From: Methanobacteriota archaeon
GTDB lineage: Archaea; Hydrothermarchaeota; Hydrothermarchaeia; Hydrothermarchaeales; BMS3B
DNA length: 48,541 nucleotides
Direction of reading: 5' to 3'
NCBI GenBank assembly: GCA_013152685.1
Contig: JAADFX010000130.1
Span: 13,913 to 62,453, forward strand
Shown here: positions 1-48,541 of the stretch, piece by piece
How the letters are laid out: every line of letters begins with the position of its first letter
Numbering within the stretch: position 1 is the first letter of the stretch
Notes under the pieces: generated by a model
Databases searched by the model: none
What the model saw: only the letters and a program-made list of their open reading frames with translations
What the model was told of the DNA's origin: nothing
Translations under genes and position numbers: made by a program

Positions 1-350
1 TCAATCTGAAACAGGCGCAGTATCGCTATTGTGGTTGCGTCGGTGAAACTAAGCCCAGCTCGCTCAGAATACTTCTCAAAAATTTGGCAGCTCTCTTCAA
101 AAAGACCACCATCCACCCTGATTATCAGCATATCGCTTGCTATGGCACTTTTCATGAATTTCAGTGCAAGTTCTGGCGTGGCTTTTACCTTGAGCAGGGT
201 AACAGTCTCATCAATAATGTAATCAGAGGTATATACTGCACCGAATTTACCAGAAAAGGCGGAGAAGTAAATTCCTAAGGCATCGAGGTGATACCTGTCC
301 TCCTGGTTGAAGGCGCTGAAGAAGATTCCCGTATCGATGAATATTCCCAT
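1..350 (-). CDS. vapC: PIN-domain toxin VapC (partial; 3' end runs off the window)
   Basis: Absent from the ORF track because no stop lies inside the window. Reverse translation from ATG 350-348 gives MGIFIDTGIFFSAFNQEDRYH...YTSDYIIDETVTLL...LSFTDATTIAIL, with PIN-like conserved acidic residues. It starts 1 nt after the stop of the upstream small ORF. GC is visibly lower than in neighbouring genes. Confidence 0.8.
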   Translation of the reverse strand, partial: MGIFIDTGIFFSAFNQEDRYHLDALGIYFSAFSGKFGAVYTSDYIIDETVTLLKVKATPELALKFMKSAIASDMLIIRVDGGLFEESCQIFEKYSERAGLSFTDATTIAILRLFQI

Positions 351-351
351 G

Positions 352-618
352 CTACTCCCCGTAGAGGTATTCATCCACTCTGCGTGCGTCGGTTTTCCCG
401 TACCTGCCCTTTGCTTCGCGGAGTAGCCTGAGCATGGGCTCTTCCCCTTTCCTCCTTTTCAACGAGGCAAGGAATTCGTCCTTCCTCTTCTCAACAAAAT
501 TCATAACTTCCGAGAATGTTTCTCCCAGGCTGCGGCTGCCAATAGCCCTTGAGAGAGCCTCCAGCTTAATTTTATCCTTTTCCGCTATCCGGATAGTCAC
601 ACTCCTCACATTGATCAC
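352..618 (-). CDS. vapB: VapB-type antitoxin (ribbon-helix-helix-like)
   Basis: 88-aa ORF directly upstream of and almost abutting the PIN gene. The N-terminus VTIRIAEKDKIKLEALSRAIG resembles an RHH/CopG-like strand-helix. Confidence 0.65.
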   Translation of the reverse strand: MINVRSVTIRIAEKDKIKLEALSRAIGSRSLGETFSEVMNFVEKRKDEFLASLKRRKGEEPMLRLLREAKGRYGKTDARRVDEYLYGE

Positions 619-689
619 TGTGTCATGTAACGTGTTTCACAATTAAAGATAAAATTGTAAAACCGAAATAGAGTAAAAGATATCCGCAG

Positions 690-1259
690 CTACTCCTCCA
701 CCTCAATCACGAACTCGTCGCCCTCCAGCTTTGTGGAGGCGATTCTCGCGTGCCTGGGCAGGGTGAACAGGGTGAAGTAGGCCCTGTCCCTGGCGTAGCC
801 CCTCACCTCCACCGACTCCCTGAGCCTCTGCACGTCCACGTCCTCCTCGCTCTCAACGCCCGGCATGCGGAGGCGGTAGACAACCCTGTTTCCCCTGCGC
901 TCCACCCTCGTCTCGGGCTCCTCCGTAACCCTTGGCGGCTGGCGCTGCCTGGCCCTGAGGCGCGGGAGGATGTTCCTGTTTTTGAGGCTGCCGAAGGTCT
1001 GCACCTCCACCCGGGGCTCCTTTCCGGGCTCCGAGCTTATCCTTATGCTCACGCCCCCTCTCCTCTCCCCCGGCATCGCAAGCCTGCGGAGCATGCGCTC
1101 TATCTCGCGGAACTCGCGGTCTATCTCATCGAAGATGCCTCTGAAGCCGAGCAGGGCGGGGTACCTCTCGTATGCGCGCTCCCTGCGCAGATCTGCGCCG
1201 CAGTTGGGGCAGTAGTTCCACCTCCTGCGCACTGGCTCGCCGCATCTGAGGCAGCGCAT
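690..1259 (-). CDS. Zinc-ribbon protein with Hsp20/ACD-like C-terminal domain (tentative)
   Basis: The ORF 690-1319 contains an internal start, MRCLRCGEPVRRRWNYCPNCG (CxxC-x12-CxxC), at 1259. That start avoids overlap with tatD. The C-terminal beta-rich segment (VVYRLRMPGV...VEVRGYARDRAYFTLFTLP...FVIEVEE) resembles small-Hsp/CS folds. A start at 1319 remains possible. Confidence 0.5.
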   Translation of the reverse strand: MRCLRCGEPVRRRWNYCPNCGADLRRERAYERYPALLGFRGIFDEIDREFREIERMLRRLAMPGERRGGVSIRISSEPGKEPRVEVQTFGSLKNRNILPRLRARQRQPPRVTEEPETRVERRGNRVVYRLRMPGVESEEDVDVQRLRESVEVRGYARDRAYFTLFTLPRHARIASTKLEGDEFVIEVEE

Positions 1260-1293
1260 ACTCCTACTCTTCCTCCAGAAGGTAATAAACCTT

Positions 1294-2040
1294 TCATATT
1301 CCGTAGAACCTCCTCGCATTTCTGGTGGTGACCCTTACGACCTCCCGCTTCGGGATGCCCCTTATCCCAGCAAGCTCTTCAGCGCTCTTCAGGACGAACA
1401 CAGGCTCATTGCGCCTTCCCTTAAAGGGGGAGAGGTAGGGGGAGTCGGTCTCCAGGAGGAGGCTCTCCAGCGGAAGAGCGCGCGCAAGCTCCCTGTGGTG
1501 CTCCGAGAAGCACAGATTCGTCGCCAGGGAAATAACATACCCGCTCTCAACAATCCTCATCGCCGTCTCCAGGCTGCCGCCGTAGCAGTGGAACAGGGCC
1601 CTCTCCACCTCCAGCTCGAGGAGCACGTGCAGCGCCTCCTCCTCTGCCCCGCGCGCGTGCACCACCAGAGGCATGGAGTACTCCCTCGCGAGGGAGGCAA
1701 CAGCCTTGAACACCTCCCTCTGCTCCTCCGCGCTCTCAGCATCCAGGTGGTAGTCCAGGCCTGCCTCGCCGAGGGCGACCAGTTGCTCAACGCTGCGCTC
1801 TATGCAGTCAAGCAGCGCCTCGAGCTCGCGCCTCTCGAGCCTCGCCACCTTGTAGGGGTGCACTCCCGCGGTGGAGTGGACAAAGTCGTGGCTCGAGGAC
1901 AGCTCAAGGGAGCGCTCCAGCGTTGCCCTGGTTACGGCGCAGTCCACCACACCAACGCCCGCGCGGCGGCACCTTTCCAGCACCTCATCGCGGTCGCGGT
2001 TGAACTTCTTGAAGGAGATGTGAGCGTGGGCGTCGAGCAT
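1294..2040 (-). CDS. tatD: TatD-family metal-dependent hydrolase/DNase
   Basis: N-terminal MLDAHAHI (HxH metal motif). Later H/E/D residues (VHARGAEEE, FHCYGG, LETDSPYL) are typical of TatD. Confidence 0.85.
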   Translation of the reverse strand: MLDAHAHISFKKFNRDRDEVLERCRRAGVGVVDCAVTRATLERSLELSSSHDFVHSTAGVHPYKVARLERRELEALLDCIERSVEQLVALGEAGLDYHLDAESAEEQREVFKAVASLAREYSMPLVVHARGAEEEALHVLLELEVERALFHCYGGSLETAMRIVESGYVISLATNLCFSEHHRELARALPLESLLLETDSPYLSPFKGRRNEPVFVLKSAEELAGIRGIPKREVVRVTTRNARRFYGI

Positions 2041-2156
2041 GCAGCACCCTCGCTTCGAGGGCTAAAAAGCTTTGCGCACACACAAAATTTATATACCGCA
2101 TCCTGTATTACTTTTTACTTAAAACATAATACTAAATATGAGGAGGTGTGTTACAG

Positions 2157-2789
2157 TTGCATATCCCCGACGGGTTCATACCCCTCAGCCAGGCGGCCAT
2201 CTATGCTCTTATTGCCCTCATCTTTGTCGCCCGCTCACTCAGGTGGGCGCGCGAGGAGTTCGGTGAGGTTCCGCTGCTCGCCACCCTCGCCGCCGGCATA
2301 TTCGCAATTCAGGCGCTCAACATCCCCATCCCCTGGGGAACCTCGGGGCACATGACGGGAGGCGTTCTCGCCGCGATACTGCTGGGCTCCCCCTGGGGTG
2401 GAGTCCTCATCCTAACCCTGGTGCTCGTCGTTCAGGCGCTGTTCTTCGCCGACGGTGGCATAACAGTGCTGGGAGCGAACATCCTGAACATGGGTGTCAT
2501 CTCCAGCTTCCTGGGCTACTACACCTACCTCGCCCTCAGGGGCAGGGTGGGCGTTGCCGGCGCAAGCCTTGCCGGAGCCTGGCTCGGCCTTGTGGCTGCA
2601 GCCCTCGCCACTGCGCTGGAGCTCGCCATTGCCGGCACCTTCCCGCTGCGTGAGGGTTTGCTCTTCATGGGGATGTACCACGCCGTCATAGGCCTGGTGG
2701 CCGAGGGCGCCCTCACGGCGCTCGTTGTAACCACAGTGCTGAGGGTAAGCCCCGAAATACTGCCCGCCAGGGCAAGGGAGGTGGCCTAG
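2157..2789 (+). CDS. cbiM: ECF-type cobalt/nickel transporter substrate component CbiM
   Basis: The N-terminus MHIPDGF appears when the TTG at 2157 is used. AGGAGGTG at 2141-2148 gives 8-nt spacing. The track's GTG at 2148 sits inside that ribosome-binding site. The protein is a multi-TM protein. Confidence 0.88.
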   Translation: MHIPDGFIPLSQAAIYALIALIFVARSLRWAREEFGEVPLLATLAAGIFAIQALNIPIPWGTSGHMTGGVLAAILLGSPWGGVLILTLVLVVQALFFADGGITVLGANILNMGVISSFLGYYTYLALRGRVGVAGASLAGAWLGLVAAALATALELAIAGTFPLREGLLFMGMYHAVIGLVAEGALTALVVTTVLRVSPEILPARAREVA

Positions 2790-3068
2790 TTGGAGCGCAG
2801 GTACGCTGCAGCGCTGGGTGTGGTCTTCCTGGTGGCGGTGCTCGCGCCCTTCCTGGCGTCCCCCAACCCCGACGGCCTGGAGAAGACTGCGGAGAAGTTT
2901 GAAAGCGCCCGTGGTATTGATTTTCACCTCCTCCCCTCCCCCTTCCCCGACTACACAGTGCCGGGCATGCCGGGCGCCGCCTCCGAGGTTGCCGCCATGC
3001 TGATAGGCACCGCCCTGGTGTTTGTGCTTGGCCTAGGAGTTGCACGGGCTCTGACGAAGGCGGGATAG
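2790..3068 (+). CDS. PDGLE-domain small membrane protein (CbiN-like accessory component)
   Basis: Signal/TM segment followed by the literal PDGLEKT motif and a C-terminal TM helix. It sits between cbiM and cbiO. Confidence 0.7.
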   Translation: MERRYAAALGVVFLVAVLAPFLASPNPDGLEKTAEKFESARGIDFHLLPSPFPDYTVPGMPGAASEVAAMLIGTALVFVLGLGVARALTKAG

Positions 3069-3914
3069 ATGCACATCATCGAAACTCAGAAGCTCTGCTA
3101 CAGCTACCCCGATGGAACCGCGGCGCTGAGCAATGTGGACTTCCTGGTGCATAGAAGCGAGGCTGTAGCCCTGCTGGGAGCCAACGGCGCGGGTAAGACC
3201 ACTCTGCTGAAGCACCTGAACGGCCTGCTCACCCCGACCTCTGGTAAGGTGCTTGTCGCCGGAGAGGAGGTCACAAAGGGGAACCTGATGTGGGTGCGCA
3301 GGCTGGTGGGGCTGGTGTTCCAGAACCCGGATGAGCAGCTCTTTGCGCCGAGCGTGGCTGAGGACGTGGCCTTCGGGCCGAGAAACCTGGGGCTGAGCGA
3401 GGAGGTTGTGCAGCACCGCGTGGAGGAGGCGCTGCGCATAGTCGGCATGGAGGGCTACGAGGAGAAGGCGCCCCACAACCTGAGCTACGGGGAGAAGAAG
3501 CGCGTCGCCATCGCGGGCGTGCTCGCCATGGAGCCCCAGGTCCTGGTGCTGGACGAGCCCACCTCCGGCCTGGATCCCGCGGGAGCTGAGGAGCTCATCT
3601 CACTGCTCCAGAATCTGCGCAGGCTGGGGCTGAGCATAGTGGTCGCCACCCACGACGTGGACCTCCTGCCGGAGCTGGCTGAGAGGGTGTACCTCCTCCA
3701 CAGGGGCAGCGTTGTCGCCGAGGGAGGCCTCAGGGAGGTGTTCACCGGCGTGGTTGCAGAGTCGCCGGGCAGGTACAGGCTGCGCCTGCCCTACGTGACA
3801 CGGCTACTGCAGAGGCTGCGGGAGATGGGCTTCCAGGTGGAGCTGAAGCTCACCGTGGAGGAGGCGGCAGAGGAGGTGGCAAGGCACCTTGGAGCAGGAG
3901 ATATTCGAGGTTGA
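3069..3914 (+). CDS. cbiO: ECF transporter ATPase (CbiO/EcfA)
   Basis: Walker A GANGAGKTT, ABC signature LSYGEKKRV, Walker B VLVLDEPTSGLD and H-loop ATHD. Confidence 0.9.
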   Translation: MHIIETQKLCYSYPDGTAALSNVDFLVHRSEAVALLGANGAGKTTLLKHLNGLLTPTSGKVLVAGEEVTKGNLMWVRRLVGLVFQNPDEQLFAPSVAEDVAFGPRNLGLSEEVVQHRVEEALRIVGMEGYEEKAPHNLSYGEKKRVAIAGVLAMEPQVLVLDEPTSGLDPAGAEELISLLQNLRRLGLSIVVATHDVDLLPELAERVYLLHRGSVVAEGGLREVFTGVVAESPGRYRLRLPYVTRLLQRLREMGFQVELKLTVEEAAEEVARHLGAGDIRG

Positions 3915-4695
3915 GAGGGAGGCGCTGAAGCGCAGCAGAATTCACGCGCTTGACCCCAGGGTGAAGCTCCTCACCACGCTTCTCATCATCTCCGCGGCTG
4001 TCGCCATAGGGAGGAGTGATGCTGTAGAGGTGGGGAGCAGGCTCCTGAGCCTGGCGCTGCTTCAGGCCTACATCCTCACGCTCGCGTTCCTCGCCGGGCT
4101 GAGGATGCGCCTCTTCCTGATGCGCGTGGGTGTGATACTCCCCTTCGGCGGGGGCATCGCCCTGCTGAAGCCCTTCTTTGAGCCCGGGGAGGTGCTCTTC
4201 TCCTTCTACTTTGTTAAAGTCACCCGCGAGGGTGCTGCCTCCGGCGCGGTGCTCCTCGCGGTAGTCATCCTCTGCGCCTCCGCGGTGGTGCTCCTCTCCT
4301 CCACAACGCGCATGCAGGCGCTCATAGCTGGGCTGCGCAGCTTCCGCCTGCCGGGCGAGGTGGTCCTCCTGCTGGGCATGACTGTGCGCTTCCTCTTCCT
4401 CTACCTCAGAAGCCTCCAGGAGATAGTACAGGCGCAGCGCAACCGCTGCTTTGCCCTGCGCGGCAGGCGCGTGAGGAGAGGCCATGTGCTCCGCGTGCTG
4501 GGCTACACCGCGGCGATGATATTCATCCGCGCGTACAGGCACGGGGAGGCGGTGTACCAGGCGATGCTGAGCAGGGGCTACAGCGCCGAGAGGCTGCGGC
4601 TGAGTGCACCCCGGAAGGTGGGTGCCTCTGACTGGGCTTTCGCCTTAGCGAGCATCGCCGTCGTCGCCCTCTCCGCCTGGGTTGCCCTCAGCTGA
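3889..4695 (+). CDS. cbiQ: ECF transporter transmembrane component (CbiQ/EcfT)
   Basis: Polytopic membrane ORF. The TTG start at 3889 is preceded by AGGAGGTGG at 3871-3879. Arg-rich coupling-helix region (ALRGRRVRRG). Position in the cbi cluster supports the call. Confidence 0.8.
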   Translation: MEQEIFEVEREALKRSRIHALDPRVKLLTTLLIISAAVAIGRSDAVEVGSRLLSLALLQAYILTLAFLAGLRMRLFLMRVGVILPFGGGIALLKPFFEPGEVLFSFYFVKVTREGAASGAVLLAVVILCASAVVLLSSTTRMQALIAGLRSFRLPGEVVLLLGMTVRFLFLYLRSLQEIVQAQRNRCFALRGRRVRRGHVLRVLGYTAAMIFIRAYRHGEAVYQAMLSRGYSAERLRLSAPRKVGASDWAFALASIAVVALSAWVALS

Positions 4696-5632
4696 GGGCG
4701 GGCACCTGGAGGGCGCGGTGGAGCATGTACACCCCAGCGAACACCAGCGCAGCGCCCGCGAGGCGGCGCAGCCAGAGCTCGGGGATGAACTTGGAGTACC
4801 TGGGCCCCAGGAGGGCGCCCAGCACGAGCCCCGGGGCAAGGTTCAGGAAGAGCAGCCAGTCGACGCGCATCCCGAGGAGGAGGTAGTTTGCGCAGCTCCA
4901 CAGGGAGGTGAAGAGCACCGCAGTCAGGGTGGTGCCCACCACCAGGTGCATGGGCAGGCGGTAAACGCTGGCGAGCAGGAAGAGGAACAGGTTTCCGCCG
5001 CCTATTCCAAAGAGGGAGGACACGAAGCCTATGGCAGCGCCGCCCAGCGCGAGCTTCACCGGAGAGAGGCTCAGCGTCTCCCCCGCGAAGGCAAAGGTGA
5101 ACCTGCGCGGAGAGGCGTGCACCGTGGAGTAGCCGCTCTCAGCAAGCTTCTCCCACTCGCCGGTGCGGCGGAGCTCCTTCACCAGGCCCTCGAAGCGCCT
5201 CACCATCCTCACCAGCGGACCCTCCCTGTGCCACTCCCCGCTGAAGGTGTGGGCAGCGATGTAGCTACCGGTGAGCAGGGCGATGGTCCCCATCACCGCC
5301 AGGTAGGCGCCCGAAAAGCTCCTGCCGAAGGCGAGCACCGCAGTGCGGGAGCCGAGAAGCACGCCGAGCAGCACCCCTGCTATGAGGAAGGCAGCGACGG
5401 GAAGCGCCACGCGCCTCTCCCTGAGGTAGGTGCGCAGCCCCACAAGCGCCGCCAGGGAGGTGGAGAGCACATTTATTGGCTGGAGCGCCGTGGTGACGCC
5501 TATGAGGGTCTGGAAGAGGCTGGTAAAGGCCGCACCCGAGACGCTGAGGGTGGAGAAGGCGGCGCCTATGAGAAAGCCCGCCGCCAGGGTTGCGAGGAAG
5601 CCAGCCTCTGCACCGGCGACGGGATAGTGCAT
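4688..5632 (-). CDS. TauE/SafE-family anion permease (DUF81)
   Basis: Two 4-TM halves rich in G/A/L, with GIGGG in the second half, separated by a charged loop of about 65 aa. Confidence 0.7.
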   Translation of the reverse strand: MHYPVAGAEAGFLATLAAGFLIGAAFSTLSVSGAAFTSLFQTLIGVTTALQPINVLSTSLAALVGLRTYLRERRVALPVAAFLIAGVLLGVLLGSRTAVLAFGRSFSGAYLAVMGTIALLTGSYIAAHTFSGEWHREGPLVRMVRRFEGLVKELRRTGEWEKLAESGYSTVHASPRRFTFAFAGETLSLSPVKLALGGAAIGFVSSLFGIGGGNLFLFLLASVYRLPMHLVVGTTLTAVLFTSLWSCANYLLLGMRVDWLLFLNLAPGLVLGALLGPRYSKFIPELWLRRLAGAALVFAGVYMLHRALQVPALS

Positions 5633-5641
5633 CGCCCCACC

Positions 5642-6535
5642 TCAGCCCAGGAGCTCCCTGCCCTTCTGCACGAAGAAGCTGACGAACTCCTCCCTCTCGG
5701 GATGCGCCGAGTCCCTGCGGCACACCACGTAGAGGTGCCTCTCAACCCTGAAGTCGGCAATCTCCCTCACCAGAATTTTTGAGTTCATGCTCCGCGCCGC
5801 CACCTCGGAGGTAATTGCCGCTCCCAGGCCTCGAGCCACCGCCTGGAGCTGGGAGAAGACGCTGTTCACCTCGGCGATGCTCCTTATCTCCTCCGGAGCT
5901 ATGCCGCGCCGCTTTAGCGCGTGGTGCAGGTAGCGCGTTATGCCAGAGCTCTCCGGAAGGGTCACCAGGGGGTGGCGCAGCACCTCCCGAATCGTGAGCT
6001 CGGGCACCTCCGCGAGGGGGTGCCCCCGGCTAAGCGCAAGCACCAGGCGGTCCCTTCCCAGGGGGGTGCACCCGTAGCCAGCGCCGAGCTCGCCCTCCAG
6101 GAAGCACGCCACGGCGATGTCCACCTCGCTGCTCTCCAGCAGCGCGGCGCACTCGGAGGAGTTCTTTATCAGCACCGCGAGCTCAAGCTCGGGCCTGAGG
6201 AGGCGGTACTCGCGCAGCACCTCAGGCAGGAGCACCACTCCAGGGATGTTTCCCAGCGCAATGCGAAGCGGCGGTGTTCTCCGCGCCGCCACCTCCCTCC
6301 TGGCCGCCTCCAGCCTCCTGAGGATGCCCCCAACCTCCTGCACCGCTATCCTGCCCTTCTCGGTGAGCTCCACTCCGGTTTTCTTCCTCTCCAGGAGCTT
6401 CTCCCCGAAGAACTCCTCCACAGCCCTAACGTGGGCGCTGACGGTGCTCACAGAGAGGCCCAGCGCCCTTGCGGCGTAGAGCAGGCTCCCGTGCTCCACC
6501 ACCTTCTGAAAGGTGTGCAGGTACTCCAGCCTCAT
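5642..6535 (-). CDS. LysR-family transcriptional regulator
   Basis: N-terminal wHTH LEYLHTFQKVVEHGSLLYAARALGLSVSTVSAHVRAVEEFFGEKLLER followed by a periplasmic-binding-protein-like effector domain. It is divergent from the multihaem cytochrome gene. Confidence 0.85.
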   Translation of the reverse strand: MRLEYLHTFQKVVEHGSLLYAARALGLSVSTVSAHVRAVEEFFGEKLLERKKTGVELTEKGRIAVQEVGGILRRLEAARREVAARRTPPLRIALGNIPGVVLLPEVLREYRLLRPELELAVLIKNSSECAALLESSEVDIAVACFLEGELGAGYGCTPLGRDRLVLALSRGHPLAEVPELTIREVLRHPLVTLPESSGITRYLHHALKRRGIAPEEIRSIAEVNSVFSQLQAVARGLGAAITSEVAARSMNSKILVREIADFRVERHLYVVCRRDSAHPEREEFVSFFVQKGRELLG

Positions 6536-6566
6536 GGGCGTATATTCCCCCCGGCAGTATTTATAT

Positions 6567-6585
6567 TTTTCGGATTTTCAGAAAA
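6567..6585. promoter_or_regulatory. Dyad TTTTC-N9-GAAAA (T-N11-A-like) in the LysR/cytochrome divergent intergenic region
   Basis: TTTTCGGATTTTCAGAAAA, read directly. It lies between the LysR start (6535) and the cytochrome start (6661). The TATA-like ATTTATATA and the GGAGGTGG ribosome-binding site follow downstream. Confidence 0.25.
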
Positions 6586-6660
6586 ATTGGGCGTTTAATT
6601 CGTATTTTACAAAAGATTTATATACCTCCCGGCGGCAATTTCTCTTCGGAGGTGGTAAAC

Positions 6661-8541
6661 ATGAGGGCTGCAATAGGTGGGGCTGTGCTCCTGCTTGTGC
6701 TCCTCTTCCCGGTGTATGCAGACTCCTGCGTGGACTGCCACGGCAGCAGGGAGAAGATGGAGCAGCTGGGCTACCCGCAGTTCTACTTCCCCCTGGAGGA
6801 GGTGAGGGAGCAGACGGGCATGCCCGCCACCTGCGTGGACTGCCACCTGGGCAATCCCGAGGCAACTGACCTGGAGGAAGCCCACAGGGGCGTGCTCTCG
6901 GTGCAGGTGGTGAGCAAGAAGGCCTTCTCCCTGCTGGACAGGGAGAACCTGATGTCAGCGCTCACGCCCAACGGGAGCAGGCTCACCAGCATGTTGCCAA
7001 AGGACAGGAGGGTGAACACCCTCATATACCACGACCGCGAGCCAGAGCTTTTCACCTTCAACAGGAGCGCTGTGGAGAGGACCTGCGGAAAGTGCCACCC
7101 GCGCCAGGTGGAGGAGTTCGCCCGCACGGTGATGGGCTCTGTGAGGTACCAGAGCATGTACAGGAACTGGACCGACACCCAGCTCGGACCGCACAACTGC
7201 GGCCCCTGGTACCTGGACCACTGGGAGGAAATCGCCAGTGAGAGCAGCGCCAACTACACCTACGAGCAGGCGAGGATAAACCAGAAGGCGTGCAACAGGT
7301 GCCACGTCTCCTGCCTGGACTGCCACTACGCCCCCTTCGAGGGCGAGGGGGTGCACAGGTTTGAGCGCACGCCGTCGCCGGTGAGCTGCTACGGCGGTGG
7401 CAGGGGCTCAATATGCCACGCGGGACCAGAGGAGCGCCGCAGAGGTGCGGGCTACCTGGGTGCGGAGTTCTCGAAGCCTCCTGGAAGGGAGCCGGATGTG
7501 CACGTGAAGTACAACCTCACCTGCGTGGACTGCCATGACCCCCTCGCCAAGGGGGGCATGGGCGGCGTTGAGAGAGAAGCGAGCTGCACCACCTGCCACG
7601 GAGAGATTGCGGAGGCCGTGAGCTCGAGCGACCACGCCAGCGTCGCCTGCGAGTCCTGCCACATAAAGGATGTGGGCGGCTACCAGCTGACGGTGTGGGG
7701 TCCGGGAAAGGTCGCCGGTGTTGCAACGCCCTACAAGAAGTACAGGAACTACTACGGCGAGGCGCCCAATCCGATACTCATCAGAGATGCCTCCGGGAAG
7801 TGGATACCGGTGAAGCCCTTCCCCATGGTCACCGTGGGCGTGGCGAAGGAGGTGAAGGGCAAGCCCGGCCCGAGCTTCAGGAGGAACGGCTCCAGGGACG
7901 CCTTCGCGCTGGTGGGGACCTTCGACGGCCTGCCCGAGAACAACCTGGCTCTGCTCTGGTTCCAGATGGACAAGATGTCCCACGCCATAAGGAAAGAGGC
8001 CAGGGACTGCGAGAGCTGCCACGCCTCGACGGAGCAGGGATTCTACGCGAAGTGGAAGTTCACAGACCAGGGGGCGGAGCCCTTCGAGGGCGAGCACCGC
8101 ATCGTTGCCAACAGCTCTGGGCTATACGCCCTGGGGCTGAGGAACACCACGCCCATAGTCACAAAGAAGGGGTGGAGCATCGCAGACCTGGCGCCCTGGT
8201 ACTACCTGAGGGACAAGTTCTACGCCAGGGGCGACTACTCCCTGCCGGAGGTGGAGGAGGCGAAGTACGCCGCCGCCAGGGCTGAGGCGGAGAGCTTCCT
8301 GGAGGAGTACGCAGCGCTGGAGCAGAGGCTCTCCAGAGCAGGAGATGCGGAGAAGCTGGAAGAGCTGGAGAAGGTCAGGGCGATAGGTGTGCACAACCCG
8401 CAGGAGGGCATCCGCCTGCTGAAGGAGCTGGGAGCGGAGCCCGCTCCCAAGCCTGAGGAGCGCGGAGTGTGCGGCCCCACGGCGGTGGCGCTGCTCGCGG
8501 CGCTCACCCTGGCGCTGGGGCGGTGCCTCAGGAGGGCGTAG
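6661..8541 (+). CDS. Exported multihaem c-type cytochrome (9 CxxCH plus one possible CX8CH) with CGP-CTERM-like anchor
   Basis: GGAGGTGG lies 6 nt upstream of ATG 6661. Signal peptide MRAAIGGAVLLLVLLFPVYA. Haem sites are CVDCH x3, CGKCH, CNRCH, CLDCH, CTTCH and CESCH x2. Many N-x-S/T sequons are present. A coiled-coil segment precedes GVCGPTAVALLAALTLALGRCLRRA. The part of the track ORF upstream of 6661 overlaps lysR. Confidence 0.85.
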   Translation: MRAAIGGAVLLLVLLFPVYADSCVDCHGSREKMEQLGYPQFYFPLEEVREQTGMPATCVDCHLGNPEATDLEEAHRGVLSVQVVSKKAFSLLDRENLMSALTPNGSRLTSMLPKDRRVNTLIYHDREPELFTFNRSAVERTCGKCHPRQVEEFARTVMGSVRYQSMYRNWTDTQLGPHNCGPWYLDHWEEIASESSANYTYEQARINQKACNRCHVSCLDCHYAPFEGEGVHRFERTPSPVSCYGGGRGSICHAGPEERRRGAGYLGAEFSKPPGREPDVHVKYNLTCVDCHDPLAKGGMGGVEREASCTTCHGEIAEAVSSSDHASVACESCHIKDVGGYQLTVWGPGKVAGVATPYKKYRNYYGEAPNPILIRDASGKWIPVKPFPMVTVGVAKEVKGKPGPSFRRNGSRDAFALVGTFDGLPENNLALLWFQMDKMSHAIRKEARDCESCHASTEQGFYAKWKFTDQGAEPFEGEHRIVANSSGLYALGLRNTTPIVTKKGWSIADLAPWYYLRDKFYARGDYSLPEVEEAKYAAARAEAESFLEEYAALEQRLSRAGDAEKLEELEKVRAIGVHNPQEGIRLLKELGAEPAPKPEERGVCGPTAVALLAALTLALGRCLRRA

Positions 8542-8556
8542 CCCTCCCTTTATTTT

Positions 8557-9546
8557 TTAATCCAGCTCATCCAGCACGTAGTCCTCCCACTTCCGCTCCC
8601 CCAGCACAATCTCAAGCTCCTGGGGGGTGAGCATGGGCCTGGGAAAGCGCGGCGCATCCTCAATTGTCACGCGGGGGCAGGAGGTGTTCACCAGCGCATC
8701 CAGGTGGCGGAAGTAAATCAGGTTCTCTGGCGTGACCTCGGCGAGGTGAATCAGGTGGGCCTCCTTTTTCATCTCCCGGAGCTTCTGCTTTATCCGCCTC
8801 GCGAGCGCAAGGCGCCTCTGGCCGGGCTTCTCCCCCACGATTATGCCGAAGCGCTGCGCATCCCTCGCCTTCGCCATGGTGGCGAAGCGCTGCCTCAGGA
8901 AGCGCTCCCTCTTCTCCTCCATGTTCCTCACCTCCCCCTGAAGCAGGTCGAAGGCGTACACCGGCTTTCCCGTGGCAAGCGCAACGCCTAGGGGATGGAA
9001 GTCCCCGCTTCCCAGGTAGGCGAAGCAGTCCACCCTGCTGGAGATGCTCTTTGCGCAGGCGAAGGAGCAGCCCAGCACCTGCCCGGGGTAGCGCGCCCTT
9101 CCCCTCGCCCCGCCTATGTGCACCTCGAAGCCCCTCGCCTCGAGAAACCTCCTCGCCCTCTCGAGGATGTGCACGTGCTGCACTGTCGTAATTAAACCCA
9201 CCCTCTTCTCCAGCAGGTGGAGGTGCTCCTCCAGCAGGGGCTCCGCCTCCTGGGGGAGGCGCACCTCGATGTAGTGCACGGGTATGCGGGTGCTCTTTAA
9301 AAGCTGCGCGTGCCCGAAGTGGAACACCGCCTCTGCGCCGAGCTGTGCCGCCGGTTCGTCGGCGAGGTCGCAGGCGCCGTAGCAGGGGTTCGCCGAGATG
9401 AGCACCTCCGCTCCGGTGAGCTCCTCCACTTGGGAGGCCACCTCCGTGGCGTGGTCCCTAAGCCCCTCGGGAAACTGCAGGCTCACCCTGGAGTAGCCCT
9501 CCCTTTTTATAATCTCAGCGATGCGCTCAACCTCAAAGTTGTACAT
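8557..9546 (-). CDS. dph2: Diphthamide biosynthesis enzyme Dph2 (2-(3-amino-3-carboxypropyl)histidine synthase)
   Basis: The typical archaeal Dph2 N-terminus (YNFEVERIAEIIKREGYSRVSLQFPEGL) and conserved Cys residues (PCYGACD, SCP). Confidence 0.88.
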   Translation of the reverse strand: MYNFEVERIAEIIKREGYSRVSLQFPEGLRDHATEVASQVEELTGAEVLISANPCYGACDLADEPAAQLGAEAVFHFGHAQLLKSTRIPVHYIEVRLPQEAEPLLEEHLHLLEKRVGLITTVQHVHILERARRFLEARGFEVHIGGARGRARYPGQVLGCSFACAKSISSRVDCFAYLGSGDFHPLGVALATGKPVYAFDLLQGEVRNMEEKRERFLRQRFATMAKARDAQRFGIIVGEKPGQRRLALARRIKQKLREMKKEAHLIHLAEVTPENLIYFRHLDALVNTSCPRVTIEDAPRFPRPMLTPQELEIVLGERKWEDYVLDELD

Positions 9547-9702
9547 CTCAAGCAGCGCACAGGCTAACGTCGGGATGTTTCGAAATCCGTAAGTAAAATT
9601 TTATATTTGTGAAGAGGCACACAAAATTCCGGGGAGCGGTGGTGGAGCACGAGCCCAGCGGTCACCTCCTCTACTCCACCTCCTTTTTTGCATCTGCTCC
9701 CC

Positions 9703-9709
9703 AAAAAAA
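9703..9709 (-). terminator. Oligo-T tract (T7) right after the SHOCT gene stop
   Basis: The minus strand reads TAG-C-TTTTTTT immediately after the stop at 9711-9713. This is an archaeal oligo-T termination signal at the end of the co-oriented hao-downstream gene string. Confidence 0.35.
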
Positions 9710-9710
9710 G

Positions 9711-10040
9711 CTACTTCTCGCCAAGAATCTCGCGCTTCATCTCCAGGTACTCCTCCCGGGTGATCTCTCCCCTCGCAAGACGCCTGTTGAGGATGTCTAT
9801 GGCGCTCTCCTCCCTCTCCTCCCTGCCCGTGAGGAGCAGGTACAGGAAGGCGAGCACCAGCACCCAGAAGGCTATGCCGAAGATGCTGAAGCCGTAGCCG
9901 AAGGCGTAGCGGCGGTGCATCTCCATCATGCCTCCCCACGCCTGGCACAGGCCCCAGGGGTGACCCGTCTCATAGAGCACAGTAAGGAGCAGCAGAAAGC
10001 CCAGCACGGCGAAGGTTATGTAGCCCAGGTACCTCTTCAT
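9711..10040 (-). CDS. SHOCT-domain membrane protein
   Basis: The ATG at 10040 is preceded by GGTGA; the track start at 10076 is a TTG. Two TM helices are followed by the C-terminal ILNRRLARGEITREEYLEMKREIL SHOCT motif. Confidence 0.65.
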   Translation of the reverse strand: MKRYLGYITFAVLGFLLLLTVLYETGHPWGLCQAWGGMMEMHRRYAFGYGFSIFGIAFWVLVLAFLYLLLTGREEREESAIDILNRRLARGEITREEYLEMKREILGEK

Positions 10041-10094
10041 CACCCTGTCACCATCCCTACTTTCTCCCTCTTCCAACTTAATACTATCCCACGG

Positions 10095-10574
10095 CTACTT
10101 CTTTATCCAGTCCGCAATAAACACCTTGTAGGTCCTGCCGAGCCTCTCCCGGGTTATTATCCCCTTCTTCTCCAGATTGAGCAGCAGGGCGCTCACCTTC
10201 GACTTTGAGAAGCCTGTGCGGAAGCGCAGCGAGTCCTGGGTGATGCCCTCATTCTCCCTTATTATCTCTATGAGAAGCGCCTCATCCTCACTCAGGGCGC
10301 GCTCAAGTATGGCGTAGCTCTTGCTGTCCTGCTTCTTCTCCTCCTCGGGCTTTGCCCACATGTAGAATAGGGCGCCAGCGGCTATGCCGGCAATAAAGGA
10401 CAGGGTGAGGCGGTACCTGAGCAGGGAAAGGCTCTCCTCGGTGAGCAGCAGCGAGGCCAGGGAATCCAGGCCAAAGTACACGATGAACACCAGCAGAAAG
10501 GTCGCCAGAACGCGCTCATTCTCCGTGGCCGGCTTTTTTATCTTCATGGTGGTATCCTTATTGGCGCCGGTCAT
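10095..10574 (-). CDS. Membrane-anchored winged-helix (MarR/TrmB-like) DNA-binding protein
   Basis: Two N-terminal TM helices followed by EALLIEIIRENEGITQDSLRFRTGFSKSKVSALLLNLEKKGIITRERLGRTYKV, a wHTH. Confidence 0.6.
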   Translation of the reverse strand: MTGANKDTTMKIKKPATENERVLATFLLVFIVYFGLDSLASLLLTEESLSLLRYRLTLSFIAGIAAGALFYMWAKPEEEKKQDSKSYAILERALSEDEALLIEIIRENEGITQDSLRFRTGFSKSKVSALLLNLEKKGIITRERLGRTYKVFIADWIKK

Positions 10575-10583
10575 ATAAGAAGC

Positions 10584-11774
10584 CTATGGCAGCACTCCGG
10601 CACGCCTAATTATCCCCAGCATCTCCAGGCTGAAGGCCGAAGCCGAGAGCAGGAGCAGAAGGCCGCCCACCATGGAGACGGCGCTCTGGGACAGGTACAT
10701 CCCCAGGGCGAGCAGCACAACACCCGCATTGTAGGCGTAGAAAATCCAGCGAGAGCGCTCCGCGGAGAAGAGCTCCTTGAAGGAGGAGGGCGCCCTCTCC
10801 CGCTCCCTGGGCAGGATCCGCGCCCAAGCAAGCGTCGGGATCACGTGGTACAGCCCCCCGATTACCGTCTGGCCGACAAAGCCCAGGGCGGCCAGGTGGG
10901 CGTGGACTGAGGAGAGCCCCGCCTCAGGAAAGGCTGCCTGTACCAGGCCCAGGAGGAGAACCAGCAGCAGGTAGCCCAGGGCAGCCAGAAAGAACCTGGA
11001 CTCCACGGGCTCTGGCTTGAAGCTCATCCTGGTGGGCGCCGTGTAGCTCTTTACCATGTCGTAGGTGAAGAGGGCGGCTGCTGAGAGGAGGACCGCGCCG
11101 GAGAGGAGGAGAAGCGCCTCAGAGAGCCCGAAGCCGAGCACCATCCCCGCCGCCGAGATGAGGGTGAGGTAGAACACGTAGTCCACCCAGCGCCGGTTGT
11201 ATATGTCCTTGACCACCAGCATGGGGAGCATCCAGGACATGGCGCCGAAGATTATCAGGGTCACCCCGCCCACCAGGGAGAGGTGCACATGGGAAGGGCG
11301 GTAGCCGTAGAGGGCGGGGTTCAGGAGGATCAAAAACCCAAGCGTCGCCCCGAGGCTAAGAAGGACGCTGGCTGCCGAGTAGAACTTGAAGGCATAGTTT
11401 TCCCCCCTGCGCTCCGCGATGGTCGCCAGGATGTTGTAGGTGAAGAGGTAGAAGCACACCAGCAGGAGCAGTGCCCCAGCCGCCGCCACCAGGCGGTGGT
11501 GGGGGTAGCTCAGCGAAAACACCACCAGGCCGGAGTTGAAAAGCCAGAAACTCGCCGAGGCGGCGCGCTTGCTGTGGAGCTCAGCGCCGGTGAGGGTGGG
11601 AACCTGCTGGTACATGGTGGCAATTATAACGCCGCAGACGAACCCCACCAGGGCGAGGTGCACGTGCACAGGCGTGGGAACCGAGAGGCCGGCCAATCCG
11701 GCTAACCCGAGGAGGAGCGCCACAACAAAATACACCAGCGCCGCTGCCAGAAACCGCAGTATTACGGCCGACAT
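10584..11774 (-). CDS. Polytopic (about 12 TM) membrane protein with thrice-repeated H-x-H-L...P-x-L motif; function unknown, possibly haem/metal-binding
   Basis: The 396-aa ORF carries repeats PVHVHLALVGFVCGVIIATMYQQVPTL, PSHVHLSLVGGVTLIIFGAMSWMLPML and SVHAHLAALGFVGQTVIGGLYHVIPTL about 125-135 aa apart. It is co-oriented 200 nt downstream of the HAO-like gene. The CDS is confident; the function is not. Confidence 0.6.
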   Translation of the reverse strand: MSAVILRFLAAALVYFVVALLLGLAGLAGLSVPTPVHVHLALVGFVCGVIIATMYQQVPTLTGAELHSKRAASASFWLFNSGLVVFSLSYPHHRLVAAAGALLLLVCFYLFTYNILATIAERRGENYAFKFYSAASVLLSLGATLGFLILLNPALYGYRPSHVHLSLVGGVTLIIFGAMSWMLPMLVVKDIYNRRWVDYVFYLTLISAAGMVLGFGLSEALLLLSGAVLLSAAALFTYDMVKSYTAPTRMSFKPEPVESRFFLAALGYLLLVLLLGLVQAAFPEAGLSSVHAHLAALGFVGQTVIGGLYHVIPTLAWARILPRERERAPSSFKELFSAERSRWIFYAYNAGVVLLALGMYLSQSAVSMVGGLLLLLSASAFSLEMLGIIRRAGVLP

Positions 11775-11778
11775 AACC

Positions 11779-11916
11779 CTAACCGTGAATCAGCATCGGC
11801 AGGCAGCGGGTGCAGATGTAGTGCTTATCCTGCCGGTGGTAGTACTTTATGAGGGGAACCTCATCCTCACTCCGCTGGCAGTTTTCACACTTCTTCATGC
11901 TTATGAAGATAGCCAT
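11779..11916 (-). CDS. Small zinc-ribbon protein (45 aa; 39 aa from the second ATG), not in the ORF track
   Basis: Reverse translation gives MAIFISMKKCENCQRSEDEVPLIKYYHRQDKHYICTRCLPMLIHG* (CxxC-x24-CxxC). The stop lies 4 nt before the start of the downstream membrane-protein gene. Confidence 0.4.
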   Translation of the reverse strand: MAIFISMKKCENCQRSEDEVPLIKYYHRQDKHYICTRCLPMLIHG

Positions 11917-11948
11917 AGGCGAATAAAAGAGTTTTTGCGAACATGTTC

Positions 11949-11959
11949 AAAAAGAAAAA
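11949..11959 (-). terminator. T-rich tract (TTTTTCTTTTT) after the HAO-like gene stop
   Basis: The minus strand reads TGA-GCTTCCACCC-TTTTTCTTTTT. This is a possible partial terminator between hao and the downstream genes. Confidence 0.3.
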
Positions 11960-11969
11960 GGGTGGAAGC

Positions 11970-13460
11970 TCAGGGCTTCCTCCTTCTCCTGAGCAGCAGC
12001 GCATACCCTGCCACCGGCAGCAGCGCAAGGGCAGCCACTGACGTGGGACCGCACACGCCCTTCTGCTTCTCCAGCTTGGCAACGCGCTCCTCGAGCTCCT
12101 TCTTCTCCCGCTCCATCTCGAGCCACTCTTCCATCATGTTGAGCTTGTCCATCAGCGCATCCACTGCACCGTTCCAGTGGGTCCAGTCGGGCCCCATCAT
12201 GCTGGCGCCCATCCTCCACCTTCTGCCGTCGTGGTGCCAGATGTAGTAGTACATGATCTCCGGAATCTCGTCTATCGGGTTGGACTTGTCTATGAGTCCC
12301 TCCTCGTAGGCGGCGTTGAGGAGCTGCTCCGTGTACTCGTACACCCTGTTGTAGTCCTCCACCACCTTGTCGAAGCTCTCGAAGTAGCCGTCAACCCAGT
12401 CGCTGGCGTGGCACACCCTGCACACCTTCTTCATCTCTGCCCTGCCCCGCTTTGCCTGCTCCAAATCGGGCTTCTGCTCTCCCAGGGGCACCTTGCTGGC
12501 GTCGTCCCACTGGGGCGTCGACTTCTTGGGCTGAAGCTCCCAGTAGAGCCTGGCTCCAACGTCGTGGGTGCTCTCAACCACTCCGCCAAAGCCGGACATG
12601 TGGCAGGTGGCGCAGGTGGGTGCCGCTATGTCCTCGGGACCCCACTGACCAGGGGGCACGTCCCAGTTCCAGTCTTCGCCGCTGCTCGCGTAGATGTTGC
12701 CGTGCTTGCTCTCCTCGTAGATCTCTATCTGCGGATGGTCAGGGCCGAGATGGCACTGGCCGCAGGTCTCGGGCTTCCTCGCTTCGGCTATGCTGAACCT
12801 GTGGCGAGTGTGGCAGGCGGAGCAGGTTCCCATGCTGCCGTCGGGGTTGATCCTGCCTATGCCATTGTTGGGCCAGCCGTCCACCAGATTGCCGTTCTTT
12901 GATATCACGTAGCTTCCGTGGCACTCCAGGCAGCCCAGCACCTGGTTCTCCTGGTGGTAGTTCTCGTCATCCAGGAGGCCGATGCGCTTCAGGGCACCGC
13001 TGTCCGGGAACAGCGGCGTGAGCTGCCCCCTTATGAAGTCCCTGGGGTTGTTCTCAATGGCGGTCTCCAGCTTCAGCGGGTCCTTGCCCTGCTTCACCAT
13101 CTCCCTGTACCAGGGCTTCAGCGGCCCTATGAAGGCTGCCCAGGCGTGCTTGCTCCTTGAAAACTCCGCAACCTGCTTTGGATGACAGCTCTCGCAGTAG
13201 CGCGGTGATACCACTGCCGTGACCCTGTAGCCCATGTGCTCAAAGCCGGAGGGGTCGTCATCCTTGGCGAGGTGGCAAACATAACACTTCACTCCCACCT
13301 TGCTGTGCTTACTCTCCTCCCACTGCTTCACTATCCCTGGGGTTACGGTGTCGTGACAGCTCAGACAGGGCGCCCCTGGCTCTCTGAATTCCTGTGCGTT
13401 AGCTGTACTGAGCAACATCGCTGCAGCTATCGCAAAAATTAAGAGATGCTTTAACCTCAT
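11970..13460 (-). CDS. hao: HAO-family (hydroxylamine oxidoreductase-like) octahaem c-type cytochrome with CGP-CTERM-like anchor
   Basis: Signal peptide MRLKHLLIFAIAAAMLLSTANA. Eight CxxCH sites are present: CLSCH, CYVCH, CESCH, CLECH, CSACH, CGQCH, CATCH and CRVCH. HAO/HDH-like blocks include VKQWEESKHSKVGVKCYVCH and YIWHHDGRRWRMGASMMGPDWTHWNG. The C-terminus has a coiled coil followed by KGVCGPTSVAALALLPVAGYALLLRRRRKP. Confidence 0.85.
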   Translation of the reverse strand: MRLKHLLIFAIAAAMLLSTANAQEFREPGAPCLSCHDTVTPGIVKQWEESKHSKVGVKCYVCHLAKDDDPSGFEHMGYRVTAVVSPRYCESCHPKQVAEFSRSKHAWAAFIGPLKPWYREMVKQGKDPLKLETAIENNPRDFIRGQLTPLFPDSGALKRIGLLDDENYHQENQVLGCLECHGSYVISKNGNLVDGWPNNGIGRINPDGSMGTCSACHTRHRFSIAEARKPETCGQCHLGPDHPQIEIYEESKHGNIYASSGEDWNWDVPPGQWGPEDIAAPTCATCHMSGFGGVVESTHDVGARLYWELQPKKSTPQWDDASKVPLGEQKPDLEQAKRGRAEMKKVCRVCHASDWVDGYFESFDKVVEDYNRVYEYTEQLLNAAYEEGLIDKSNPIDEIPEIMYYYIWHHDGRRWRMGASMMGPDWTHWNGAVDALMDKLNMMEEWLEMEREKKELEERVAKLEKQKGVCGPTSVAALALLPVAGYALLLRRRRKP

Positions 13461-13503
13461 ATTCTCACCCAGTTAACAATCTCCCACTCATATATTAAAA
13501 AGG

Positions 13504-13544
13504 TTTTTTTAAAAAGTGATTTAAATAAAGATTGTAGTGTTAAA
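13504..13544 (-). promoter_or_regulatory. hao upstream composite element TTTAACACTA-N19-TTTTTAAAAAAA (gene orientation)
   Basis: Read directly. The plus strand is TTTTTTTAAAAA-GTGATTTAAATAAAGATTG-TAGTGTTAAA. N19 contains the TATA-like TATTTAAAT. The proximal end lies 43 nt from the hao ATG. The same outer blocks occur with the same spacing upstream of napA. Confidence 0.55.
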
Positions 13545-13551
13545 ATTTAGT

Positions 13552-14652
13552 TTAGGTTGATAGGCGCACCCTGTGCCTCAATTCGGGAAGCGGTGACGAG
13601 GCGGCGTACACCGTACCGGCGCAACCCTCGAGCTCCTCCTCCCTTTTAGCCGTGAGCACGCGGGGCTTTAATTCCTCATCCCTGCATGTGAGGACAACTT
13701 CATCCACAACCCCTGAATTTAAAGAAAATTTAAGCAGCGCCGTAACTGCACCGCCGTCCTGCCCTCCGCCACGGGTTGCCCTGGCAGCCAGGATGCGCCT
13801 GTACCTGCCCAGGTGCTCCCTCCGTAGCTCCCCCAGCTCCAGCTGCTCCTCCAGCGCCCTCAGAGGCAGCGCTGTTCTGGTGCAGGCAGCGTAGCACAGG
13901 CTGCAGTCCTGGGGGCACCTCCCCCTCAGCCTGGGCATGCCGTTCCTCATCTCCAGCTCCGAACATGCGGCGCTGCACGCACCGCACGCGTCGCACAGAC
14001 CGGAGACCACGATATCCCTCCACAGCTCCCGGAAGCCCCTGCCCTCGGTCCTGCTCAGCGCCTCCTCCAGCGAGCCCAGATCTCTGGTGGCGTGGTGGGG
14101 CACCTCATCCCCCTGCTCCACCCTGCTCTGTATCCTCCTGAGGCTCCTCTCAAACTTGGCGCGGGCGACCCGCTGGAGCTCCTCCACGCCCGCCTCGCCC
14201 ACCTCCATCAGCTCCAGAAGGCCCGCCTCCTCAGCACCATGCAGCACCTCCTCGCCCCGGGGGGTGCGCACAATCAGGGTGGTCCACCCCTCCGGGGAGC
14301 CGGTGCTACCTGCGCTAATGTCCGCCAGCTCTGAGGTGAAATCCAGGCACATCCTGCACGCCATCTTCACGTACTTCCTCATCTCCCCCAGGGGAAACTC
14401 CAGCTCCATGCCCCGGGCTGAAACCCTCACCCGGTCCCCGGAAATTCTCATCCGGGCCACCTCCTCTGGCGCCACGCCCCGCGCCTCCAGGAACCCTGCC
14501 ATGCAGGGGTAGCTCCAGTTGCCCATGCAGAAGAGGCCCACCACCAGCTCCACCCGCTCCACCAGCCTCCTCCCCAGCAGCCTGCCCAGCGCCTGCAGCT
14601 TTCGCAGCCCCTGCACCTGACACGGCGTCCCCACGAAGCCCAGCGCTCTCAC
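13552..14652 (-). CDS. FrhB/FdhB-family (F420-reducing hydrogenase beta-like) flavo-FeS protein, circularly permuted, with internal 2x[4Fe-4S] segment
   Basis: The N-terminus starts in the FrhB C-domain (GTPCQVQGLRKL, LFCMGNW, CRMCLDFTSELADISAGSTGSPEGWTTLIVRT). Next come CDACGACSAAC and CPQDCSLCYAAC. The FrhB N-domain (GGGQDGGAVTALL...AGTVYAASSP) comes last. The ATGA overlap with napD indicates translational coupling. Confidence 0.75.
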   Translation of the reverse strand: MRALGFVGTPCQVQGLRKLQALGRLLGRRLVERVELVVGLFCMGNWSYPCMAGFLEARGVAPEEVARMRISGDRVRVSARGMELEFPLGEMRKYVKMACRMCLDFTSELADISAGSTGSPEGWTTLIVRTPRGEEVLHGAEEAGLLELMEVGEAGVEELQRVARAKFERSLRRIQSRVEQGDEVPHHATRDLGSLEEALSRTEGRGFRELWRDIVVSGLCDACGACSAACSELEMRNGMPRLRGRCPQDCSLCYAACTRTALPLRALEEQLELGELRREHLGRYRRILAARATRGGGQDGGAVTALLKFSLNSGVVDEVVLTCRDEELKPRVLTAKREEELEGCAGTVYAASSPLPELRHRVRLST

Positions 14653-14891
14653 TCCACCTCATCCTCCACGTTCAGGTACACCAGCTGGAAGTCCACCACG
14701 TCCTCCCACTTCTCTATCTCCTCCGAGAGCTTCTTGAGCTCCTTTGTGCTTCTCCCCTCCATCACCACTGCAATTCCCCGGGTGCCCCTCCCCTTAACCT
14801 CGACTCCCGGGAGGTTCCTGAGGTTCCTCTCCACCTCGTCCTCCCTCCCGGGCACCGGCACAATTACCGCTCCAGATATGGGCAAATCCAT
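14649..14891 (-). CDS. napD: NapD-like Tat-proofreading chaperone
   Basis: 80 aa from the ATG at 14891, which overlaps the napH TGA within GGAGGTGATGG. The sequence ISGAVIVPVPGREDEVERNLRNLPGVEVKG...GIAVVMEGRSTKELKKLSEEIEKWEDVVDFQLVY matches the NapD ferredoxin-like pattern. The longer track ORF overlaps napH. Confidence 0.72.
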   Translation of the reverse strand: MDLPISGAVIVPVPGREDEVERNLRNLPGVEVKGRGTRGIAVVMEGRSTKELKKLSEEIEKWEDVVDFQLVYLNVEDEVE

Positions 14892-15736
14892 CACCTCCTT
14901 ACCGCATAGTACAGGGCGCCCGTTGGGCAGGCGTCCCTGCACAGTCCACAATTATCACAGGTTCTATCATTAAAATCCTTATCTATACCGAGCTCCACAG
15001 GGCGCAGACCATAGGGGCAGGCGATGTTGCACTCACCGCAGAAGATGCAGCGCTCCATCCTCTTGGAGATTCTCACCACCCTCTTCGCCCCCAGCAGCGA
15101 CAGGAAGCCTCCCGCCGGGCACAGGGAGCGGCACCAGATCCGCCTGGCGGCGAGCGCCTCGAGCAGGACCACGCCCGTCAGGAGGAGAAGGCCGCCGTAG
15201 CTCGGGGCGCCGTAGGTGAGGACATAGAAGATCTCCCTTCCCAGCACGTGGGGCAGGTCGAAGGCGGACACCACCGGAGTGGCAAAAAAGAAGCTCAGGA
15301 GCAGCGCAAACCCCAGCAGGTGGTAGCGGTAGTCCGCCACCCTGAGGCTGAGCCTCACGCCGCGCGAGCTGAGGAAGCTCCCAAGCCTCTGGTTGAGCTC
15401 CAGCAGGAACCCGGCGGGGCAGATCCAGGAGCAGAAGACCCTGCCCAGGAGGAGGGTAATCGCCAGGGGCAGAAGCGCCGCCGCCAGCAGCGGCAGGTAA
15501 ACCACCTTCGCCGCCAGCATCGCCTCCAGCGCCGCGAGGGGGTGGGTAACGGTGAAGCCGTAGAAGCTGAAGCTCCAGGTGTCGCCCCACACGCGGGACA
15601 CCCTGGGCGGCGGGAGCTCCCCCATGGCTATCCGGGATGGTGCCCACTCTATCGGATTCTGGGAGTACAGGGGGACGGCGACCAGCACCGCCAGGACCAG
15701 CACCTGAAACACGCGCCTCAACCTGCGGACTTCCAT
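14891..15736 (-). CDS. napH: NapH-type membrane FeS quinol dehydrogenase subunit
   Basis: The start MEVRRLRRVFQ lies at 15736, just after the napG stop. Four TM helices are present. CxxxCP motifs are CSWICPAG and CRSLCPAGG. C-terminal ferredoxin motifs are CIFCGECNIACP and CDNCGLCRDACP. Confidence 0.85.
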   Translation of the reverse strand: MEVRRLRRVFQVLVLAVLVAVPLYSQNPIEWAPSRIAMGELPPPRVSRVWGDTWSFSFYGFTVTHPLAALEAMLAAKVVYLPLLAAALLPLAITLLLGRVFCSWICPAGFLLELNQRLGSFLSSRGVRLSLRVADYRYHLLGFALLLSFFFATPVVSAFDLPHVLGREIFYVLTYGAPSYGGLLLLTGVVLLEALAARRIWCRSLCPAGGFLSLLGAKRVVRISKRMERCIFCGECNIACPYGLRPVELGIDKDFNDRTCDNCGLCRDACPTGALYYAVRR

Positions 15737-15737
15737 G

Positions 15738-16478
15738 CTAGACCCTCTTAACCACCCGCACCGCGGGAAGCTCAACACCCGGCCCCGCCCTGCCTATCAC
15801 ATTCCTCACCATGGCGGCGTACCTCTCCTCGAAGTAGGTGAGCTTCCTCCCCGGCTCCATCGTCGCCCTGGCAATCCTCTCATTCACCGGGCAGACGTAG
15901 TTGCACATCCCGCATCCGACGCAGTGCCTCTCATTCACGTGGGGCCTTATTCCCACGGCACCCTCTATCACCTCATTCGGCGGGTAGGCGAGCATGGCGT
16001 CATCCCTGAGGGGGCAGTTGTAGTAGCACTCCCCGCAGGAGTCGTACTGCCACGCCAGGCACAGGTCGCGGTTTAGCACAGAAACGCCCATCTTCAGCTC
16101 CTCTGGAAGTGCCAGGAGGGTGTCCCTGTCGTTCCTTATCTTCCTGAGGGCGCCCGTGGGGCACGCCTCGCCGCACAGCAGATACTCGCTCAGGGGCTCG
16201 TCCCTGCCCTCACTGGTTCGCCTGAGGCAGAGGTAGCAGGGGGTCTCCACGGGGTCAATGTAGGGCGTCGCCACCTTCGCGCCCGCGCTGATATCGAAGA
16301 ACTTTATGGAGTCGTAGGGGCACGCCTCACCGCACTTTCCACACCTGATGCAGCGGGCCAGAAAATCACGCGCCGCCCCCGGGGGGCGTATTGCCGGGGC
16401 GTCGCCTTCTCCGAGCCCTATGCCAGCCAGGCCGATGAGCACCACACCCTTGAGGAAGCTCCTGCGCTTAAGCTTCAC
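15738..16478 (-). CDS. napG: NapG-type Tat-exported poly-ferredoxin
   Basis: Tat signal KRRSFLKGVVLIGLAG. The sequence contains IRPPGA...F...CIRCGKCGEACP plus three further 4Fe-4S motifs (CGEACPTGA, CGECYYNCP, CVGCGMCNYVCP). It overlaps the upstream gene by 4 nt. Confidence 0.85.
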   Translation of the reverse strand: MKLKRRSFLKGVVLIGLAGIGLGEGDAPAIRPPGAARDFLARCIRCGKCGEACPYDSIKFFDISAGAKVATPYIDPVETPCYLCLRRTSEGRDEPLSEYLLCGEACPTGALRKIRNDRDTLLALPEELKMGVSVLNRDLCLAWQYDSCGECYYNCPLRDDAMLAYPPNEVIEGAVGIRPHVNERHCVGCGMCNYVCPVNERIARATMEPGRKLTYFEERYAAMVRNVIGRAGPGVELPAVRVVKRV

Positions 16479-16906
16479 CAGCCACCCTCCCTCTCAATCT
16501 CAATAATCGCAACCTCGTAGTGGCGCCCCTTTATCTGGTAGGGCACCACCACCCTGCCCCGCACCACCACCTCGGAGCCCTGCATCGGCATTGTTCCCCG
16601 GGTGATGACCCATATCTCACCCGTGCCGTCGTTCAGCAGATAGGGCTGCTCATCCACAAACTCAAAGGCAAGCCCCGGGAGTGCGGTGCCCCGCAGCACC
16701 ACCTCCATGCCCTCGTAGGCCTCCGGGTTGTCCAGAATATCGGCGACCCTGACACCGCCGCCCGCATCACCCGCCGGCGCCGGCTCTGGTTGTGGCGTCG
16801 CTACGGGCGCCTCCACCGCCTCCCCCACAGCCTCAACCACCGCTTCCTCCTTCTCAACGCAGCCGGCAAGAACCAGAAGTATCAGCAGCACTGCATAGAG
16901 CCGCAT
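16475..16906 (-). CDS. Predicted lipoprotein with A/P/E-rich linker and OB-fold-like C-terminal domain (unknown function) in the napB position
   Basis: Lipobox LLVLAGC, a low-complexity linker and then a beta-rich domain (MEVVLRGTA...GEIWVITRG...VVVRGRVVVPYQIKGRHYEVAIIEIE). There is no CxxCH, so it is not NapB. The stop overlaps the napG start. Confidence 0.55.
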   Translation of the reverse strand: MRLYAVLLILLVLAGCVEKEEAVVEAVGEAVEAPVATPQPEPAPAGDAGGGVRVADILDNPEAYEGMEVVLRGTALPGLAFEFVDEQPYLLNDGTGEIWVITRGTMPMQGSEVVVRGRVVVPYQIKGRHYEVAIIEIEREGGW

Positions 16907-16993
16907 GCAACCACCGCCGTTTTTAATTTAAGTATGTGATGCCAATAATTTATAAAGATAACTTTAAAATAAAATTCAGTCCCCCTATTTTTT

Positions 16994-17003
16994 AAAAGAA
17001 AAG
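16994..17003 (-). terminator. T-rich tract (CTTTTCTTTT) after the napA stop
   Basis: The minus strand after TAG reads GCCACCTCCCAACTTTTCTTTTAAAAAA. The 109-nt AT-rich spacer before the next gene also holds TATA-like CTTTATAAA, so napA and the downstream genes may be separate or attenuated transcription units. Confidence 0.3.
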
Positions 17004-17015
17004 TTGGGAGGTGGC

Positions 17016-19493
17016 CTACGCCTTGACCACCTTTATCTTGCACACCTTGTAGTCAGGCTCCGCCGCCTTTGACCAGCTCTCGGGCACGTCTATGGTGAGG
17101 TCGTTGATCAGCTTGGTCTCATCGAACCAGGGCACGAAGACCATGCCCGGCTGAGCGCGCTCTGTAACCCAGGCGGGGAGGACGATGCTGCCGCGCGGTG
17201 ATATCAGCTTTATCTTCTCACCGCTCTTGACCCCCAGCTTCCTGGCATCGCTCGGGTGTATCTCCACGTAGGCGGCCGGGTTCAGCTCACGCAGCAGGCG
17301 CACGCGCATGGTCATTGTTCCGGTGTGCCAGTGCTCTATAACCCTGCCGGTGTTCAGCACGAAGGGATAGCTGGCGTCCGGCATCTCGTAGTCCAGCTTC
17401 GCCGCGAGAGCGCGGATTACCGCCTTGTCCTTGGTGTTCTTGAGCTTGTGGCCTCCGTAGTAGTTTATCGGCCCTGGATAGCCGTGCTCCTCCATGTGCT
17501 GGTCGTACAGCGTGACGTAGCCCGTGGCGTACCTCTTCTTGTCCCTTCCGAACACCCTTATCGCGTACTCCCTGGAGATGTAGCGCTTGTTGCTTCCGCG
17601 GTTGTCAAACTCGGTGCTCGGGCAGGGCCACTGGACGCCGCCCGCGTGGGCCTTGAGCTTCTCGTAGGTGGCGCCGTAGAGGTCAACATCCTGTCCCCTG
17701 GTGAGCACCCTGTACTCGTTCCACGCGGCCTCCTCTGGCGTCATCTCGCCCTTCTTAACCCTGGGGTCGTCGTAGAAGCCCAGGCCGTAGACCTCTATGG
17801 TGTCCAGCACCTTGAGCGGGTCCTGCCTGTCCCTGATGGCATACTTAACCTTCCTTCCCAGCTTCTGGGCTATCCTCCTGGCCACCTCATTTATCTGCCA
17901 GAAGTCGGGCTTTGCCTCTCCCGGCGGGTCCACCAGCTTGTTTATAAACTGGCTCCTCCTGTCTGTCTGCCCCATGACGCCCTCCTTCTCCACCCACATG
18001 GCGCTGGGCAGTATGACCGTCGCCACCTCAGTGGTCTTGTTGGGGTAGATGTCGCTCACCACAGTGAAGGCCTTCATCATGGCCTCCGCATAGCGGTCGC
18101 AGTTGGGCAGGCTCTGCGCCGGGTTGGTGGTGTTTATCCATATCGCCTTTATCTCGCCCTTCTCCAGGCGCATGAACATGTTAACCGCCGGGCCCGTGGG
18201 CTTCTTGGGCATCTGCTCAACGGGCACGCCCCAGACCTCTGCCACCTCCTGCCTGTGCTTGGGATTCGCCACCGCCCTGTGCCCCGGCAGGATGTGGGTG
18301 AGTCCGCCCTGCTCGCGAGTGCCGCCGCAGGCGTTGGGCTGCCCCGTGAGGCTGAGGGAGTCACAGCCGGGCTTGCCTATCTTGCCTGTGAGCAGGTGCA
18401 GGTTGTGAACCTGGCAGTTGAGCTCCACGCCCTGGGTGCGCTGGTTCAAACCCATGGTCCACATGCTGAGGGCAGTGTAGCCGCGCCGCCCAAACCACCG
18501 CGCCGCCAGGCGTATGTCCTCAGCGGGCACCCCGGTTATGTCCTCCACCTTCTCCGGGGTGTAGTCCTTGAGGAACTCCCTGAAGCCGTCCAGGTCCATC
18601 TCCTCGCCGGCCGGACCAAGGCCCACCCTGAAGGTGCAGTACTTGAGGTGCTCGTAGTCCACCATGTCCTCCTCTATTATCACATACGCCATGGCGTTCA
18701 GCAGGTACATGTCGGTACCCGGCTTGAACTTCAGGTGGAGGTCCGCATACCTCGCTGTCGGAGTTGTGCGCGGGTCGGCCACTATAACCCTCACCCTGTC
18801 CGGATAGGCGCTCTTCCTGTCTATCACCCTGCGGAAGAGCATCGGGTGCTGCTCCGCCATGTTTGAGCCTATGATGAAGATGGTGTCCGCCAGGTCTATG
18901 TCGTCGTAGCTTCCCGCAGGCTCATCTGCGCCGAAGGTGTTGAGGTAGCCTCCAACCGCAGAAGCCATGCACAGCCTGGGGTTGCCCTCCACGTTGGCGG
19001 TGCCAATAAGCCCCTTGAAGAGCTTGTTGGCGGCGTAGGCTTCCTGGGTTGTGTTCTGTCCAGAGCCGTACCACGCGACGCTGTCGGGACCGTACTCCTT
19101 GATGTACTTGGCAAAGGTGTCGGCAATCAGCTCCAGCGCCTCGTCCCAGCTGACCTCCTTGTAGCTTCCATCCGGCTGACGCACCATGGGCTTGGTCAGC
19201 CTCTCCTTCCCGCCGCCACCGTACATTATGTGGGGCAGCGAGTACCCCTTCATGCAGAGTCTGCCGAAGTTTATCGGGGAATCCGCATCGCCCTTTACTG
19301 CCACCACCTTACCGTCACGCACGCCCACAAGTACAGTGCAGCCGGTGCCGCAGAACCTGCACTGGGCGCGCCCGAAGGTTATTCCCCCATCTCCCGGCGC
19401 CGCCATCGCGGGGGCACTCATGCCGGCTGCAAGCATCGCTGCAGTGGCGGCTGAAGCCTTTATGAACTCACGTCTGCTCATGCTTATTCCCAT
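17016..19493 (-). CDS. napA: Periplasmic-type nitrate reductase catalytic subunit NapA (Mo-bisPGD, Tat-exported)
   Basis: GGAGGTGA lies 5 nt before ATG 19493. Tat signal SRREFIKASAATAAMLAAGMSAPAMA. The N-terminal [4Fe-4S] motif is CRFCGTGCTVLV...C. The Mo-ligand region NPRLCMASAVGGYLNTFG resembles NapA. The napG/H/D context supports the call. Confidence 0.9.
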   Translation of the reverse strand: MGISMSRREFIKASAATAAMLAAGMSAPAMAAPGDGGITFGRAQCRFCGTGCTVLVGVRDGKVVAVKGDADSPINFGRLCMKGYSLPHIMYGGGGKERLTKPMVRQPDGSYKEVSWDEALELIADTFAKYIKEYGPDSVAWYGSGQNTTQEAYAANKLFKGLIGTANVEGNPRLCMASAVGGYLNTFGADEPAGSYDDIDLADTIFIIGSNMAEQHPMLFRRVIDRKSAYPDRVRVIVADPRTTPTARYADLHLKFKPGTDMYLLNAMAYVIIEEDMVDYEHLKYCTFRVGLGPAGEEMDLDGFREFLKDYTPEKVEDITGVPAEDIRLAARWFGRRGYTALSMWTMGLNQRTQGVELNCQVHNLHLLTGKIGKPGCDSLSLTGQPNACGGTREQGGLTHILPGHRAVANPKHRQEVAEVWGVPVEQMPKKPTGPAVNMFMRLEKGEIKAIWINTTNPAQSLPNCDRYAEAMMKAFTVVSDIYPNKTTEVATVILPSAMWVEKEGVMGQTDRRSQFINKLVDPPGEAKPDFWQINEVARRIAQKLGRKVKYAIRDRQDPLKVLDTIEVYGLGFYDDPRVKKGEMTPEEAAWNEYRVLTRGQDVDLYGATYEKLKAHAGGVQWPCPSTEFDNRGSNKRYISREYAIRVFGRDKKRYATGYVTLYDQHMEEHGYPGPINYYGGHKLKNTKDKAVIRALAAKLDYEMPDASYPFVLNTGRVIEHWHTGTMTMRVRLLRELNPAAYVEIHPSDARKLGVKSGEKIKLISPRGSIVLPAWVTERAQPGMVFVPWFDETKLINDLTIDVPESWSKAAEPDYKVCKIKVVKA

Positions 19494-19546
19494 ACTTTCA
19501 CCTCCGCCTCTGTATAATATTCATGGATTTTTAGGTTAATAAAACC

Positions 19547-19587
19547 TTTTTTTAAAAATTTTATTTATATCCCTCCATAGTGTTAAA
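19547..19587 (-). promoter_or_regulatory. napA upstream composite element TTTAACACTA-N19-TTTTTAAAAAAA (gene orientation)
   Basis: The plus strand is TTTTTTTAAAAA-TTTTATTTATATCCCTCCA-TAGTGTTAAA. N19 holds the TATA-like ATATAAATA. The proximal end lies 53 nt from the napA ATG. The outer blocks and the spacing are identical to the hao element. Confidence 0.55.
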
Positions 19588-19658
19588 TTAATTTTTATAT
19601 ACCCCCTCTTCGTGAACCTTTACGATTTAATTGGATATTTAATTTCAAATGATTATAT

Positions 19659-20318
19659 TTAAATGTTACCTTCCAGCGACAGCATGGTCATGAAGGCGCG
19701 CTTCCCCGTGTCGGAGATGTAGTAGTGGCGGTTTTCATCCTGGGCTATCAGCCCCGCCTGCTTTAGCACCCTCAGGTGAAAGCCGAGCTTTGCGGGCTCA
19801 TCGATGTCCAGGTAGTTCATTATGTCGGTAAAGCGCGCCTTCCCCTTTGCGTGGAGGTACTCTATTATCCTGCGGCGTATCGGGTTTGAGAGGGACTTGA
19901 GCACGTCCTTCCCGGTCTCCCTGACGCCCGCCTTCTCCCGCACCGCCTCCTCTATCCTGGTCTCCTCCAGCAGGCGGAGGATCTTGTTCCTGATCTCCTC
20001 CACCTTGAAGGGCTTGAGGATGTAGTCGCTGGCTCCCATCTTCATCGCCCTCACGGCGCTGTCCACTGTGCCAAAGGCGGTGATAATTATGACCTTTGTG
20101 AGAGGGGAGTACTTCTTGACGTTCCTCAGCACCTCCATCCCGTCGGCTCCCGGCATCACCAGGTCGGTGATGACCAGGTCAAACTTCTGCTTTTTTATCA
20201 TGTTTATGGCCTTGACCCCGTCCTCTGCGATTTTGGGGGAGTAGCCCTTCTTCTCCAGCAGAATCTTCAATCCCTCTCTGAGCTTCGGGTCATCCTCCAC
20301 TATCAGTATCTCCTGCAT
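19659..20318 (-). CDS. Response regulator: REC domain plus ArsR-type winged-helix output
   Basis: The start [13 protein letters not shown] lies at 20318. The phospho-acceptor context is DLVITDLVMPGADG. The C-terminal LSNPIRRRIIEYLHAKGKARFTDIM...KLGFHLRVLKQAGLI is an ArsR/SmtB-like wHTH. Confidence 0.82.
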   Translation of the reverse strand: MQEILIVEDDPKLREGLKILLEKKGYSPKIAEDGVKAINMIKKQKFDLVITDLVMPGADGMEVLRNVKKYSPLTKVIIITAFGTVDSAVRAMKMGASDYILKPFKVEEIRNKILRLLEETRIEEAVREKAGVRETGKDVLKSLSNPIRRRIIEYLHAKGKARFTDIMNYLDIDEPAKLGFHLRVLKQAGLIAQDENRHYYISDTGKRAFMTMLSLEGNI

Positions 20319-21753
20319 CTGACTCACCCGGCAGATATATTCTGAAGGTGGTGCCCCTGCCCACCTCGCTCTCAACCTCTATCTCTCCTCCGTGCTTCTC
20401 AATTATGCTGTAGGTGATGTAGAGGCCGAGCCCCGTGCCCTTGCCCACCTCCTTCGTGGTGAAGAAGGGGTCAAAAATCTTCCCGAGGTGCTCCTCGGGG
20501 ATTCCCACACCGGTGTCCCTGATTTCCACCACCACCCTGCCATCACTCCTGTAGGTGCGTATCGTCAGCTTGCCGCCTTCCTTCATCGCGTCAATTGCAT
20601 TGGTGGCTATGTTTATGAAGGCATCCAGCAGCTTTGAGGAGTCTCCCTTTATCTCCGGAAGCCTCTCGTCCAGGTCCAGCTCAAGCTTTATGTTTTTGTA
20701 CTGTAATTGGGGTTTGAGGATATTTAACATTTTCTTGATTATTTCGTTAACCTGGGCAACCTCATTTTTGAACTCCCGCTGCCTTGAGAAGTCGAGCAGC
20801 CCCTGAACCACCTTAGATGCGAGGGACGCCTCCTCCTCTATAATCTCCAGCACCTTCCTGGTCTCCTCATCCTTCACCTCCTCCCTGTGGATCTGGGAGT
20901 AGAGAATTATGTTCGCCAGGGGGTTGTTTATCTGATGAGCTATCCCGGCGGCCAGCTTGCCCACCGTGGCCATCTTCTCACTCTGTATCACCTGGGCCTC
21001 CTTGTTCTTGAGCTCCTCAACCATGCTGTTAAAAACCCTTGCGAGCTCTCCGAGCTCGTCTTCCTTGTCCACATCTACCCTGGCGGAGTAGTCCCGCTTT
21101 GAGAGTTTTATGGCAGCCTCCTTCACCTTGTTGAGGGGGGTGATCACCACGAAGCGCATTATCCCGAGTATTGCGAGCATTATTCCCAGGGAGAGGAGGA
21201 AGCCGTAGAAGATGAGCTGCCTCCTCGTCCTCTCCAGGGACGCCATTACCTCGCTCACGGGGATTTCCACCACAAGAGCGCCGCGCAGGTCGCCCTCCCG
21301 GTACCCCTGGTCCACGTGGCACTTCAGGCAGGGCTTCTCTATGTACAGGGGGACGGCGTACTCGTAGAAATCCGAGCTTACGGCGTACCTCTCCCCCTCA
21401 CCCCCCTGCATAAACTCCATCAGCACCCTCCTCTCAAACTCGTCGGCGGGGTAGTTATCCGGGTCCCTGGGCTTGAAGGTCACCAGCTTTATCTTGTAGT
21501 CGTACATCTCATTGGAAAGCTCGGAGAGCTCGTAGGTGAGCTCTGCCGGCACAGGCATCACCCTCTCCCTGTTTTCCGCCGCCCACAGCCTCACCAGCAG
21601 GATCTGGTCTGTAACACTCTTTGCCTGCTGCCGCAGCTGCTCCATGATGTTCCTCTCGTGCACCTCGCTCATGTAGTAGAAAATTCCCTGAACTGAGAGG
21701 AACACTATTATGCCCACGGCAAGCATCACCTTTGTGCCAACGCTCGCCTTCAT
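20290..21753 (-). CDS. Sensor histidine kinase with extracytoplasmic haem-c (CxxCH, DUF3365/Tll0287-like) sensor, HAMP, HisKA and HATPase domains
   Basis: TM1 is followed by an exported domain of about 150 aa ending [31 protein letters not shown] (CLKCH at 21316-21330). TM2 and HAMP follow. The H-box is [12 protein letters not shown]. The N, G1 and G2 boxes are [16 protein letters not shown] and GKGTGLGL. Confidence 0.85.
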
Positions 21754-22745
21754 TCGCCCACCTCGGGGGGTACCACGCGCACTGGAAGGCGCTCCGGGAG
21801 ATGGCGCAGATCCAGGACCACTATTCCGCCGTCGTAGTCTGCAACATACGCACTGCCCTCCGCCACCGCTATGCCGTAGGCGTTTCCGGGGGTGTCGTAC
21901 TCCGCCACCGGCTCAAGCCTGCCGTCCTCGTGGATCCTGAGCAGCGCCACGCCGCTGTTCGCGAGGGTTACCAGCAGGTAGTCCCTGTAGCTGGCTAGCC
22001 GCAGGGCAAAGCCCGGAAGCTGGAGGTTCTGCTGGTGAACAAGCCTGCCGTCCGGAGATATCCTGTACACATCCACCCCGGCATCTGAGCTAGCCACGTA
22101 CGCGTGGGAGCCCCTGACCAGGACGTCGTGGGCAACACTGCTCGTGGGAACAAAGCCCAGGAACTCCAGGGAGCCGTTCTTCCGGAGCCTGGCCACGTAC
22201 AGCCGCATTGTGAAGTCGGCCAGGTACAGCGTCCTGTCCCTTACGCTCACGCCCTTTGGGTAGCTGTAGTTGCCGGGCTTGTAGAACCTCTGGCTGAGGG
22301 TGGCAAGGTCAAGAACCACCAGGCCAGAGGCCACACAGGCGAGGAAGGCACTGTTGCCGGAGATAACAATCTTCTGGGCGGTGTGGTTCAGCACCACCTC
22401 CGCCAGGAGCTGCGGCTGGGCGGGGGTGCTCACGTCCAGCAGGTAAAGCTTCCCCAGGGTGTCGCTGACGTAGAGCGTCCTCCCGGACACCGCCAGGGTC
22501 TGGGCCTCGCCGGGGGTTCTGAAGCCCCCTATCCTGCGCAGGCTTCCCGCCCCTATTGAGAAGATGTCCAGCCCCCAGGGTGAGACCGCATATAAGTACT
22601 CGTCGTACACCAGAACATCGTAGTAGTAGTGGGGCTTTTGAGGACTGATGTCCGGCTGATATCCCTGATTCTCGCCGGACACGCATCCTGCAAGCACCAG
22701 CAGCAGTGGAATCGCCACCCAGTAGAGGGTCCTATGTCCACACAT
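21750..22745 (-). CDS. LVIVD-repeat beta-propeller lipoprotein
   Basis: Lipobox LLLVLAGC. The repeated units are G.a..v.v.g..aYva....Gl.v.D.s (YLLDVS, LVVLDLA, GVDVYRI, GIVVLDL). The ATGA overlap with the kinase gene couples the two. A start at 22772 is also possible. Confidence 0.7.
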   Translation of the reverse strand: MCGHRTLYWVAIPLLLVLAGCVSGENQGYQPDISPQKPHYYYDVLVYDEYLYAVSPWGLDIFSIGAGSLRRIGGFRTPGEAQTLAVSGRTLYVSDTLGKLYLLDVSTPAQPQLLAEVVLNHTAQKIVISGNSAFLACVASGLVVLDLATLSQRFYKPGNYSYPKGVSVRDRTLYLADFTMRLYVARLRKNGSLEFLGFVPTSSVAHDVLVRGSHAYVASSDAGVDVYRISPDGRLVHQQNLQLPGFALRLASYRDYLLVTLANSGVALLRIHEDGRLEPVAEYDTPGNAYGIAVAEGSAYVADYDGGIVVLDLRHLPERLPVRVVPPEVGE

Positions 22746-22893
22746 CTTCTCCTCTAAGGCCACAGCGCACATCTGGTAAATTTTACTTAAATTTTTACTT
22801 ATTTATCTTTTAATATAAAATTCCCTTTATATAAAATTTCTTTTAAAATAAAGTTTTAAGGACTGGAGGTTCAAAAGATACTACGGTGATGGT

Positions 22894-23034
22894 ATGCTTG
22901 TGGGAAACACCGAAATCCTGCTGGTGATTGCGCTGGTGGTCCTCCTCTTCGGAGCCGGGAAGATTCCGGAGCTCGCCCGCAGCCTCGGGAGGGCCAGGGT
23001 TGAGTTCAGACGCGGCATGGAAGAGGAGAAGTAG
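22894..23034 (+). CDS. tatA: Twin-arginine translocase subunit TatA/E (46 aa, not in the ORF track)
   Basis: Translation gives MLVGNTEILLVIALVVLLFGAGKIPELARSLGRARVEFRRGMEEEK*. This is the TatA TM helix, the F-G hinge and an amphipathic helix. GGTGAT lies just upstream. Confidence 0.78.
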   Translation: MLVGNTEILLVIALVVLLFGAGKIPELARSLGRARVEFRRGMEEEK

Positions 23035-23067
23035 ACTCCCGCCACCTGGAGCGGACGATGGGGGAAA

Positions 23068-23715
23068 ATGAGCAAAATACTGATAGTGGATGACGACAGG
23101 CACACGACGGGGGTTCTGGAAAAAGCCCTCCGCAGGAGCGGATTCCAGGTCATCACCGCCGAGAGCGCCACGGAGGGTATAAACAGGCTCGTGGAGGAGC
23201 AGCCCGACCTGGTGCTCCTGGACCTCGTGCTCCCTGACATGCGCGGACTGCAGGCCCTGGATGAGATAAGCAGGCTCTCCCCGGAGACAAAGGTCATAAT
23301 AATAAGCGCCTTCCCCTCCATAGGCGACGTGGTGGAGGCCATGAAGCTGGGAGCGAGCGATGTGCTGGTGAAGCCCTTCAACGTGGACGAGCTGGTGAGC
23401 ATAGTAAAGAAGACCCTGGAGGAGGCCCGGCTGGAGCGCAGGATTGAGGCCAAGATAAGCGACACGGTGATAAAGGCGCTCTCAAACCCCATCCGCAAGA
23501 GGATAGCCTTCTACCTGCTGCATGCCGGTGTCAGGAGGTTCTCCGAGATAGCCAGGAGCACAGAGATGGACGACCCCTCCAAGCTCAGCTTTCACCTGCG
23601 AGTCCTGATAGACGCCGGGATAGTGTGCAAGAACAGGGCTGGGCAGTACTCCCTCACAGGCGACGGCAGGGCGATAGTGGAGAGGCTCCTGCTCAGGCTG
23701 GAGGAGGAGGTCTGA
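23068..23715 (+). CDS. Response regulator: REC domain plus ArsR-type winged-helix output (paralog of 19659-20318)
   Basis: MSKILIVDDD..., DLVLLDLVLPDMRG, and C-terminal LSNPIRKRIAFYLLHAGVRRFSEIA...KLSFHLRVLIDAGIV. The architecture and motifs match the other regulator. Confidence 0.85.
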   Translation: MSKILIVDDDRHTTGVLEKALRRSGFQVITAESATEGINRLVEEQPDLVLLDLVLPDMRGLQALDEISRLSPETKVIIISAFPSIGDVVEAMKLGASDVLVKPFNVDELVSIVKKTLEEARLERRIEAKISDTVIKALSNPIRKRIAFYLLHAGVRRFSEIARSTEMDDPSKLSFHLRVLIDAGIVCKNRAGQYSLTGDGRAIVERLLLRLEEEV

Positions 23716-23841
23716 GCACAGCCCCTCCACCCGCTGCCCAGCGGAGTATTATAAAAATTTTTTTAAAACAAGCTTTTTATATCCGCATATTTAAAAAATG
23801 TATAGATTTAAATAAAAATGTTTATTGTCCGGGTGGCGTCG

Positions 23842-25065
23842 ATGGAGAAGCTTGTGACTCTCAAGAGGGCGCGCGAGATTATCAACTCCCTCAGGGAGAG
23901 GTGCTACTTCAACCGCACCACTGAGCTAGTGGAGGTTGACACCTCCCTGCTCGGCAGGGAGCTCGCCAGGGATGTGCCCGCCCCGGAGGACTCCCCTCCC
24001 CACGACATCGCCAGCTACGACGGGTATGCCATGCGCAGCGACGACGCCAAGCGTTATCCGCTGCGCATTGTGGGAAGCGTGTATGCGGGCGACGCCTACG
24101 AAACCCTGCCCGAGCTGGGCGAGGGTGAGGCTGTGTACGTCGCCACGGGTGCCTTTCTGCCCCCGGGCGCCGACTGCGTGCTGCGCTTGGAGGATGCCCG
24201 CGTTGAGGGCGACCTGCTCTACGGCATAGACATCCAGAGGGGCACAAAGGTCGTGCCCCGTGGGAGCAACTACCGGAAGGGTGAGGTGGTGCTTAGGGCA
24301 AAAACAAGGATCCGCGCCCAGGAGTTCGGGATACTCCACGGCCTCGGCGTTGACAGGGTGGAGGTCTTCCGCAGGCCCAGGGTTGCGGTATTCGCCACAG
24401 GAAACGAAATCGCCCGCGGGATAATCAGGGACGTAAACTCCTTCGTGGTGCTCGCGCTGCTGGAGCAGTGGGGGTGTGAGGCGGAGTACCTGGGAGCCAT
24501 CGAGGACGACTACGACGCAACTGTGAGCGCCATCTCCCGGGCCGCGGAGGAGTACGACTGCGTTGTCACCAGCGGCGGTGTCAGCGTCGGGCGGCGGGAC
24601 TATGTGCTCCGCGCCATCGAGGAGCTGGGCGACGTGCTGCTCTACAAGGTGAAAACCCGCCCCGGCAAGCCGGTGGCGGTTGGAGTGGTGGGCGAAAAGC
24701 CGGTGTTTGCGCTGCCCGGCAAGCCGACGGGCGCCCTGGTGGCGGCACTTCTCCACCTCCGCAGGTACTTCCTGGGCAGGGGCGAGGAGCCCTTCGTCTT
24801 CGCGAGAATTACCGAGGACATCCTCCTCTCAACGAAGGACACGGACGCCCCCGACATCGCAAACCTGGTGTTTGTGCACCTGGAAAACGGCTCTGCCCGG
24901 CCCATAGGCTTCCCGGGGAGTGAGATGCCGCTGATGAAGAGGGGCGAGCGGTACAACGTCTCCGCCATCGCCTCCAACCTGCGCAGCGCCCTGGTGGACG
25001 GGTATGCGATTGTGGAGAGGGACACCCGGAGGGGTGAGCAGGTAAAGGTTCACCTGTTTACGTGA
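23842..25065 (+). CDS. moeA: Molybdopterin molybdotransferase MoeA
   Basis: The ATG at 23842 follows GGTGG. The sequence shows the MoeA pattern (SYDGYAMRSDD, GEAVYVATGAFLPPGADCVL, VAVFATGNEI, VVTSGGVSVG..D, KPGKP). Confidence 0.88.
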   Translation: MEKLVTLKRAREIINSLRERCYFNRTTELVEVDTSLLGRELARDVPAPEDSPPHDIASYDGYAMRSDDAKRYPLRIVGSVYAGDAYETLPELGEGEAVYVATGAFLPPGADCVLRLEDARVEGDLLYGIDIQRGTKVVPRGSNYRKGEVVLRAKTRIRAQEFGILHGLGVDRVEVFRRPRVAVFATGNEIARGIIRDVNSFVVLALLEQWGCEAEYLGAIEDDYDATVSAISRAAEEYDCVVTSGGVSVGRRDYVLRAIEELGDVLLYKVKTRPGKPVAVGVVGEKPVFALPGKPTGALVAALLHLRRYFLGRGEEPFVFARITEDILLSTKDTDAPDIANLVFVHLENGSARPIGFPGSEMPLMKRGERYNVSAIASNLRSALVDGYAIVERDTRRGEQVKVHLFT

Positions 25066-25076
25066 GGTGGTAAAGG

Positions 25077-25673
25077 ATGGAAGCTGAAGAGAGGGAAATT
25101 GTGGAGCTGGCGGAGAGGCTCCACGGTCACCTCGCACCCGGCATAGCGCTCGGCGTCAGGATGGCATCGCTGGCGCTCAGGAGGCTGGGCACACGGCGGG
25201 GTAGCAAGAAGCTCATAGCGATAAGCGAGACTGCGCGCTGCCTCGCCGACGGAATGCAGGCGGCCACCGGCGCAACCCTGGGGCACGGCAACGCCTTCGT
25301 GGAGAACTACGGCAAGCTCGCCCTCACCGTCGCAAGGAGCGACACCATGCAGGGCTACCGGGTCGCCCTCCGCAGGGACGCCTGGCGCCACTCCAGGCTG
25401 ATGAAGAAGTGGATGCTCAGGGAGGGCAAGCTGACCAGGGAGGAGGAGAAACGCCTCGCCGAGGAGCTCCTGAACCTGGGCGAGGAGTGGCTCGAGGTCA
25501 CCCCGGTCAGGGTGAACATGGATGTGCTCTTCGAGAACTCCAGGATAGTGAGGTGCTCCTCCTGCGGCGACCTGGTGCCCGAGAGGCTCAGCATCGGTGA
25601 AAACGGAAGCCGCATCTGCAAGAGCTGCGCCGGCACCGGATACTACCGCATGGCCGAGTGTGCGCTGGTGTAG
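25077..25673 (+). CDS. FmdE-family protein with C-terminal zinc ribbon
   Basis: ERLHGHLAPGIALGVRMA and CLADGMQAATGATLGHGN are typical of FmdE. The C-terminal CSSCGDLV...CKSC forms the zinc ribbon. Confidence 0.78.
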   Translation: MEAEEREIVELAERLHGHLAPGIALGVRMASLALRRLGTRRGSKKLIAISETARCLADGMQAATGATLGHGNAFVENYGKLALTVARSDTMQGYRVALRRDAWRHSRLMKKWMLREGKLTREEEKRLAEELLNLGEEWLEVTPVRVNMDVLFENSRIVRCSSCGDLVPERLSIGENGSRICKSCAGTGYYRMAECALV

Positions 25674-25680
25674 GCGGCTG

Positions 25681-26088
25681 CTACATCACCATGACCTCTC
25701 CGTCGCGGGTGACCGCCACCTCTATCTCGGAGAGCACCCGCCTACCCCGGATCTTATCCCCCGCCCCCTGCTGTATGAGCACCGCCAGCGACGGGAAGCT
25801 GTAGGAAATCCATATCCCCGCCTCATCCGCCCTGCGGTATATCTCCCTGACCGCCTGGTTCAGGTCTGTCTCGGGCTTGATCACCACGCTCAGCGGTGCC
25901 TCGAGCATCTTCACCAGCCGCAGGGTGTTCTCCGCGCGCTTTATGTTCTCCCTCGCCTTCCTCTCCGTCGCCGAGACGTTGGCAACCGTCGTCCCCAGGC
26001 GCCGGGCTATCTCGCTGGTGGTGAGCCCCTGAGCCTTCAGCTTCAGCACCTCAATCTGACGCTCCGTGAGTACAGTATCACGGACCAT
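25681..26088 (-). CDS. tfx: Tfx-family DNA-binding transcriptional regulator
   Basis: The N-terminal LuxR/sigma-r4-like HTH is LTERQIEVLKLKAQGLTTSEIARRLGTTVANVSATERKARENI. The size and C-terminal domain match archaeal Tfx. Confidence 0.75.
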   Translation of the reverse strand: MVRDTVLTERQIEVLKLKAQGLTTSEIARRLGTTVANVSATERKARENIKRAENTLRLVKMLEAPLSVVIKPETDLNQAVREIYRRADEAGIWISYSFPSLAVLIQQGAGDKIRGRRVLSEIEVAVTRDGEVMVM

Positions 26089-26584
26089 GGTGCAGGAACC
26101 TCTCCTCTATGAAGTCAGCCAGCCTGTCGGTATCGTCGAAGCCGAAGACCTCACACCCCGCCCTGAGCTCAGTGTCGCTGACCACGGCAACAATCTCACC
26201 GCCGGCGGCGCCCGTGAACAGCTTCAGGTCCTCGTCGCCGGTTGCCACCAGGATCTTAGGCGTCTCCGCCCTGGCATAGCCCTCCGTCAGCACCAGGTCC
26301 ATGTCCCCCATGTAGCGGGAGACGATGTCCCTCAGGAACATCTCCTTCGGCGTGGTGCGCATCAGCACCAGGCGATCCGGGGAGGAAATCGCCACCACGT
26401 CCGCGCCCGCCGCCGCGTGCCTCCAGGTGTCCTTGCCCGGCATGTCCATGCTGAAGCCGTAGTGGATGTGGTGCTTTACGGTCCCCACCCGGTACCCCCT
26501 CGCCTTGAGGGCGGCTATCAGACGCTCGAGCACCGTCGTTTTGCCCGCCTTCTTCCTGCCAATAACCGAGATTACGGGGGGCAT
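26078..26584 (-). CDS. mobB: Molybdopterin-guanine dinucleotide biosynthesis adapter MobB
   Basis: P-loop GRKKAGKTT, then GYRVGTVKHH...DMPGKDTWRH. Confidence 0.88.
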   Translation of the reverse strand: MPPVISVIGRKKAGKTTVLERLIAALKARGYRVGTVKHHIHYGFSMDMPGKDTWRHAAAGADVVAISSPDRLVLMRTTPKEMFLRDIVSRYMGDMDLVLTEGYARAETPKILVATGDEDLKLFTGAAGGEIVAVVSDTELRAGCEVFGFDDTDRLADFIEERFLHHGP

Positions 26585-26656
26585 GTTAAATGATGCAGTT
26601 TTAACTGGATATAAATTTTGCGGAATCCGGGGGATAGTTAAACAAAGTAATTTAAG

Positions 26657-27343
26657 CTACTTGCGCATGCTGCGGGACGCCAGGCGCAGCCACCCGTCGA
26701 AGAAGACCTCCGCCCAGCGGTTGAGCTCCGCCACCCTCTGCTCCAGGTTGTGCAATATCTCCTCCCGCCTCTCGGGCACCTCCCTCACCCAGTCGCGCAC
26801 CATCTCGGCGGTGACCTCCAGGTGGTACTGCAGCGCGTAGCTCCTGCCTGTTCGGAATGCCTGGTGCGGGTAAAGCTCGGAGCCGGCGAGCAGCCTCGCC
26901 CCGGCGGGCAGGTCGAAGGTTTCGCCGTGCCAGTGAAAGACCTCGAGGCGGTGAGGAAAGGCTGAGAAAACCTCATCCCGCCTCCCCTCCCCGGTGAGGG
27001 TTATCGGGTACCACCCCAGCTCCCTCTCCCTGCCGGGGTACACCCTCGCACCCAGGGCGCTTGCTATCAGCTGCGCCCCCAGGCAGATGCCGAGGAGCGG
27101 CTTCTCCACCTCAAGGGCGCGCCTTATGAGCGCCTTCTCCTCCGCCAGGTAGGGGTAATCGGACTCCTCGTTTACGCTCATCGGACCCCCCAGGAACACC
27201 AGGAGGTCATAATCCAGGGCGCCCTCCAGGTCGTCTCCCCTCCACAGGCGCCGGTACTCAACCTCTATACCGCGCGCCTCTGCAAGCTCCTCGAGGCAGC
27301 CCAGGTGCTCCCCCTCCGCATTCTCAAAGGCCAGGAGCCTCAC
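26657..27343 (-). CDS. Class I glutamine amidotransferase-like protein (GMP-synthase-type GATase1)
   Basis: Nucleophile elbow LLGICLGAQL. A later H-x-E lies in LQYHLE. Size is about 228 aa. Confidence 0.75.
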   Translation of the reverse strand: MRLLAFENAEGEHLGCLEELAEARGIEVEYRRLWRGDDLEGALDYDLLVFLGGPMSVNEESDYPYLAEEKALIRRALEVEKPLLGICLGAQLIASALGARVYPGRERELGWYPITLTGEGRRDEVFSAFPHRLEVFHWHGETFDLPAGARLLAGSELYPHQAFRTGRSYALQYHLEVTAEMVRDWVREVPERREEILHNLEQRVAELNRWAEVFFDGWLRLASRSMRK

Positions 27344-27352
27344 ACAACAACC

Positions 27353-27565
27353 TCAGCAGGAGCTGTGCTCTATAGCTCCCTCGGGGCACGCCTCCACGCA
27401 GGCGCAGCACTCTATGCAGTCCGCCACGCGCGGCGCAGTGCTCTTGCCGTCCACCAGCTCGTAGACCTCCGCCGGGCACACGTCAACGCACTCCCCGTGC
27501 CCCTTGCACTTGTCGTAGTCTATCTTGATGGTCACATCAGCCTTGAACTCCCTTATGTCAGCCAT
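27353..27565 (-). CDS. Small 2x[4Fe-4S]-type ferredoxin
   Basis: 70 aa with CKGHGECVDVCP and CIECCACVEACP. Confidence 0.85.
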   Translation of the reverse strand: MADIREFKADVTIKIDYDKCKGHGECVDVCPAEVYELVDGKSTAPRVADCIECCACVEACPEGAIEHSSC

Positions 27566-27615
27566 GCCGCTACCTCCTAGGATAATTCTCCCGCTCCATC
27601 TATTTATACTTAGCG

Positions 27616-28044
27616 CTACGGGTGCTCCTCCACCCAGACCTCGCCCTCACTGGTGTACTCCTTCTTCCAGATGGGCACGTGCTTCTTCAGCTCATCTATC
27701 ACGTAGCGGCAGGCCTCAAACGCCTGCCTGCGATGCTCCGCCGCGGCAACGATGAGCACTATGTTCTCCCCTATTCCCAGCTCACCGTAGCGGTGGACCA
27801 CGGATATCTCCACCAGGTCGAACTTCTGCTTCGCCTGCCTTCGAATCTCCTCCAGCTTCTTCTCAGCCATCCCCGGGTAGTGCTCGAACTCCAGCTTCTC
27901 CACCTCCTTCCCCCGGGAGAAGTCGCGCACCGTTCCCAGGAAGGTAACTATGCCCCCTATTCTGCTCGACACGGCCTTTATGCGGTTTATCTCCTCCTCG
28001 ACGGAGAAGTCCTCCCTCTGCACGCGAACCCATTCGCCTGCCAT
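27616..28044 (-). CDS. moaE: Molybdopterin synthase catalytic subunit MoaE
   Basis: GGIVTFLGTVRD...LEFEHYPGMAEK...VHRYGEL.IGE..V.I..AA.HR..AF.AC.Y.ID.LK..VPIWKKE is the canonical MoaE pattern. Confidence 0.88.
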   Translation of the reverse strand: MAGEWVRVQREDFSVEEEINRIKAVSSRIGGIVTFLGTVRDFSRGKEVEKLEFEHYPGMAEKKLEEIRRQAKQKFDLVEISVVHRYGELGIGENIVLIVAAAEHRRQAFEACRYVIDELKKHVPIWKKEYTSEGEVWVEEHP

Positions 28045-28162
28045 AGAGCACCAGAGGTTAAGCGCAGACTACCATTGAAAAGTTTGGAATGCGGCTTAAC
28101 CTTAATATAGAGGGTGCGCCATATATTCATGCAGTCCGTTTCCGGGTGGAGGCAACAGGGTT

Positions 28163-29155
28163 ATGCAGCCAAAGATTCTGGTTGTTGATGACGAGGAGCT
28201 AATACGCCTCAGTCTCAGGAAGCTTCTCGAAAAGCACGGCTATCCCGTGGAGGTCGCCAGCTCCGCCTCCGAGGCTCTGGAAAAGCTGAAGGCGGACGGG
28301 TTCCGCATAGTCATCACCGACATAATGATGCCAGACATGGACGGGATAGAGCTCCTCAGGAAGATAAAGGAGCAGGACAGGGGCATTTACGTCATAATGA
28401 TCACCGCCTACGCCAGCCTGGAGCGCGCCATTGCCAGCCTAAAGTTCGGCGCCAGCGACTTCATACAGAAGCCCTACGAGAACAGGGAGATCATCGAGGC
28501 GGTTAAGAAGGCCGTCGAGACCCTCGAGGAGGAGAGCAGGGGGCCCGAGCTCGCCGTGTCGGTGAAGCCTGCCGTTATAGACGCCTTCCGCAGGACATGC
28601 CATGAGAGCGTCGCCGAACTTGCGGAGGCTGTCAGGAAGATAACCGGCATAGACACGAGCATAAAAATTGAGGGGCCCGTGGTGGAGGAGATAGAGAACT
28701 TCCCCAACCTGGTGGGAGGGGAGGGGATCGCCATGGTGGGCTCCTACGCCAGCCTCTACGGCGCCCTCAGCGGGAGCGCCACCCTGCTCTTCCCCATAGA
28801 GGATGCGATTCGCTTCATTGAGCTCCTCTCCGACAAGAAGGTCGACTACGCCGACTTTCCCAACCCCGACGACAGGGAGGTGCTCAAGGAGGTGGGGAGC
28901 ATAATCTCCGAGGACCACACCAGGAGGCTGAGGGAGCTCGCCGGTATAGACGTGAAGATTACCCCGGCAAGCTTCGTGGACCTGGTGTCGGGCAACTTTG
29001 TCTCCTTCCTGGAGCTGCGCACCGGCAGGAAGAGGCAGTACTACTTCGCCCACAAGCTGCTCTTTCAGATAGGGGGCGCCAAGCAGATACTCGGCTACCT
29101 GCTGCTGATTTTCGACCTGAGGAACATAGGGGTGCTTAACAGCCGCTTTCAGTAG
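28163..29155 (+). CDS. Response-regulator receiver protein with C-terminal domain of about 190 aa of uncertain family (weakly CheC/CheX-like)
   Basis: The REC domain shows ILVVDDEE, IVITDIMMPDMDG and KP. The C-terminal half has two pseudo-repeats with an EVG-x-I-type helix (LKEVGSIISE). It lacks a clear CheC E-x2-N motif. Confidence 0.65.
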   Translation: MQPKILVVDDEELIRLSLRKLLEKHGYPVEVASSASEALEKLKADGFRIVITDIMMPDMDGIELLRKIKEQDRGIYVIMITAYASLERAIASLKFGASDFIQKPYENREIIEAVKKAVETLEEESRGPELAVSVKPAVIDAFRRTCHESVAELAEAVRKITGIDTSIKIEGPVVEEIENFPNLVGGEGIAMVGSYASLYGALSGSATLLFPIEDAIRFIELLSDKKVDYADFPNPDDREVLKEVGSIISEDHTRRLRELAGIDVKITPASFVDLVSGNFVSFLELRTGRKRQYYFAHKLLFQIGGAKQILGYLLLIFDLRNIGVLNSRFQ

Positions 29156-29287
29156 ATAACCATCAACTTTTTATAGTACCCCCCGTTTAAAAATAGTTGA
29201 AGGGCAGCGCAGGGTTTTGGTCGGATTTCAGGGGTCTCCGGCACGCCGCCGCCCGCACACTGTGTGAGGCAGCAGGCGGATATAAAA

Positions 29288-31915
29288 ATGCTTCAAGGCG
29301 GAAAAATGGATGAGGACCTCAAGAAGGCCATAGAGTACCACAAAAGGGGAGAGTACGGGAAGGCGAGGGAGTACTACCTGAGGGCGGTGGGGAAGGACCC
29401 CGCCAATCCTAGGCTCCGGGTTCTCCTGGGGAACACCTTCTACTACGACGGACACGTGGAGGAGGGCATCGCCCAGTACAGGGAGGCGATAAGGATTGAC
29501 CCTGAGTACTGCGTCGCCTACTTCAACCTGGCGATTGCCCTGGAGCACAAGGGCGACGTTGAGGGAGCGATTGAGAACTACAGGAAGGCGATAGAGAAGA
29601 ACCCGGAGTATGCGGAGGCCTACGCAAACCTGGGCGCGCTGCTGAAGGAGTGCGGCGAGGTAGACGAGGCGATTACCTGCCTGAGGAAGGCGCTGGAGAT
29701 TGACAAGAGCCTAGAGGCGCCCCGCAAGAAGCTGCAGCAGATCCTGAATGAGGTCCACGAGCAGGTGAGGGTGAGGGAGAGGATAAGGGAGGCGGAGGAG
29801 TACATAAAGGACGGGGACATCTTCGAAGAGGTGGGGGACCTGGACAGGGCCATCGAGTGCTACAGGAACTCAATAAGGGTGTATCCCAGCATAGTGGGCC
29901 ACTTTCTCCTGGGTCTGGCCCTGGAAAAAAAGGGAGACATGAAGGGGGCGACGGAGAACTACAGGGCGCTCCTCGAGATGGACGTCTCCAACATCAGGGA
30001 CTTCACCGCCGACACCCTTAACATCCTGGGGAAGCGCCTCGGAAAGCTCAGGTTCACCGACGAGGACCTGGTGAAGATGCTCAAGAAGCTCCACTCCCAG
30101 GTCAAGGAGCGGAAGCTCTTCATCTCCATGATAGGCTACGTGATAAAGGAGTCGGTGCAGACCGCGGAGGACTACATAAGGCTCGGCTCGGAGTGCGAGC
30201 AGAAGGGCGACCTCCACAGCGCCGTGGACTACTACCGACGCGCCGTGGAGCTGGAGCCCTTCTCGCCCATGCCCTACTACATCCTCGGCCTGGCGCTGGA
30301 GCGCCTGGGCAGGAAGCAGGAGGCTATCCGCAACTACCAGCGCGCCATGGAGCTGGACATAGGCTCCCTGAACCCCGAGGCGTCCCAGAAGCTCGCCGAG
30401 GCTCTTGCCAGGCAGATAGGGAACGTGTACGTGAGCTTCCTCGACTCGAGACAGCTGCTGATGGAGTTCAAGGACTACGCCAGGAGCACCGGAGAGGCGA
30501 GCTTTGAGACCTTCCTGCGGCGCAAGATAACGGGCGAGGCGGAGAGCAAGATTGAGGAGGGCTACCTGCTGGACAGGGAGGGCACCCTGGACGTGGCGAT
30601 TCAGAGGTACCAGGAGGCCGTGGAGATAGACCCCAACAACCTGGTTGCCCACTACATCCTCGGCTTGGCTCTGGAGAGCAAGGGCGACTACGAGGGTGCC
30701 ATCCGCAGGTACCGGGAGAGCGAGAAGGTTGACCTGGACAGGGCTCCCAGGGAGATCTCCAGGAGGGTGATAGAAATCCTCAACAAGTACCTCACAAAGA
30801 CCACAAAGGACGGACACAGGGTGGGCACCATACTGATGAGGTACTTTGAGATCATCAGCCAGAACCCCGAGAAGATGACCCAGCTGCTGAGCTACATAGA
30901 GGACATAAAGCTCGACACCCTCTCCAAGATCCTCAAAACCTATGTGGAGAAGGCGATGAAGGAGGGTGGCGGCGGGGTAATAATACGCGACATGGAGGAC
31001 TTTGCGGAAAACGTGGAGGAGAAGCTCAAGCTGAAGAGGTCAGAGGAGCTGAGCCAGGTCAGGGTGCGGCTCGCCTGGAAGTACAAGACGGGCAGGGCGA
31101 TCAGGTGCGCCGCCATGTCCGCGGGAGGGGAGGTTATAGCCGGAGGCTCTGAAAACGGCAAGATATACTTCATCAACCAGAAGGGTGAGCTCATCTGGAA
31201 GAAGAAGAGGGAGATAATGATAGTGGACATCGACGTCTCCCCGGAGGGGGAGTACATCGCCGTGGGGCTGCAGAGCGGTGTGGTGGAGCTCTTCGACTCC
31301 GCCGGCGGGCTGGTGTGGAAGAGGGACTTCAGCAAGCACGGCGTCACCTGCCTGGCGGTCTCGGGGGGAGCGGAGTACACCACCGTCGCCACCAGGGACT
31401 GCAAGCTCATCACCCTGGACAGGTTCGGGGAGGTGGTGTGGGAGCGCTCCGTTGACGGGTACTGCACGAGGGTGGACATATCCCACAGCGGGAGGGAGAT
31501 TATAGCCTGCTCCGACGTCGGATTCATCTACTTCATCAGGAATGAGGGGCTGGTGATAGTGGACAGCATCCACGCCAAGGACACCCCCTACTCCGTCGCC
31601 GTATCCCCGGAGGGCAGGTTCTACGCCTCAGGCTCCACCTCCGGGAAGGTGTACCTGATGGACAGGGAGAAGCAGGTGCTCTGGAAGCAGGAGACCATGA
31701 GCCCCATCTACGGGCTGGCGGTGAGCAGGGATGGGAAGAACGTGGTGGCGGGGACCTCCGCGGGGGTGGTGTACCTCTACGACGAGAAGGGGGACCTCCT
31801 GTGGAAGTACCCCACGGGGGTAAACATCTGGGACACCGACATCTCAGAGGACGGCACCAGGACCATAGCCGGCTGCGGTCTTGTCTTCGGTGACATATAC
31901 CACTTCATCACCTGA
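29288..31915 (+). CDS. Large TPR-repeat protein with C-terminal 7-bladed PQQ/WD-like beta-propeller
   Basis: The N-terminal two thirds carry repeated A-x3-Y-x2-A-(I/L/V)-x2-(D/N)P TPR signatures (for example YREAIRIDPEY, YRKAIEKNPEY, YQEAVEIDPNN). The C-terminus has seven repeats of the type G.vy.....G..lWk. The start is uncertain (GTG 29264, ATG 29288 or ATG 29306). Confidence 0.78.
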   Translation: MLQGGKMDEDLKKAIEYHKRGEYGKAREYYLRAVGKDPANPRLRVLLGNTFYYDGHVEEGIAQYREAIRIDPEYCVAYFNLAIALEHKGDVEGAIENYRKAIEKNPEYAEAYANLGALLKECGEVDEAITCLRKALEIDKSLEAPRKKLQQILNEVHEQVRVRERIREAEEYIKDGDIFEEVGDLDRAIECYRNSIRVYPSIVGHFLLGLALEKKGDMKGATENYRALLEMDVSNIRDFTADTLNILGKRLGKLRFTDEDLVKMLKKLHSQVKERKLFISMIGYVIKESVQTAEDYIRLGSECEQKGDLHSAVDYYRRAVELEPFSPMPYYILGLALERLGRKQEAIRNYQRAMELDIGSLNPEASQKLAEALARQIGNVYVSFLDSRQLLMEFKDYARSTGEASFETFLRRKITGEAESKIEEGYLLDREGTLDVAIQRYQEAVEIDPNNLVAHYILGLALESKGDYEGAIRRYRESEKVDLDRAPREISRRVIEILNKYLTKTTKDGHRVGTILMRYFEIISQNPEKMTQLLSYIEDIKLDTLSKILKTYVEKAMKEGGGGVIIRDMEDFAENVEEKLKLKRSEELSQVRVRLAWKYKTGRAIRCAAMSAGGEVIAGGSENGKIYFINQKGELIWKKKREIMIVDIDVSPEGEYIAVGLQSGVVELFDSAGGLVWKRDFSKHGVTCLAVSGGAEYTTVATRDCKLITLDRFGEVVWERSVDGYCTRVDISHSGREIIACSDVGFIYFIRNEGLVIVDSIHAKDTPYSVAVSPEGRFYASGSTSGKVYLMDREKQVLWKQETMSPIYGLAVSRDGKNVVAGTSAGVVYLYDEKGDLLWKYPTGVNIWDTDISEDGTRTIAGCGLVFGDIYHFIT

Positions 31916-33569
31916 GCTGCACCAGCGGCTCCACGTCCAGCTCCAGCGCCGCCACCGGGTACTCAAGCTGGAAGTTCTCCAGCACCTCCGGGTGGACCTC
32001 CCCGAATACCCCAGCCCCGGTGCCGGATATCCGCAGGGCGGCGCACCTGCCCGGTATGAAGGCCGGGTCCTCCGAGGGCACCACCTCGTACTCCTCAACC
32101 CCCAGGTCCCTGAGGATCCCCTGCACCAGCGCCTTTATTTCGGTGAAGCTCGCCCTGTCGTGGATGCTCGCCGCTGCGAGCCTGCGCCTCCTGACGGCAC
32201 CCACCTCAGCCTCTCCGCTCAGGAGCACCACATCCCCCAGCTCAAATATGCGCTGCGGAAGCTCGTGATGCCTGTTCAGCCTCAGGGTGCGCAGCAGCCC
32301 CGGGAGCAGCGACGTCCTCACCAGGGTGTGCTCCTCGCTGATGGGGTTCTTTATCCTCACCGCCCCGCCCGGGGTGCGGCGCATCCAGGAGAAGCTCTCC
32401 GCCTCGTTGGTGAGCATCAGGTTCATCACCTCGGTAAAGCCGTAGCCGGGCAGCAGCATGCGCAGCTTCTCCCCCAGCTCCTCCAGGGGCAGCTTTTCCC
32501 CCACGGTGGGAACCGCCGGCATCCTGCTGGAAAAGTTGCCGTAGCCGTAGCCTATGGCGACGTCCTCCACCAGGTCTATCTCGTGGAAGATGTCGCACCT
32601 GTAGCAGGGGACCAGCACCTCCAGCTCCTCTCCTTCATCCCTGACGCCGAAGCCCATCCTCTCCAGGCAGGCCCTCACCTCCTCCGCATCCAGGCTGAGC
32701 CCCAGCATCCTGTTCACGTACTCCACCCGCAGCCTCCTCACCCCGGGCGAGAAGTCGGGTGTCAGGAGGCTGCGCTCCGGGTACCTCACCTCCACCTGCC
32801 GCACGGTAAAGCCGCGCTCCGCCAGGGCGGTTGCCAGGATGTTCAGGGCCTGGGAGATCAGCGTGAGGTCGGTGCCGGTAACGTCTATGAAGAAGCTGCG
32901 CGTCGCCTCGGTTACCCTGGTCAGCTCGCCGTTTATTATCGGCGGGAGGCTGAGCACCCTGCCGCGGGAGTCGAGAATCACCGGGTACCTGTCGAAGGAG
33001 GAGATGATGTGGCCATACTCCACACCCTTGGGGTGCTCCTGGAGGATCTCCCGGGGCGTCATCTCCTCCCCATACCCCAGGGGCACGAAGCGTATCTCAT
33101 CCGGGGCAACGGTGGTGTACCTGTAGGGCGGTGTCACCCGCGCCGGGTCGTGCACACCTATGGAGACCTTCCTCCTGTCCCTGCCAAGCGCCCAGTGGAG
33201 CTTCTCCTGGAGCTCCATAAGCTCCGCTATGAGCTCATCGGTGAGCCTCACCCCCTCCACCTCGCAGGCCACCACGTAGTCGCGGATGCCGGCCACGCTC
33301 CCGTCCACCAGCAGCTGATTCCTCGCCTCCTCCGCCGTGTACTCCTTCAGCCCGGGCTCCACGCCGAAGAAGGCGCGGTACGCCCTGGCGATGCCCTCCA
33401 CGGAGTAGAGGTCGGGCCGGTTTGGGAAGTACTCCACGTAGAGGTGCTCCCCGTCGTAGCCCTCGATGTCGCAGCCCAGCAGGGGAAGCTTCTCCATAAG
33501 CTCCACGTCGCTCATCTCAACGCGGAGCATGCGCCTGAGCTCAGCCATGTTGACCTTTATGACCGGCAT
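31908..33569 (-). CDS. pheT: Phenylalanine--tRNA ligase beta subunit (archaeal type)
   Basis: The N-terminus MPVIKVNMAELRRML is followed by B3/4 and B5 regions and the characteristic archaeal PheT length of 553 aa. It lies immediately downstream of pheS. Confidence 0.9.
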   Translation of the reverse strand: MPVIKVNMAELRRMLRVEMSDVELMEKLPLLGCDIEGYDGEHLYVEYFPNRPDLYSVEGIARAYRAFFGVEPGLKEYTAEEARNQLLVDGSVAGIRDYVVACEVEGVRLTDELIAELMELQEKLHWALGRDRRKVSIGVHDPARVTPPYRYTTVAPDEIRFVPLGYGEEMTPREILQEHPKGVEYGHIISSFDRYPVILDSRGRVLSLPPIINGELTRVTEATRSFFIDVTGTDLTLISQALNILATALAERGFTVRQVEVRYPERSLLTPDFSPGVRRLRVEYVNRMLGLSLDAEEVRACLERMGFGVRDEGEELEVLVPCYRCDIFHEIDLVEDVAIGYGYGNFSSRMPAVPTVGEKLPLEELGEKLRMLLPGYGFTEVMNLMLTNEAESFSWMRRTPGGAVRIKNPISEEHTLVRTSLLPGLLRTLRLNRHHELPQRIFELGDVVLLSGEAEVGAVRRRRLAAASIHDRASFTEIKALVQGILRDLGVEEYEVVPSEDPAFIPGRCAALRISGTGAGVFGEVHPEVLENFQLEYPVAALELDVEPLVQLR

Positions 33570-33570
33570 C

Positions 33571-35064
33571 CTACCTCACCTTCGCCCTCCGCAGCCAGGT
33601 AATGTCGCTCATGTAGAGCCGCCGGATGTCCTCCAGGCCCAGGCGTAGCATTGCCAGGCGCTCTATGCCCAGGCCCCAGGCCAAAACCGGGTGCCGGATC
33701 CCGAGGGGCTCGGTGACCTCCGGGCGGAAGATGCCCGCACCTCCCAGCTCCAGCCACTTGCCCCTGTCCTGGAAGAAGACCTCTATCTCGAGGCTCGGCT
33801 CCGTGTAGGGGAAGTAGCCGGGGCGGAAGCGCACCCGCTCAAAGCCCATCTTGCTGTAGAACTCCCTGAGCAGCCCCAGCAGGTCGGCGAAGCTCACATC
33901 GCCCACCACAATGCCCTCCACCTGGTGGAACTCGGGAAGGTGCTTGAAGGTTATGCGCTCCTTCCTGAAGACCCTGTCAACGCAGAACACCTTTATCGGC
34001 GGCTTCTGCCTCCTCGCCAGGTAGCGGATGGTGGTGGCGGTGGTGTGCGTCCTGAGCAGCGCGGTGCGCGCAACCTCCTCGCTCCAGGAGTAGCGCCACC
34101 CCGTGGAGCCTGTGTCGCCACCGCACTCGTGGGCGCGCCTCACCGCCTCCACGGTCTCCCTGTCCGGCAGCTCTGCCCGGGCGGGCTCCTCCAGGTAGAA
34201 GGTGTCCTGCATCTCCCTGGCCGGGTGGTCCTGGGGAACAAAGAGGGCATCGAAGTTCCAGAAGCTTGACTCCACCAGAGGACCAGAGATCTCCCTGAAG
34301 CCCATCTGGAGAAATATGGAGCGGATCTCATCCATTATTATCCGCAGGGGGTGGAGTTTTGCGGGCAGCACCTCCGGCGCCGGGAGGGTGACATCATACC
34401 CGCGCAGCTTCTTCCCCCGCCAGCTGCCCTCCCTGAGCACCCGGTGGGTGAGTTGGGAGATCTCCTCCTCCAGCTCAACCCCCTCCGACAGGAGCCTCCG
34501 TCCCTCCTCCGTCAGGCGCGCACGCCTGGTGCTCCTCTCCTCAACTCTGACAACGCGCTGCCTGCTCCTGAGGAGCTCCAGCGCTGAGCGCTCCGCATCG
34601 CTGAGGCGGCTGACCAGAAGCTCACCATCCCTCAGCCTCTCCAGCAGCTTCTCGTCCTCCCCGGGCTCTCCCCTTCTGCCCTCCTCGGTGAGCACAACCC
34701 TGCCCTTTGAGATGGTCGCCAGGTTCTTCCTGCGCAGCCACCCCAGGGCTATCCTGACCTCCTCGCCCCGGAGCACCTCCCCCAGGGAGGATATCTCCGC
34801 CTCGCCGCCCCTCCTCTTCAGGTACTCCAGCGCCCTGCGCTCTGGCAGGCCCCTCTCCACGTAGAGCCTGCCCTCCTCATCCAGGGAGACGGCGCTGTCC
34901 TCCCTCTCCTCCAGCTCCACCAGGCCCTTGCGCACCAGCCAGTACAGGGCGCGGTTGACGGCGCTTTCCCCGAGCCCCGAGCGCCGGGCAATCTCTCCGG
35001 GGGACGCCTCCTGAAGCTCTCCCAGCGCCCGGAGAACCAGCTTTTCGTTCCTGCTCAGCTCCAT
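33571..35064 (-). CDS. pheS: Phenylalanine--tRNA ligase alpha subunit (archaeal type)
   Basis: The start MELSRNEKLVLRAL lies at 35064. N-terminal repeated wHTH modules are followed by class II motifs (HPAREMQDTFY, FRKE...HLPEFHQVEG, GAGIFRPEV...GLGIERLAM). The track extension upstream of 35064 overlaps the next gene. Confidence 0.9.
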   Translation of the reverse strand: MELSRNEKLVLRALGELQEASPGEIARRSGLGESAVNRALYWLVRKGLVELEEREDSAVSLDEEGRLYVERGLPERRALEYLKRRGGEAEISSLGEVLRGEEVRIALGWLRRKNLATISKGRVVLTEEGRRGEPGEDEKLLERLRDGELLVSRLSDAERSALELLRSRQRVVRVEERSTRRARLTEEGRRLLSEGVELEEEISQLTHRVLREGSWRGKKLRGYDVTLPAPEVLPAKLHPLRIIMDEIRSIFLQMGFREISGPLVESSFWNFDALFVPQDHPAREMQDTFYLEEPARAELPDRETVEAVRRAHECGGDTGSTGWRYSWSEEVARTALLRTHTTATTIRYLARRQKPPIKVFCVDRVFRKERITFKHLPEFHQVEGIVVGDVSFADLLGLLREFYSKMGFERVRFRPGYFPYTEPSLEIEVFFQDRGKWLELGGAGIFRPEVTEPLGIRHPVLAWGLGIERLAMLRLGLEDIRRLYMSDITWLRRAKVR

Positions 35065-35065
35065 G

Positions 35066-35323
35066 CTATCCCTGCTCTGCCCTTTTTTCCGCCTCTTCGT
35101 TGAAGTAGAGCATCGCAACAAGCACAAAGAGCACCGCCATTGCGATAAAGTACTCAAAGTTTGGCCTGTTACCCGCGACCATGTAAACAGATATTATTCC
35201 GAAGAGCACCCCCAGACCCGAGAAAACCCAGAATACCTCATCCCTCTTGAGCTCCCTCTCCAGGTAGTACATGGCAAATATAACCAGGGCGACACCCAAA
35301 CCAAAAACCACGCGTGCATCCAT
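35066..35323 (-). CDS. Small membrane protein (3 TM), unknown function
   Basis: 85-aa hydrophobic ORF packed tightly between GGGPS and pheS. Confidence 0.45.
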   Translation of the reverse strand: MDARVVFGLGVALVIFAMYYLERELKRDEVFWVFSGLGVLFGIISVYMVAGNRPNFEYFIAMAVLFVLVAMLYFNEEAEKRAEQG

Positions 35324-35372
35324 TGCATTGCAGAGTTTATCTAAATGTTATATAAAGCTTTCCGGGAAGCGC

Positions 35373-36116
35373 CTAAACCCGGGCAATTGCCTCAACAAAC
35401 TCCCTCACCTTCGCCTCCACGTCCCCGGCGCTCTCCACGGCGGTGCCGGTTACGATTATATCAGCGCCCGCCTTCGCCACCCTGTAGGCGTCCTCCCCAC
35501 TCCTTATCCCGCCCCCCACTATAACGGGGACGTCCACAGCTCGCCTGACGGCGAGAACCATCTCCTCGGGCACCGGCTGCGCAGCGCCTGATCCAGCCTC
35601 CAGGTACACCAGCCTCATGCCCAGGTACTGGGCTGCGAGGGCGTAGCCCGCGGCCAGCTGGGGCTTCGACCTGGGTATGGCCCGGGCGTCGCCCACCCAT
35701 CCCACGGCTCCCCCCGGCTCAACGATTATGTAGCCCATGGGTATGGGCTCAATGCCTGCCCGCTTCACCGCGGGGGCACCTATAGCCTGGGCGCCGGTGA
35801 TGTAGTAGGGGTTGCGGGAGTTCAGGAGGCTCATGAAGAATATGGCATCCGCATGCCTCGAAACTCCGGTAACATCGCCGGGGAAGAGTATCACAGGCCT
35901 GCCGCCGGCGCTCCGCTTTACCGCCTTTACGGTCTCGTCGAGCAGGTGCTGGTCTATGCCGGCGCTCCCACCGACCATTATCGCGTCGCTTCCGCCGCTG
36001 ACCGCAAGAGCGGCGATCTCCCCCGCCCTCTCCGGGCTCTGCTTGTCGGGGTCAATGAGGGTGAAGTGAGCCTTCCGCTCGGCGACCAGGTCTGAGATGT
36101 ACTCCAGGACCTTCAT
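35373..36116 (-). CDS. Geranylgeranylglyceryl phosphate synthase (PcrB family)
   Basis: The start MKVLEYISD lies at 36116. Family motifs are HFTLIDPDK, IMVGGS, FPG, LNSRNPYYI, EAGSGA and VGGGIRS. The track extension overlaps rpl40e. Confidence 0.87.
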   Translation of the reverse strand: MKVLEYISDLVAERKAHFTLIDPDKQSPERAGEIAALAVSGGSDAIMVGGSAGIDQHLLDETVKAVKRSAGGRPVILFPGDVTGVSRHADAIFFMSLLNSRNPYYITGAQAIGAPAVKRAGIEPIPMGYIIVEPGGAVGWVGDARAIPRSKPQLAAGYALAAQYLGMRLVYLEAGSGAAQPVPEEMVLAVRRAVDVPVIVGGGIRSGEDAYRVAKAGADIIVTGTAVESAGDVEAKVREFVEAIARV

Positions 36117-36124
36117 CGCCCAGC

Positions 36125-36271
36125 TCAGCCCTTGGCCTCCTTGCGCTTGGGGCGCAGAGCCTTGGAGCCGCACTTCCTGCACTTCTTCGCAAGCCAGGCG
36201 TTTCTCGCCTTGCACTTTCTGCATATCTTTACCCTGAAGAGCCTGCGCTCAGCCTCGGGAAACCTAGCCAT
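36125..36271 (-). CDS. rpl40e: 50S ribosomal protein L40e
   Basis: [48 protein letters not shown] (48 aa) has a CxxC...CxxC zinc ribbon. GCGGAGG lies upstream. Only the 3' third of the 105-aa track ORF is the gene. Confidence 0.85.
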
Positions 36272-36384
36272 TTCCATTCCTCCGCAAGAGCGACTTACCT
36301 TCTTATCCCGCTCTATATAAATATTTCTCGAAAATGTGCCCTTCCCTGCCGCCGGAACACCCGGACAGGAAAGTTGCCTTGGAG

Positions 36385-36458
36385 TGCCCCCGCCGGGATT
36401 TGAACCCGGGCCTAGACCTCCGCAGGGTCCCGTTCTATCCAAACTATACTACGGGGGC
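36385..36458 (-). tRNA. tRNA-Arg (anticodon GCG)
   Basis: The reverse complement is GCCCCCGTAGTATAGTTTGGATAGAACGGGACCCTGCGGAGGTCTAGGCCCGGGTTCAAATCCCGGCGGGGGCA. The 7-bp acceptor stem pairs perfectly. The anticodon arm is GGACC-CTGCGGA-GGTCT. The T-arm is CCGGG-TTCAAAT-CCCGG. CCA is not encoded. Confidence 0.85.
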
Positions 36459-36492
36459 GGTAATGCTGTTCCTAGCGGGGAAGGTAACCTTA

Positions 36493-37281
36493 TTAATCTT
36501 TTCTTAACAGCTCTGCCAGCTCCTCCAGCCTCTCCAGGGCGGGGTAGCTGGTGAAATCCAGGCTCAGGGGCGAGACAGATATGCACCCCTCCACGCGCAC
36601 CGCGTGCACATCTGTCCCCGGCTCTGAGTCGTAGATGGGGTCGCCGTCAATCCAGAAGTAGGTCCTGCCCCTGGGGTCCCGGCGCCTCTGGAGGCGGGTG
36701 GTGTACATCCTCCGGGCCAGGCGGGTTATCCTCACACCGCCCCTCGGCCTCTCCGGCACATTTATGTTCAGCAGGTCCACCCCCTCGGGAAGGCCCCTCT
36801 CCAGCACGTACTCGGCGCACCTCCTGAGCACCCTCCTGCCCCAGGAGAAGTCCACCTCGGGCTGGATCTCCTCGAACTTTATCCTGCCCTCGGCGTGCAG
36901 CGAGACAGCAATCGCCGGCACCCCCTGGCTGGCGCCCTCCATGGCGGCGCCCACAGTTCCGCTGGTGGTGGCCTCGCAGCTCATGTTCTCCCCAATGTTT
37001 ATGCCCGAGACCAGCAGCTCAGGCTTCTCACCCAGTACGCCGTAGATGCCCACGATCACGGCATCCACGGGCGTGCCGTCTATCGCAAAGGCCCGGGCGC
37101 CGTCGATTCTCGCCTGGGAGATGCTCACAGGGGAGAACAGGGACATGCTCCTCCCCACGCCGCTCTTCTGCGTAGCCGGCGCGACGGCGGTTATCTCCCC
37201 CAGCCCGGAGAGCGCCTCCACCGCCGCCCTAAGGCCGGGCGAGTTGATGCCGTCGTCGTTCACCACCAGGATTTTCCTCAT
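36493..37281 (-). CDS. surE: 5'/3'-nucleotidase SurE
   Basis: The N-terminus MRKILVVNDDGINSPGL and GINIGEN and SGTVGAAMEG are the canonical SurE motifs. Confidence 0.9.
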   Translation of the reverse strand: MRKILVVNDDGINSPGLRAAVEALSGLGEITAVAPATQKSGVGRSMSLFSPVSISQARIDGARAFAIDGTPVDAVIVGIYGVLGEKPELLVSGINIGENMSCEATTSGTVGAAMEGASQGVPAIAVSLHAEGRIKFEEIQPEVDFSWGRRVLRRCAEYVLERGLPEGVDLLNINVPERPRGGVRITRLARRMYTTRLQRRRDPRGRTYFWIDGDPIYDSEPGTDVHAVRVEGCISVSPLSLDFTSYPALERLEELAELLRKD

Positions 37282-37354
37282 AGCCTCTAGCCCCCTGGCT
37301 AACGATGCGATAAAAATTTACAGGCGTTAACTCTGCCGTATTCTCCTGCTACCT

Positions 37355-37438
37355 GCGGGGGTAGCCAAGCGGACAAAGGCGCCAGATTCAGGGTCTGGTC
37401 CCTAAGTGGGTTCGAGGGTTCAAATCCCTTCCCCCGCA
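37355..37438 (+). tRNA. tRNA-Leu (anticodon CAG), long variable arm
   Basis: The sequence is GCGGGGGTAGCCAAGCGGACAAAGGCGCCAGATTCAGGGTCTGGTCCCTAAGTGGGTTCGAGGGTTCAAATCCCTTCCCCCGCA. The acceptor stem pairs perfectly. The anticodon arm is CCAGA-TTCAGGG-TCTGG. An extra arm is present. The T-loop is TTCAAAT. Confidence 0.88.
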
Positions 37439-37545
37439 TCTCCACTCTGAGGGGTGCTTCCCCTGTTTTCAATCTCGGCGCTGCTGGCGAAAATGTTATA
37501 TCAAAAATACCGGCAAATCATCTGTGTGCAGCATTTCCCGGGTGG

Positions 37546-38889
37546 TTGAATTTGAGAAGAATTTCGGAGGGGCTCTCGCCTCTGAAAATCACAGTAATAT
37601 ACGTCTTCATCGCCAGCATGTGGATAGTAATATCTGACAGGCTGCTCGCCCTCTCCGTTACCGACCCGGAGAGGCTCGCCAGCATCGAGTGGGTGATGGA
37701 GAGCGTATTTATACTGATAACGGGCGCACTGCTCTACCTGCTGATAAGCCGCTACGAGGCAGCCATGCGGCGCTCCCGCGAGGCGCTGGAGGAGAGCGAG
37801 GAGCGCTACCGGCAGATGGTGGAGAACTCACCCAACCCGATTTTTTCTGTGGACGCTGAGGGGAGCATAGTGATGTGGAACAGGGCCTGCGAGAAGGTCT
37901 TCGGGCTGGGGAGGGAGGAGGCGCTGGGGATGAAGTACACGGAGCTTCTGACCCCCGAAGAGGTGGAGCAGGTAAGGGCAATGGTGGACAGGGTGTTCAG
38001 GGAAAAGCGCGCCTTCAGGGATGTGGACATAACCTACCTCTCCAGAGACGGCAGCCAGCGCACAATGCTCTCAAGGCTCTACCCCCTGCTGGACGGGCAC
38101 GGCAGGGTGAGAGCCTGCGTCTTTGCGAACACCGACGTAACCGAGAGGAGGCGCGCCGAGGAGGAGCTGAAGCGGGCCTACAGGAAGCTCAAGAAGACCA
38201 ACGAGGAGCTCAGGACCCTGGACGAGATGAAGGCAAACATAATCGCCAACGTGAGCCACGAGCTGCGCACACCCATAACCATCGCCAAGGGCGCCATAGA
38301 GCTGGCGATGGACGAGCAGGACCAGGAGAAGAGGCGTGACCTGCTGAACATGGCAATGAACGCCCTCCTCAGGCAGAACTTCATCGTGGAGGACCTGCTG
38401 CAGGCCGCCCGGCTGGAGAGGGGGGAGCTCAGGATGGAGGAGGTGAACCTGGGGGAGCTGGTGGAGCGCGTCGCCGAGGAGTTCAGGCCGGTGCTCATCA
38501 AGCACGGGCTCAGGATGAGCCTGAAGGTGGGGGACGACCTGCTGGCAACCGCGGACCCGGAGCAGGTGGAGCACGTGCTGCGCAACCTGATAAACAACGC
38601 AATAAAGTTCAACCGCGAGGGGGGCAGCATAACCATCGAGGCGGAGCGGAAGGACGGCGAAGTGGAGGTGTGCGTCAGCGACACGGGGATAGGCATACCC
38701 GAGGAGGAGCTCGACAGGATCTTCGACCGCTTTTACCAGATAGACGCCTCCCCAACCAGGCGCTACGGGGGCACCGGGCTGGGGCTGGCCATCGTCAAGG
38801 AGATAGTGGAGGCCCACGGGGGCAGGGTTACCGTGACCTCGAAGGTGGGCGAGGGCTCCCGATTCTGCTTTACGCTGCCCGCCGCCTAG
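37546..38889 (+). CDS. Membrane-anchored PAS sensor histidine kinase
   Basis: Two TM helices. The PAS domain includes SEERYRQMVENSPNPIFSVDAEGSIVMWN. The H-box is SHELRTPIT. The N, G1 and G2 boxes are NNAIKFN, DTGIGI and GGTGLGLAIV. The start is a TTG. Confidence 0.85.
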   Translation: MNLRRISEGLSPLKITVIYVFIASMWIVISDRLLALSVTDPERLASIEWVMESVFILITGALLYLLISRYEAAMRRSREALEESEERYRQMVENSPNPIFSVDAEGSIVMWNRACEKVFGLGREEALGMKYTELLTPEEVEQVRAMVDRVFREKRAFRDVDITYLSRDGSQRTMLSRLYPLLDGHGRVRACVFANTDVTERRRAEEELKRAYRKLKKTNEELRTLDEMKANIIANVSHELRTPITIAKGAIELAMDEQDQEKRRDLLNMAMNALLRQNFIVEDLLQAARLERGELRMEEVNLGELVERVAEEFRPVLIKHGLRMSLKVGDDLLATADPEQVEHVLRNLINNAIKFNREGGSITIEAERKDGEVEVCVSDTGIGIPEEELDRIFDRFYQIDASPTRRYGGTGLGLAIVKEIVEAHGGRVTVTSKVGEGSRFCFTLPAA

Positions 38890-39438
38890 GGGTGCTCCCT
38901 GGAGAGGTACTCCACTATGCCCGGAGTGAGCATCAGCCTTCCGGAGTGCACCACATATCCGTAGGGCAGCAGGATGCGCTCCTCATCGCCGAGGCGCACC
39001 TCCACCTCGCTGGTGACCTCTATGTCCTCCAGCCGCTCCCCCAGGTAGATGAGCCTGCGCGCTGTCTATGCTCAGCTGAACCCTGCCCAGGTGCCTCGCC
39101 CTGTGGGTCAGCTCCCGGGTTATGTACCTCGCCGTCCTGCCCCGGGGCTTCTCATACCCCAGGATTCCTCCCACCACCACCGCCTTCGCACCGGCGAGGT
39201 CCTCCGCCCTGAGGGGCCTCTCCGCCCCGGGGTCCAGGATTACCACCTCCTCCCCCGCAAAGAGTTCCCTGAAGCTCCCTGCGTGAACCTCGCCCAGCCG
39301 GGCAAGCCGCGACCTCATGCTGCGGGGCACATTGGTGAATACAGCGCCACCCCAGTAGCGGGAGGCCGCCGCATACTCCAGGTAAAGCCACTCCGAGAGT
39401 TCCGGCTCCAGGTTCTCAATCACCAGCCTGGGCGGCAT
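38886..39438 (-). pseudogene. DUF431-like SAM-dependent RNA methyltransferase with an apparent +1 frameshift near 39056-39062
   Basis: The frame from ATG 39438 reads LVIENLEPELSEWLYLEY...VVGGILGYEKPRGRT...LGRVQLSIDSA and then decays into a G/R/A-rich tail to a stop at 38983. Shifting one base at the GCGCGC run gives RLIYLGERLEDIEVTSEVEVRLGDEERILLPYGYVVHSGRLMLTPGIVEYLSREHP* ending at 38886. The total span of 553 nt is not a multiple of 3. Confidence 0.55.
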
Positions 39439-39456
39439 GTCTCTGAAGGGGTAAAA

Positions 39457-40551
39457 TTAACCTTCAAAAACAAGTATTGCCGTGGGCAGCCTGCCGTACA
39501 CAATGTCGATGCGCCTGTCCGGCTCCCTGCTGAAGAACTCGGGCCTCGCGGTGAGTATCACCGCCCTGCGCCAGCTCCCAGAAGAGAGGTTGCGCTCAAA
39601 CTCCCTGTAGAGCCTCCGTATCTTCCTGACACTGCCCATCCGCAGCCCGTAGGGTAGGTTGGTCACAATCCTGTCAGAGTCCAGGGGCACCCTGGTGGCG
39701 TCGCAGGTGTGGAAGTCCACCCGCACGCCGGCACGCTCCGCATTCATCCTCGCACCCGCCACGTGCTTTGGCGAAATGTCGCATCCGCGTATTTTCAGCT
39801 CTTGCCGGAGCACCCGCGCGTCGAATCTCCGGATGAGCTCCCTGAACCTCTCCAGTGGGAGGAAGCCCAGATTCCAGAAGAGAAAGCTGTCCCTGCGGAG
39901 CTGGTTTGGCATCCTCAAGGCGTAGCGCGCCGCCTCTATGCAGATGGTGCCCGAGCCGCAGAAGGGGTCGAGCAGCGCCTCCTCCGCAGACCAATCGGCA
40001 ATTCTCACCAGGGCGTGGCAGATGCTGGGCTTCAGGGGTGCTGGATGCTGGTACACCCGGTACCCGCGCCGGTGGAGGCTCTCGCCGGTGGTGTCTATGC
40101 CCACGTAGCACAGCCTCTGCCTCAGCTCAATGCGCACCACAACCTCGGGCGTATCCAGATTTACCCTGAGCCGCACACCGCGCGCCGAGGCGTAGCTGTC
40201 TATCACCGCCTGCCCCGCCACCCGGGCGATGTCCATGGAGGTGAAGCTGTGCTCGCCCATGCGCGAGGCCCTCACGGCGAAGGTCTGCCCGGGTGAGATG
40301 TACTCCTCGAAGGGCAGCCGCCTCACCGCGCCGTATATGTCCTGGAGGTCCTGCACCTCACCCCGGTGCAGCAGGAGCACAACCCGGTGGAGCGAGTTTG
40401 AGCAGTAGTTTAGGGTCAGTATGTCCTCCACCTCGCCCCGGAGCAGCAGCCTGCCACCCCCGTCGATGACGGGGCTCCTGCGGGTGAGCTCGCGCACCTC
40501 CTGCGCCGCTACCTCCTCGATGCCCCGCTCCGTGGTGAGCAGAAGCTCCAT
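39457..40551 (-). CDS. THUMP-domain class I SAM-dependent RNA (tRNA guanine-N2, Trm14/RlmL-like) methyltransferase
   Basis: The start MELLLTTERGIEE lies at 40551. A THUMP-like N-terminal half is followed by LLDPFCGSGTICIEAA (SAM motif I) and TNLPYG (motif IV). Confidence 0.78.
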   Translation of the reverse strand: MELLLTTERGIEEVAAQEVRELTRRSPVIDGGGRLLLRGEVEDILTLNYCSNSLHRVVLLLHRGEVQDLQDIYGAVRRLPFEEYISPGQTFAVRASRMGEHSFTSMDIARVAGQAVIDSYASARGVRLRVNLDTPEVVVRIELRQRLCYVGIDTTGESLHRRGYRVYQHPAPLKPSICHALVRIADWSAEEALLDPFCGSGTICIEAARYALRMPNQLRRDSFLFWNLGFLPLERFRELIRRFDARVLRQELKIRGCDISPKHVAGARMNAERAGVRVDFHTCDATRVPLDSDRIVTNLPYGLRMGSVRKIRRLYREFERNLSSGSWRRAVILTARPEFFSREPDRRIDIVYGRLPTAILVFEG

Positions 40552-40603
40552 GCTCCCAGAATCACCCTTAATTATATATAACACCTTTTCCTTACCGCAG
40601 GTT
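40552..40603. promoter_or_regulatory. Divergent promoter spacer with a symmetric TATA element
   Basis: A 52-nt spacer lies between the THUMP-MTase ATG (40551) and the ClC ATG (40604). It contains TTAATTATATATAAC. The TATA centre is about 25-30 nt from each start codon, which suggests near-leaderless divergent transcripts. Confidence 0.4.
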
Positions 40604-42397
40604 ATGCGGCTTTTCTGGCTCGACAGCGAGGAGTTCAGGTACCTCAGGAAGTGGTCCACAATTGCAACCCTAATAGGAGTGATCTCCGGTGTGGGGGCGA
40701 TAATCTTCTACGAGCTTCTCAACCTGGGCACAGAACTCTTCCTAGGGAAAGGTGCGGGCTTCGTACCGCCTAGGGCGGGGGTGTCCCTTCACGAGGCGCT
40801 GGCCTGGACTCCGCCCCCCGAGCCCCTGATGATCCTGCCCGTTATAGTCCTGGGTGGGCTGCTGTCGGGAATCCTGGTGTTCACCCTCGCACCCGAGGCG
40901 GAGGGTCACGGCACCGACGCCGCAATACGCGCCTTCCACAGGGAGGGAGGAAGGATACGCCGGCGGATTCCGCTGGTGAAGATGGCAGCCTCTGTGCTCA
41001 CCATCTCCACCGGAGGAAGCGCCGGCAGAGAGGGCCCAATCGCACAAATTGGAGCGGGCTTCGGCTCCTTGGTGGGGGAGGTGTTCCGGCTGAGTGAGCG
41101 CGACCGCAGGATAGCCCTGGCGGTGGGCATAGGCGCCGGGGTGGGGAGCATATTCAAGGCGCCCCTGGGCGGCGCATTGCTGAGCACTGAGATCCTCTAC
41201 AGGCAGGACTTCGAGAAGGAGGCGCTCATACCCAGCGTAATCGCCAGCGTCGTGGGCTACTCCATCTTCGCCATGTACGACGGGTTCTCACCCGTATTTG
41301 CGGCGCAACCCTACCAGTGGAGCCTGGCGCAGATACCCCTCTACATGCTCCTGGGCGCTGCCTGTGCCGGCGTGGGAATCCTCTACATAAAGGCCTTCTA
41401 CTCCACAAAGGCCTTCGACAGGCTGAAGATAAAGAGGCACATCAAGCCCGCGCTGGGAGCCCTCGCCGTGGGCGTCCTAGCGCTGGCGCTTATGGAGGCG
41501 CTCCCCCAGGCGAAGGGGGCGGCGGGGCTCGGCGCCCTGGGGATGGGCTACGGGTTTATACAGCTCGCCCTGTACAACGCCCTGCCCCTCGAGGTGATGT
41601 TTACCCTGATATTTGCAAAGATAGCAGCCACCGCCCTGACCATAGGTAGCGGTGGCTCGGGGGGAGTGTTTGCCCAGGGGATGGTGATAGGGGCGATGGT
41701 GGGCGGCACTGTGGGCGCCATCTTCGCAGAACTCTTCCCCGGGCTGGTTACGCCGGAGGCGGTGCCCGCCTTCGTGATCATAGGGATGATGGCCCTCTTC
41801 GGCGGCGTGAGCAAGGCACCCATCGCGGTGCTGATAATGGTGAGTGAGATGACTGGCGACTACTCCCTCCTGTTCCCGGCGATGGTGGCAATTGTCGGCT
41901 CCTACAGCCTGACGGGGAAGCACAGCATATACAGCGAGCAGGTACCCACGCGGATACACTCCCCGGCGCATGCGGAGGAGTACTTCCGCGACCTGCTGCG
42001 CATTCACAGGGTAAGCGACGCCATGCGCAGCGAGTTCCCCACCACCACGAGGGGTGAGAGCCTGAGCGGGGCAATGCTCAAGATGCGCCACGGAGTCAGC
42101 GCGCTGCCCATCGTCGAGAGGGGGAGGATAGAGGGGATAGTGAGACTGCGCGACATAGTGGCGGTGCCGGTGGAGAAGTGGGGCGAGACCAGGGTGGAGG
42201 AGGTGATGCGCGAGAAGTACTCCACCATAACCCCCGACAGGTCGCTCTACGAGGCCCTGGACTTCATGGAGCGGCGCGGCGTGGGGACGCTGGTGGTGGT
42301 GTCACCGGAGGACCCCGAAAAGCCGCTTGGGCTGCTGCTCAAGAGGGACGTGATAAAGATTGGGGAGGCAAAGCTGGGGAAGAAGCCTAACACTTGA
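40604..42397 (+). CDS. ClC-family chloride channel/antiporter with C-terminal CBS pair
   Basis: The start MRLFWLDSEEF lies at 40604. ClC motifs are GGSAGREGP and GGSGGVFAQ. About 10-12 TM helices are present. Two CBS-like repeats follow (VSDAM...ALPIVERGRIEGIV, VEEVM...TLVVVSPED). Confidence 0.87.
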   Translation: MRLFWLDSEEFRYLRKWSTIATLIGVISGVGAIIFYELLNLGTELFLGKGAGFVPPRAGVSLHEALAWTPPPEPLMILPVIVLGGLLSGILVFTLAPEAEGHGTDAAIRAFHREGGRIRRRIPLVKMAASVLTISTGGSAGREGPIAQIGAGFGSLVGEVFRLSERDRRIALAVGIGAGVGSIFKAPLGGALLSTEILYRQDFEKEALIPSVIASVVGYSIFAMYDGFSPVFAAQPYQWSLAQIPLYMLLGAACAGVGILYIKAFYSTKAFDRLKIKRHIKPALGALAVGVLALALMEALPQAKGAAGLGALGMGYGFIQLALYNALPLEVMFTLIFAKIAATALTIGSGGSGGVFAQGMVIGAMVGGTVGAIFAELFPGLVTPEAVPAFVIIGMMALFGGVSKAPIAVLIMVSEMTGDYSLLFPAMVAIVGSYSLTGKHSIYSEQVPTRIHSPAHAEEYFRDLLRIHRVSDAMRSEFPTTTRGESLSGAMLKMRHGVSALPIVERGRIEGIVRLRDIVAVPVEKWGETRVEEVMREKYSTITPDRSLYEALDFMERRGVGTLVVVSPEDPEKPLGLLLKRDVIKIGEAKLGKKPNT

Positions 42398-42854
42398 GCA
42401 CCGAGAAGTAGTCCTCCTCCCTTATGTCCGAGGGTACCAGCAGCACGGGTATCTTCCTCTTCTTCAGTATTTCCGGCAGGTGGGGCTTCTCCACAAGCTC
42501 CCTCAGCCACCCCGTGGGGGAGTAGCCCACTATCACCAGCTTTATGTCCTCATCTCCCTCCAGCTCCTTCTGGAGCACCTCGTGGGATATGCCACTCTTA
42601 ACGCTGTACTCTATGTTGAGGCTGAGCTCCCTGAAGACCCTGAGCTCCTCCGTGGCTCGAGCCTCCACCTCCTCACGTAGGGCGTCCACACTGCGCTCGT
42701 GGAGTCCGCCGCCTATAAGCTCCACCGCATACCTCTCGTCGGCTATGAAGAGCAGCTTTATGTCGTACTTGATGGAGCACGCCAGGCCTATGGTGTAGCG
42801 TTCCACCGCCCTTCCTTCTCCCACTCCTTCGGATACCAGGAGTATCTTCGGCAC
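42387..42854 (-). CDS. Universal stress protein (UspA family)
   Basis: The GTG start at 42854 (MPKILLVSEG) follows AGGGAGG. The C-terminal G-x2-G-x9-G(S/T)-like region is VGYSPTGWLRELVEKPHLPEILKKRKIPVLLV. Confidence 0.7.
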   Translation of the reverse strand: MPKILLVSEGVGEGRAVERYTIGLACSIKYDIKLLFIADERYAVELIGGGLHERSVDALREEVEARATEELRVFRELSLNIEYSVKSGISHEVLQKELEGDEDIKLVIVGYSPTGWLRELVEKPHLPEILKKRKIPVLLVPSDIREEDYFSVLKC

Positions 42855-42893
42855 ACGTCTCGCCTCCCTGCATAACCTTAAGGGCACCCTCTA

Positions 42894-44186
42894 TTACTTA
42901 ACCTTTCCGGAGGAAGCCCGGGGACGCACCCCCGCGAAGTCCTCAAGCCTGGACTGCTGCAGCAGGGTGCTCCTCCTCAGGTACTCCCTGAGGGGAATCT
43001 TAAGCCTCCCGGCAATGCTCTCCAGGGCCTCGCCGAGGGTGGAGAAGCGCTCATACCCGCGCCTGAAGGCCTGCCTCACATTCTCCCTGACCTCCCAGAC
43101 CCCAACCGGCATTATGTAGCCCTCATATATCTCGCGGAAGACCACCACACCAGCCTGGCGGCGCATCTTTGCGAGGGCTTCCAGCACCGCGAAGCGCGCG
43201 GCGTAGTAGCCCCCTCCCTCCTGCTCGGCGTAGCTGCTCCTGCCGTGGTAGCCCTCGTGCTCCACATTTATCGCGGGCTTGCTCAGAGCCAGGGTCCACA
43301 GCGTATTGGGCGCCCACGCCTCGAACTGCTCGTACTCCCACTTTCTGGGCATGAGAAGAACCTCGAAGTGGTTGTCCAGGTAGGTGTTGTGGTAGACGCG
43401 GTACTCGTTGATTACCGGATAACGGTGGACCTCCCTGAGCAGCGCCTTCCCCAGGAGGTCGTCCACGGCGGTGATGCTCCAGCGCGTGGGCACCAGCCTG
43501 CGGCGCTCCTCGTAGCCGAGAGCGCCCGAGGAGAGCACCCGGGTGAGGTAGTACACGTCGTAGCCCTCGCGGTAGAGCCTGGTTGCGGCGAAGCTCGCGC
43601 TCACCTCGTCTCCCGCCAGTGCCTCCACCTTCCGCGGAATCTTCGGGTTCTCGGCTATGCTCAGCTTCTTCAGGGGCGCCGCTGGACCTAAAGGCTGGGT
43701 GAGGGGCGAGAAGCTTATCCCGTAGCTGGGCCTGCGCTCAAAAACCAGCTCGGTGTCGGGGGCGTTCACCGCGAGGGCGACCTCCTGCGCCTGCTCCACT
43801 ATGCGGGAGCGCTGCGACACGTGCTGCCTCACCTTTGAGCGCACCAGCAGGGAGCGCATGCGTATTATTTCGTCGAAGTCGAGGCCGTACCACCTCGCCG
43901 GGTCGTCGTAGAGCTCGGGGTTCTCCTCACTCAGGGAGGTGAGGGGTCCCACGAAGACGTTGGGGTAGCCCCTCCAGCCCACAAAAATGCTGGGCGAGGG
44001 GCCGAAGAGGTCCTCCTTCAGCTTCCTCTCTATGGGGCTCCTGATTTTTATCCTGGCGAGCAGCGGACAGGAGGGGCGGCCGCACAGGAGTCTGCCGCCC
44101 TTGCAGGCCAGGCACAGCTCCCGCGACATGGGGCGGAGCTTGAGTATTGCCCTGACTATCTCGCAGCTGGGCTTCTTTTCGGGCAT
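42894..44186 (-). CDS. nreA: Nre-family archaeal DNA-repair protein (NreA-like)
   Basis: The N-terminal Cys cluster is CLACKGGRLLCGRPSCPLL, followed by LFGPSPSIFVGWRGYPNVFVGPL. These are characteristic of the archaeal Nre (DUF650/DUF651) family. Confidence 0.75.
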   Translation of the reverse strand: MPEKKPSCEIVRAILKLRPMSRELCLACKGGRLLCGRPSCPLLARIKIRSPIERKLKEDLFGPSPSIFVGWRGYPNVFVGPLTSLSEENPELYDDPARWYGLDFDEIIRMRSLLVRSKVRQHVSQRSRIVEQAQEVALAVNAPDTELVFERRPSYGISFSPLTQPLGPAAPLKKLSIAENPKIPRKVEALAGDEVSASFAATRLYREGYDVYYLTRVLSSGALGYEERRRLVPTRWSITAVDDLLGKALLREVHRYPVINEYRVYHNTYLDNHFEVLLMPRKWEYEQFEAWAPNTLWTLALSKPAINVEHEGYHGRSSYAEQEGGGYYAARFAVLEALAKMRRQAGVVVFREIYEGYIMPVGVWEVRENVRQAFRRGYERFSTLGEALESIAGRLKIPLREYLRRSTLLQQSRLEDFAGVRPRASSGKVK

Positions 44187-44217
44187 TAAGCTAATATCCC
44201 CGCCGGAATTAATGAAG

Positions 44218-44586
44218 CTAACCCAGGGTTCTGAGCTTCTTGAGCGACTCTATGCTCCCCGACTTCCTGTAGAACTCCTTCGCCTTCTCGGTCATGCCCC
44301 TCCTGGCATAGACGTCTCCGAGGAGGTTGTAAACCACCTCGTTGCCATAGACGCCAAGGCTTAAGGCGTAGTCCAGCAGCTCCTCCGCCCTGCGCAGATT
44401 CCCCTGCCTCAGCGCCTGCTCCGCCTGGGTGCAGTAGTCCATCTTCTTCCTGTACTTCCTCTTCAGGGCCTCGAGCTCCTCAGCAGAGGCGTGCTTCTTC
44501 AAAAGCTGGGTGACCTCCTCGGCACTCAGCTCCTCCGGGTTAATTCCGTACTTCTTCAGAAGCTCCCTTTCCTGCCTGGGAGTCAT
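44218..44586 (-). CDS. Hypothetical helical (TPR-like) protein
   Basis: 122-aa charged helical ORF. The C-terminal half has TPR-like A/Y/G spacing (LLGDVYARRGMTEKAKEFYRKS). Confidence 0.45.
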   Translation of the reverse strand: MTPRQERELLKKYGINPEELSAEEVTQLLKKHASAEELEALKRKYRKKMDYCTQAEQALRQGNLRRAEELLDYALSLGVYGNEVVYNLLGDVYARRGMTEKAKEFYRKSGSIESLKKLRTLG

Positions 44587-44627
44587 GGGAGAACCTCCGC
44601 GAACTGTGGAAACAGTAGCTCAAGAGT

Positions 44628-44843
44628 TTAAACACTCGCCTCCACCTCACCCTCCTCCTGCCTCATTGCTATTTTAGTAGCCTCAGCCAGAAACTCACTG
44701 GCATCGAGAATTTCCAGGAGCACAGGCTTTTCATCCTTCGTAAAGTGCACTATTATGGGGCCCACTTCTTCCGCATAATCTATAGGCTCCTCCGATACCT
44801 CGACGAGAAGTATATCCTCCTTCCGGCTGTATCTAATCCTCAT
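44628..44843 (-). CDS. DUF2283-family small protein (putative antitoxin partner)
   Basis: MRIRYSRKEDILLVEVSEEPIDYAEEVGPIIVHFTKDEKPVLLEILDASEF matches the DUF2283 pattern. It overlaps the upstream DUF4258-like gene by 11 nt. The region is low in GC. Confidence 0.68.
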   Translation of the reverse strand: MRIRYSRKEDILLVEVSEEPIDYAEEVGPIIVHFTKDEKPVLLEILDASEFLAEATKIAMRQEEGEVEASV

Positions 44844-45084
44844 ATCTTTCCCTCCTTGCAGGATAAAATGTGATTATCACAATATCTTCTCCTTTTTCAT
44901 AAACCACCCTCAATAGATGTTCTGCGTCAATTCTTTTTTGAGCTATTAAGCGCCCCTTTCTACCCTCCATTATTTTGTCAGGTTTGAGGACAGTATCTTC
45001 TACCTGTTTTTTTGTAACTCTGAACCCATGGTTCCCAAGAATTTCAAACTTTAGTTCTGCATGGTCGGTGAAGACAATTTTCAT
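44833..45084 (-). CDS. DUF4258-family small protein (putative toxin partner)
   Basis: The sequence is FTDHAELKFEILGNHGFRVTKKQVEDTVLKPDKI...LLRVVYEKGEDIVIITFYPARRERY. The H-A-x3-(R/K) start and the ...I.T.Y.. end are typical of the family. Confidence 0.65.
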   Translation of the reverse strand: MKIVFTDHAELKFEILGNHGFRVTKKQVEDTVLKPDKIMEGRKGRLIAQKRIDAEHLLRVVYEKGEDIVIITFYPARRERYED

Positions 45085-45195
45085 GATTTCTAATATTGCT
45101 GTGTGATTAAATAAATACTTACTTCGATGAAGCTTGCTGAGGAGGGTTAAAGTTATACCCGGGGAATGCAGAAAAGCTTTTCAGGAGGCTGAGAA

Positions 45196-46827
45196 ATGAC
45201 AGAGCTCCTCTACCTCAGGGACAGCTACCTGCGAAGCTTTGAGGCAACTGTGGAGAAGGTTGAAGGGGGGAAGGTGGTGCTCTCGGCCACCGCCTTCTAT
45301 CCCGAGGGGGGCGGGCAGCCATCCGACACCGGTGCGCTGCTCTGCGAGGGCGAGAGCCACCCCGTGGTGAAGGTGAAGCGCGAGGGTGGAGAGGTGGTGC
45401 ACCACTGCGAGGGCGAGCTCGAAGAGGGCAAAACTGTGAGGGGGGAGATAGACTGGGAGAGGCGCTACACCTTCATGCGCTACCACACGGCGCTGCACCT
45501 CCTGGCTAGGGTGCTCTACGACGAGCTCGGCGCTGTGGTGACGGGAAACCAGATAGGCCTGGAAAAGTCGCGCCTGGACTTCGATACTGCAAGCTTTGAC
45601 CGCTCCCTTCTGCCCGAGATAGAGGCGAAGACGAATGAGGCAATAGCCCGGGGGCTCGAGGTGAGGACGTACACCCTGCCCAGGGAGGAGGCCTTCGCAA
45701 GGCTCGACCCGGAGAAGACGCGGTTAGATTTAATCCCACGGCACATCCGCGAGATTCGCCTGGTGGAGATCGCGGGCTTCGACGTGGACGCCTGCGGAGG
45801 TACGCACGTGAGGAACACCCGGGAAGTGGGCGGGATAGAGATAGCAGGCTTCAGGAGCAAGGGCAGGAGGAACAAGCGCCTGGAGGTGGTGCTCTCCGCA
45901 AAGCTTTTTAGCCCATTCTGTGAAGACCCTACAATGAATTTTCAGAAAAGGGCCGTGAGCCGGAGAAGGGTCGCCTTCTCCTTCATCCTCGCCTTTTTGA
46001 TAATATACCTGATGCTGTCCAGCATCTCAACGGAGGAGTTGGTTGAAAATTTAAAGAAGGTGGACCCCGCCACCTACGCCGGTGGACTCCTGGTCTTCTA
46101 CCTCTCGGTTTTCCTTAGAGGGGTGCGCTGGAAGTACCTGCTGGACAGGGTTAACATAAGGCTGGGGCTGAGGGAAAATCTGACGGTGTACTTCCTATCC
46201 TGGTTCTTCAACTGCCTGCTTCCGGCGAAGATGGGGGATGTGTACAGGGGCTACTACCTGAGGCCCCACTTTTCCAAGGTCATGGGGAGGGTCCTGCTGG
46301 AGAGGGTGGTGGACATTGTAACCCTCGTGGCTCTGGTGGGGCTGGTTTCCCTCCTCTACGTCAGGGAGGCGCCACCCCAAATCTCCAGCGCAATAGAGGC
46401 GGGCGTGCTGCTCTCCCTGGTGGCGGTGGCGGTAATCGTGGGGCTGAGGCGAATAAACCTCTCCAGGAAGTTTCTGGTGTCCTTCAGGGACGGGGCGTCC
46501 GTCAGCGCCTCCGAGGTTCCCCCGCTTCTTATCGCAAGCTCCGTAATATGGCTCCTGGAGTCGGGAAGGCTCTACCTGGTCGCCGGTGCGGCGGGGGTGG
46601 AGCTGGGCTTTGGCGTCGCAGTGCTTATCGCCCTGGCGGCGGCGCTGCTGACAGCCTTCCCCACGCCCGCGGGCCTGGGCGCGGTGGAGCTGGGTATTGC
46701 GGGGCTCCTCATCCTCTTCGGCACCGGAAAGGAGGCGGCGGTCTCCATAGCCCTGCTGGACAGGCTTATAAGCTACTGGAGTATACTTGTGTCGGGTGGT
46801 ATCCTGTATGCGCTCAGAAGGGGCTAG
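45196..46827 (+). CDS. alaX: Single ORF joining an AlaX-type alanyl-tRNA editing domain (aa 1-235) to a flippase-like / LPG_synthase_TM (UPF0104) membrane domain (from Met247, nt 45934)
   Basis: The N-terminal part shows FYPEGGGQPSDTG, MRYHTALHLL and CGGTHV (HxxxH...CxxxH zinc site). An AT-rich 40-nt linker without a stop follows. From MNFQKRAVSRRRVAFSFIL onward there are about 8 TM helices, with LPAKMGDVYR and PAGLGAVE typical of UPF0104. Confidence 0.7.
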   Translation: MTELLYLRDSYLRSFEATVEKVEGGKVVLSATAFYPEGGGQPSDTGALLCEGESHPVVKVKREGGEVVHHCEGELEEGKTVRGEIDWERRYTFMRYHTALHLLARVLYDELGAVVTGNQIGLEKSRLDFDTASFDRSLLPEIEAKTNEAIARGLEVRTYTLPREEAFARLDPEKTRLDLIPRHIREIRLVEIAGFDVDACGGTHVRNTREVGGIEIAGFRSKGRRNKRLEVVLSAKLFSPFCEDPTMNFQKRAVSRRRVAFSFILAFLIIYLMLSSISTEELVENLKKVDPATYAGGLLVFYLSVFLRGVRWKYLLDRVNIRLGLRENLTVYFLSWFFNCLLPAKMGDVYRGYYLRPHFSKVMGRVLLERVVDIVTLVALVGLVSLLYVREAPPQISSAIEAGVLLSLVAVAVIVGLRRINLSRKFLVSFRDGASVSASEVPPLLIASSVIWLLESGRLYLVAGAAGVELGFGVAVLIALAAALLTAFPTPAGLGAVELGIAGLLILFGTGKEAAVSIALLDRLISYWSILVSGGILYALRRG

Positions 46828-47509
46828 GTTCTCCCTGGTGATACCAGCGTACAACGAGGAGGAGAGGATAGGGGAGGTGCTGAGGGCATACCTGGCTGCT
46901 GCCGACGAGGTCATCGTGGTGGCAAACGGGTGCACCGACGCCACGGTGGAGATTGTGGAGGAGTTCTCCAAGAGGTGCAGGAACCTGAGCCTCCTGGTGT
47001 TCAGGGAGAGGCTGGGAAAGGGCGGCGCCGTTGTGGAGGGGCTCAGAAGAGCCTCCGGCGAGGTCGTCGGCTTCGTGGACTCTGACCTGTCGGTGCCACC
47101 GGAAGAGCTCAGGCGGCTGGTGGGGGTGCTCGTGGAGGAGGGGTGGGACTGTGTGATAGGGAGCAGACGGGCACCGGGGGCGGTGGTTCAGATAAGACAG
47201 CCCCTCCTGAGGAGGCTCTCCAGCAGGGGGTTCAACGCCCTGGTGAGGCTCCTCTTCGGGCTTAAGTTCAGGGACACCCAGTGCGGGGCAAAGGTGTTTA
47301 AAAGGGAGGCGCTGGAGGATGTGCTTCCCTCAATAACCTCAAGGGGGTACGAGTTCGATGTGGAGCTGCTCTGGAAGCTCTCCAGGAGGGGGTGCAGAAT
47401 CAGGGAGGTGGGAATCCGCTGGCGCCACTCGGGAAAGTCGAAGTTCAGGCTGCTCTACGGCCCCGAGATGGTGCTGAGCCTCCTGCGAATACGCCTCCTC
47501 GGCGGGTAG
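46808..47509 (+). CDS. Family-2 glycosyltransferase (dolichyl/polyprenyl-phosphate glycosyltransferase-like)
   Basis: FSLVIPAYNEEERI, VVANGCTDAT, the DxD-like FVDSDL, and RDTQCGAKVF. The ATG at 46808 overlaps the previous ORF by 20 nt. Confidence 0.85.
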   Translation: MRSEGARFSLVIPAYNEEERIGEVLRAYLAAADEVIVVANGCTDATVEIVEEFSKRCRNLSLLVFRERLGKGGAVVEGLRRASGEVVGFVDSDLSVPPEELRRLVGVLVEEGWDCVIGSRRAPGAVVQIRQPLLRRLSSRGFNALVRLLFGLKFRDTQCGAKVFKREALEDVLPSITSRGYEFDVELLWKLSRRGCRIREVGIRWRHSGKSKFRLLYGPEMVLSLLRIRLLGG

Positions 47510-48541
47510 CTGGCGAGGAGGAGAAGGGAGAGCAGGGTGATGAGCCACCCGAGCTTCCTGAGGGGAGTGCTCCCGAATTCGACCCTTATTTCCGCAGCTC
47601 CCCCGGGTACCTGAAAGCTGATGAGGCCCCTGGGGTCGGGGTGAACGGGAACCTCAGCGCCGTTGACCAGCACCCTCCACCCCGGGAAGTAGAAGATGGG
47701 CAGGGTGAGGCTTCCTCCCCCTGAGAGGTTCGCCGACATTAAATAAACGTTGCACCCGGGGGAGGTGACCTCCAGGGGCCACTGAACCCTGGGCTCCCGG
47801 CGGAGTTGGGAGAAGCTGGCAGCCCAAAGGGGGAGGAGCTCATTTTCTCCCACTGTGGTGGTGGGACCGAGGCGCTGTATGTTGGCGTAGGTATAGAGGG
47901 AAACCTCCTCCTCAGGCGCCGGGAAGGTCTGGAGTAAGGGCAGGGAGTACACCAGGAAGAGCACCGAGAGGGCAGCCATCAGGAGCTCCCTGCTCCTGCC
48001 CTCCACCAGCAGCAGGGCACTGGCGGAGAGCAGGGAGGTGGCGAAGGCGACCGCCGCGAGAAACCGCCAGGGGAACTGGATAAAGTCTGCGAAGGGTATA
48101 AGCTTCCAGAGGGGTGCGGAGAGGGGCAGGGTCATAAGGGTGGAGAGGAGGAAGATGAGGAGGAGGAAGGCAACGTACTTCCGGGTCAACCTCCTCCAGA
48201 GATTCCTCAGGGCGACGAGGGAGAAGATTAGGTGGATGGCGCCTATCTGGAAGCTCATGCCATCCTCCGGACCCGGAACGCTGCCTCCGAAGCCCCACCT
48301 CTTCTCCACGAGCTGCTGGGGATACACGAAGTGGTCGGCGTAGTGGAAGGTGGGGGCGGTGTTCAGGTACCTGAGCTCCAGGAGGGCGGGAAGCCAGTAG
48401 AAGGAGCTGATACCCATGCCCAGGGCAAGGAAGAGGAGGAGCCTCCTCCTGTGCTCATGCATCAGGGCAAAGATGAGAAGGAAGGGGGTGAAGATGAGGG
48501 CGGTTACGCTGTGGATGAGAACCAGCGCCGCGTAGGAGAGG
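47455..48541 (-). CDS. Large polytopic membrane protein, GT-C-like / COG5617-type (partial; 5' end beyond the window)
   Basis: The reading frame stays open upstream of the track's Met (48462) to the window edge. The sequence contains FYWLPALLELRYL, PQQLVEKRWGFGGSVPGPEDGMSFQIG and the C-terminal extracytoplasmic FYFPGWRVLVNGAEV. The functional call is tentative. Confidence 0.5.
   Translation of the reverse strand, partial: LSYAALVLIHSVTALIFTPFLLIFALMHEHRRRLLLFLALGMGISSFYWLPALLELRYLNTAPTFHYADHFVYPQQLVEKRWGFGGSVPGPEDGMSFQIGAIHLIFSLVALRNLWRRLTRKYVAFLLLIFLLSTLMTLPLSAPLWKLIPFADFIQFPWRFLAAVAFATSLLSASALLLVEGRSRELLMAALSVLFLVYSLPLLQTFPAPEEEVSLYTYANIQRLGPTTTVGENELLPLWAASFSQLRREPRVQWPLEVTSPGCNVYLMSANLSGGGSLTLPIFYFPGWRVLVNGAEVPVHPDPRGLISFQVPGGAAEIRVEFGSTPLRKLGWLITLLSLLLLASYPPRRRIRRRLSTISGP

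Follow-up and report, generated by a model that had tools for sequence, protein, structure and literature searches.

Does this archaeal locus encode a complete route from nitrate to ammonium, in which a Nap-type nitrate reductase is paired with an octahaem cytochrome of the HAO family, and how much of the locus belongs to it? The window, a stretch of 48,541 nucleotides, is part of a 62-kb contig; the MAG to which this contig belongs is Candidatus Pyrohabitans-like and represents a deep-sea vent archaeon of the Hydrothermarchaeota. The earlier note had overstated the novelty of the system, as NapADGH had been reported from this phylum in 2019 (PMC6775978, PMC6759336), ammonification clusters that combine Nap with a Hao-type enzyme are known in cultured vent bacteria (PMC5276818) and also in Campylobacterota, and the GenBank record already labels the octahaem protein 'hydroxylamine oxidoreductase'. 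The searchable literature yielded no archaeal Nap–octahaem pairing, and this pairing, together with the addition of an FrhB-like protein, appears to be undescribed.

Extent of the conserved block

The genes that the earlier note assigned to its island are all real and lie where it had placed them, or a few codons off (Table 1). However, the range 6536-28044 is too large to be treated as one unit, as synteny keeps only about 10.1-23.7 kb (10095-23715). Read from its RR2 end, this block comprises RR2, tatA, an LVIVD lipoprotein gene, the gene for a haem-c sensor kinase, RR1 and napA, followed by a lipoprotein gene, napG, napH, napD, and the genes for a permuted FrhB/FpoF-like protein and the octahaem cytochrome, and it ends with genes for an oxidase-subunit-I-like protein and a membrane-bound winged-helix regulator. 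The survey of relatives found this gene order again in at least five other archaeal contigs (order kept in loci L001, L008 and L083), and the same block is embedded in a JdFR-16 contig of 620 kb and recurs in several independent assemblies. Loci L085 and L086 also have the FrhB-like gene with the nap genes, but arranged differently.

Nor does nearly every gene of the larger range serve one theme, since dph2 and genes for a SHOCT membrane protein, a GATase, a ferredoxin and Tfx/FmdE do not belong to it. The exported multihaem cytochrome at one end is the 9- to 10-haem protein that had been described, and it lies outside the conserved cluster together with dph2; the orthologous JdFR-16 neighbourhood contains neither. 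At the other end, the identities of moeA, mobB and moaE were confirmed, but these molybdenum cofactor genes, with the GATase and ferredoxin genes interspersed, adjoin nap in some genomes only (in JdFR-18, L002, and not in JdFR-16 or S141_78). The archaeal character of the surroundings was borne out by Dph2, Tfx, archaeal-type PheS/PheT, PcrB/GGGPS and Nre, with the correction that dph2 lies inside the range and is no flank. Neither a tRNA nor a compositional break was seen at the range edges, and none of the ORFs within the range that were scanned with Pfam has a recombinase domain; thus, nothing marks it as a mobile island.

Table 1. Features of the locus in window coordinates
Feature	Position	Strand	Evidence or remark
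9(+1)-haem cytochrome	6661-8541	+	9 CxxCH motifs and a family-invariant C-x8-CH
Membrane-anchored winged-helix (DUF7343/MarR-like) regulator	10095..10574	-	Pfam; last gene of conserved block
396-aa 12-TM protein, haem-copper-oxidase subunit I fold	10584..11774	-	Pfam COX1, sub-threshold NnrS
45-aa CxxC...CxxC protein, ends CLPMLIHG	11779..11916	-	Partner of oxidase-like membrane protein
HAO-family octahaem cytochrome c, IhOCC type	11970..13460	-	8 CxxCH, Pfam PF13447
Promoter motif TTTTTAAAAAAACCTTTT	13498..13515	-	38-55 nt upstream of octahaem gene
Permuted FrhB/FpoF-like flavo-iron-sulfur protein	13552..14652	-	Pfam FrhB_FdhB_C residues 2-151, FrhB_FdhB_N 288-357
napD, Tat-proofreading chaperone for NapA	14649..14951	-	Pfam NapD 2.6e-13, residues 25-97
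napH, membrane quinol-dehydrogenase subunit	14891..15778	-	NCBIfam NapH/MauN 1.6e-34, Pfam Fer4_5 x2
napG, Tat-exported ferredoxin, four [4Fe-4S] motifs	15738..16478	-	NCBIfam NapG
143-aa lipoprotein, LAGC lipobox	16475..16906	-	C-terminal domain of ~85 aa strongly conserved
napA, monomeric (NapB-less) type, 825 aa	17016..19493	-	Tat signal SRREFIK
Promoter motif TTTTTAAAAAAAGGTTTT	19541..19558	-	48-65 nt upstream of napA
RR1, receiver + ArsR/DUF7347 wHTH	19659..20321	-	Pfam; longest ORF 19659-20375, likely start M19
Sensor histidine kinase	20290..21753	-	Pfam: Tll0287-like domain, then HAMP, HisKA, HATPase
LVIVD-repeat beta-propeller lipoprotein	21750..22772	-	Pfam LVIVD 1e-16; first gene of kinase operon
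Degenerate motif copy, 3 mismatches	22840..22857	+	Divergent LVIVD/tatA intergenic region
tatA, 46 aa	22894..23034	+	NCBIfam tatAE 55.5 bits vs 53.9 cutoff
RR2, receiver + ArsR/DUF7347 wHTH	23068..23715	+	Pfam
Motif copy, 1 mismatch	23760..23777	+	41-58 nt upstream of moeA
Peripheral Moco neighbourhood	23818..28044		Pfam and NCBIfam matches
moeA	23818-25065	+	Pfam/NCBIfam
fmdE	25077-25673	+	Pfam/NCBIfam
tfx	25681-26088	-	Pfam/NCBIfam
mobB	26078-26584	-	Pfam/NCBIfam
moaE	27616-28044	-	Pfam/NCBIfam

The nap genes, the octahaem cytochrome and their neighbours

Pfam, NCBIfam and hallmark motifs agree on a Tat-dependent napA-napGH-napD operon, with NapA, NapG, NapH and the FrhB-like protein all scoring below the curated NCBIfam cutoffs. 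By its sequence, the napA product is a true monomeric-type NapA and groups with bona fide NapA, not with another Mo-bisPGD clade. Its best PDB match is Desulfovibrio desulfuricans NapA (2jio/2nap, 650 bits; the top formate dehydrogenase reaches 377 bits), its Mo-Cys motif GNPRLCMASAVGGY is identical to that of this enzyme, and the NCBIfam NapA score of 673 bits is under the cutoff of 904 and over the Fdh score of 506. Molybdop_Fe4S4, Molybdopterin, Molydop_binding and TAT_signal are the Pfam domains. NapG matches its NCBIfam model at 1.6e-31 (109 bits, cutoff 269), and its translation shows an RRSFLK signal and four Cys clusters. NapH has two CX3CP motifs (CSWICP and CRSLCP) besides two cytoplasmic [4Fe-4S] motifs. 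For napD, a start codon further downstream than the first may be the true one. Cytochromes of the NapC/NrfH type or NapB/NapM are absent. The lipoprotein between napA and napG is found there in archaeal and Nitrospirota clusters (47-69% identity), and searches of Pfam and NCBIfam gave no match for it.

The octahaem protein is of the HAO family, as the earlier note had recognized, and its closest structure is archaeal: the best PDB match is IhOCC of Ignicoccus (4qo5; 1e-56 alone, 6e-88 with a profile), which has been called an octahaem nitrite reductase without P460 (PMC9250108). The protein carries a Sec signal, and its C-terminus has a coiled coil with a CGP-type membrane anchor, by which it is predicted to be tethered to the outer face of the membrane. 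An Asp241-His242 pair aligns with the DH of Nitrosomonas europaea HAO, and in the alignment no cross-link Tyr is present in the DWTHWNG segment where it would lie. Across the octahaem clade, neither this pair nor any of the eight haem sites varies, a sign that catalysis has been retained. HAOs that lack the cross-link work as reductases (PMC8042395), and we regard the protein as a candidate nitrite/hydroxylamine reductase of this reductive part of the family.

The circularly permuted FrhB/FpoF-like protein, whose gene start overlaps the napD stop, has the FrhB C-domain first, then two [4Fe-4S] motifs and then the FrhB N-domain; it matches both NCBIfam FrhB and FpoF below cutoff and has no signal peptide. 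A search of a collection of 5.8 billion proteins yielded only eight full-length clusters, and all relatives of at least 50% identity with a context that was read (window, L001, L008 and L083-L086) have genes that immediately follow napD in archaeal nap clusters.

The membrane protein next to the octahaem gene, noted before for its His motifs, is COX1-like. It has HxH motifs on helices 2, 6 and 10, and neither the conserved His pattern nor the AF2 model (pLDDT 92.9) contains the helix-7 His pair of the CuB/FeB site. Foldseek gave TM scores of 0.80-0.83 to cbb3 CcoN and 0.67 to NorB. The 45-aa CxxC protein is kept beside this gene in L001, L008 and the distant loci L081 and L082, and the membrane winged-helix regulator is 89% identical and in the same position in L001 and L008.

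Regulation and a common promoter motif

Pfam and NCBIfam matches confirmed the haem-c sensor kinase, the two regulators and tatA. The extracytoplasmic Tll0287-like domain of the kinase carries one CxxCH (haem c). Such kinases also adjoin nap–octahaem clusters in JdFR-18 and in the bacterial loci L003 and L006; the kinase type thus accompanies the cluster in both domains of life, whereas the regulator output domain is domain-specific. RR1 and RR2 are 90-95% and 83-88% identical, respectively, in L001 and L008. The LVIVD lipoprotein is kept in L001, L008 and L083, and tatA is also at the matching position in L008 and L083.

An 18-nt motif occurs at four distinct sites in the 48.5 kb, all of them module promoters, where 0.01 would be expected if local intergenic AT-richness is ignored. 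The octahaem-gene copy is at the matching place in L001, L008 and L083, the napA copy has an exact match upstream of napA in L001 and L083, and the LVIVD/tatA variant is identical in L001 and L008. In JdFR-18, a copy with three mismatches lies upstream of moeA. The occurrence of one motif at the napA, octahaem, tatA and moeA promoters supports their co-regulation, as judged from sequence.

Proposed pathway and competing readings

Taken together, the core is probably a respiratory nitrate-reduction module of Hydrothermarchaeota that would work as follows. NapGH would be the membrane electron-input pair and oxidize menaquinol; genes for menaquinone biosynthesis and Fqo have been reported in this phylum (PMC6775978). 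NapA, exported by Tat, chaperoned by NapD and independent of NapB, would take the electrons and reduce nitrate to nitrite. The octahaem cytochrome, supplied via NapG or via the adjoining oxidase-like b-type membrane protein, would convert nitrite and hydroxylamine to ammonium, the end-product that we infer. This would mirror epsilon-Hao of Campylobacterota and the nap-hao cluster known from vent bacteria that ammonify. Without NrfA, T. dismutans and D. thermophilus form ammonium from nitrate, and napMADGH and a HaoA homologue share one cluster in both (PMC5276818). The cytoplasmic FrhB/FpoF-like protein, a lineage-specific addition, might pass electrons from F420H2 or ferredoxin to the cytoplasmic Fe-S clusters of NapH. 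However, electron flow from cytoplasmic F420H2 to a periplasmic reductase would dissipate proton-motive force instead of generating it, and this step may therefore be wrong or serve redox balancing only. The kinase would sense a redox or N-oxide signal through haem c and, by way of the common motif, switch on the promoters of napA, the octahaem gene, tatA and moeA.

The octahaem cytochrome could instead form NO, as the reductive HAO of Kuenenia (HAOr) does, which lacks the cross-link and yields NO in vivo, not ammonium (PMC8042395). In that case, the cluster would encode a pathway that generates NO or a truncated form of denitrification, with NO handled by the neighbour with the HCO/NOR fold or by a Nor encoded elsewhere. 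Nor genes have been reported in Hydrothermarchaeota MAGs without NirS/K (PMC6759336, PMC11052009), and distant relatives of the membrane protein are encoded beside ScdA_N/DUF1858 and FeS_assembly_P genes, a context tied to nitrosative stress. We nevertheless consider this unlikely, as the nearest characterized relative is IhOCC and not HAOr (196 versus 96 bits), the membrane protein lacks the His pair required for a CuB/FeB site, is missing from most nap–octahaem clusters and is found without them elsewhere, and ammonium is the product in cultured bacteria that have a nap-hao cluster (PMC5276818).

Quite unlikely, too, is a role of the octahaem protein mainly as an electron wire or detoxifier, replacing NapB/NapM/NapC as NapA donor and scavenging nitrite or hydroxylamine in a redox-balancing sink rather than in energy-conserving ammonification. 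The absence of these three donors, the octahaem gene directly abutting napA in JdFR-18, L085 and L086, and JdFR-18 and L006, where NapA, NapD and the octahaem protein are present without NapGH within the fetched 10-kb flanks, would suit such a role. So would the dissipative chain that a cytoplasmic FrhB-like input would create, and the scarce nitrate, nanomolar to undetectable, in the Juan de Fuca crustal fluids inhabited by close relatives (PMC6775978). The invariance of the Asp-His pair and the haem sites speaks against it, and the dedicated sensor kinase and regulon fit a respiratory pathway better.

Reduction of sulfite, polysulfide or tetrathionate, in line with the sulfur reduction proposed for other uncharacterized HAO-family clades in vent Desulfobacterota and specifically for clade-I HAO proteins (Speth et al. 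2022; PMC9213671), would agree with Dsr, Apr and Sat in Hydrothermarchaeota (PMC6775978). It would also render the nap linkage coincidental and is very unlikely, as the octahaem gene adjoins napA in about 27 of the 80 closest NapA loci from many phyla, the NapA and octahaem trees are congruent, and both genes have the promoter motif in common.

That bacterial DNA was misjoined to an archaeal contig by chimeric assembly or binning error can practically be dismissed: NapA shares 73-76% identity with proteins from Nitrospirota and Thermodesulfobacteriota contigs, and GC drops to 0.558 in the kinase/regulator segment, but module and flanks match in codon usage, GC3 (0.75-0.85 and 0.77-0.90, respectively) and tetranucleotide profile (correlation 0.92-0.94), in keeping with the GC and codon look described in the earlier note, archaeal dph2 and tfx are interleaved, the block recurs in JdFR-16 and the independent assemblies, and the archaeal-type regulators, promoters and CGP anchors are all absent from the bacterial copies. 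As to an archaeal clade or bacterial transfer, both trees place the proteins in the same 99% clade with thermophilic Nitrospirota and Thermodesulfobacteriota, which makes an old cross-domain transfer likely. The respiratory module is likely old in the lineage and shares an ancestor with that of these bacteria.

No nitrite reductase of the NirS/K type was detected in one of the Hydrothermarchaeota studies (PMC6759336). If it reduces nitrite, the octahaem cytochrome could fill this step, which earlier genome studies of Hydrothermarchaeota had not found.

Gene content and extent of the module

The window contains a real, native and conserved archaeal Nap–octahaem module with its own sensing system, whose function is most likely the conversion of nitrate to nitrite and further to ammonium. 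An earlier note had proposed a candidate nitrate-ammonification island at 6536-28044, and all genes named there were recovered by ORF listing and translation, followed by Pfam and NCBIfam scans. The archaeal character of the flanks, which had also been claimed, is evident from archaeal-type PheS/PheT, PcrB/GGGPS, Nre, and Dph2. The same range also includes genes outside this theme, namely dph2 and the genes for a SHOCT membrane protein, a GATase, and a ferredoxin. The proteins of the window are found in GenBank as NOZ59994-NOZ60005, and RefSeq relatives carry the name Candidatus Pyrohabitans sp. Among GTDB species representatives, the closest NapA is that of Ca. Hydrothermarchaeota S141_78 (93% identical), followed by those of Ca. 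Pyrohabitans jungbluthii JdFR-16 (90%, on a 620-kb contig) and Ca. Hydrothermarchaeum profundi JdFR-18 (75%).

The extent of the unit was assessed by tblastn and ORF mapping of related loci. S141_78 and JdFR-16 have in common the gene order RR2 (response regulator), tatA, LVIVD lipoprotein, kinase, RR1 (response regulator), NapA, 143-aa lipoprotein, NapG, NapH, NapD, FrhB-like protein, octahaem, COX1-like protein (hereafter oxidase-like), and membrane wHTH protein, which corresponds to positions 10095-23715. In the more distant archaeal contig L083, gene order is retained between RR2 and the octahaem gene, within which the contig stops, and two further archaeal loci, L085 and L086, have a variant gene order. 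The 9-haem cytochrome and dph2 were not found within 2.9 kb past the wHTH gene of JdFR-16, and the RefSeq Pyrohabitans assembly has the 9-haem cytochrome and NapA on separate contigs. The Moco genes are next to nap in JdFR-18 (NapD-MoeA-FmdE-MobB-Tfx), and not in JdFR-16 or S141_78. Because the large cytochrome and dph2 are non-syntenic and the Moco adjacency varies, the "island" breaks down into a conserved module of ~13.6 kb, Moco genes whose adjacency varies, and a neighbouring cytochrome that is unrelated. The observation of the earlier note is confirmed. Synteny showed that the extent and the inclusion of the large cytochrome were overstated, and the interpretation as a whole is partly supported.

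GC3, codon usage, and tetranucleotide profile all match the flanks, in agreement with the native composition proposed earlier, and the GC content of napA follows that of the host across lineages (0.39-0.61). These data mark the module as old and ameliorated, and neither as a recent arrival nor as a chimera. A bacterial/archaeal chimeric assembly, named at the outset as an alternative, was rejected on composition, tRNA, repeat, and synteny evidence. We also rejected a mobile genomic island, as there is no compositional break, no tRNA at the edges (the only tRNAs of the window are at 36.4 and 37.4 kb), and no flanking direct repeat at the module edges; no recombinase domain was found among the Pfam-scanned ORFs inside 6536-28044. 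The kinase/regulator segment 19494-23715 has a lower GC content (0.558) and a tetranucleotide correlation to the flanks of 0.82-0.91, weaker than that of the remaining module. Two long AT-rich intergenic promoter regions account for part of this deviation, and the segment could conceivably have a separate history.

Features of the window and of compared loci (positions of other loci refer to those loci)
Feature	Position	Strand	Basis or remark
LysR-type regulator	5642-6535	-	further regulator; divergent from large cytochrome gene
Exported cytochrome c, 9 CxxCH	6661-8541	+	ORF translation
His-motif membrane (oxidase-like) protein	10584-11774	-	Pfam COX1 match; NnrS match sub-threshold
Oxidase-like + CLPMLIHG pair	10584-11916	-	window
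Same pair, S141_78	17568-18889
Same pair, JdFR-16	17587-18917
Same pair, locus L081	8001-10911
Same pair, locus L082	7118-9332
Octahaem, HAO family	11970-13460	-	Pfam PF13447, 5.8e-31
Motif TTTTTAAAAAAASSTTTT	13498-13515	-	octahaem gene downstream
FrhB-like protein	13552-14652	-
NapD	14649-14951	-	Pfam NapD 2.6e-13
NapH	14891-15778	-
NapG	15738-16478	-
143-aa lipoprotein	16475-16906	-
NapA, Tat-signal Mo-bisPGD enzyme	17016-19493	-	top family NapA
Motif TTTTTAAAAAAASSTTTT	19541-19558	-	napA downstream
RR1, receiver + ArsR/DUF7347	19659-20375	-
Histidine kinase	20290-21753	-	one CxxCH in extracytoplasmic Tll0287-like domain
LVIVD beta-propeller lipoprotein	21750-22772	-
Motif TTTTTAAAAAAASSTTTT	22840-22857	+	tatA downstream; divergent LVIVD/tatA intergenic region
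tatA	22894-23034	+	over NCBIfam cutoff
RR2, receiver + ArsR/DUF7347	23068-23715	+
Motif TTTTTAAAAAAASSTTTT	23760-23777	+	moeA downstream
moeA, fmdE, tfx, mobB, moaE			after RR2
Receiver-domain protein	28163-29155	+	just beyond moaE
PAS histidine kinase	37546-38889	+	close to tRNA-Leu
NapA-NapD-octahaem cluster, JdFR-18	8523-12714
NapA-NapD-octahaem cluster, locus L006	9971-14192
Variant cluster, locus L085	2713-13632

NapA and the multihaem cytochromes

The NapA of the window has the Pfam domains TAT_signal and Molybdop_Fe4S4, with an SRREFIK signal and a CRFCGTGC...C motif, and a HMMER alignment showed that the segment with the Mo-ligand cysteine, GNPRLCMASAVGGY, is identical in the NapA of D. 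desulfuricans. In a PDB search, NapAs ranked first, the best being the monomeric enzyme of D. desulfuricans at 650 bits, and formate dehydrogenases began at 377 bits. NCBIfam scored NapA at 673 bits, compared with Fdh at 506 and NasC at 414. An assignment to another, non-nitrate-reductase Mo-bisPGD clade, which had been considered as an objection, thus found no support. The sequence places the protein in a divergent NapA clade, since its scores are below the NCBIfam equivalog cutoffs (673 versus 904; 634 versus 930), and we infer nitrate as its specific substrate. No ORF for a dihaem NapB was found in the window, in which CxxCH motifs occur only in the two multihaem cytochromes and the kinase, and NapC and NapM are absent as well. 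A dedicated NapD chaperone is encoded in the operon. The nap operon of D. desulfuricans encodes NapC and NapM. Its NapA (PDB 2nap/2jio), the closest structural match, also lacks a NapB; the NapA of the window exceeds it by about 100 aa and has insertions outside the alignment at about residues 541-587 and 640-689. Both CX3CP motifs of NapH are retained, along with two [4Fe-4S] motifs in its C-terminal part; NapG combines a Tat signal with four [4Fe-4S] motifs. NapH and NapG are the top NCBIfam matches for their respective ORFs, albeit under the cutoff. The 143-aa lipoprotein holds a fixed position in the napA/napG interval of archaeal and Nitrospirota clusters, has no family match, and carries the invariant pattern PGLAFE..EQPY..D.T..IW..T...P..G..V.G.V..PYQIKGR; it could be an unrecognised Nap accessory subunit.

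The structure nearest to the octahaem is that of IhOCC (E 1e-56 alone and 6e-88 with the family profile, the alignment spanning profile positions 56-427, about residues 55-450), followed by the Kuenenia reductive HAO and the oxidative HAOs. IhOCC is Igni_0955 of Ignicoccus hospitalis (PDB 4qo5; Parey et al. 2016). Eight CxxCH motifs in the HAO arrangement and Asp241-His242 are invariant across 16 relatives, and this distal-pocket pair past haem 6 aligns with the "DH" of "GVDHNN" in the HAO of N. europaea, an Asp-His pair that we take to be catalytic. In the region of the cross-link tyrosine, the octahaem has GPDWTHWNG, without any Tyr, which aligns to GQDWTTFKR of IhOCC; Tyr467 of N. europaea presumably lies in "WTYTEG", with the residues from 475 onward confirmed by alignment. 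IhOCC lacks P460 and is named an octahaem nitrite reductase (PMC9250108), and HAOs without the cross-link are reductases (PMC8042395). By its sequence, the octahaem belongs to the cross-link-less, reductive HAO branch of the IhOCC type, and it is a candidate nitrite/hydroxylamine reductase. Both it and IhOCC are archaeal, membrane-associated octahaems without the cross-link Tyr (PMC9250108), whereas their sequence identity is moderate and the CGP-type tail is a feature of the window protein. HAO-family proteins were already known in archaea (PMC4429474). Regarding possible products, Kuenenia HAOr yields NO (PMC8042395), and ammonium is named as the product of epsilon-Hao (PMC9213671), an enzyme of Campylobacterota that reduces nitrite and hydroxylamine in vitro (PMC8042395) and for which ammonium production has been shown in vitro (Haase et al. 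2017, cited in PMC8042395); our comparison to epsilon-Hao is meant only in the sense that the octahaem may work like it.

Of the 80 best NapA loci, about 27 encode an octahaem homologue no more than 10 kb away from NapA. They come from Nitrospirota, Thermodesulfobacteriota, Planctomycetota, Verrucomicrobiota, Omnitrophota, Acidobacteriota, and KSB1, and the two genes abut in JdFR-18, L085, and L086. As the clusters of JdFR-18 and of the bacterial locus L006 consist of NapA, NapD, and octahaem only, and NapGH was not found in the 10 kb retrieved on either side, NapA and the octahaem represent the minimal conserved core, and the octahaem itself may be the electron donor to NapA. In L085 and L086 (JGI metagenomes 3300037673 and 3300037552), the octahaem gene is directly 5' of napA, and a second HAO-family cytochrome of 562 aa as well as a fusion protein of FlpD (MvhD-like) and ferredoxin are encoded downstream of the FrhB-like gene; this hints at a flavin- or Fe-S-based cytoplasmic electron input.

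Beyond its nine CxxCH motifs, the large cytochrome has C243-x8-C252-H253 (SCYGGGRGSICH), which is invariant in the family and may bind a tenth haem at an unusual CX8CH site. Its family has more than 569 members with 42-49% identity, and many of the named sources are Geobacteraceae, Desulfuromonadales, and Nitrospirota; a coiled coil and the CGP-type tail occur only in the five closest relatives (46-100% identity), of which the named ones are archaeal. The AF2 model is poor (pLDDT 64), with only noise in Foldseek, and the sequence matches to NrfA were insignificant (E 0.04).

Lineage-specific parts and regulation

The FrhB-like protein is a circular permutation of FpoF/FrhB, with the C-domain followed by 2x[4Fe-4S] and the N-domain. 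In archaeal Fpo/Fqo complexes, FpoF/FqoF oxidises F420H2 and acts as the input subunit. With FpoF/FqoF and FrhB, the protein shares the FrhB_N, FrhB_C, and two-[4Fe-4S] ferredoxin domains, whereas the permuted order, in which FrhB_N does not precede FrhB_C, the NCBIfam scores, which are all under the cutoff, and the position within a nap operon are its own. A search of a 5.8-billion-protein collection gave only eight full-length clusters, and all relatives with at least 50% identity whose context was read are encoded 3' of napD in archaeal nap clusters with NapGH. The gene was not found in the bacterial clusters, nor in JdFR-18, where no NapGH was found either. A relative with 38% identity adjoins genes for POR gamma and a ferredoxin-type (Fer4) protein. 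We infer that the FrhB-like protein would serve as a cytoplasmic electron-input module on NapH, and such an input would be energetically dissipative. The permuted gene, fixed after napD, hints at an unexplored electron feed into NapGH.

The oxidase-like protein (396 aa) is predicted by AF2 with a pLDDT of 92.9 as a 12-TM haem-copper-oxidase subunit I fold, and Foldseek gave TM scores of 0.80-0.83 to CcoN and 0.67 to NorB. HxH motifs on the pseudo-symmetric helices 2, 6, and 10, together with H310, are its only conserved histidines. There is no His in helix 7 (194-217) and hence no CuB/FeB pair; because this His pair is missing, and the six-His ligand set is incomplete, we rejected an identity as oxidase or NOR. 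The family is tiny (19 matches) and apparently uncharacterised. Its members always occur with a 39-45-aa CxxC...CLPMLIHG protein, and since the pair co-travels even in archaea without a nap cluster nearby, it is a separable mini-module. In distant archaea, FeS_assembly_P and ScdA_N/DUF1858 genes also adjoin the oxidase-like gene. The protein may act as a b-type partner in the membrane, or it may protect the cell in an NnrS-like way.

As had been noted earlier, AT-rich TATA-like promoters precede napA, the lipoprotein-napGHD-FrhB unit, the octahaem unit, both of the divergent units (kinase and tatA), and moeA. The motif TTTTTAAAAAAASSTTTT, with up to three mismatches, occurs at four distinct sites in 48.5 kb, each 37-65 nt 5' of its start codon, with 0.01 sites expected from a shuffling control that ignores intergenic AT-richness. 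It is found at the orthologous promoters of S141_78, JdFR-16, and L083 and, in part, at those of JdFR-18. The loci L003-L005 lack it, and L006 and L007 give only matches with three mismatches. We regard the motif as a candidate binding site of the local regulators, and it is cis-evidence of a single regulon, with octahaem and napA apparently co-regulated. The haem-c sensor kinase of the Tll0287 type is retained in archaeal and bacterial clusters, whereas the output domain of the regulators is ArsR/DUF7347 in archaeal copies and of the OmpR type in bacterial ones. Both cytochromes of the window end with GVCGPT[AS] followed by a hydrophobic helix and then an Arg-rich tail (8458-8541; 11970-12060). 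CGP-CTERM (TIGR04288) is the best or only NCBIfam match for three of the four tails tested (14-15 bits versus a cutoff of 21), and the tail is missing from the bacterial homologues of both cytochrome families. The resemblance to this sorting signal suggests that Hydrothermarchaeota have a specialized system for anchoring or lipidation.

Origin and physiological meaning

Neighbour-joining trees with 100 bootstraps and midpoint rooting, which are distance and not maximum likelihood trees, group the archaeal NapA sequences and five contigs labelled Nitrospirota/Thermodesulfobacteriota in a 99% clade, with Hydrothermarchaeota being monophyletic (95%). The octahaem tree has the same 99% clade, within which Nitrospirae S146_51 groups with JdFR-18 (89%); this nesting suggests more than one cross-domain transfer. 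The loci L003 and L006 are genuinely bacterial: they encode an outer-membrane porin as well as regulators of the OmpR type, and the N-termini of their flanking ORFs are RecN- and CoaD-like. Locus L005 (WGEZ01000060.1, labelled "Nitrospirae bacterium S146_64") has a tetranucleotide correlation of r = 0.75 to the window; its bacterial label is doubtful because of an archaeal-type receiver-DUF7347 regulator beside its nap-octahaem cluster and a GC content of 60%, and it may be mis-binned or represent one more transfer. The cluster appears to document that a complete respiratory module, together with its sensor kinase, passed between thermophilic bacteria and archaea. In the archaeal copies, the regulators, the promoters, and the putative anchors are of archaeal type.

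To our knowledge, characterised archaeal nitrate respiration uses Nar-type enzymes. The napA gene is rare in archaea (four archaeal genomes in one survey; PMC11052009). The novelty of an archaeal Nap system had been overstated in the earlier note, as NapADGH and a napA tree of JdFR Hydrothermarchaeota were published in 2019 (Carr et al., PMC6775978), and Kato et al. (2019) also described NapADGH and found no NirS/K (PMC6759336). The operon of the window is the one described from JdFR-16/17/18 of this phylum, and the gene order in JdFR-16 is identical. Both studies read the napA tree as "early-evolved", whereas our trees give a clade in common with thermophilic bacteria that is, in its entirety and with midpoint rooting, nested among bacterial NapA. 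Neither of them mentions the octahaem, the FrhB-like gene, the sensor kinase, or a nitrite-reducing step, and the words "hydroxylamine" and "octaheme" do not occur in them; the Hydrothermarchaeota genome papers examined contain no mention of an HAO or octahaem protein. Clusters of nap and hao have been described in NrfA-less, ammonium-producing vent bacteria, and ammonium production was physiologically demonstrated for Thermosulfurimonas dismutans and Dissulfuribacter thermophilus (PMC5276818). Their cluster shares with the archaeal one a NapC/NapB-less Nap with NapGH, NapD, and a cross-link-less HAO-family cytochrome, and the absence of NrfA. It differs by NapM and an NrfD/Fe-S/cytochrome quartet, both absent from the archaeal cluster, which in turn has the permuted FrhB-like protein, putative CGP-type anchors, the oxidase-like membrane protein, and ArsR/DUF7347 regulators.

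A more far-reaching reading, in which Hydrothermarchaeota would run an archaea-specific nitrate ammonification, has two parts, and that both hold together is in our view rather improbable. The permuted FpoF-like module would dock on the cytoplasmic Fe-S clusters of NapH, directly linking F420H2/ferredoxin (from CO/H2 oxidation and the Wood-Ljungdahl pathway) to NapA and the IhOCC-type octahaem, and a three-fold-symmetric, oxidase-subunit-I-like b-type cytochrome without a CuB/FeB site would be the membrane partner of the octahaem. If true, Nap would have an electron input of a new architecture, and the missing nitrite reductase of the phylum would be found.

Published metabolic reconstructions of Hydrothermarchaeota, an uncultured lineage that is abundant in hot subseafloor crust, end at nitrite, with no nitrite reductase reported, and the octahaem, co-inherited and apparently co-regulated with napA, is a concrete and testable candidate for the nitrite step. 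It therefore points to crustal and vent fluids in which nitrogen is retained as ammonium and not lost as gas.

Follow-up and report, generated by a model that had tools for sequence, protein, structure and literature searches.

Cytochrome genes and their C-terminal tails

Two multihaem cytochromes are encoded in the window (the whole stretch of archaeal DNA that was analysed, 48,541 nucleotides). Their genes contain the following features.

6661–8541, + strand: nonahaem c-type cytochrome MHC-A, 626 amino acids, with nine CxxCH motifs, an N-terminal signal peptide and the first tail
6661–6720, + strand: predicted Sec signal peptide of MHC-A, MRAAIGGAVLLLVLLFPVYA, read from the sequence; the cleavage site is also a prediction
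8257–8463, + strand: spacer of MHC-A, comprising three helices (residues 533–589) and a Pro-rich disordered linker (residues 590–601) in the AlphaFold model
8464–8541, + strand: putative CGP-type sorting tail of MHC-A, GVCGPTAVALLAALTLALGRCLRRA, plus the stop codon, from the translation; 14.4 bits against TIGR04288 (cut-off 21)
11970–13460, − strand: octahaem HAO-like cytochrome, 496 amino acids, with eight CxxCH motifs, a PF13447 match, an N-terminal signal peptide and the second tail
13395–13460, − strand: predicted Sec signal peptide of the HAO-like protein, MRLKHLLIFAIAAAMLLSTANA, read from the sequence; the cleavage site is also a prediction
12063–12188, − strand: spacer of the HAO-like protein, one long helix (residues 425–466) in the AlphaFold model
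11970–12059, − strand: putative CGP-type sorting tail of the HAO-like protein, GVCGPTSVAALALLPVAGYALLLRRRRKP, plus the stop codon; 13.0 bits against TIGR04288 (cut-off 21)

In the translations GVCGPT is followed at the end of both proteins by a hydrophobic helix and an Arg-rich terminus, as the initial annotation had described. The MHC-A product ends ...PEERGVCGPTAVALLAALTLALGRCLRRA and the HAO-like product ends ...KQKGVCGPTSVAALALLPVAGYALLLRRRRKP. The first tail runs from Gly602 of MHC-A to the stop codon, and the distance from the tail cysteine to the C-terminus is 23 residues in MHC-A and 27 residues in the HAO-like protein. At motif position 15 the MHC-A tail has Thr in place of the usual Pro. 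Cys470, in the tail of the HAO-like protein, is the only cysteine of this protein outside the haem motifs. CGP within the last 45 residues was found in two of the 407 stop-to-stop open reading frames of at least 60 amino acids in the window, these being the two cytochromes.

MHC-A matches the Pfam families Cytochrome_C7 and MtrC/MtrF II–IV domain. A sequence search of the PDB gave no match for it, and a Foldseek comparison of its model with the PDB returned nothing meaningful (best E value 0.13). The HAO-like protein scores 108.2 bits against PF13447 (gathering score 21.9), and its relatives in the PDB are entries 4qo5 (the best, E value 1e-56), 6h5l and 1fgj.

The segments that precede the tails had been described as coiled-coil spacers, and the AlphaFold models bear this out in part, with a single long helix in the HAO-like protein only. 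This helix has 42 residues (425–466, with pLDDT above 90 over residues 441–460) and breaks at K-G-V-C-G, and the next helix spans residues 472–493. MHC-A has instead three shorter helices (residues 533–560, 563–578 and 580–589) and a disordered Pro-rich linker (residues 590–607, with pLDDT below 50 at residues 596–606), followed by a helix at residues 608–625. A helix break at the G-V-C-G motif is common to both models. By analogy with the known trimeric HAO-family enzymes, the spacer of the HAO-like protein may form a coiled coil in a trimer.

Distribution and conservation of the tail

With a profile of the tail, 1.84 billion representative proteins were searched exhaustively by hmmsearch (E ≤ 1e-3). 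The search returned 20 protein clusters, and in 20 of 20 the match ended no more than seven residues from the end of the protein. MHC-A itself (P0148) and its orthologues were matched, and the carriers belong to unrelated families (cytochromes, NosD beta-helix giants, rhodanese, propellers and LamG). When a 45-residue profile of the tail was used in a word-indexed homology search, only three fragments were obtained.

At the DNA level, 185,579 GTDB species genomes were scanned with a pattern taken from this variant, with which Thermococcales tails are not necessarily detectable. The 39 matches consisted of 23 genuine C-terminal tails in archaeal MAGs and 16 chance matches in bacteria that are not tails. 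Thirteen of the 23 MAGs are named Candidatus Hydrothermarchaeota or Pyrohabitans, ten are unclassified and none is named as a member of the Thermococcales. Under the strict pattern, JdFR-16 and JdFR-17 have at least four tails each. Two or three cargo genes are clustered on several contigs (three within 21 kb in L007/L008), and the GC content of the tail-bearing genomes ranges from 38 to 61%. The closest named relative of the source organism is Candidatus Pyrohabitans (phylum Hydrothermarchaeota), which is not a member of the Thermococcales, and an orthologue of MHC-A with 78% identity is named Candidatus Pyrohabitans sp.

In a collection of 58 distinct tails, for which Cys-Gly-Pro was required for entry and T6, A12, L14 and P15 were not, positions G1, C3, G4 and P5 are unvaried and T6, A12, L14 and P15 are almost so. 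The consensus is G-[IV]-C-G-P-T-A-x-A-x-x-A-x-L-P-L-x-x-Y-x-x-x-R-R-R, with 21–27 residues from the cysteine to the end (mode 24). The 30 residues upstream of the tails are composed of Glu (16%), Ala (15%), Lys (13%), Pro (12%), Thr (7%) and Ser (4%) among others. Thr-Pro linkers are present in some cargo proteins.

The presence of the tail on unrelated exported proteins in archaeal MAGs, always at the extreme C-terminus, indicates that it is a putative lineage-wide sorting signal and not a coincidence. The proposal of a real Cys-Gly-Pro tripartite C-terminal signal is upheld. Since many exported proteins of this lineage, unrelated to one another, carry the tail, the concern raised with that proposal, that it might occur on these two proteins only, falls away.

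Comparison with CGP-CTERM and other curated models

CGP-CTERM has been reported as exclusive to the Thermococcales. With about 20 residues it is the shortest Cys-containing signal, and the region upstream of it is rich in Thr (26%) and Ser (15%) (Haft, 2023, doi 10.1101/2023.06.07.544157). The window-type tails resemble it in being archaeal, in the Cys-Gly-Pro that abuts a hydrophobic helix, in the Arg-rich extreme C-terminus and in being carried by several exported proteins of unrelated families in one genome (two in the window). They differ from it in a signature extended to G-[IV]-C-G-P-T with conserved A12, L14-P15 and Tyr19, in their length (21–27 residues compared with 20 in the model), in linkers that are rich in Glu, Ala, Lys and Pro rather than in Thr and Ser, in their named hosts (Hydrothermarchaeota, not Thermococcales) and in a cargo that includes multihaem cytochromes.

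Thirteen related tails scored 7.6–20.9 bits against the CGP-CTERM model TIGR04288, every one below the cut-off of 21 bits. This model was the best match for nine of the 12 tails scanned and among the top three for all 12, with an alignment that always began at the cysteine; three further tails scored 8.6–14.1 bits, and it was the top match for one of these only. Against MYXO-CTERM (TIGR03901, cut-off 20 bits), the HAO-like tail scored 17.9 bits and the MHC-A tail gave no match. Some tails scored 17.0 and 21.1 against GC_trans_RRR (cut-off 15.85). No PGF or PEF model matched any tail at E values up to 10. The likeness to CGP-CTERM that was pointed out initially thus holds in that TIGR04288 is the closest curated model, but both tails in the window lie below its cut-off. 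Because of these scores, the greater length of the tails and their different linkers, we do not call the tail a member of CGP-CTERM; judged by sequence, it is a variant form of this Cys-containing, tripartite class of signal.

Anchors of homologous cytochromes

The CGP tail is present in six of six archaeal orthologues of MHC-A, whereas 114 bacterial homologues, among those listed, have no hydrophobic C-terminal segment. For the HAO-like protein, the same tail is found in the homologues P0002, P0004, P0006, P0007, P0051, P0077 and P0084, and the closest orthologue (P0001, 87% identity) has C-A-P in place of C-G-P. Most bacterial HAO homologues, among those listed, are without any anchor. Three others (P0003, P0005 and P0029) end in plain helices without a cysteine. 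The tail of P0015 passes the LPXTG_anchor model (16.5, cut-off 15.9), and that of P0097 passes both Microco_LAVTG (28.2, cut-off 27) and LPXTG_anchor (21.1, cut-off 15.9). An apparent PGF-CTERM in P0119 and P0120 was confirmed by no model.

In both cytochrome families, which are otherwise bacterial, the CGP tail is confined to the archaeal members. Together with the lack of an anchor in nearly all of the listed bacterial homologues and the LPXTG-type signals in homologues from other lineages, this suggests that the anchor type goes with the host and not with the enzyme family.

Search for a processing enzyme

The initial annotation stated that no sorting enzyme had been assigned to CGP-CTERM. 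This is outdated, as the archaeomyxosortase MrtA (NF040590), an Rce1-like protease, has been predicted to process it, and all four known Cys-containing tripartite signals have been linked to CPBP proteases (Haft, 2023). The archaeosortase-like or other processing genes for which a search had been suggested were found neither in the window nor beside cargo genes (∼488 kb including the window). Among the 46 genes of the window, all scanned with Pfam, there was no CPBP protease (PF02517), archaeosortase or rhomboid, and the precomputed Pfam annotation of the genes adjoining nine cargo loci yielded no candidate processing enzyme. Crude tests, namely a regular-expression search for CPBP motifs and a tblastn search with a hand-made CPBP consensus, detected no CPBP protease in the ∼488 kb. 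A transglutaminase-core-like gene adjoins tail-bearing HAO/NrfA genes in four genomes; it was rejected as the sorting enzyme, being missing from the window and from the other cargo loci. Since no MrtA-like gene was detected in the ∼488 kb, the lipid on the cysteine, the removal of the helix and the enzyme responsible are inferred by analogy.

Proposed mechanism and alternatives

On balance, we favour the interpretation that both tails are the sorting signal of one archaeal lineage, a variant of the CGP-CTERM class that would be lipidated and processed. Points that weigh against it are the scores below the TIGR04288 cut-off, the different length and linkers, the negative search for a protease gene in the ∼488 kb, the C-A-P of P0001 and the missing mid-helix Pro of the MHC-A tail. 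The steps are taken from the mechanism predicted for Cys-containing signals and MrtA (Haft, 2023). The cytochromes would be exported via Sec and would receive haem outside the cell, while the C-terminal helix and the Arg cluster would retain them in the cytoplasmic membrane. The invariant cysteine, at the outer boundary of the membrane, would then be given a lipid, and the helix would be cut off by a membrane-embedded protease, by analogy a MrtA-type, Rce1-like member of the CPBP family. The cytochrome would finally be held by its lipid at the outer surface of the membrane, beneath the S-layer, with a helical or Pro-rich segment as its stalk. In this way the tail probably tethers bacterially acquired enzymes to the cell surface.

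Alternatively, the helix could be kept, the tail being a plain unprocessed C-terminal transmembrane anchor in which GxCGPT...LP...Y serves packing, helix capping, oligomerization or S-layer contact. Such anchors have been noted on many archaeal cytochromes c (Kletzin et al., 2015, PMC4429474), the HAO homologues P0003, P0005 and P0029 use plain helices, and the sub-cut-off scores and the lack of a processing enzyme in the DNA examined would agree with it. We nevertheless regard this as unlikely. Unvaried G, C, G and P and nearly unvaried T6, A12, L14 and P15 are held in a fixed register over 58 tails of unrelated proteins; these residues go beyond what a plain anchor needs, which favours a sorting signal. 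Confinement to one archaeal MAG group among the 185,579 species genomes would also be unexpected for a plain anchor, and the architecture fits that of processed Cys-containing sorting signals (Haft, 2023).

If the tail is processed, the enzyme might be other than MrtA (a transpeptidase of the archaeosortase/exosortase family, a rhomboid-type protease or a new enzyme), with a convergent likeness to the CGP-CTERM of the Thermococcales. Sub-threshold scores, a longer helix, another linker and another phylum leave room for such an independent system, the assignment of MrtA is itself computational only, and some tails come near or above other cut-offs (those of GC_trans_RRR and MYXO-CTERM). This is quite improbable given that CPBP proteases are linked to all four known Cys-containing tripartite signals (Haft, 2023), that TIGR04288 is the most consistent match, aligned from the cysteine, and that no archaeosortase gene was found beside the cargo genes examined. 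A shared ending without any signal function, due either to chance or to recent gene conversion or local duplication involving both genes, has a negligible likelihood and was rejected. The window taken by itself, with the tail on two proteins only, would allow it. The tails of MHC-A and the HAO-like protein differ at synonymous DNA positions, however, which excludes a recent duplication. A naive estimate puts the chance that a second protein has the identical hexapeptide close to its C-terminus at about 2e-5, and the profile matches and the genome scan place the tail on dozens of proteins elsewhere, in genomes that span the whole of the GC range given above.

Returning to a processed signal of the CGP-CTERM class, a more tentative proposal is that Hydrothermarchaeota own an uncatalogued 'GxCGPT-CTERM' system, with a putative dedicated protease and a Cys-lipidating enzyme, that lets cells without an outer membrane adopt soluble periplasmic respiratory enzymes of bacteria. 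The tail would here have been fused to HAO-like, NrfA-like and Geobacter-type multihaem cytochromes, which would be lipid-anchored under the S-layer.

The interpretation of the tail as a sorting signal would extend Cys-Gly-Pro signals, reported only in the Thermococcales, to a second, never-cultured archaeal phylum, and would add a second, independent set of data on which to test the pairing of such signals with Rce1-like proteases, so far a purely computational one. It offers a testable account of how multihaem cytochromes that reduce nitrite and metals may be kept at the surface of Hydrothermarchaeota, which are without an outer membrane, and this bears on the nitrate respiration and extracellular electron transfer proposed for them. 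Since the curated models miss the tails, annotation pipelines would describe the carriers as simple membrane proteins; a lineage-specific tail model would mend this.

Relation to other anchoring systems

Multihaem cytochromes as cargo of a Cys-containing signal of the CGP kind were not described in the literature searched. The initial suggestion of an undescribed cargo is thus retained for this kind of signal, but the general idea is already published, as C-terminal sorting signals (PGF/PEF-CTERM) occur on multihaem cytochromes of ANME archaea (PMC5244752, PMC9012536). The PGF- and PEF-CTERM signals, with ArtA and ArtC, are likewise archaeal and tripartite, have a predicted covalent link to membrane lipid, include small multihaem cytochromes among their cargo and are also proposed to retain cytochromes on the cell surface. 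They differ in a Pro-Gly-Phe signature without cysteine, which the window tails do not have, and in the use of a Cys-protease transpeptidase.

An invariant cysteine, a tripartite layout and a proposed lipidation of the cysteine with subsequent cleavage beyond it are shared with the MYXO-, JDVT- and Synerg-CTERM signals of the myxosortases (bacterial CPBP/Rce1-like enzymes). Those signals are bacterial, have other signatures and belong to outer-membrane cargo delivered via type II secretion. The LPXTG-type signals of the P0015- and P0097-type HAO-like homologues provide, within the same enzyme family, another host-specific C-terminal surface anchor, but with another motif and another chemistry, namely cell-wall attachment by sortase transpeptidation. 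In the eukaryotic CAAX/Rce1 system, too, lipid is attached to a cysteine close to the C-terminus, and a glutamic intramembrane protease then cleaves off what follows; the processing route set out above is modelled on it. Three residues follow the cysteine there, on the cytoplasmic side, whereas in the archaeal tail 20–26 residues follow it, including the whole helix, on the outer side.

The C-terminal tails of the two cytochromes

The initial annotation held that both multihaem cytochromes of the window end in the same tail, and translation confirms the observation.

6661-8541 (+), nonahaem cytochrome, 626 residues, C-terminus ...PEERGVCGPTAVALLAALTLALGRCLRRA
11970-13460 (-), HAO-like cytochrome, 496 residues, C-terminus ...KQKGVCGPTSVAALALLPVAGYALLLRRRRKP

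The two proteins carry nine and eight CxxCH haem motifs, respectively, and on reading of the sequence each has an N-terminal signal peptide. The multihaem cytochrome assignment was borne out for both using Pfam, in which the HAO-like protein belongs to family PF13447 (108 bits). Its closest solved relative is 4qo5 (E = 1e-56); no solved relative of the nonahaem cytochrome was found by sequence or fold. Cys470, in the tail, is the sole cysteine of the HAO-like protein outside the haem motifs, and a second cysteine (Cys622) lies within the basic cluster of the nonahaem cytochrome tail. Cys-Gly-Pro occurs within the last 45 residues in only two of the 407 stop-to-stop ORFs of the window, namely these cytochromes. 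The DNA of the two tails is unlike at synonymous positions and there was therefore no recent duplication.

In the AlphaFold models of the two cytochromes pLDDT averages about 69. Coiled-coil spacers had been proposed ahead of both tails; the models agree for the HAO-like protein, in which a single 42-residue helix (425-466) is followed by a break at K-G-V-C-G and a second helix (472-493), but not for the nonahaem cytochrome, in which three helices (533-589) lead into a Pro-rich, disordered linker (590-607) ahead of a final helix (608-625). HAO enzymes are trimers, and by analogy the HAO-like spacer helix may form a trimeric coiled coil.

Distribution of the tail

A profile built from nine tails was run against 1.84 billion representative proteins using hmmsearch (E <= 1e-3). 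The 20 clusters matched, all at the extreme C-terminus, comprise mutually unrelated proteins: HAO-like, NrfA-like, other multihaem and class I cytochromes, as well as a 1,748-residue surface protein, YVTN and PQQ beta-propellers, rhodanese, LamG and pre-peptidase-like proteins. The DNA pattern G-[VI]-C-G-P-T-x5-A-x-L-P was also scanned over 185,579 species-representative genomes, giving 39 matches against about 35 expected by chance (our own rough estimate). All 23 matches in archaeal MAGs were true C-terminal tails, compared with none of the 16 in bacteria. The named hosts are Candidatus Hydrothermarchaeota, with four matches each in Candidatus Pyrohabitans jungbluthii JdFR-16 and Pyrohabitans sp. 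JdFR-17; ten matches come from MAGs labelled just 'archaeon' or 'Methanobacteriota archaeon'. Two or three cargo genes lie near each other on several contigs. One contig (L007 / L008, 5600-21296) encodes three tail proteins, a rhodanese, a YVTN propeller and a PEGA protein, within 21 kb and among NnrS/COX1-like, ScdA/DUF1858, NosL-Fer4, DsbD/CcdA and thioredoxin genes, an arrangement suggestive of a redox and N-oxide module that is exported.

The consensus of 58 genuine distinct tails, gathered with Cys-Gly-Pro as a requirement, is G-[IV]-C-G-P-T-A-[IVL]-A-[AL]-[LI]-A-x-L-P-L-x-x-Y-x-x-x-R-R-R; counted from the cysteine, the tails are 21-27 residues long. The orthologue nearest to the HAO-like protein of the window (P0001, L004 3-1490, 87% identity, from a 'Euryarchaeota archaeon' MAG) has K-V-C-A-P-S in place of G-V-C-G-P-T before the same ALLP...RRRR helix; the glycine of Cys-Gly-Pro is thus not strictly invariant in this lineage.

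The window, whose genes include those for GGGP synthase, Nre, TFX and Dph2, is archaeal; its GC content is 61%, against about 50% for Pyrohabitans, and it probably comes from a relative of higher GC that also belongs to Hydrothermarchaeota. All orthologues of the nonahaem cytochrome (46-79% identity, one named Candidatus Pyrohabitans sp.) have the tail. The family is widespread in Geobacter-like bacteria, and the 114 bacterial homologues (42-49% identity; Geobacter-like, Desulfuromonadales and Nitrospirota) are without a hydrophobic C-terminal segment. Because some HAO homologues end in LPXTG-type signals above curated cut-offs and some in plain helices, while the bacterial ones mostly have no anchor, anchor type follows host lineage and not enzyme family, as is expected if each host adds its own sorting signal to imported periplasmic enzymes. 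The HAO-like family is anchored in several independent ways. The C-terminal devices of the homologues P0010, P0013, P0015 and P0097 are varied, and include a helix preceded by collagen-like GPQGPPGP repeats as well as sortase signals of the LPXTG/LAVTG type above curated cut-offs.

Relation to CGP-CTERM

The tails were scored against the curated CGP_CTERM model TIGR04288 (20 positions, cut-off 21 bits). The nonahaem and HAO-like tails reached 14.4 and 13.0 bits, ten related tails 7.6-20.9 bits and three further tails 8.6-14.1 bits, all of them below the cut-off. TIGR04288 was nevertheless the top match for nine of the 12 window and related tails and among the top three for all 12, its alignment always starting with the cysteine at model position 1, and none of the many newer C-terminal sorting models of NCBIfam release 20 fitted better. 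The proposed likeness to CGP-CTERM stands as a consistent resemblance from the cysteine onwards, yet the tails fail membership by the cut-off.

CGP-CTERM has been described as exclusive to Thermococcales (Haft, 2023, doi 10.1101/2023.06.07.544157), to which every mention in the literature searched was tied. C-terminal anchors on archaeal cytochromes c have been noted (Kletzin et al., PMC4429474) and PGF/PEF-CTERM signals on ANME multihaem cytochromes published (PMC5244752, PMC9012536); publications on Hydrothermarchaeota (PMC6775978, PMC6759336) refer to NapADGH and to multihaem cytochromes without naming any sorting signal. The tail finding is real: a signal of known type, in variant form, occurs in a phylum and on cargo proteins (multihaem cytochromes of respiration) that are new for it.

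Processing or plain anchoring

The earlier statement that no sorting enzyme has been assigned to CGP-CTERM is outdated, since MrtA (NF040590), an Rce1-like CPBP protease, is predicted to act after lipid modification of the cysteine, a computational assignment only (Haft, 2023, doi 10.1101/2023.06.07.544157). By analogy with CGP-CTERM, processing of the present tails is plausible: the cytochromes would be exported by Sec, receive haem and be retained by the tail helix and Arg cluster, after which the tail cysteine would be lipidated and the helix removed. Pfam annotation shows no CPBP, archaeosortase or rhomboid gene in the window or near nine cargo loci, and crude local searches of 488 kb of DNA (window included) gave none. 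A plain C-terminal anchor, kept as an unprocessed transmembrane helix, is therefore retained as an explanation, although we consider it rather unlikely.

In four Hydrothermarchaeota genomes a gene of about 250 residues lies directly downstream of a tail-bearing nitrite-reductase-type cytochrome (HAO-like in JdFR-16, NrfA-like in JdFR-17 and S141).

L001 11600-12370
L005 11913-12656
L042 4206-4967
L030 288-1062

Its product is a signal-anchored, transglutaminase-core-like putative Cys protease with the motif GSGDCED...DHVGAAV; the gene is absent from the window and the other cargo loci.

Other genes of the window

The nonahaem cytochrome gene is divergently transcribed from that of a LysR-type regulator (5642-6535, -). 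The HAO-like gene lies within a nitrate and nitrite respiration cluster (10584-22772).

10584-11774, COX1/NnrS-like membrane protein
17016-19493, NapA-like molybdoenzyme with TAT signal

The cluster also encodes NapD and two Fe-S proteins, an FrhB-like and an LVIVD protein, and a Tll0287-type histidine kinase together with its response regulator; the genes for the LVIVD protein, kinase, regulator and cytochrome are in conserved order in JdFR-16 and S141. NirS/K nitrite reductase has been reported as not found in Hydrothermarchaeota (PMC6759336), a gap that HAO-like and NrfA-like cytochromes may fill. The Pfam domains of the FrhB-like protein (13552-14652, -) are reversed (FrhB_FdhB_C at residues 2-151, FrhB_FdhB_N at 288-357), and either a circular permutation or a wrongly placed start codon could account for this.

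The ORF at 45196-46827 (+) joins an AlaX-like tRNA-editing region (C-terminal part of tRNA-synt_2c and tRNA_SAD) to a lysyl-phosphatidylglycerol-synthase transmembrane region, an architecture that is unusual for an archaeon; 3' of it lie genes for a GT2 glycosyltransferase and a YfhO-like membrane protein.

Follow-up and report, generated by a model that had tools for sequence, protein, structure and literature searches.

Most members of the HAO family beyond the clade of nitrifiers and anammox bacteria are without an assigned physiological role (PMC9213671). In archaea, IhOCC of Ignicoccus hospitalis has been called an octahaem nitrite reductase (PMC9250108). The epsilon-Haos reduce nitrite and hydroxylamine and hardly oxidise hydroxylamine at all (PMC8042395), their product in vitro is ammonium (PMC9213671), and Haase et al. 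(quoted in PMC8940962) recognise them by the lack of the cross-link tyrosine, a conserved Trp at or beside its position and a conserved Met eight residues earlier. The HAOr of Kuenenia stuttgartiensis (KsHAOr), another HAO without the tyrosine, makes NO and not ammonium (PMC8042395), and Speth et al. consider that many proteins of HAO clades I and II may act on sulfur compounds (PMC9213671). Finally, in Thermosulfurimonas dismutans and Dissulfuribacter thermophilus nitrate is ammonified in the absence of NrfA, and a HaoA homologue is encoded next to nap (PMC5276818).

The Hydrothermarchaeota are an abundant lineage of hot subseafloor crust. They are predicted to be sulfate reducers with surface multihaem cytochromes, and published analyses of them report NapADGH and no nitrite reductase (PMC6775978, PMC6759336). 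Here we analyse an octahaem cytochrome gene, hao, that lies beside a nap operon in a stretch of 48,541 nucleotides (the window), and compare it with these systems. The original prediction was of an archaeal octahaem cytochrome of the HAO family with a membrane anchor next to nap, and each of these elements is borne out below, the anchor as a predicted one.

Results

We assign the host to Candidatus Hydrothermarchaeota, as a Pyrohabitans-like archaeon. The window holds a Dph2 gene (8557-9546), the nearest genomes by HAO are MAGs of Ca. Hydrothermarchaeota and Ca. Pyrohabitans (89% HAO identity), and the product of one neighbouring gene is 100% identical to a protein of a 'Euryarchaeota archaeon' MAG, all of which agrees with the archaeal origin read earlier from the letters.

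The hao gene (11970..13460, on the minus strand, as are all features located below) starts with ATG behind a Shine-Dalgarno-like GGGTGAG motif and encodes a tyrosine-less HAO-family octahaem cytochrome c of 496 aa, identified by its PF13447 profile score (108.2 bits; cut-off 21.9), its similarity to IhOCC and its AF2 model and Foldseek matches. As predicted, there are eight canonical CxxCH motifs in HAO-like order, starting at residues 32, 59, 89, 177, 213, 233, 283 and 347; neither CxxCK nor CxxxCH was found in the protein. Shuffled versions of it contain 0.02 CxxCH on average and 2 at most, and across the whole window only three ORFs have any CxxCH. All eight haem motifs align with those of IhOCC and are invariant in 70 homologues. 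The two family-like blocks quoted in the original prediction, W47..S50.H52...G56V57.C59..C62H63 around haem 2 and W408.H410DGRR...G418..M421.G423PD..H428W429.G431 after haem 8, are exact as quoted, and they too are invariant or nearly so in those homologues. Residues 1-22 (13395..13460) read as a Sec-type signal peptide (MRLKHLLIFAIAAAMLLSTANA, then QEF) with a probable cleavage site at their end, and here AF2 places a helix (2-20) followed by a low-confidence linker. The fourth motif, C177-L-E-C180-H181 (12918..12932), is the predicted catalytic haem, judging from the family alignment and homology to IhOCC and HAO; by analogy, haem 4 would be five-coordinate.

In sequence and profile searches of the PDB, IhOCC gave E-values of 1e-56 and 2e-75, KsHAOr 2e-26 and 8e-40, and the HAO of N. 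europaea (NeHAO) about 1e-21 and 4e-30. The AF2 monomer model, made without haems (pLDDT 88.5), led to the same protein: the best Foldseek match was 4qo5 (E 9e-21, TM 0.67), followed by 6h5l, 1fgj, 6hif and 4n4j, and the top 11 matches were all of HAO fold (4qo5, 6h5l, 1fgj, 4n4n, 4fas, 6hif, 6t5e, 4n4j, 4n4m). In the neighbour-joining tree proposed as a check, the query clade and IhOCC, its sister with 87% support, stand apart from NeHAO, KsHAOr and the HOX of K. stuttgartiensis (KsHOX). By this tree and by the PDB searches the protein is not one of the oxidative HAO/HOX/HDH enzymes. The type of enzyme to which it belongs is not new, having been described before in other archaea and in many bacteria. 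The best homology might instead have lain with octahaem tetrathionate reductase (OTR) or MccA-type families, but no OTR or MccA structure matched in the PDB sequence or fold searches, and we reject both identities. ONR identity was rejected as well (E 0.17-0.38 by sequence; E 1.7 and TM 0.30 by fold), and so was NrfA identity, with no CxxCK motif and no significant E-value. In one respect the prediction has to be redirected: it named epsilon-Hao as the reductive homologue, but among the proteins compared, those of the PDB, the closest characterised relative is the archaeal IhOCC. A homologue search seeded with a Desulfurobacterium protein returned about 8000 relatives, none named as Campylobacterota.

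Whether a cross-link tyrosine exists, a point that the original prediction left undecided while leaning towards its absence, was settled by alignment with NeHAO and KsHOX: it is missing. These two sequences and that of IhOCC are PDB chain sequences pieced together with phmmer queries in which known fragments were padded with runs of X. Tyr467 of NeHAO and the Tyr of KsHOX both align to His428 within W426-T427-H428-W429 (12174..12185; ...DWTH428W429...), so that the tyrosine site of the oxidative HAOs is occupied by His or Trp. The local sequences are WTY467T in NeHAO, QTYG in KsHOX, WTT in IhOCC and WTH428W429 here. Between residues 407 and 485 there is no Tyr, the nearest being at 404-406; Tyr334 of NeHAO aligns with Gln310. 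The KsHAOr sequence in our alignments covers residues 208-396 only, a range outside which the tyrosine site lies. The distal Asp241-His242 pair (12735..12740), equivalent in MAFFT alignments to Asp267-His268 of NeHAO, is kept, and it is invariant across the 70 homologues. So are Met421 and Trp429, which stand eight residues apart (Met-x7-Trp) and are present in every Tyr-less locus examined. The protein therefore shows the whole epsilon-Hao signature of Haase et al., and by these signature residues it would be assigned to the epsilon-Hao type.

Could the enzyme nevertheless oxidise hydroxylamine or hydrazine, like the dehydrogenases of nitrifiers and anammox bacteria? Its overall fold is that of HAO, the Asp-His pair is conserved, and in some sources homologues are annotated 'hydroxylamine dehydrogenase'. 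However, the cross-link tyrosine is absent, the HDH equivalog model NF052343 scores 76.7 bits, far under its cut-off of 900, the tree keeps the protein apart from NeHAO and KsHOX, and the host is an anaerobic archaeon whose window contains no amo or hzs genes. With the missing tyrosine and a placement outside the oxidative clade, the combination of cross-link Tyr and oxidative placement that would have spoken for this reading is not what we find, and we regard it as effectively refuted. Because the tyrosine needed for oxidation is absent, the protein is most likely a nitrite reductase.

It had also been predicted that the native C-terminal region is replaced by a coiled coil and an anchor. Coiled coil and anchor are indeed predicted by AF2, but 'replaced' was wrong: the fold keeps all three of the long helices with which HAO proteins end (353-386, 399-420 and 424-466), the third of them is extended, and a hydrophobic anchor helix (473-493) follows. 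The long helix at residues 424-466 (12063..12191) has a heptad-like sequence and is a predicted coiled-coil stalk. Bacterial homologues terminate within this third helix, while all archaeal homologues examined have the layout of stalk and anchor. N. europaea HAO has a similar arrangement of its own, a coiled-coil-like stretch followed by a hydrophobic Gly/Leu tail. The tail of our protein (11973..12059) consists of G468-V-C470-G-P-T, a hydrophobic stretch of 18 residues and RRRRKP, and Cys470 is the sole non-haem Cys of the protein. We call the tail 'CGP-CTERM-like' and no more, since membership in CGP-CTERM and in MYXO-CTERM was sub-threshold; TIGR04288 gave 12.5-14.7 bits on three tails, under the cut-off of 21, and was the only family match for two of the tails scanned.

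The tripartite layout of Cys-Gly-Pro motif, hydrophobic helix and basic cluster recurs at the extreme C-terminus of several exported proteins. The HAO ends in KGVCGPTSVAALALLPVAGYALLLRRRRKP and a 9-haem cytochrome of the window, which had no significant match in the PDB, in RGVCGPTAVALLAALTLALGRCLRRA; the motif is found also in the orthologues L001, L008, L009, L088, P0002, P0004, P0006, P0051, P0077 and P0084. Because a second multihaem cytochrome of the window carries the same tail, the GVCGPT-hydrophobic-RRRR sequence is probably a sorting or anchoring signal. Among the window ORFs scanned there was no candidate for a cognate processing enzyme. The occurrence of the tail on two multihaem cytochromes suggests that this lineage has its own way of attaching redox enzymes to the archaeal cell surface.

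Upstream of hao lies the nap operon, in the order napA-X-napG-napH-napD-frhB-like with hao downstream. The catalytic subunit gene of a periplasmic-type nitrate reductase, napA (17016..19493), encodes a protein with a Tat signal; NapA models score best on it, at 673 bits, short of the equivalog cut-off of 904, and it is 93% identical to NapA of Pyrohabitans JdFR-17 and 74% identical to a Nitrospirota NapA. There follow, in the block 14649..16906, a lipoprotein-like OB-fold gene (X, 16475-16906), napG (15738-16478), napH (14891-15778) and napD (14649-14951; true start probably internal), a block with synteny in L009, L012 and L088. The last gene of the operon (13552..14652) is circularly permuted FrhB-like, of the type found as beta subunit in F420-dependent oxidoreductases. 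It overlaps with the stop codon of napD, and L009 and L088 show the same synteny.

Since this upstream ORF ends at 13552, the gap before hao (13461-13551) is 91 nt, exactly the spacing given in the original prediction. The claim that hao shares the upstream element of napA holds too: TTTAACACTA and TTTTTAAAAAAASSTTTT each occur upstream of both genes. In the AT-rich hao promoter region (13461..13551), TTTAACACTA lies at 13535-13544 and TTTTTAAAAAAACCTTTT at 13498-13515; in front of napA (19541..19587), TTTTTAAAAAAAGGTTTT lies at 19541-19558 and TTTAACACTA at 19578-19587. For the 18-mer element no chance match is expected. In the relatives L009 and L088 its A/T core precedes napA as well as hao, in L008 and L006 it precedes hao, and elsewhere in 89 fetched loci it does not occur; the element is shared 5' of both genes in three genomes. 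Upstream of napA are genes for a response regulator with a winged-helix output domain (19659-20375) and for a histidine kinase with a Tll0287-like sensor domain and one CxxCH (20290-21753). The same pair adjoins hao in L001, where nap is absent, and in L006 and L088, and this two-component system is a candidate regulator of the shared promoter element.

Downstream of hao is a pair of genes (10584..11898), syntenic in L008, L009 and L088, for a 39-aa protein with a CxxC...CxxC pattern (11779-11898) and a 396-aa membrane protein like haem-copper oxidase subunit I or NnrS (10584-11774). The pair is a possible NO-handling or electron-entry partner, and with it a different product comes into view: hao might encode a NO-forming nitrite reductase like Kuenenia HAOr, with the downstream protein consuming, detoxifying or sensing the NO in a denitrification-type branch. 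Since KsHAOr, the second-best structural match of our protein, yields NO only, the absence of the tyrosine does not fix the product; moreover, Kato et al. report 'Nor' and no NirS/K in Hydrothermarchaeota MAGs, and the synteny of the downstream gene with hao in three loci fits this reading as well. However, the COX1/NnrS-like gene is absent from all other hao loci, its product, with conserved His residues at 37/39, 162/164, 293 and 310 and a match to CcoN only at E 1e-3, does not fit the His pattern of a canonical NOR or haem-copper oxidase, an identity that we reject, and KsHAOr's dihaem partner Kustc0457 was not seen here. The query itself is nearer to IhOCC, carries the epsilon-Hao signature and does not group with KsHAOr. 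NO as the product therefore seems to us unlikely.

The napA...frhB-like-hao order recurs in L009 and L088, hao stands directly before napA in L006, and bacterial nap-hao clusters occur in a Nitrospirota locus (L012) and a Thermodesulfobacteriota locus (L013). Where the HAO is at least 44% identical to the query, 5/11 loci are napA-linked and 0/11 NrfH-linked; below 44%, the figures are 1/73 and 38/73. No gene for a NapC/NrfH-type tetrahaem quinol dehydrogenase is present in the window. A partner of HAO conserved family-wide was looked for and rejected, as COX1-like and FrhB-like genes occur only in the closest relatives and NrfH-type genes only in distant ones. In JdFR-16 (L001) and L005, which carry close orthologues, nap is missing from the surrounding 10 kb, and nap coupling is therefore not obligatory.

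These orthologues without nap bring up the question of whether the enzyme acts on nitrogen at all. It might be a terminal reductase of sulfur species (sulfite, polysulfide, thiosulfate, tetrathionate) or serve at the surface as a conduit in extracellular electron transfer, with its place beside nap incidental. HAO clades I and II occur in 65 phyla, many of which are unlinked to the nitrogen cycle, and one clade from Desulfobacterota has been suggested to act on sulfur (PMC9213671); the host lineage is one of predicted sulfate reducers with surface multihaem cytochromes, and a second such cytochrome, with nine haems and the same tail, is encoded in the window. Against this, napA linkage of hao was found in at least six independent loci from two domains of life, the promoter element is common specifically to hao and napA, the distal Asp-His pocket is that of N-oxide-converting HAOs, and the PDB sequence and fold searches gave no similarity of MccA or OTR type. 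A non-nitrogen substrate is accordingly, in our view, distinctly improbable. Indeed, the repeated adjacency to napA in archaea and bacteria, together with the shared promoter element, makes for unusually direct genomic evidence of a nitrogen-cycle function.

Discussion

Our analysis favours, with moderate confidence, the reading that the hao product is a reductive HAO-family enzyme without P460, exported and anchored, which acts as a nitrite reductase coupled to NapA and most likely forms ammonium. How might such an enzyme work? The protein would be exported through Sec, with its eight c-type haems attached outside the cell, and it may assemble as a trimer through its three long C-terminal helices, as other HAO-fold enzymes do. 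The extended third helix would form a stalk, and the GVCGPT-hydrophobic-RRRR tail would tether the enzyme to the cytoplasmic membrane at its outer face, whether by crossing the membrane as a helix or by being processed and modified at Cys470. NapA, exported by Tat to the same compartment, would turn nitrate into nitrite. The nitrite would bind at haem 4 (C177xxC180H181), beneath the distal Asp241-His242 pair, and be reduced with no release of intermediates, most likely by six electrons and fully to ammonium. Electrons presumably reach haem 4 through the seven other haems, which we expect to be bis-His-ligated as in solved HAO-fold structures. Because no dedicated cytochrome of NapC/NrfH type is encoded here, their donor would be a different one, probably NapGH or another membrane-side carrier. 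Expression of hao and nap would be coordinated by the shared promoter element and probably by the adjacent haem-sensor kinase and response regulator. Against this reading, our protein shares only 30% identity with IhOCC, its nearest characterised relative, and nitrate is scarce in the source habitat.

A reaction that ends earlier has also to be considered. The enzyme could be a detoxifying or partial reductase that takes nitrite to hydroxylamine only, in the style of reverse-HURM with a cytoplasmic Hcp finishing the reduction, or that mainly scavenges hydroxylamine or NO arising as by-products. Reverse-HURM has been proposed and supported for Nautilia profundicola, which has a HaoA homologue (PMC8940962, PMC5276818), and hydroxylamine reduction by epsilon-Haos is efficient (PMC8042395). 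But epsilon-Hao takes nitrite to ammonium in vitro, release of toxic hydroxylamine outside the cell would bring no energetic benefit, and the window holds no hcp and no partner of NapC, NrfH or CycB type; we consider a partial reductase very improbable.

The hao gene is a concrete candidate for the nitrite step that is absent from Hydrothermarchaeota reconstructions. If it does fill this step, these archaea would keep nitrogen as ammonium instead of losing it as gas. The sub-clade, whose members recur beside napA, is a defined target for expression and assay. One may speculate further, about the source of the electrons. In this scheme cytoplasmic F420H2 would feed the FrhB-like protein, translationally coupled to napD, and, through the cytoplasmic Fe-S clusters of NapH and then, across the membrane, NapG, both NapA and the octahaem reductase, giving a self-contained archaeal module from nitrate to ammonium that bypasses quinol-dependent cytochromes, and both surface cytochromes would be fixed by a previously undescribed, lineage-specific GVCGPT signal. 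As a whole, we hold this scheme to be doubtful.

Comparison with known systems

IhOCC (Igni_0955-type, PDB 4QO5) is, like our protein, archaeal and membrane-associated, with eight haems, the HAO fold and no Tyr cross-link, and it is the closest match by sequence, predicted fold and tree. Its distal pair is Asp-Val, as against Asp-His in the query and in all other HAOs; Trp429 of the query corresponds to Phe in IhOCC; and an insertion of 76 residues separates its haems 7 and 8 (spacing 123, as against 64). Given the 30% identity and the Asp-His versus Asp-Val difference, our protein represents a sister lineage of IhOCC and not its orthologue. We know of no nap context for IhOCC.

The oxidative HAO/HOX/HDH enzymes (N. 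europaea 1FGJ, Kuenenia 4N4J, 6HIF) share with the query the octahaem fold, the Asp-His pair and the three C-terminal helices, but they carry the cross-link tyrosine, and they match it with E-values weaker by 25 to 45 orders of magnitude than those of IhOCC. Kuenenia HAOr (Kustc0458/0457, PDB 6H5L) resembles our protein in being Tyr-less with an Asp-His pair, and it is reductive only. It is about 31% identical to the query over 187 residues and groups with KsHOX and NeHAO, and, unlike the enzyme that we propose, it is soluble, complexed with a dihaem partner and NO-making. NrfA and ONR belong with the query to a broad multihaem superfamily and share the function proposed for it, the formation of ammonium from nitrite at the outer side of the membrane; the query, without CxxCK, belongs to neither family.

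[quoted passage not shown] They are soluble periplasmic proteins, whereas the query ends in a stalk and anchor. Most of the more distant relatives (38/73) are directly preceded by a gene of NapC/NrfH type, but no member of the query sub-clade is (0/11). The HaoA homologues of Thermosulfurimonas dismutans and Dissulfuribacter thermophilus are clustered with a Nap that is likewise NapB-less and NapC-less, together with an NrfD-type/FeS module (PMC5276818), in place of which the query operon has its FrhB-like gene. In the analogous bacterial clusters L012 and L013, the HAO is about 46% identical to the query and has no C-terminal anchor, and NapA is 73-74% identical to that of the window.

Results

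The gene hao (11970-13460, minus strand) encodes an octahaem cytochrome of 496 residues. Its eight CxxCH motifs begin at residues 32, 59, 89, 177, 213, 233, 283 and 347, against a mean of 0.02 motifs in shuffled versions of the protein; CxxCK and CxxxCH do not occur in the 496 residues, and Cys470, near the C-terminus, is the sole cysteine outside the haem motifs. Elsewhere in the 48.5-kb window, CxxCH is found in just two ORFs. Pfam places the protein in the HAO family (PF13447, 108 bits, threshold 21.9), and it scores 76.7 bits on the NCBIfam hydrazine dehydrogenase equivalog, for which 900 are required. The two family-like blocks quoted in the original prediction are exact in the protein and invariant, or nearly so, across 70 homologues.

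Searches of the PDB with hao, as a single sequence and as a profile, ranked the Ignicoccus hospitalis octahaem cytochrome (IhOCC, 4QO5) first (E 1e-56 and 2e-75, respectively), an octahaem nitrite reductase without P460 (PMC9250108). It was followed by Kuenenia HAOr (KsHAOr, 6H5L; 2e-26 and 8e-40), N. europaea HAO (NeHAO; about 1e-21 and 4e-30), anammox HOX (8e-18 and 1e-29), anammox HDH (6e-15 and 1e-22) and ONR (0.17 and 0.38). AlphaFold2 modelling from 70 homologues (pLDDT 88.5, pTM 0.82) gave the same ranking by fold, with 4qo5 (E 9e-21, TM 0.67) ahead of 6h5l, 1fgj, 6hif and 4n4j, and no significant fold match to ONR or OcwA.

The original prediction suspected that the cross-link tyrosine of oxidative HAOs (NeHAO Tyr467) is missing and left the point open by eye; alignment bears the suspicion out. 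With PDB chain stretches around this residue recovered by padding known fragments with X, the site reads ...HVNPGGWTY467TEGWGP in NeHAO, ...MYNQTYGNG in Kuenenia HOX (KsHOX), ...MNGQDWTTFKRG in IhOCC and ...MMGPDWTH428W429NGAV in hao, where MAFFT sets His428 opposite the tyrosine. The closest tyrosines in hao are at 404-406 and 486. Met421 and Trp429 are invariant and match the pair, a Met eight residues before a Trp, that Haase et al., as quoted in PMC8940962, regarded as characteristic of epsilon-Hao; in their alignment it would be the Trp, not the His, that faces the tyrosine, and either way hao has no tyrosine there. The distal pair Asp241-His242 corresponds to Asp267-His268 of NeHAO, whereas IhOCC has Asp-Val at this position, and Gln310 stands where NeHAO has Tyr334. 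Those HAOs without the tyrosine that have been characterised act as reductases: nitrite and hydroxylamine are both reduced by epsilon-Haos, whose oxidative activity is negligible (PMC8042395), and IhOCC is treated as a nitrite reductase (PMC9250108). That hao is an oxidative HAO, as the distal pair shared with NeHAO might suggest, is effectively excluded.

In a neighbour-joining tree of 235 columns, where partial reference sequences and weak inner nodes permit coarse statements only, the relatives without the tyrosine form one clade, sister to IhOCC (87% support) and separate from NeHAO, KsHOX and KsHAOr. In this clade hao groups with other Hydrothermarchaeota (100% support), whose neighbours are another archaeal MAG and a group of ~460-aa bacterial proteins whose labels include Nitrospinota, Desulfuromonadales, Acidobacteriota, Poribacteria and Phycisphaerales; deeper branches hold crenarchaeal proteins (Pyrodictium, Desulfurococcales) and nap-linked proteins of Nitrospirota and Thermodesulfobacteriota. 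More than 7500 clusters of this very large family were found, and GTDB species genomes hold at least 594 matching stretches with a gene for a relative. Gene neighbourhoods split the family. At 44% or more HAO identity to the window's protein, 5 of 11 loci are napA-linked (two of the 11 end at a contig edge, where nap linkage is not judgeable) and none has a NapC/NrfH-type gene directly upstream; below it, the corresponding counts are 1 and 38 among 73 loci.

The genes from 22772 down to 10095 all lie on the minus strand. Taken in transcription order, they start with an LVIVD propeller gene (21750-22772), followed by one for a histidine kinase (20290-21753) whose Tll0287-like sensor domain bears a single CxxCH and one for a response regulator (19659-20375) with winged-helix output of the DUF7347/ArsR type. 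Next come napA (17016-19493), whose product carries a Tat signal, a gene for a lipoprotein-like OB-fold protein (16475-16906), napG, napH, napD and an FrhB-like gene (13552-14652), which belongs to the nap operon since it overlaps the napD stop codon. As predicted, hao adjoins this operon, across an AT-rich gap of 91 nt. It is followed by a 39-codon ORF with a CxxC...CxxC pattern (11779-11898), a 396-aa relative of haem-copper-oxidase subunit I and NnrS (10584-11774) and a winged-helix regulator (10095-10574). The order from napA to the winged-helix gene is identical in Candidatus Pyrohabitans sp. JdFR-17 (locus L009) and a JGI contig (L088). JdFR-17 and Candidatus Hydrothermarchaeota isolate S141_67 are the nearest genomes (89% HAO identity), and a Dph2 gene in the window marks the host as archaeal.

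Neither NapB nor NapC is encoded in the window's nap cluster. The OB-fold protein (143 aa, lipobox-like signal LLVLAGC, weak YgiW/NirD-like match) keeps its place between napA and napG in L009 (82%) and in the nap cluster of a Nitrospirota bacterium, L012 (63%). The FrhB-like protein, also kept in L009 and L088, has a circularly permuted domain order, with FrhB_C at 2-151, a ferredoxin-like 2x[4Fe-4S] region at ~209-263 and FrhB_N at 288-357; only about 13 of the best 150 representative relatives are colinear with it, and in the others the match runs in swapped order, which is the canonical one. The protein could connect F420H2 with NapH. The window's NapA shares 73-74% identity with its counterparts in uncultured Nitrospirota (L012) and Thermodesulfobacteriota (L013) bacteria, whose nap clusters likewise end in an HAO-like gene, 46% identical; this points to a nap(-hao) module having been transferred between domains of life. 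In an earlier paper, this NapA was read as an early-evolved form.

The upstream element said to be shared by napA and hao is indeed common to both promoters, with TTTAACACTA and TTTTTAAAAAAASSTTTT each found before both genes (the element is also given as TTTTTAAAAAAA); for its 18-mer, chance would give no match. In L009 and L088 its A/T core recurs at the corresponding sites ahead of both genes, and in L008 and L006 it precedes hao; elsewhere in the 89 fetched loci it is absent. With the element standing before both genes, hao has its own promoter-like region, built like that of napA. A weaker copy with one mismatch (23760-23777) precedes moeA. This moeA and fmdE follow a small TatA-like gene (22894-23034, plus strand; MLVGNTEILLVIALVVLLFGAGKIPELARSLGRARVEF...) and a second DUF7347-type response regulator, the regulator, moeA and fmdE together spanning 23068-25673 (plus strand); in L004 and L006, too, hao or nap has MoeA, FmdE, MobB and TFX genes at its flanks. 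The kinase, with the CxxCH in its sensor domain, is probably a haem c sensor. In Ca. Pyrohabitans jungbluthii JdFR-16 (L001), with nap not nearby, the LVIVD-kinase-regulator trio directly precedes hao, and the kinase-regulator pair recurs in L006 and L088; the two-component system therefore seems attached to hao, not to nap.

At the C-terminus, the fold's three long helices are predicted at 353-386, 399-420 and 424-466, the third continuing as a long single helix before a helix at 473-493; the tail reads KGVC470GPTSVAALALLPVAGYALLLRRRRKP. The coiled coil and anchor of the original prediction are thus retained, and its claim that they replace the native C-terminal region is not, since the fold helices are kept. 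We regard them as an extension because NeHAO too has a coiled-coil-like stretch and tail, ...ISLGGLGGGMLLAG. Bacterial homologues stop inside the third helix. A hydrophobic tail occurs in 19 of 104 close homologues, seven of them with G[VI]CGPT, and every archaeal homologue examined (Pyrodictium, Desulfurococcales, Crenarchaeota, ANME-2, Thermoplasmatota) has a coiled coil, a transmembrane helix and basic residues. Another, unrelated exported cytochrome of the window (~6661-8541, plus strand; ORF listed as 6469-8541), with 9 CxxCH and no significant PDB relative, ends in a coiled-coil-like region and ...EERGVCGPTAVALLAALTLALGRCLRRA, the same GVCGPT-hydrophobic-basic arrangement. NCBIfam's CGP-CTERM model was the sole match for two of these tails, and with each of the three tails compared with it the score stayed under threshold (12.5-14.7 bits vs 21). 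We read the GVCGPT tail as a putative signal, specific to this lineage, for C-terminal anchoring or sorting; archaea are known to retain cytochromes c by C-terminal anchors (PMC4429474).

Discussion

We lean towards a role for hao in reducing nitrite in concert with NapA, with ammonium as the most likely product, because the characterised HAOs without the tyrosine are reductive, nap linkage recurs, the promoter element is shared and the topologies match, NapA (Tat) and the octahaem protein (Sec) both facing outside. In vitro, the product of epsilon-Hao is ammonium (PMC9213671), and nitrate ammonification in T. dismutans and D. thermophilus does without NrfA, a HaoA homologue lying beside nap (PMC5276818). 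We infer the product, electron donor and oligomeric state of the enzyme alike, and a partial or detoxifying reductase is a rival reading. A sulfur or extracellular-electron-transfer role (PMC9213671) is another rival, against which the recurrent nap linkage speaks.

The product of KsHAOr is NO (PMC8042395), and hao might likewise form NO, with the downstream haem-copper-oxidase-like protein as partner; KsHAOr ranks second to IhOCC in our searches. This downstream protein, probably with 12 transmembrane helices and encoded directly 3' of hao, matches Pfam COX1 in three stretches (1e-20), NnrS slightly under the cut-off and cbb3 CcoN structures at E 1e-3 only. It has three HxH-type motifs ~125 residues apart, and its conserved histidines (37/39, 162/164, 293, 310) do not follow the canonical haem-copper-oxidase pattern. 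A search of 5.8 billion clusters yielded only 18 relatives; in L008, L009 and L088 the gene shares synteny with hao, and in a 38%-identical relative it does not. Earlier papers may have scored this protein as 'Nor'. The zinc-ribbon-like 39-codon ORF between the two genes (MKKCENCQRSEDEVPLIKYYHRQDKHYICTRCLPMLIHG) stops 4 nt before the start codon of the haem-copper-oxidase-like gene, and a 39-aa gene is called at the equivalent position in L088.

Returning to NapA-coupled nitrite reduction, published Hydrothermarchaeota reconstructions list NapADGH, find no nitrite reductase and leave the hao gene unmentioned (PMC6775978, PMC6759336), and our analysis assigns this lineage a candidate nitrite reductase. 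Also new here are a nap-linked, NrfH-less sub-clade across both domains of life, the promoter element common to napA and hao, and the GVCGPT tail. Archaeal HAO-family cytochromes (PMC4429474), the IhOCC structure, reductive HAOs without the tyrosine and nap-hao clusters in thermophilic bacteria were already known.

Follow-up and report, generated by a model that had tools for sequence, protein, structure and literature searches.

Gene content of the nap locus

The window analysed here, a 48,541-nt stretch of DNA, comes from an uncultured, hot-subsurface archaeon of the Hydrothermarchaeota (Ca. Pyrohabitans-like). It carries a gene cluster headed by napA (17016-19493, minus strand), which encodes the catalytic subunit of a periplasmic nitrate reductase and has a Tat signal. 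The cluster continues with ORF143, napG, napH, napD, and an FrhB-like gene (13552-16906). A gene for an HAO-family multihaem cytochrome c (hao) lies at 11970-13460 on the minus strand. NCBI names its product 'hydroxylamine oxidoreductase', and this protein is probably the nitrite/hydroxylamine reductase partner of Nap.

Immediately upstream of napA sits the gene for a response regulator, RR1 (19659-20318, minus strand), which joins an N-terminal REC domain to a C-terminal ArsR-like winged helix (DUF7347) and whose recognition helix is invariant across five genomes. It belongs to the LVIVD-HK-RR1 operon, which opens with a gene for an LVIVD-repeat beta-propeller lipoprotein (21750-22745, minus strand; assigned partly by synteny). 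The second gene of this operon (20290-21753, minus strand) encodes a sensor histidine kinase whose periplasmic Tll0287-like domain contains the haem-c motif CLKCH and is followed by HAMP, HisKA, and HATPase domains. The plus strand carries tatA (22894-23034) and RR2 (23068-23715), which encodes a second REC-wHTH (ArsR-like, DUF7347) response regulator. A gene for a MarR-like protein (10095-10574) is syntenic with the nap cluster in all lineages compared. The identities that a first-pass annotation had given to napA, the HAO-like gene, and the REC-wHTH regulators are upheld.

A shared 41-nt element upstream of napA and hao

The same annotation had described a composite element, TTTAACACTA-N19-TTTTTAAAAAAA, upstream of both napA and hao. 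Exactly two matches to this composite occur in the window, both on the minus strand. The hao copy (13504-13544) consists of a distal block (13535-13544), the N19 spacer (13516-13534), and a T5A7 block (13504-13515), and its proximal end lies 43 nt from the ATG at 13460. The napA copy (19547-19587) is built in the same way (distal block, 19578-19587; N19, 19559-19577; T5A7, 19547-19558) and ends 53 nt from the ATG at 19493. The TATA-like cores reported within N19, CAATCTTTATTTAAATCAC and TGGAGGGATATAAATAAAA, are present as described, and the distal block TTTAACACTA has no third copy in the window even when one mismatch is permitted. Taken as a whole, the pair cannot be put down to chance. The 41-nt pattern was matched in 0 of 100 dinucleotide-preserving shuffles with 3 mismatches permitted.

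Conservation of the element in related lineages

Which parts of the element are conserved? The comparison set comprised seven non-redundant related lineages, whose NapA proteins are 81-93% identical. The T5A5 core is invariant in all seven at the napA and hao promoters alike, while neighbouring positions drift, and the length class of the T/A run and its distance to the ATG are constant across lineages. Conservation in N19 is limited to a short TWTAAAY box, which takes the form TATAAAY at napA. In the window, this box reads TATAAAT at napA (19563-19569, minus strand) and TTTAAAT at hao (13519-13525, minus strand). Downstream of the A-run, G(G/A)TTTTAT at napA and CT(T/A)TTTA at hao are kept in all lineages.

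The distal block is conserved only in part. Its first five bases, TTTAA, are kept across lineages, whereas the remaining CACTA is found in this genome alone; at positions 6-10 the majority fraction is 0.46-0.60, a variability close to background. The CACTA half already differs in the closest relative, whose distal blocks are TTTAACATGG (napA) and TTTAACACCC (hao). Conservation thus gives no support to the last 3-5 bases of the distal identity, and part of the 10/10 match between the two copies is probably coincidence because CACTA is specific to this genome. In other words, the exact 10-nt identity is, as far as the compared promoters indicate, genome-specific, and the conserved module keeps only TTTAA(Y). 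Orthologous promoters therefore bear out the T5A5 core, TTTAA, TWTAAAY, and the T-rich box, but not distal positions 6-10.

A matrix trained on hao promoters ranked the napA, moeA, and tatA promoters among its top hits when ~250 kb of strand was scanned, and retrieval also worked in the opposite direction. When the T/A run and the downstream box were masked, the resulting upstream-only matrix detected no napA-hao similarity across families. The case for a regulator site upstream therefore rests on short AT-rich boxes. The proposal that the 41 bp form a single conserved unit does not hold, since the CACTA half varies and the upstream-only matrix links no families. A scan of metagenomes was dominated by chance matches among the matches listed.

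Position of the core promoter

Local promoters were pinned by leaderless genes, that is, by start codons lacking a Shine-Dalgarno sequence. In these promoters (LysR, MobB, and a 39-aa Zn-ribbon ORF), an A4-5 run is followed after 0-3 nt by a TATA box whose centre lies 26-27 nt from the ATG. The promoter of the Zn-ribbon ORF, AAAAA-CTC-TTTTATTC, is almost identical to AAAAAAA-GG-TTTTATTA of napA. More generally, A7-GG-TTTTATTA (napA) and A7-CC-TTTTTAAT (hao) fit the pinned series AAAAA-CTC-TTTTATTC, AAAA-TTTATATCC, and AAAAA-TATAAATA. The likely TATA box of napA is GG-TTTTATTA-ACC, right after the A-run, which would serve as BRE (19534-19546, minus strand), and that of hao is CC-TTTTTAATATAT (13490-13503, minus strand). 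At both genes an A-rich BRE sequence thus immediately precedes a T/A-rich box of 8 bp.

This assignment predicts transcription starts near 19514 for napA, with a leader of ~21 nt, and near 13471 for hao, with a leader of ~11 nt. The predicted leaders contain Shine-Dalgarno sequences, GGAGGTGA at 19498-19505 (napA) and GGTGA at 13465-13469 (hao). The predicted hao leader of only ~11 nt counts against the core-promoter reading. The distal block would lie ~65-75 nt upstream of the predicted start and is probably a far-upstream site.

The first-pass annotation had placed the promoter differently. In its geometry, N19 contains a BRE-less TATA box (ATATAAAT / TATTTAAAT), an activator site formed by the distal block comes just before it, and T5A7 is an operator or promoter-proximal element located between TATA and the transcription start. 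In every lineage a TWTAAAY box does precede the T/A junction by 9-16 nt, and the tatA and moeA promoters carry a canonical TATA in that position (TTTATATAAAA, TTTTATAAAAAAA or TATTATAAAAA). For the tatA promoter this geometry is favoured, since TTTATATA, upstream of the T/A run, makes a better TATA box than its downstream counterpart. Activator-dependent archaeal promoters typically have a weak BRE, which also speaks for this geometry. Against it, the N19 cores are missing the A-rich BRE of the pinned promoters. In one lineage (L002) they have decayed to TGTAAAC / GTTAAAC, whereas the downstream A-run-NN-TTTTAT persists. Furthermore, the resulting leaders would be ~36-47 nt long and the CACTA half of the supposed activator site varies. 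We consider this geometry decidedly unlikely. Because the N19 cores are without a BRE and the invariant downstream A7-NN-TTTTAT(TA) / TTTTTAAT fits the local pattern, a place at BRE/TATA or immediately before it is more likely for T5A7 than one between TATA and start, as judged from this sequence pattern.

Distribution of T/A runs

A search for relaxed variants of the element covered the related loci. In 205 kb, runs of at least five T followed by at least five A occur at the napA and hao promoters and at one moeA/fmdE promoter (the divergent moeA/fmdE promoter of L002, T6A7), and nowhere else. When the threshold is lowered to at least four T and four A, the window contains 5 sites, every one of them in the nap / two-component / Moco cluster. 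By our own reading, at least 12 other intergenic regions of the window that bear promoters have no such run.

The three looser boxes, at 16988, 22841, and 23758, lie in intergenic regions that had earlier been checked for the distal block only. A T4A4 box (22841-22848, no strand assigned) occupies the region from which the LVIVD operon and tatA-RR2 diverge, with TATA-like boxes on either flank, and this region is near-identical across lineages. A T7A4 box (23758-23768, plus strand) precedes moeA-fmdE, which are molybdenum cofactor genes, and is followed by CAAGC-TTTTTATATCC, matching the local TATA consensus. The third, T4A6 when read on the minus strand (16988-16997), lies 19 nt past the napA stop and upstream of ORF143. 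It is also kept in L005 and L207 and may act in termination or as part of an internal promoter. The element thus recurs upstream of linked operons, strictly at napA and hao and in looser form at tatA/LVIVD, at moeA, and after napA.

Association with the two-component system

The module is present at every recovered napA promoter that follows LVIVD-HK-RR1. The single contrast is a locus, L208, whose NapA belongs to the same 90% cluster. The gene upstream of L208 napA encodes a K+ channel. No two-component system was found near this napA, on a contig that ends ~1 kb upstream. There is no T/A run in 13.5 kb of L208, and its napA has a plain TATA promoter, TTTTTATATAC, instead. The upstream gene is divergent, which also explains the missing T-run.

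The module is a good candidate, as yet unproven, for a control site of an archaeal two-component system, because it is kept in relatives only with the neighbouring sensor-regulator pair. The architecture is conserved, restricted to the cluster, and absent in L208; it is therefore plausible that the two promoters share a regulon element to which the adjacent REC-wHTH regulators would bind. The earlier proposal of a shared nitrate/nitrite operator is supported to this extent by the architecture common to seven lineages and by the confinement of the T/A run to the cluster, but the operator is not the 41 bp as one unit. The foremost candidate binder is RR1; because its recognition helix does not vary, its target should be among the conserved boxes.

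Alternative explanations

Could generic signals account for the module? The T-run would then be the oligo-T terminator of the co-directional upstream gene (RR1, FrhB, RR2, or napA), the A-run the BRE, and the octamer the TATA box. The N19 box would be a second TATA on the other strand, giving a back-to-back bidirectional promoter. The likeness of napA and hao would come from shared ancestry or strong-promoter design with no dedicated regulator site, and the 10-mer identity from a short conserved TTTAAC plus chance. As in archaeal oligo-T terminators, at least five T stand on the sense strand downstream of a co-directional gene (FrhB, RR2, and hao), and T runs of at least five follow the stops of FrhB, RR2, hao, and one unrelated cytochrome gene. 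The T5 tract lies 37 nt past the FrhB stop and ~100 nt past the RR1 stop, positions that by themselves cannot show termination. On the opposite strand, napA shows A5-N3-4-TTTATAT(C) and hao shows A5-GNG-RTTTAAA, and each of these fits the local BRE/TATA pattern. A T5A4 box also occurs between the convergent RR3 and RR2 genes of L006 and L212, where a promoter is unexpected. The background-like variability of distal positions 6-10 and the failure of the upstream-only matrix to join the napA and hao families point the same way.

However, runs of at least five T and five A never arise at other terminator-promoter junctions or promoters in the 205 kb. Unlike oligo-T terminators, the T-run is invariant, fused to an A-run, and constant across lineages in length class and in its spacing to the downstream start codon, and T/A boxes are also found in divergent regions without a gene end (tatA/LVIVD and the L002 moeA/fmdE region). 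The module does resemble archaeal BRE + TATA promoters in having an A-rich stretch that adjoins a T/A-rich octamer at a fixed gene distance, with short conserved boxes upstream. It differs in that its A-run is unusually long (5-8, against the usual local BRE of A4) and is fused with the T-run into a palindrome unseen at the other promoters of these genomes. Finally, the promoters that bear the box serve a coherent set of functions (Nap, Hao, Tat, Moco, and the two-component system). On this balance, generic signals appear an unlikely source of the whole module.

It is very improbable that the module is read by the MarR-like protein, whose gene shares synteny with the cluster in every lineage but has no specific tie to the napA/hao promoters and is preceded by its own conserved palindrome, T5-GAACATGTTCGC-A5, a better candidate site for that protein, or that an alternative TBP/TFB pair preferring a long T/A-run TATA confers a distinct basal specificity. 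Other archaea do use TATA boxes of the TTTTTAAA type, but no TBP or TFB paralogue is present among the loci examined. A structured RNA also finds no support: Rfam hits in the window were two tRNAs only, and for the RR1-napA spacer neither strand gave any predicted consensus base pairs.

Comparison with known regulatory systems

The arrangement is reminiscent of the bacterial NarX-NarL / NarQ-NarP systems that control nap and nrf operons, in which two-component genes also stand beside those for respiratory nitrate/nitrite reductases and coordinate them by way of a motif common to the promoters. The regulators here have an ArsR-like wHTH rather than the NarL/FixJ HTH, the kinase senses via a Tll0287-like CxxCH domain, and the promoters are archaeal BRE/TATA. 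NarL/NarP heptamers (TACYYMT), 7-2-7 sites, and an FNR box are all absent from both upstream regions.

A parallel in regulator type comes from FilI/FilR1 of Methanosaeta harundinacea. FilR1 is known to bind and activate its own and target promoters, and phosphorylation increases its affinity (PMC3991700). It is likewise an archaeal response regulator that joins REC with an ArsR-related winged helix. The domain order is wHTH-DUF1724-REC in FilR1 and REC-wHTH (DUF7347) here, the targets are methanogenesis genes in one case and Nap/Hao in the other, and the cytoplasmic AHL-synthase kinase FilI contrasts with a periplasmic haem-c kinase (PMC3991700). The passages searched in its description give no nucleotide-level binding motif for FilR1 (PMC3991700).

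A model for joint control of nitrate respiration genes

We give about an even chance to the explanation that a conserved module of ~55-60 bp, with the 41 bp as its upstream two-thirds, drives napA and the HAO-like gene under adjacent two-component control. Looser versions of the module would drive tatA-RR2 / LVIVD-HK-RR1 and moeA. In gene orientation, the module would consist of TTTAAY at ~-34 and TWTAAAY at ~-15 from the T/A junction, then the invariant T5-6/A5-8 run, two bases, and TTTTAT(TA) or TTTTTAAT. The A-run and the downstream T-rich octamer would act as BRE and TATA box, and the upstream regulatory region would comprise the TTTAAY and TWTAAAY boxes together with the T-run.

How would the module be read? 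The haem-c sensor kinase would phosphorylate the adjacent REC-wHTH regulators, RR1 and possibly RR2. The phosphorylated regulators would bind at or beside the palindromic T/A run and aid the loading of TFB/TBP. This would jointly switch on the nitrate reductase and its partner in nitrite reduction, along with Tat export, Moco supply, and the genes of the system itself. Both the binder and the direction of regulation are what we infer from sequence.

A further, tentative possibility is that the T5/A5-8 palindrome, together with TTTAAY and TWTAAAY, is the recognition code of the uncharacterised archaeal REC-wHTH (DUF7347) family. Loci of Methanoperedens carry T-rich-CTAAAAA-TC-TTTTATATATATG ahead of an operon of tatA and a molybdoenzyme, a layout that also speaks for the core-promoter reading, and the same loci encode a homologous kinase and a REC-wHTH regulator with 42-43% identity. 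If the proposed scheme is true, the DUF7347 family and a periplasmic haem-c (Tll0287-like) sensor kinase would turn on Nap together with an HAO-type nitrite reductase, Tat export, and the synthesis of Moco, forming an archaeal counterpart of NarXL assembled from unrelated parts, and related systems would control other periplasmic molybdoenzymes in Methanoperedens.

A shared element at the napA and hao promoters

The composite TTTAACACTA-N19-TTTTTAAAAAAA has exactly two matches in the window, both on the minus strand, at 13504-13544 upstream of the HAO-like gene (hao) and at 19547-19587 upstream of napA. The first-pass annotation had described such a 41-nt composite at both promoters, and the pattern search bears this out. 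The claimed spacing is also correct, with the proximal ends lying 43 nt from the hao ATG (13460) and 53 nt from the napA ATG (19493), and the distal 10-mer has no further copy in the window even with 1 mismatch tolerated. None of 100 dinucleotide-preserving shuffles contained a match to the element with up to 3 mismatches tolerated. A relaxed pattern, TTTAACACTA-N17-21-TTTTTAAAA, was searched against metagenomes; among the matches listed, there were chance matches in AT-rich DNA (highest GC 0.55) and none from this organism.

Conservation across lineages

The T/A-run half of the element (the T5A7 block and its variants) is a conserved, cluster-specific promoter feature. Conservation was assessed in syntenic loci of seven non-redundant lineages (the window, L005/L207, L006/L212/L213, L205/L206, L209-L211, L001, and L002) whose NapA is 81-93% identical to that of the window. 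All napA and hao promoters were aligned on the T/A junction. A further related locus, L004, was excluded because its napA lies only 5 nt behind another gene and thus lacks a comparable promoter. A T5A5 core was invariant at the napA and hao promoters of 7/7 lineages, with run lengths of T5-6 and A5-8, and the box that follows the A-run was nearly invariant, reading G(G/A)TTTTAT at napA and CT(T/A)TTTA at hao.

The distal block behaved differently from this core. Its bases 1-5 were kept as TTTAA (majority fraction 0.77 and 0.91), at times with a 1-nt shift, whereas bases 6-10 were unconserved (0.46 and 0.60). In the closest relative, L005, the distal block reads TTTAACATGG at napA and TTTAACACCC at hao; in L006, L205, and L209, it reads TTTAACTA(T/A) at napA and TTTAATTTT at hao. 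TTTAACA is common to both promoters within the window/L005 clade, and the chance of the three extra matching bases in the window was estimated at ~0.02-0.04, with at least five genomes examined. In the N19, a TWTAAAY box is the sole part kept. As a result of this variation, the 41 bp cannot be regarded as one conserved unit: the T/A core stands in orthologous promoters, but the distal half survives solely as TTTAA. A by-eye tabulation across lineages of the first distal-box base against the last N19-box base revealed no consistent pattern of co-variation. Dyad symmetry extended around the T/A junction exceeded the shuffled level only weakly (per-promoter P values from 0.009 to 0.76), and no claim is made for it.

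Specificity of the T/A run

Runs of T≥4A≥4 occur five times in the window: in the hao promoter, in the napA promoter, 19 nt past the napA stop, in the tatA/LVIVD divergent region, and upstream of moeA. By our reading, they are absent from at least 12 other promoter-bearing intergenic regions of the window. Across 205 kb of Hydrothermarchaeota loci, T≥5A≥5 was found only in napA promoters, hao promoters, and the moeA/fmdE promoter of L002. A weight matrix built from hao promoters alone returned napA promoters among its best hits, followed by moeA and tatA promoters, and the reverse search also worked. This cross-retrieval was lost once the T/A run and the downstream box were masked. The likeness between the napA and hao promoters is therefore carried by the T/A run together with the box that follows, and neither by the distal block nor by the N19.

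The tatA/LVIVD divergent region also contains ~60 bp (CCTTAAAACTTTATTTTAAAAGAAATTTTATATAAAGG...) that are almost identical across lineages (22773-22893 in the window, ~6620-6750 in L001, ~8880-9000 in L005, and equivalents in L006, L205, L209, and L212). The flanking LVIVD proteins are just 46-70% identical, indicating dense regulatory information in the spacer.

Could the T/A run reflect generic gene-end or promoter architecture? The T-run could be an oligo-T terminator of the upstream co-directional gene, since T≥5 runs are also found after the stop codons of FrhB, RR2, and hao, as well as after that of an unrelated cytochrome gene. Alternatively, the module could be a back-to-back bidirectional promoter, because the T-run and N19 read on the opposite strand as an A-run followed by a TATA-like box: A5-N3-4-TTTATAT(C) at napA and A5-GNG-RTTTAAA at hao. 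A T5A4 box between convergent regulator genes in L006 and L212 fits such generic readings, which explain much of the architecture. However, they are hard to square with the invariance of the strict box, its confinement to these promoters, and the presence of the box in divergent regions where no gene ends.

Location of the TATA box

The first-pass annotation placed TATA within the N19, with the distal block just upstream of it, a position typical of archaeal activators, and the T5A7 block between TATA and the expected start. This geometry is probably wrong. At other promoters of the window, AAAA is followed after 0-3 nt by TTTATATA(C)C. Three of these can be considered pinned because the gene lacks a Shine-Dalgarno sequence and has its ATG 26-27 nt from the TATA centre: LysR (AAAAA-TATAAATA), MobB (AAAA-TTTATATCC), and a 39-aa ORF that lies downstream of hao and whose promoter (AAAAA-CTC-TTTTATTC) is conserved in four lineages. 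The sequences AAAAAAA-GG-TTTTATTA at napA and AAAAAAA-CC-TTTTTAAT at hao closely fit this local pattern. The N19 cores, unlike the pinned promoters, are preceded by GGAGGG or CAATCT and lack an A-rich lead-in. Furthermore, they weaken to TGTAAAC and GTTAAAC in L002, where the downstream box is intact. In Methanoperedens loci, T-rich-CTAAAAA-TC-TTTTATATATATG precedes an operon of tatA plus an Arr/Psr-like molybdoenzyme, with the same A-run-NN-TATA arrangement and a textbook TATA. On the other side, the TWTAAAY box is retained in all lineages, and at tatA the better TATA is the box upstream of the T/A run.

Taken together, the pinned promoters, the weakening of the N19 cores in L002, and the Methanoperedens arrangement favour a model in which, at napA and hao, the A-run would act as BRE and TATA would be the octamer that follows downstream. 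Transcription would then be predicted to start near 19514 (napA) and 13471 (hao), placing the distal block ~65-75 nt upstream of the predicted start. Pure chance can be rejected as the origin of the shared element, because the T/A core is both conserved and specific. The element represents a new case of a familiar type, the promoter or operator module that is shared between genes. No NarL heptamers or FNR boxes were found, the only Rfam hits were two tRNAs, and structure prediction for the RR1-napA spacer gave no conserved RNA fold on either strand.

Gene organization

The nap cluster lies on the minus strand and consists of napA (17016-19493), ORF143 (16475-16906), napG (15738-16478), napH (14891-15778), napD (14649-14951), and a gene for an FrhB-like protein (13552-14652). 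The FrhB-like protein has a swapped Pfam order (FrhB_FdhB_C at 2-151, FrhB_FdhB_N at 288-357) with a ferredoxin-like stretch in between, and may pass F420-derived electrons to NapGH. On the same strand follow the HAO-family multihaem cytochrome gene (11970-13460), the 39-aa ORF (11779-11898), a COX1/NnrS-like membrane protein gene (10584-11774), and a MarR-like gene (10095-10574). The 39-aa ORF precedes the latter two in all lineages. It is conserved (MKKCENCQRSEDEVPLIKYYHRQDKHYICTRCLPMLIHG) and has two CxxC pairs and a zinc-ribbon look, with no Pfam match; it is apparently leaderless, as it lacks a Shine-Dalgarno sequence. Between the hao stop and the BRE/TATA-like sequence of this ORF sits a palindrome-containing TTTTT-GAACATGTTCGC-AAAAA (11932-11953, minus), nearly identical in four lineages (also L005, L006, and L001). 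A terminator hairpin is one possible role; alternatively, a different regulator, perhaps the syntenic MarR-like protein, could use it as an operator.

Divergent genes on the plus strand are tatA (22894-23034), the response regulator gene RR2 (23068-23715), and moeA and fmdE (from 23842). Also on the plus strand, a 330-aa protein with an N-terminal REC and ~200 residues lacking a Pfam match (28163-29155) is followed by an 883-aa TPR and beta-propeller protein (29264-31915). The remainder of the window carries archaeal housekeeping genes, including PheRS, GGGP synthase, Dph2, Nre, and two tRNAs.

NapA and the kinase have their nearest homologues in Candidatus Hydrothermarchaeota and Ca. Pyrohabitans MAGs, and no database record matches the exact window NapA with its start codon. 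Genome surveys of the phylum mention NapADGH but do not cover its regulation (PMC6775978). Beyond Hydrothermarchaeota, the nearest NapA relatives are bacterial (Nitrospirae, Desulfobulbaceae, and Planctomycetota MAGs; 70-76% identity), which suggests lateral nap transfer between bacteria and this archaeal lineage.

Candidate regulators

Upstream of napA on the minus strand are RR1 (19659-20318; REC plus ArsR-like wHTH/DUF7347), a histidine kinase (20290-21753), and an LVIVD-repeat beta-propeller lipoprotein (21750-22745) that appears co-transcribed with the kinase. Among archaea, response regulators that bind DNA are rare (PMC5847659). In a comparison of five genomes, RR1 showed 82-97% identity and an invariant predicted recognition helix (PAKLGFHLRVLKQAGLI), suggesting that its target should be among the conserved boxes rather than the variable CACTA. 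RR2 and a third paralogue, RR3 (in L005 and L006), have related recognition helices. A PDB search with RR1 gave REC-domain matches only and no solved homologue over the wHTH part. At 19640-19665 (minus), four lineages share the conserved DNA sequence CATTTAAATA-N-AATCG-TTGAA, which overlaps the RR1 stop codon, where the reading-frame ends differ (NI* versus G*); it holds a perfect TTTAAATA box.

The kinase has a Tll0287-like periplasmic domain between two transmembrane helices, followed by HAMP-HisKA-HATPase. A CLKCH haem-c binding motif in this domain points to haem-based sensing of redox state, NO, or nitrite. Among characterised systems, FilI/FilR1 comes closest; its REC plus ArsR-related regulator is described as binding its own and target promoters and activating them (PMC3991700); the searched passages of that paper do not give a nucleotide-level FilR1 site. 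Methanoperedens has a homologous kinase and a full-length REC-wHTH regulator 42-43% identical to RR1.

A second paralogous two-component operon (L005 3536-7112; L006 3900-7537; L212 1703-5277) encodes a PhnD-like binding protein, a HAMP-GAF kinase, and a REC-DUF7347 regulator, and adjoins another molybdopterin oxidoreductase. The homologous module in Methanoperedens (L007, L018, and L022) lies ahead of tatA and an Arr/Psr-like molybdoenzyme. This regulator family may be a general controller of periplasmic molybdoenzymes.

A related locus, L208 (GCA_054030135.1), offers a contrast. Its NapA falls in the same 90% cluster, and its genes form a compact napA-napD-hao operon with a divergent K+ channel gene upstream and no napGH or FrhB-like gene. 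No two-component genes are present within the available 13.5 kb, and the contig ends ~1 kb upstream of napA. There are zero T≥4A≥4 boxes in this 13.5 kb; the napA promoter is a plain TTTTTATATAC TATA promoter, and the moeA promoter likewise lacks a box. This single case is in keeping with the module being linked to the two-component system. A shared regulon, as proposed, is plausible and draws support from this co-occurrence.

Biological significance

As a test system the locus is compact: it comprises a pair of paralogous REC-wHTH regulators, a single haem-c sensor kinase, and four or more candidate target promoters whose box is conserved and sharply defined. Each of these parts can be synthesised from MAG sequence. 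If the box is merely a terminator plus core promoter, the finding is an ordinary one. If it is an operator, it would reveal the way in which a BRE/TATA promoter is engaged by an archaeal two-component system and would make a nitrate-ammonification regulon predictable in uncultured crustal-fluid archaea. The main value lies in having a concrete target on which archaeal response regulators of a rare class can be tested.
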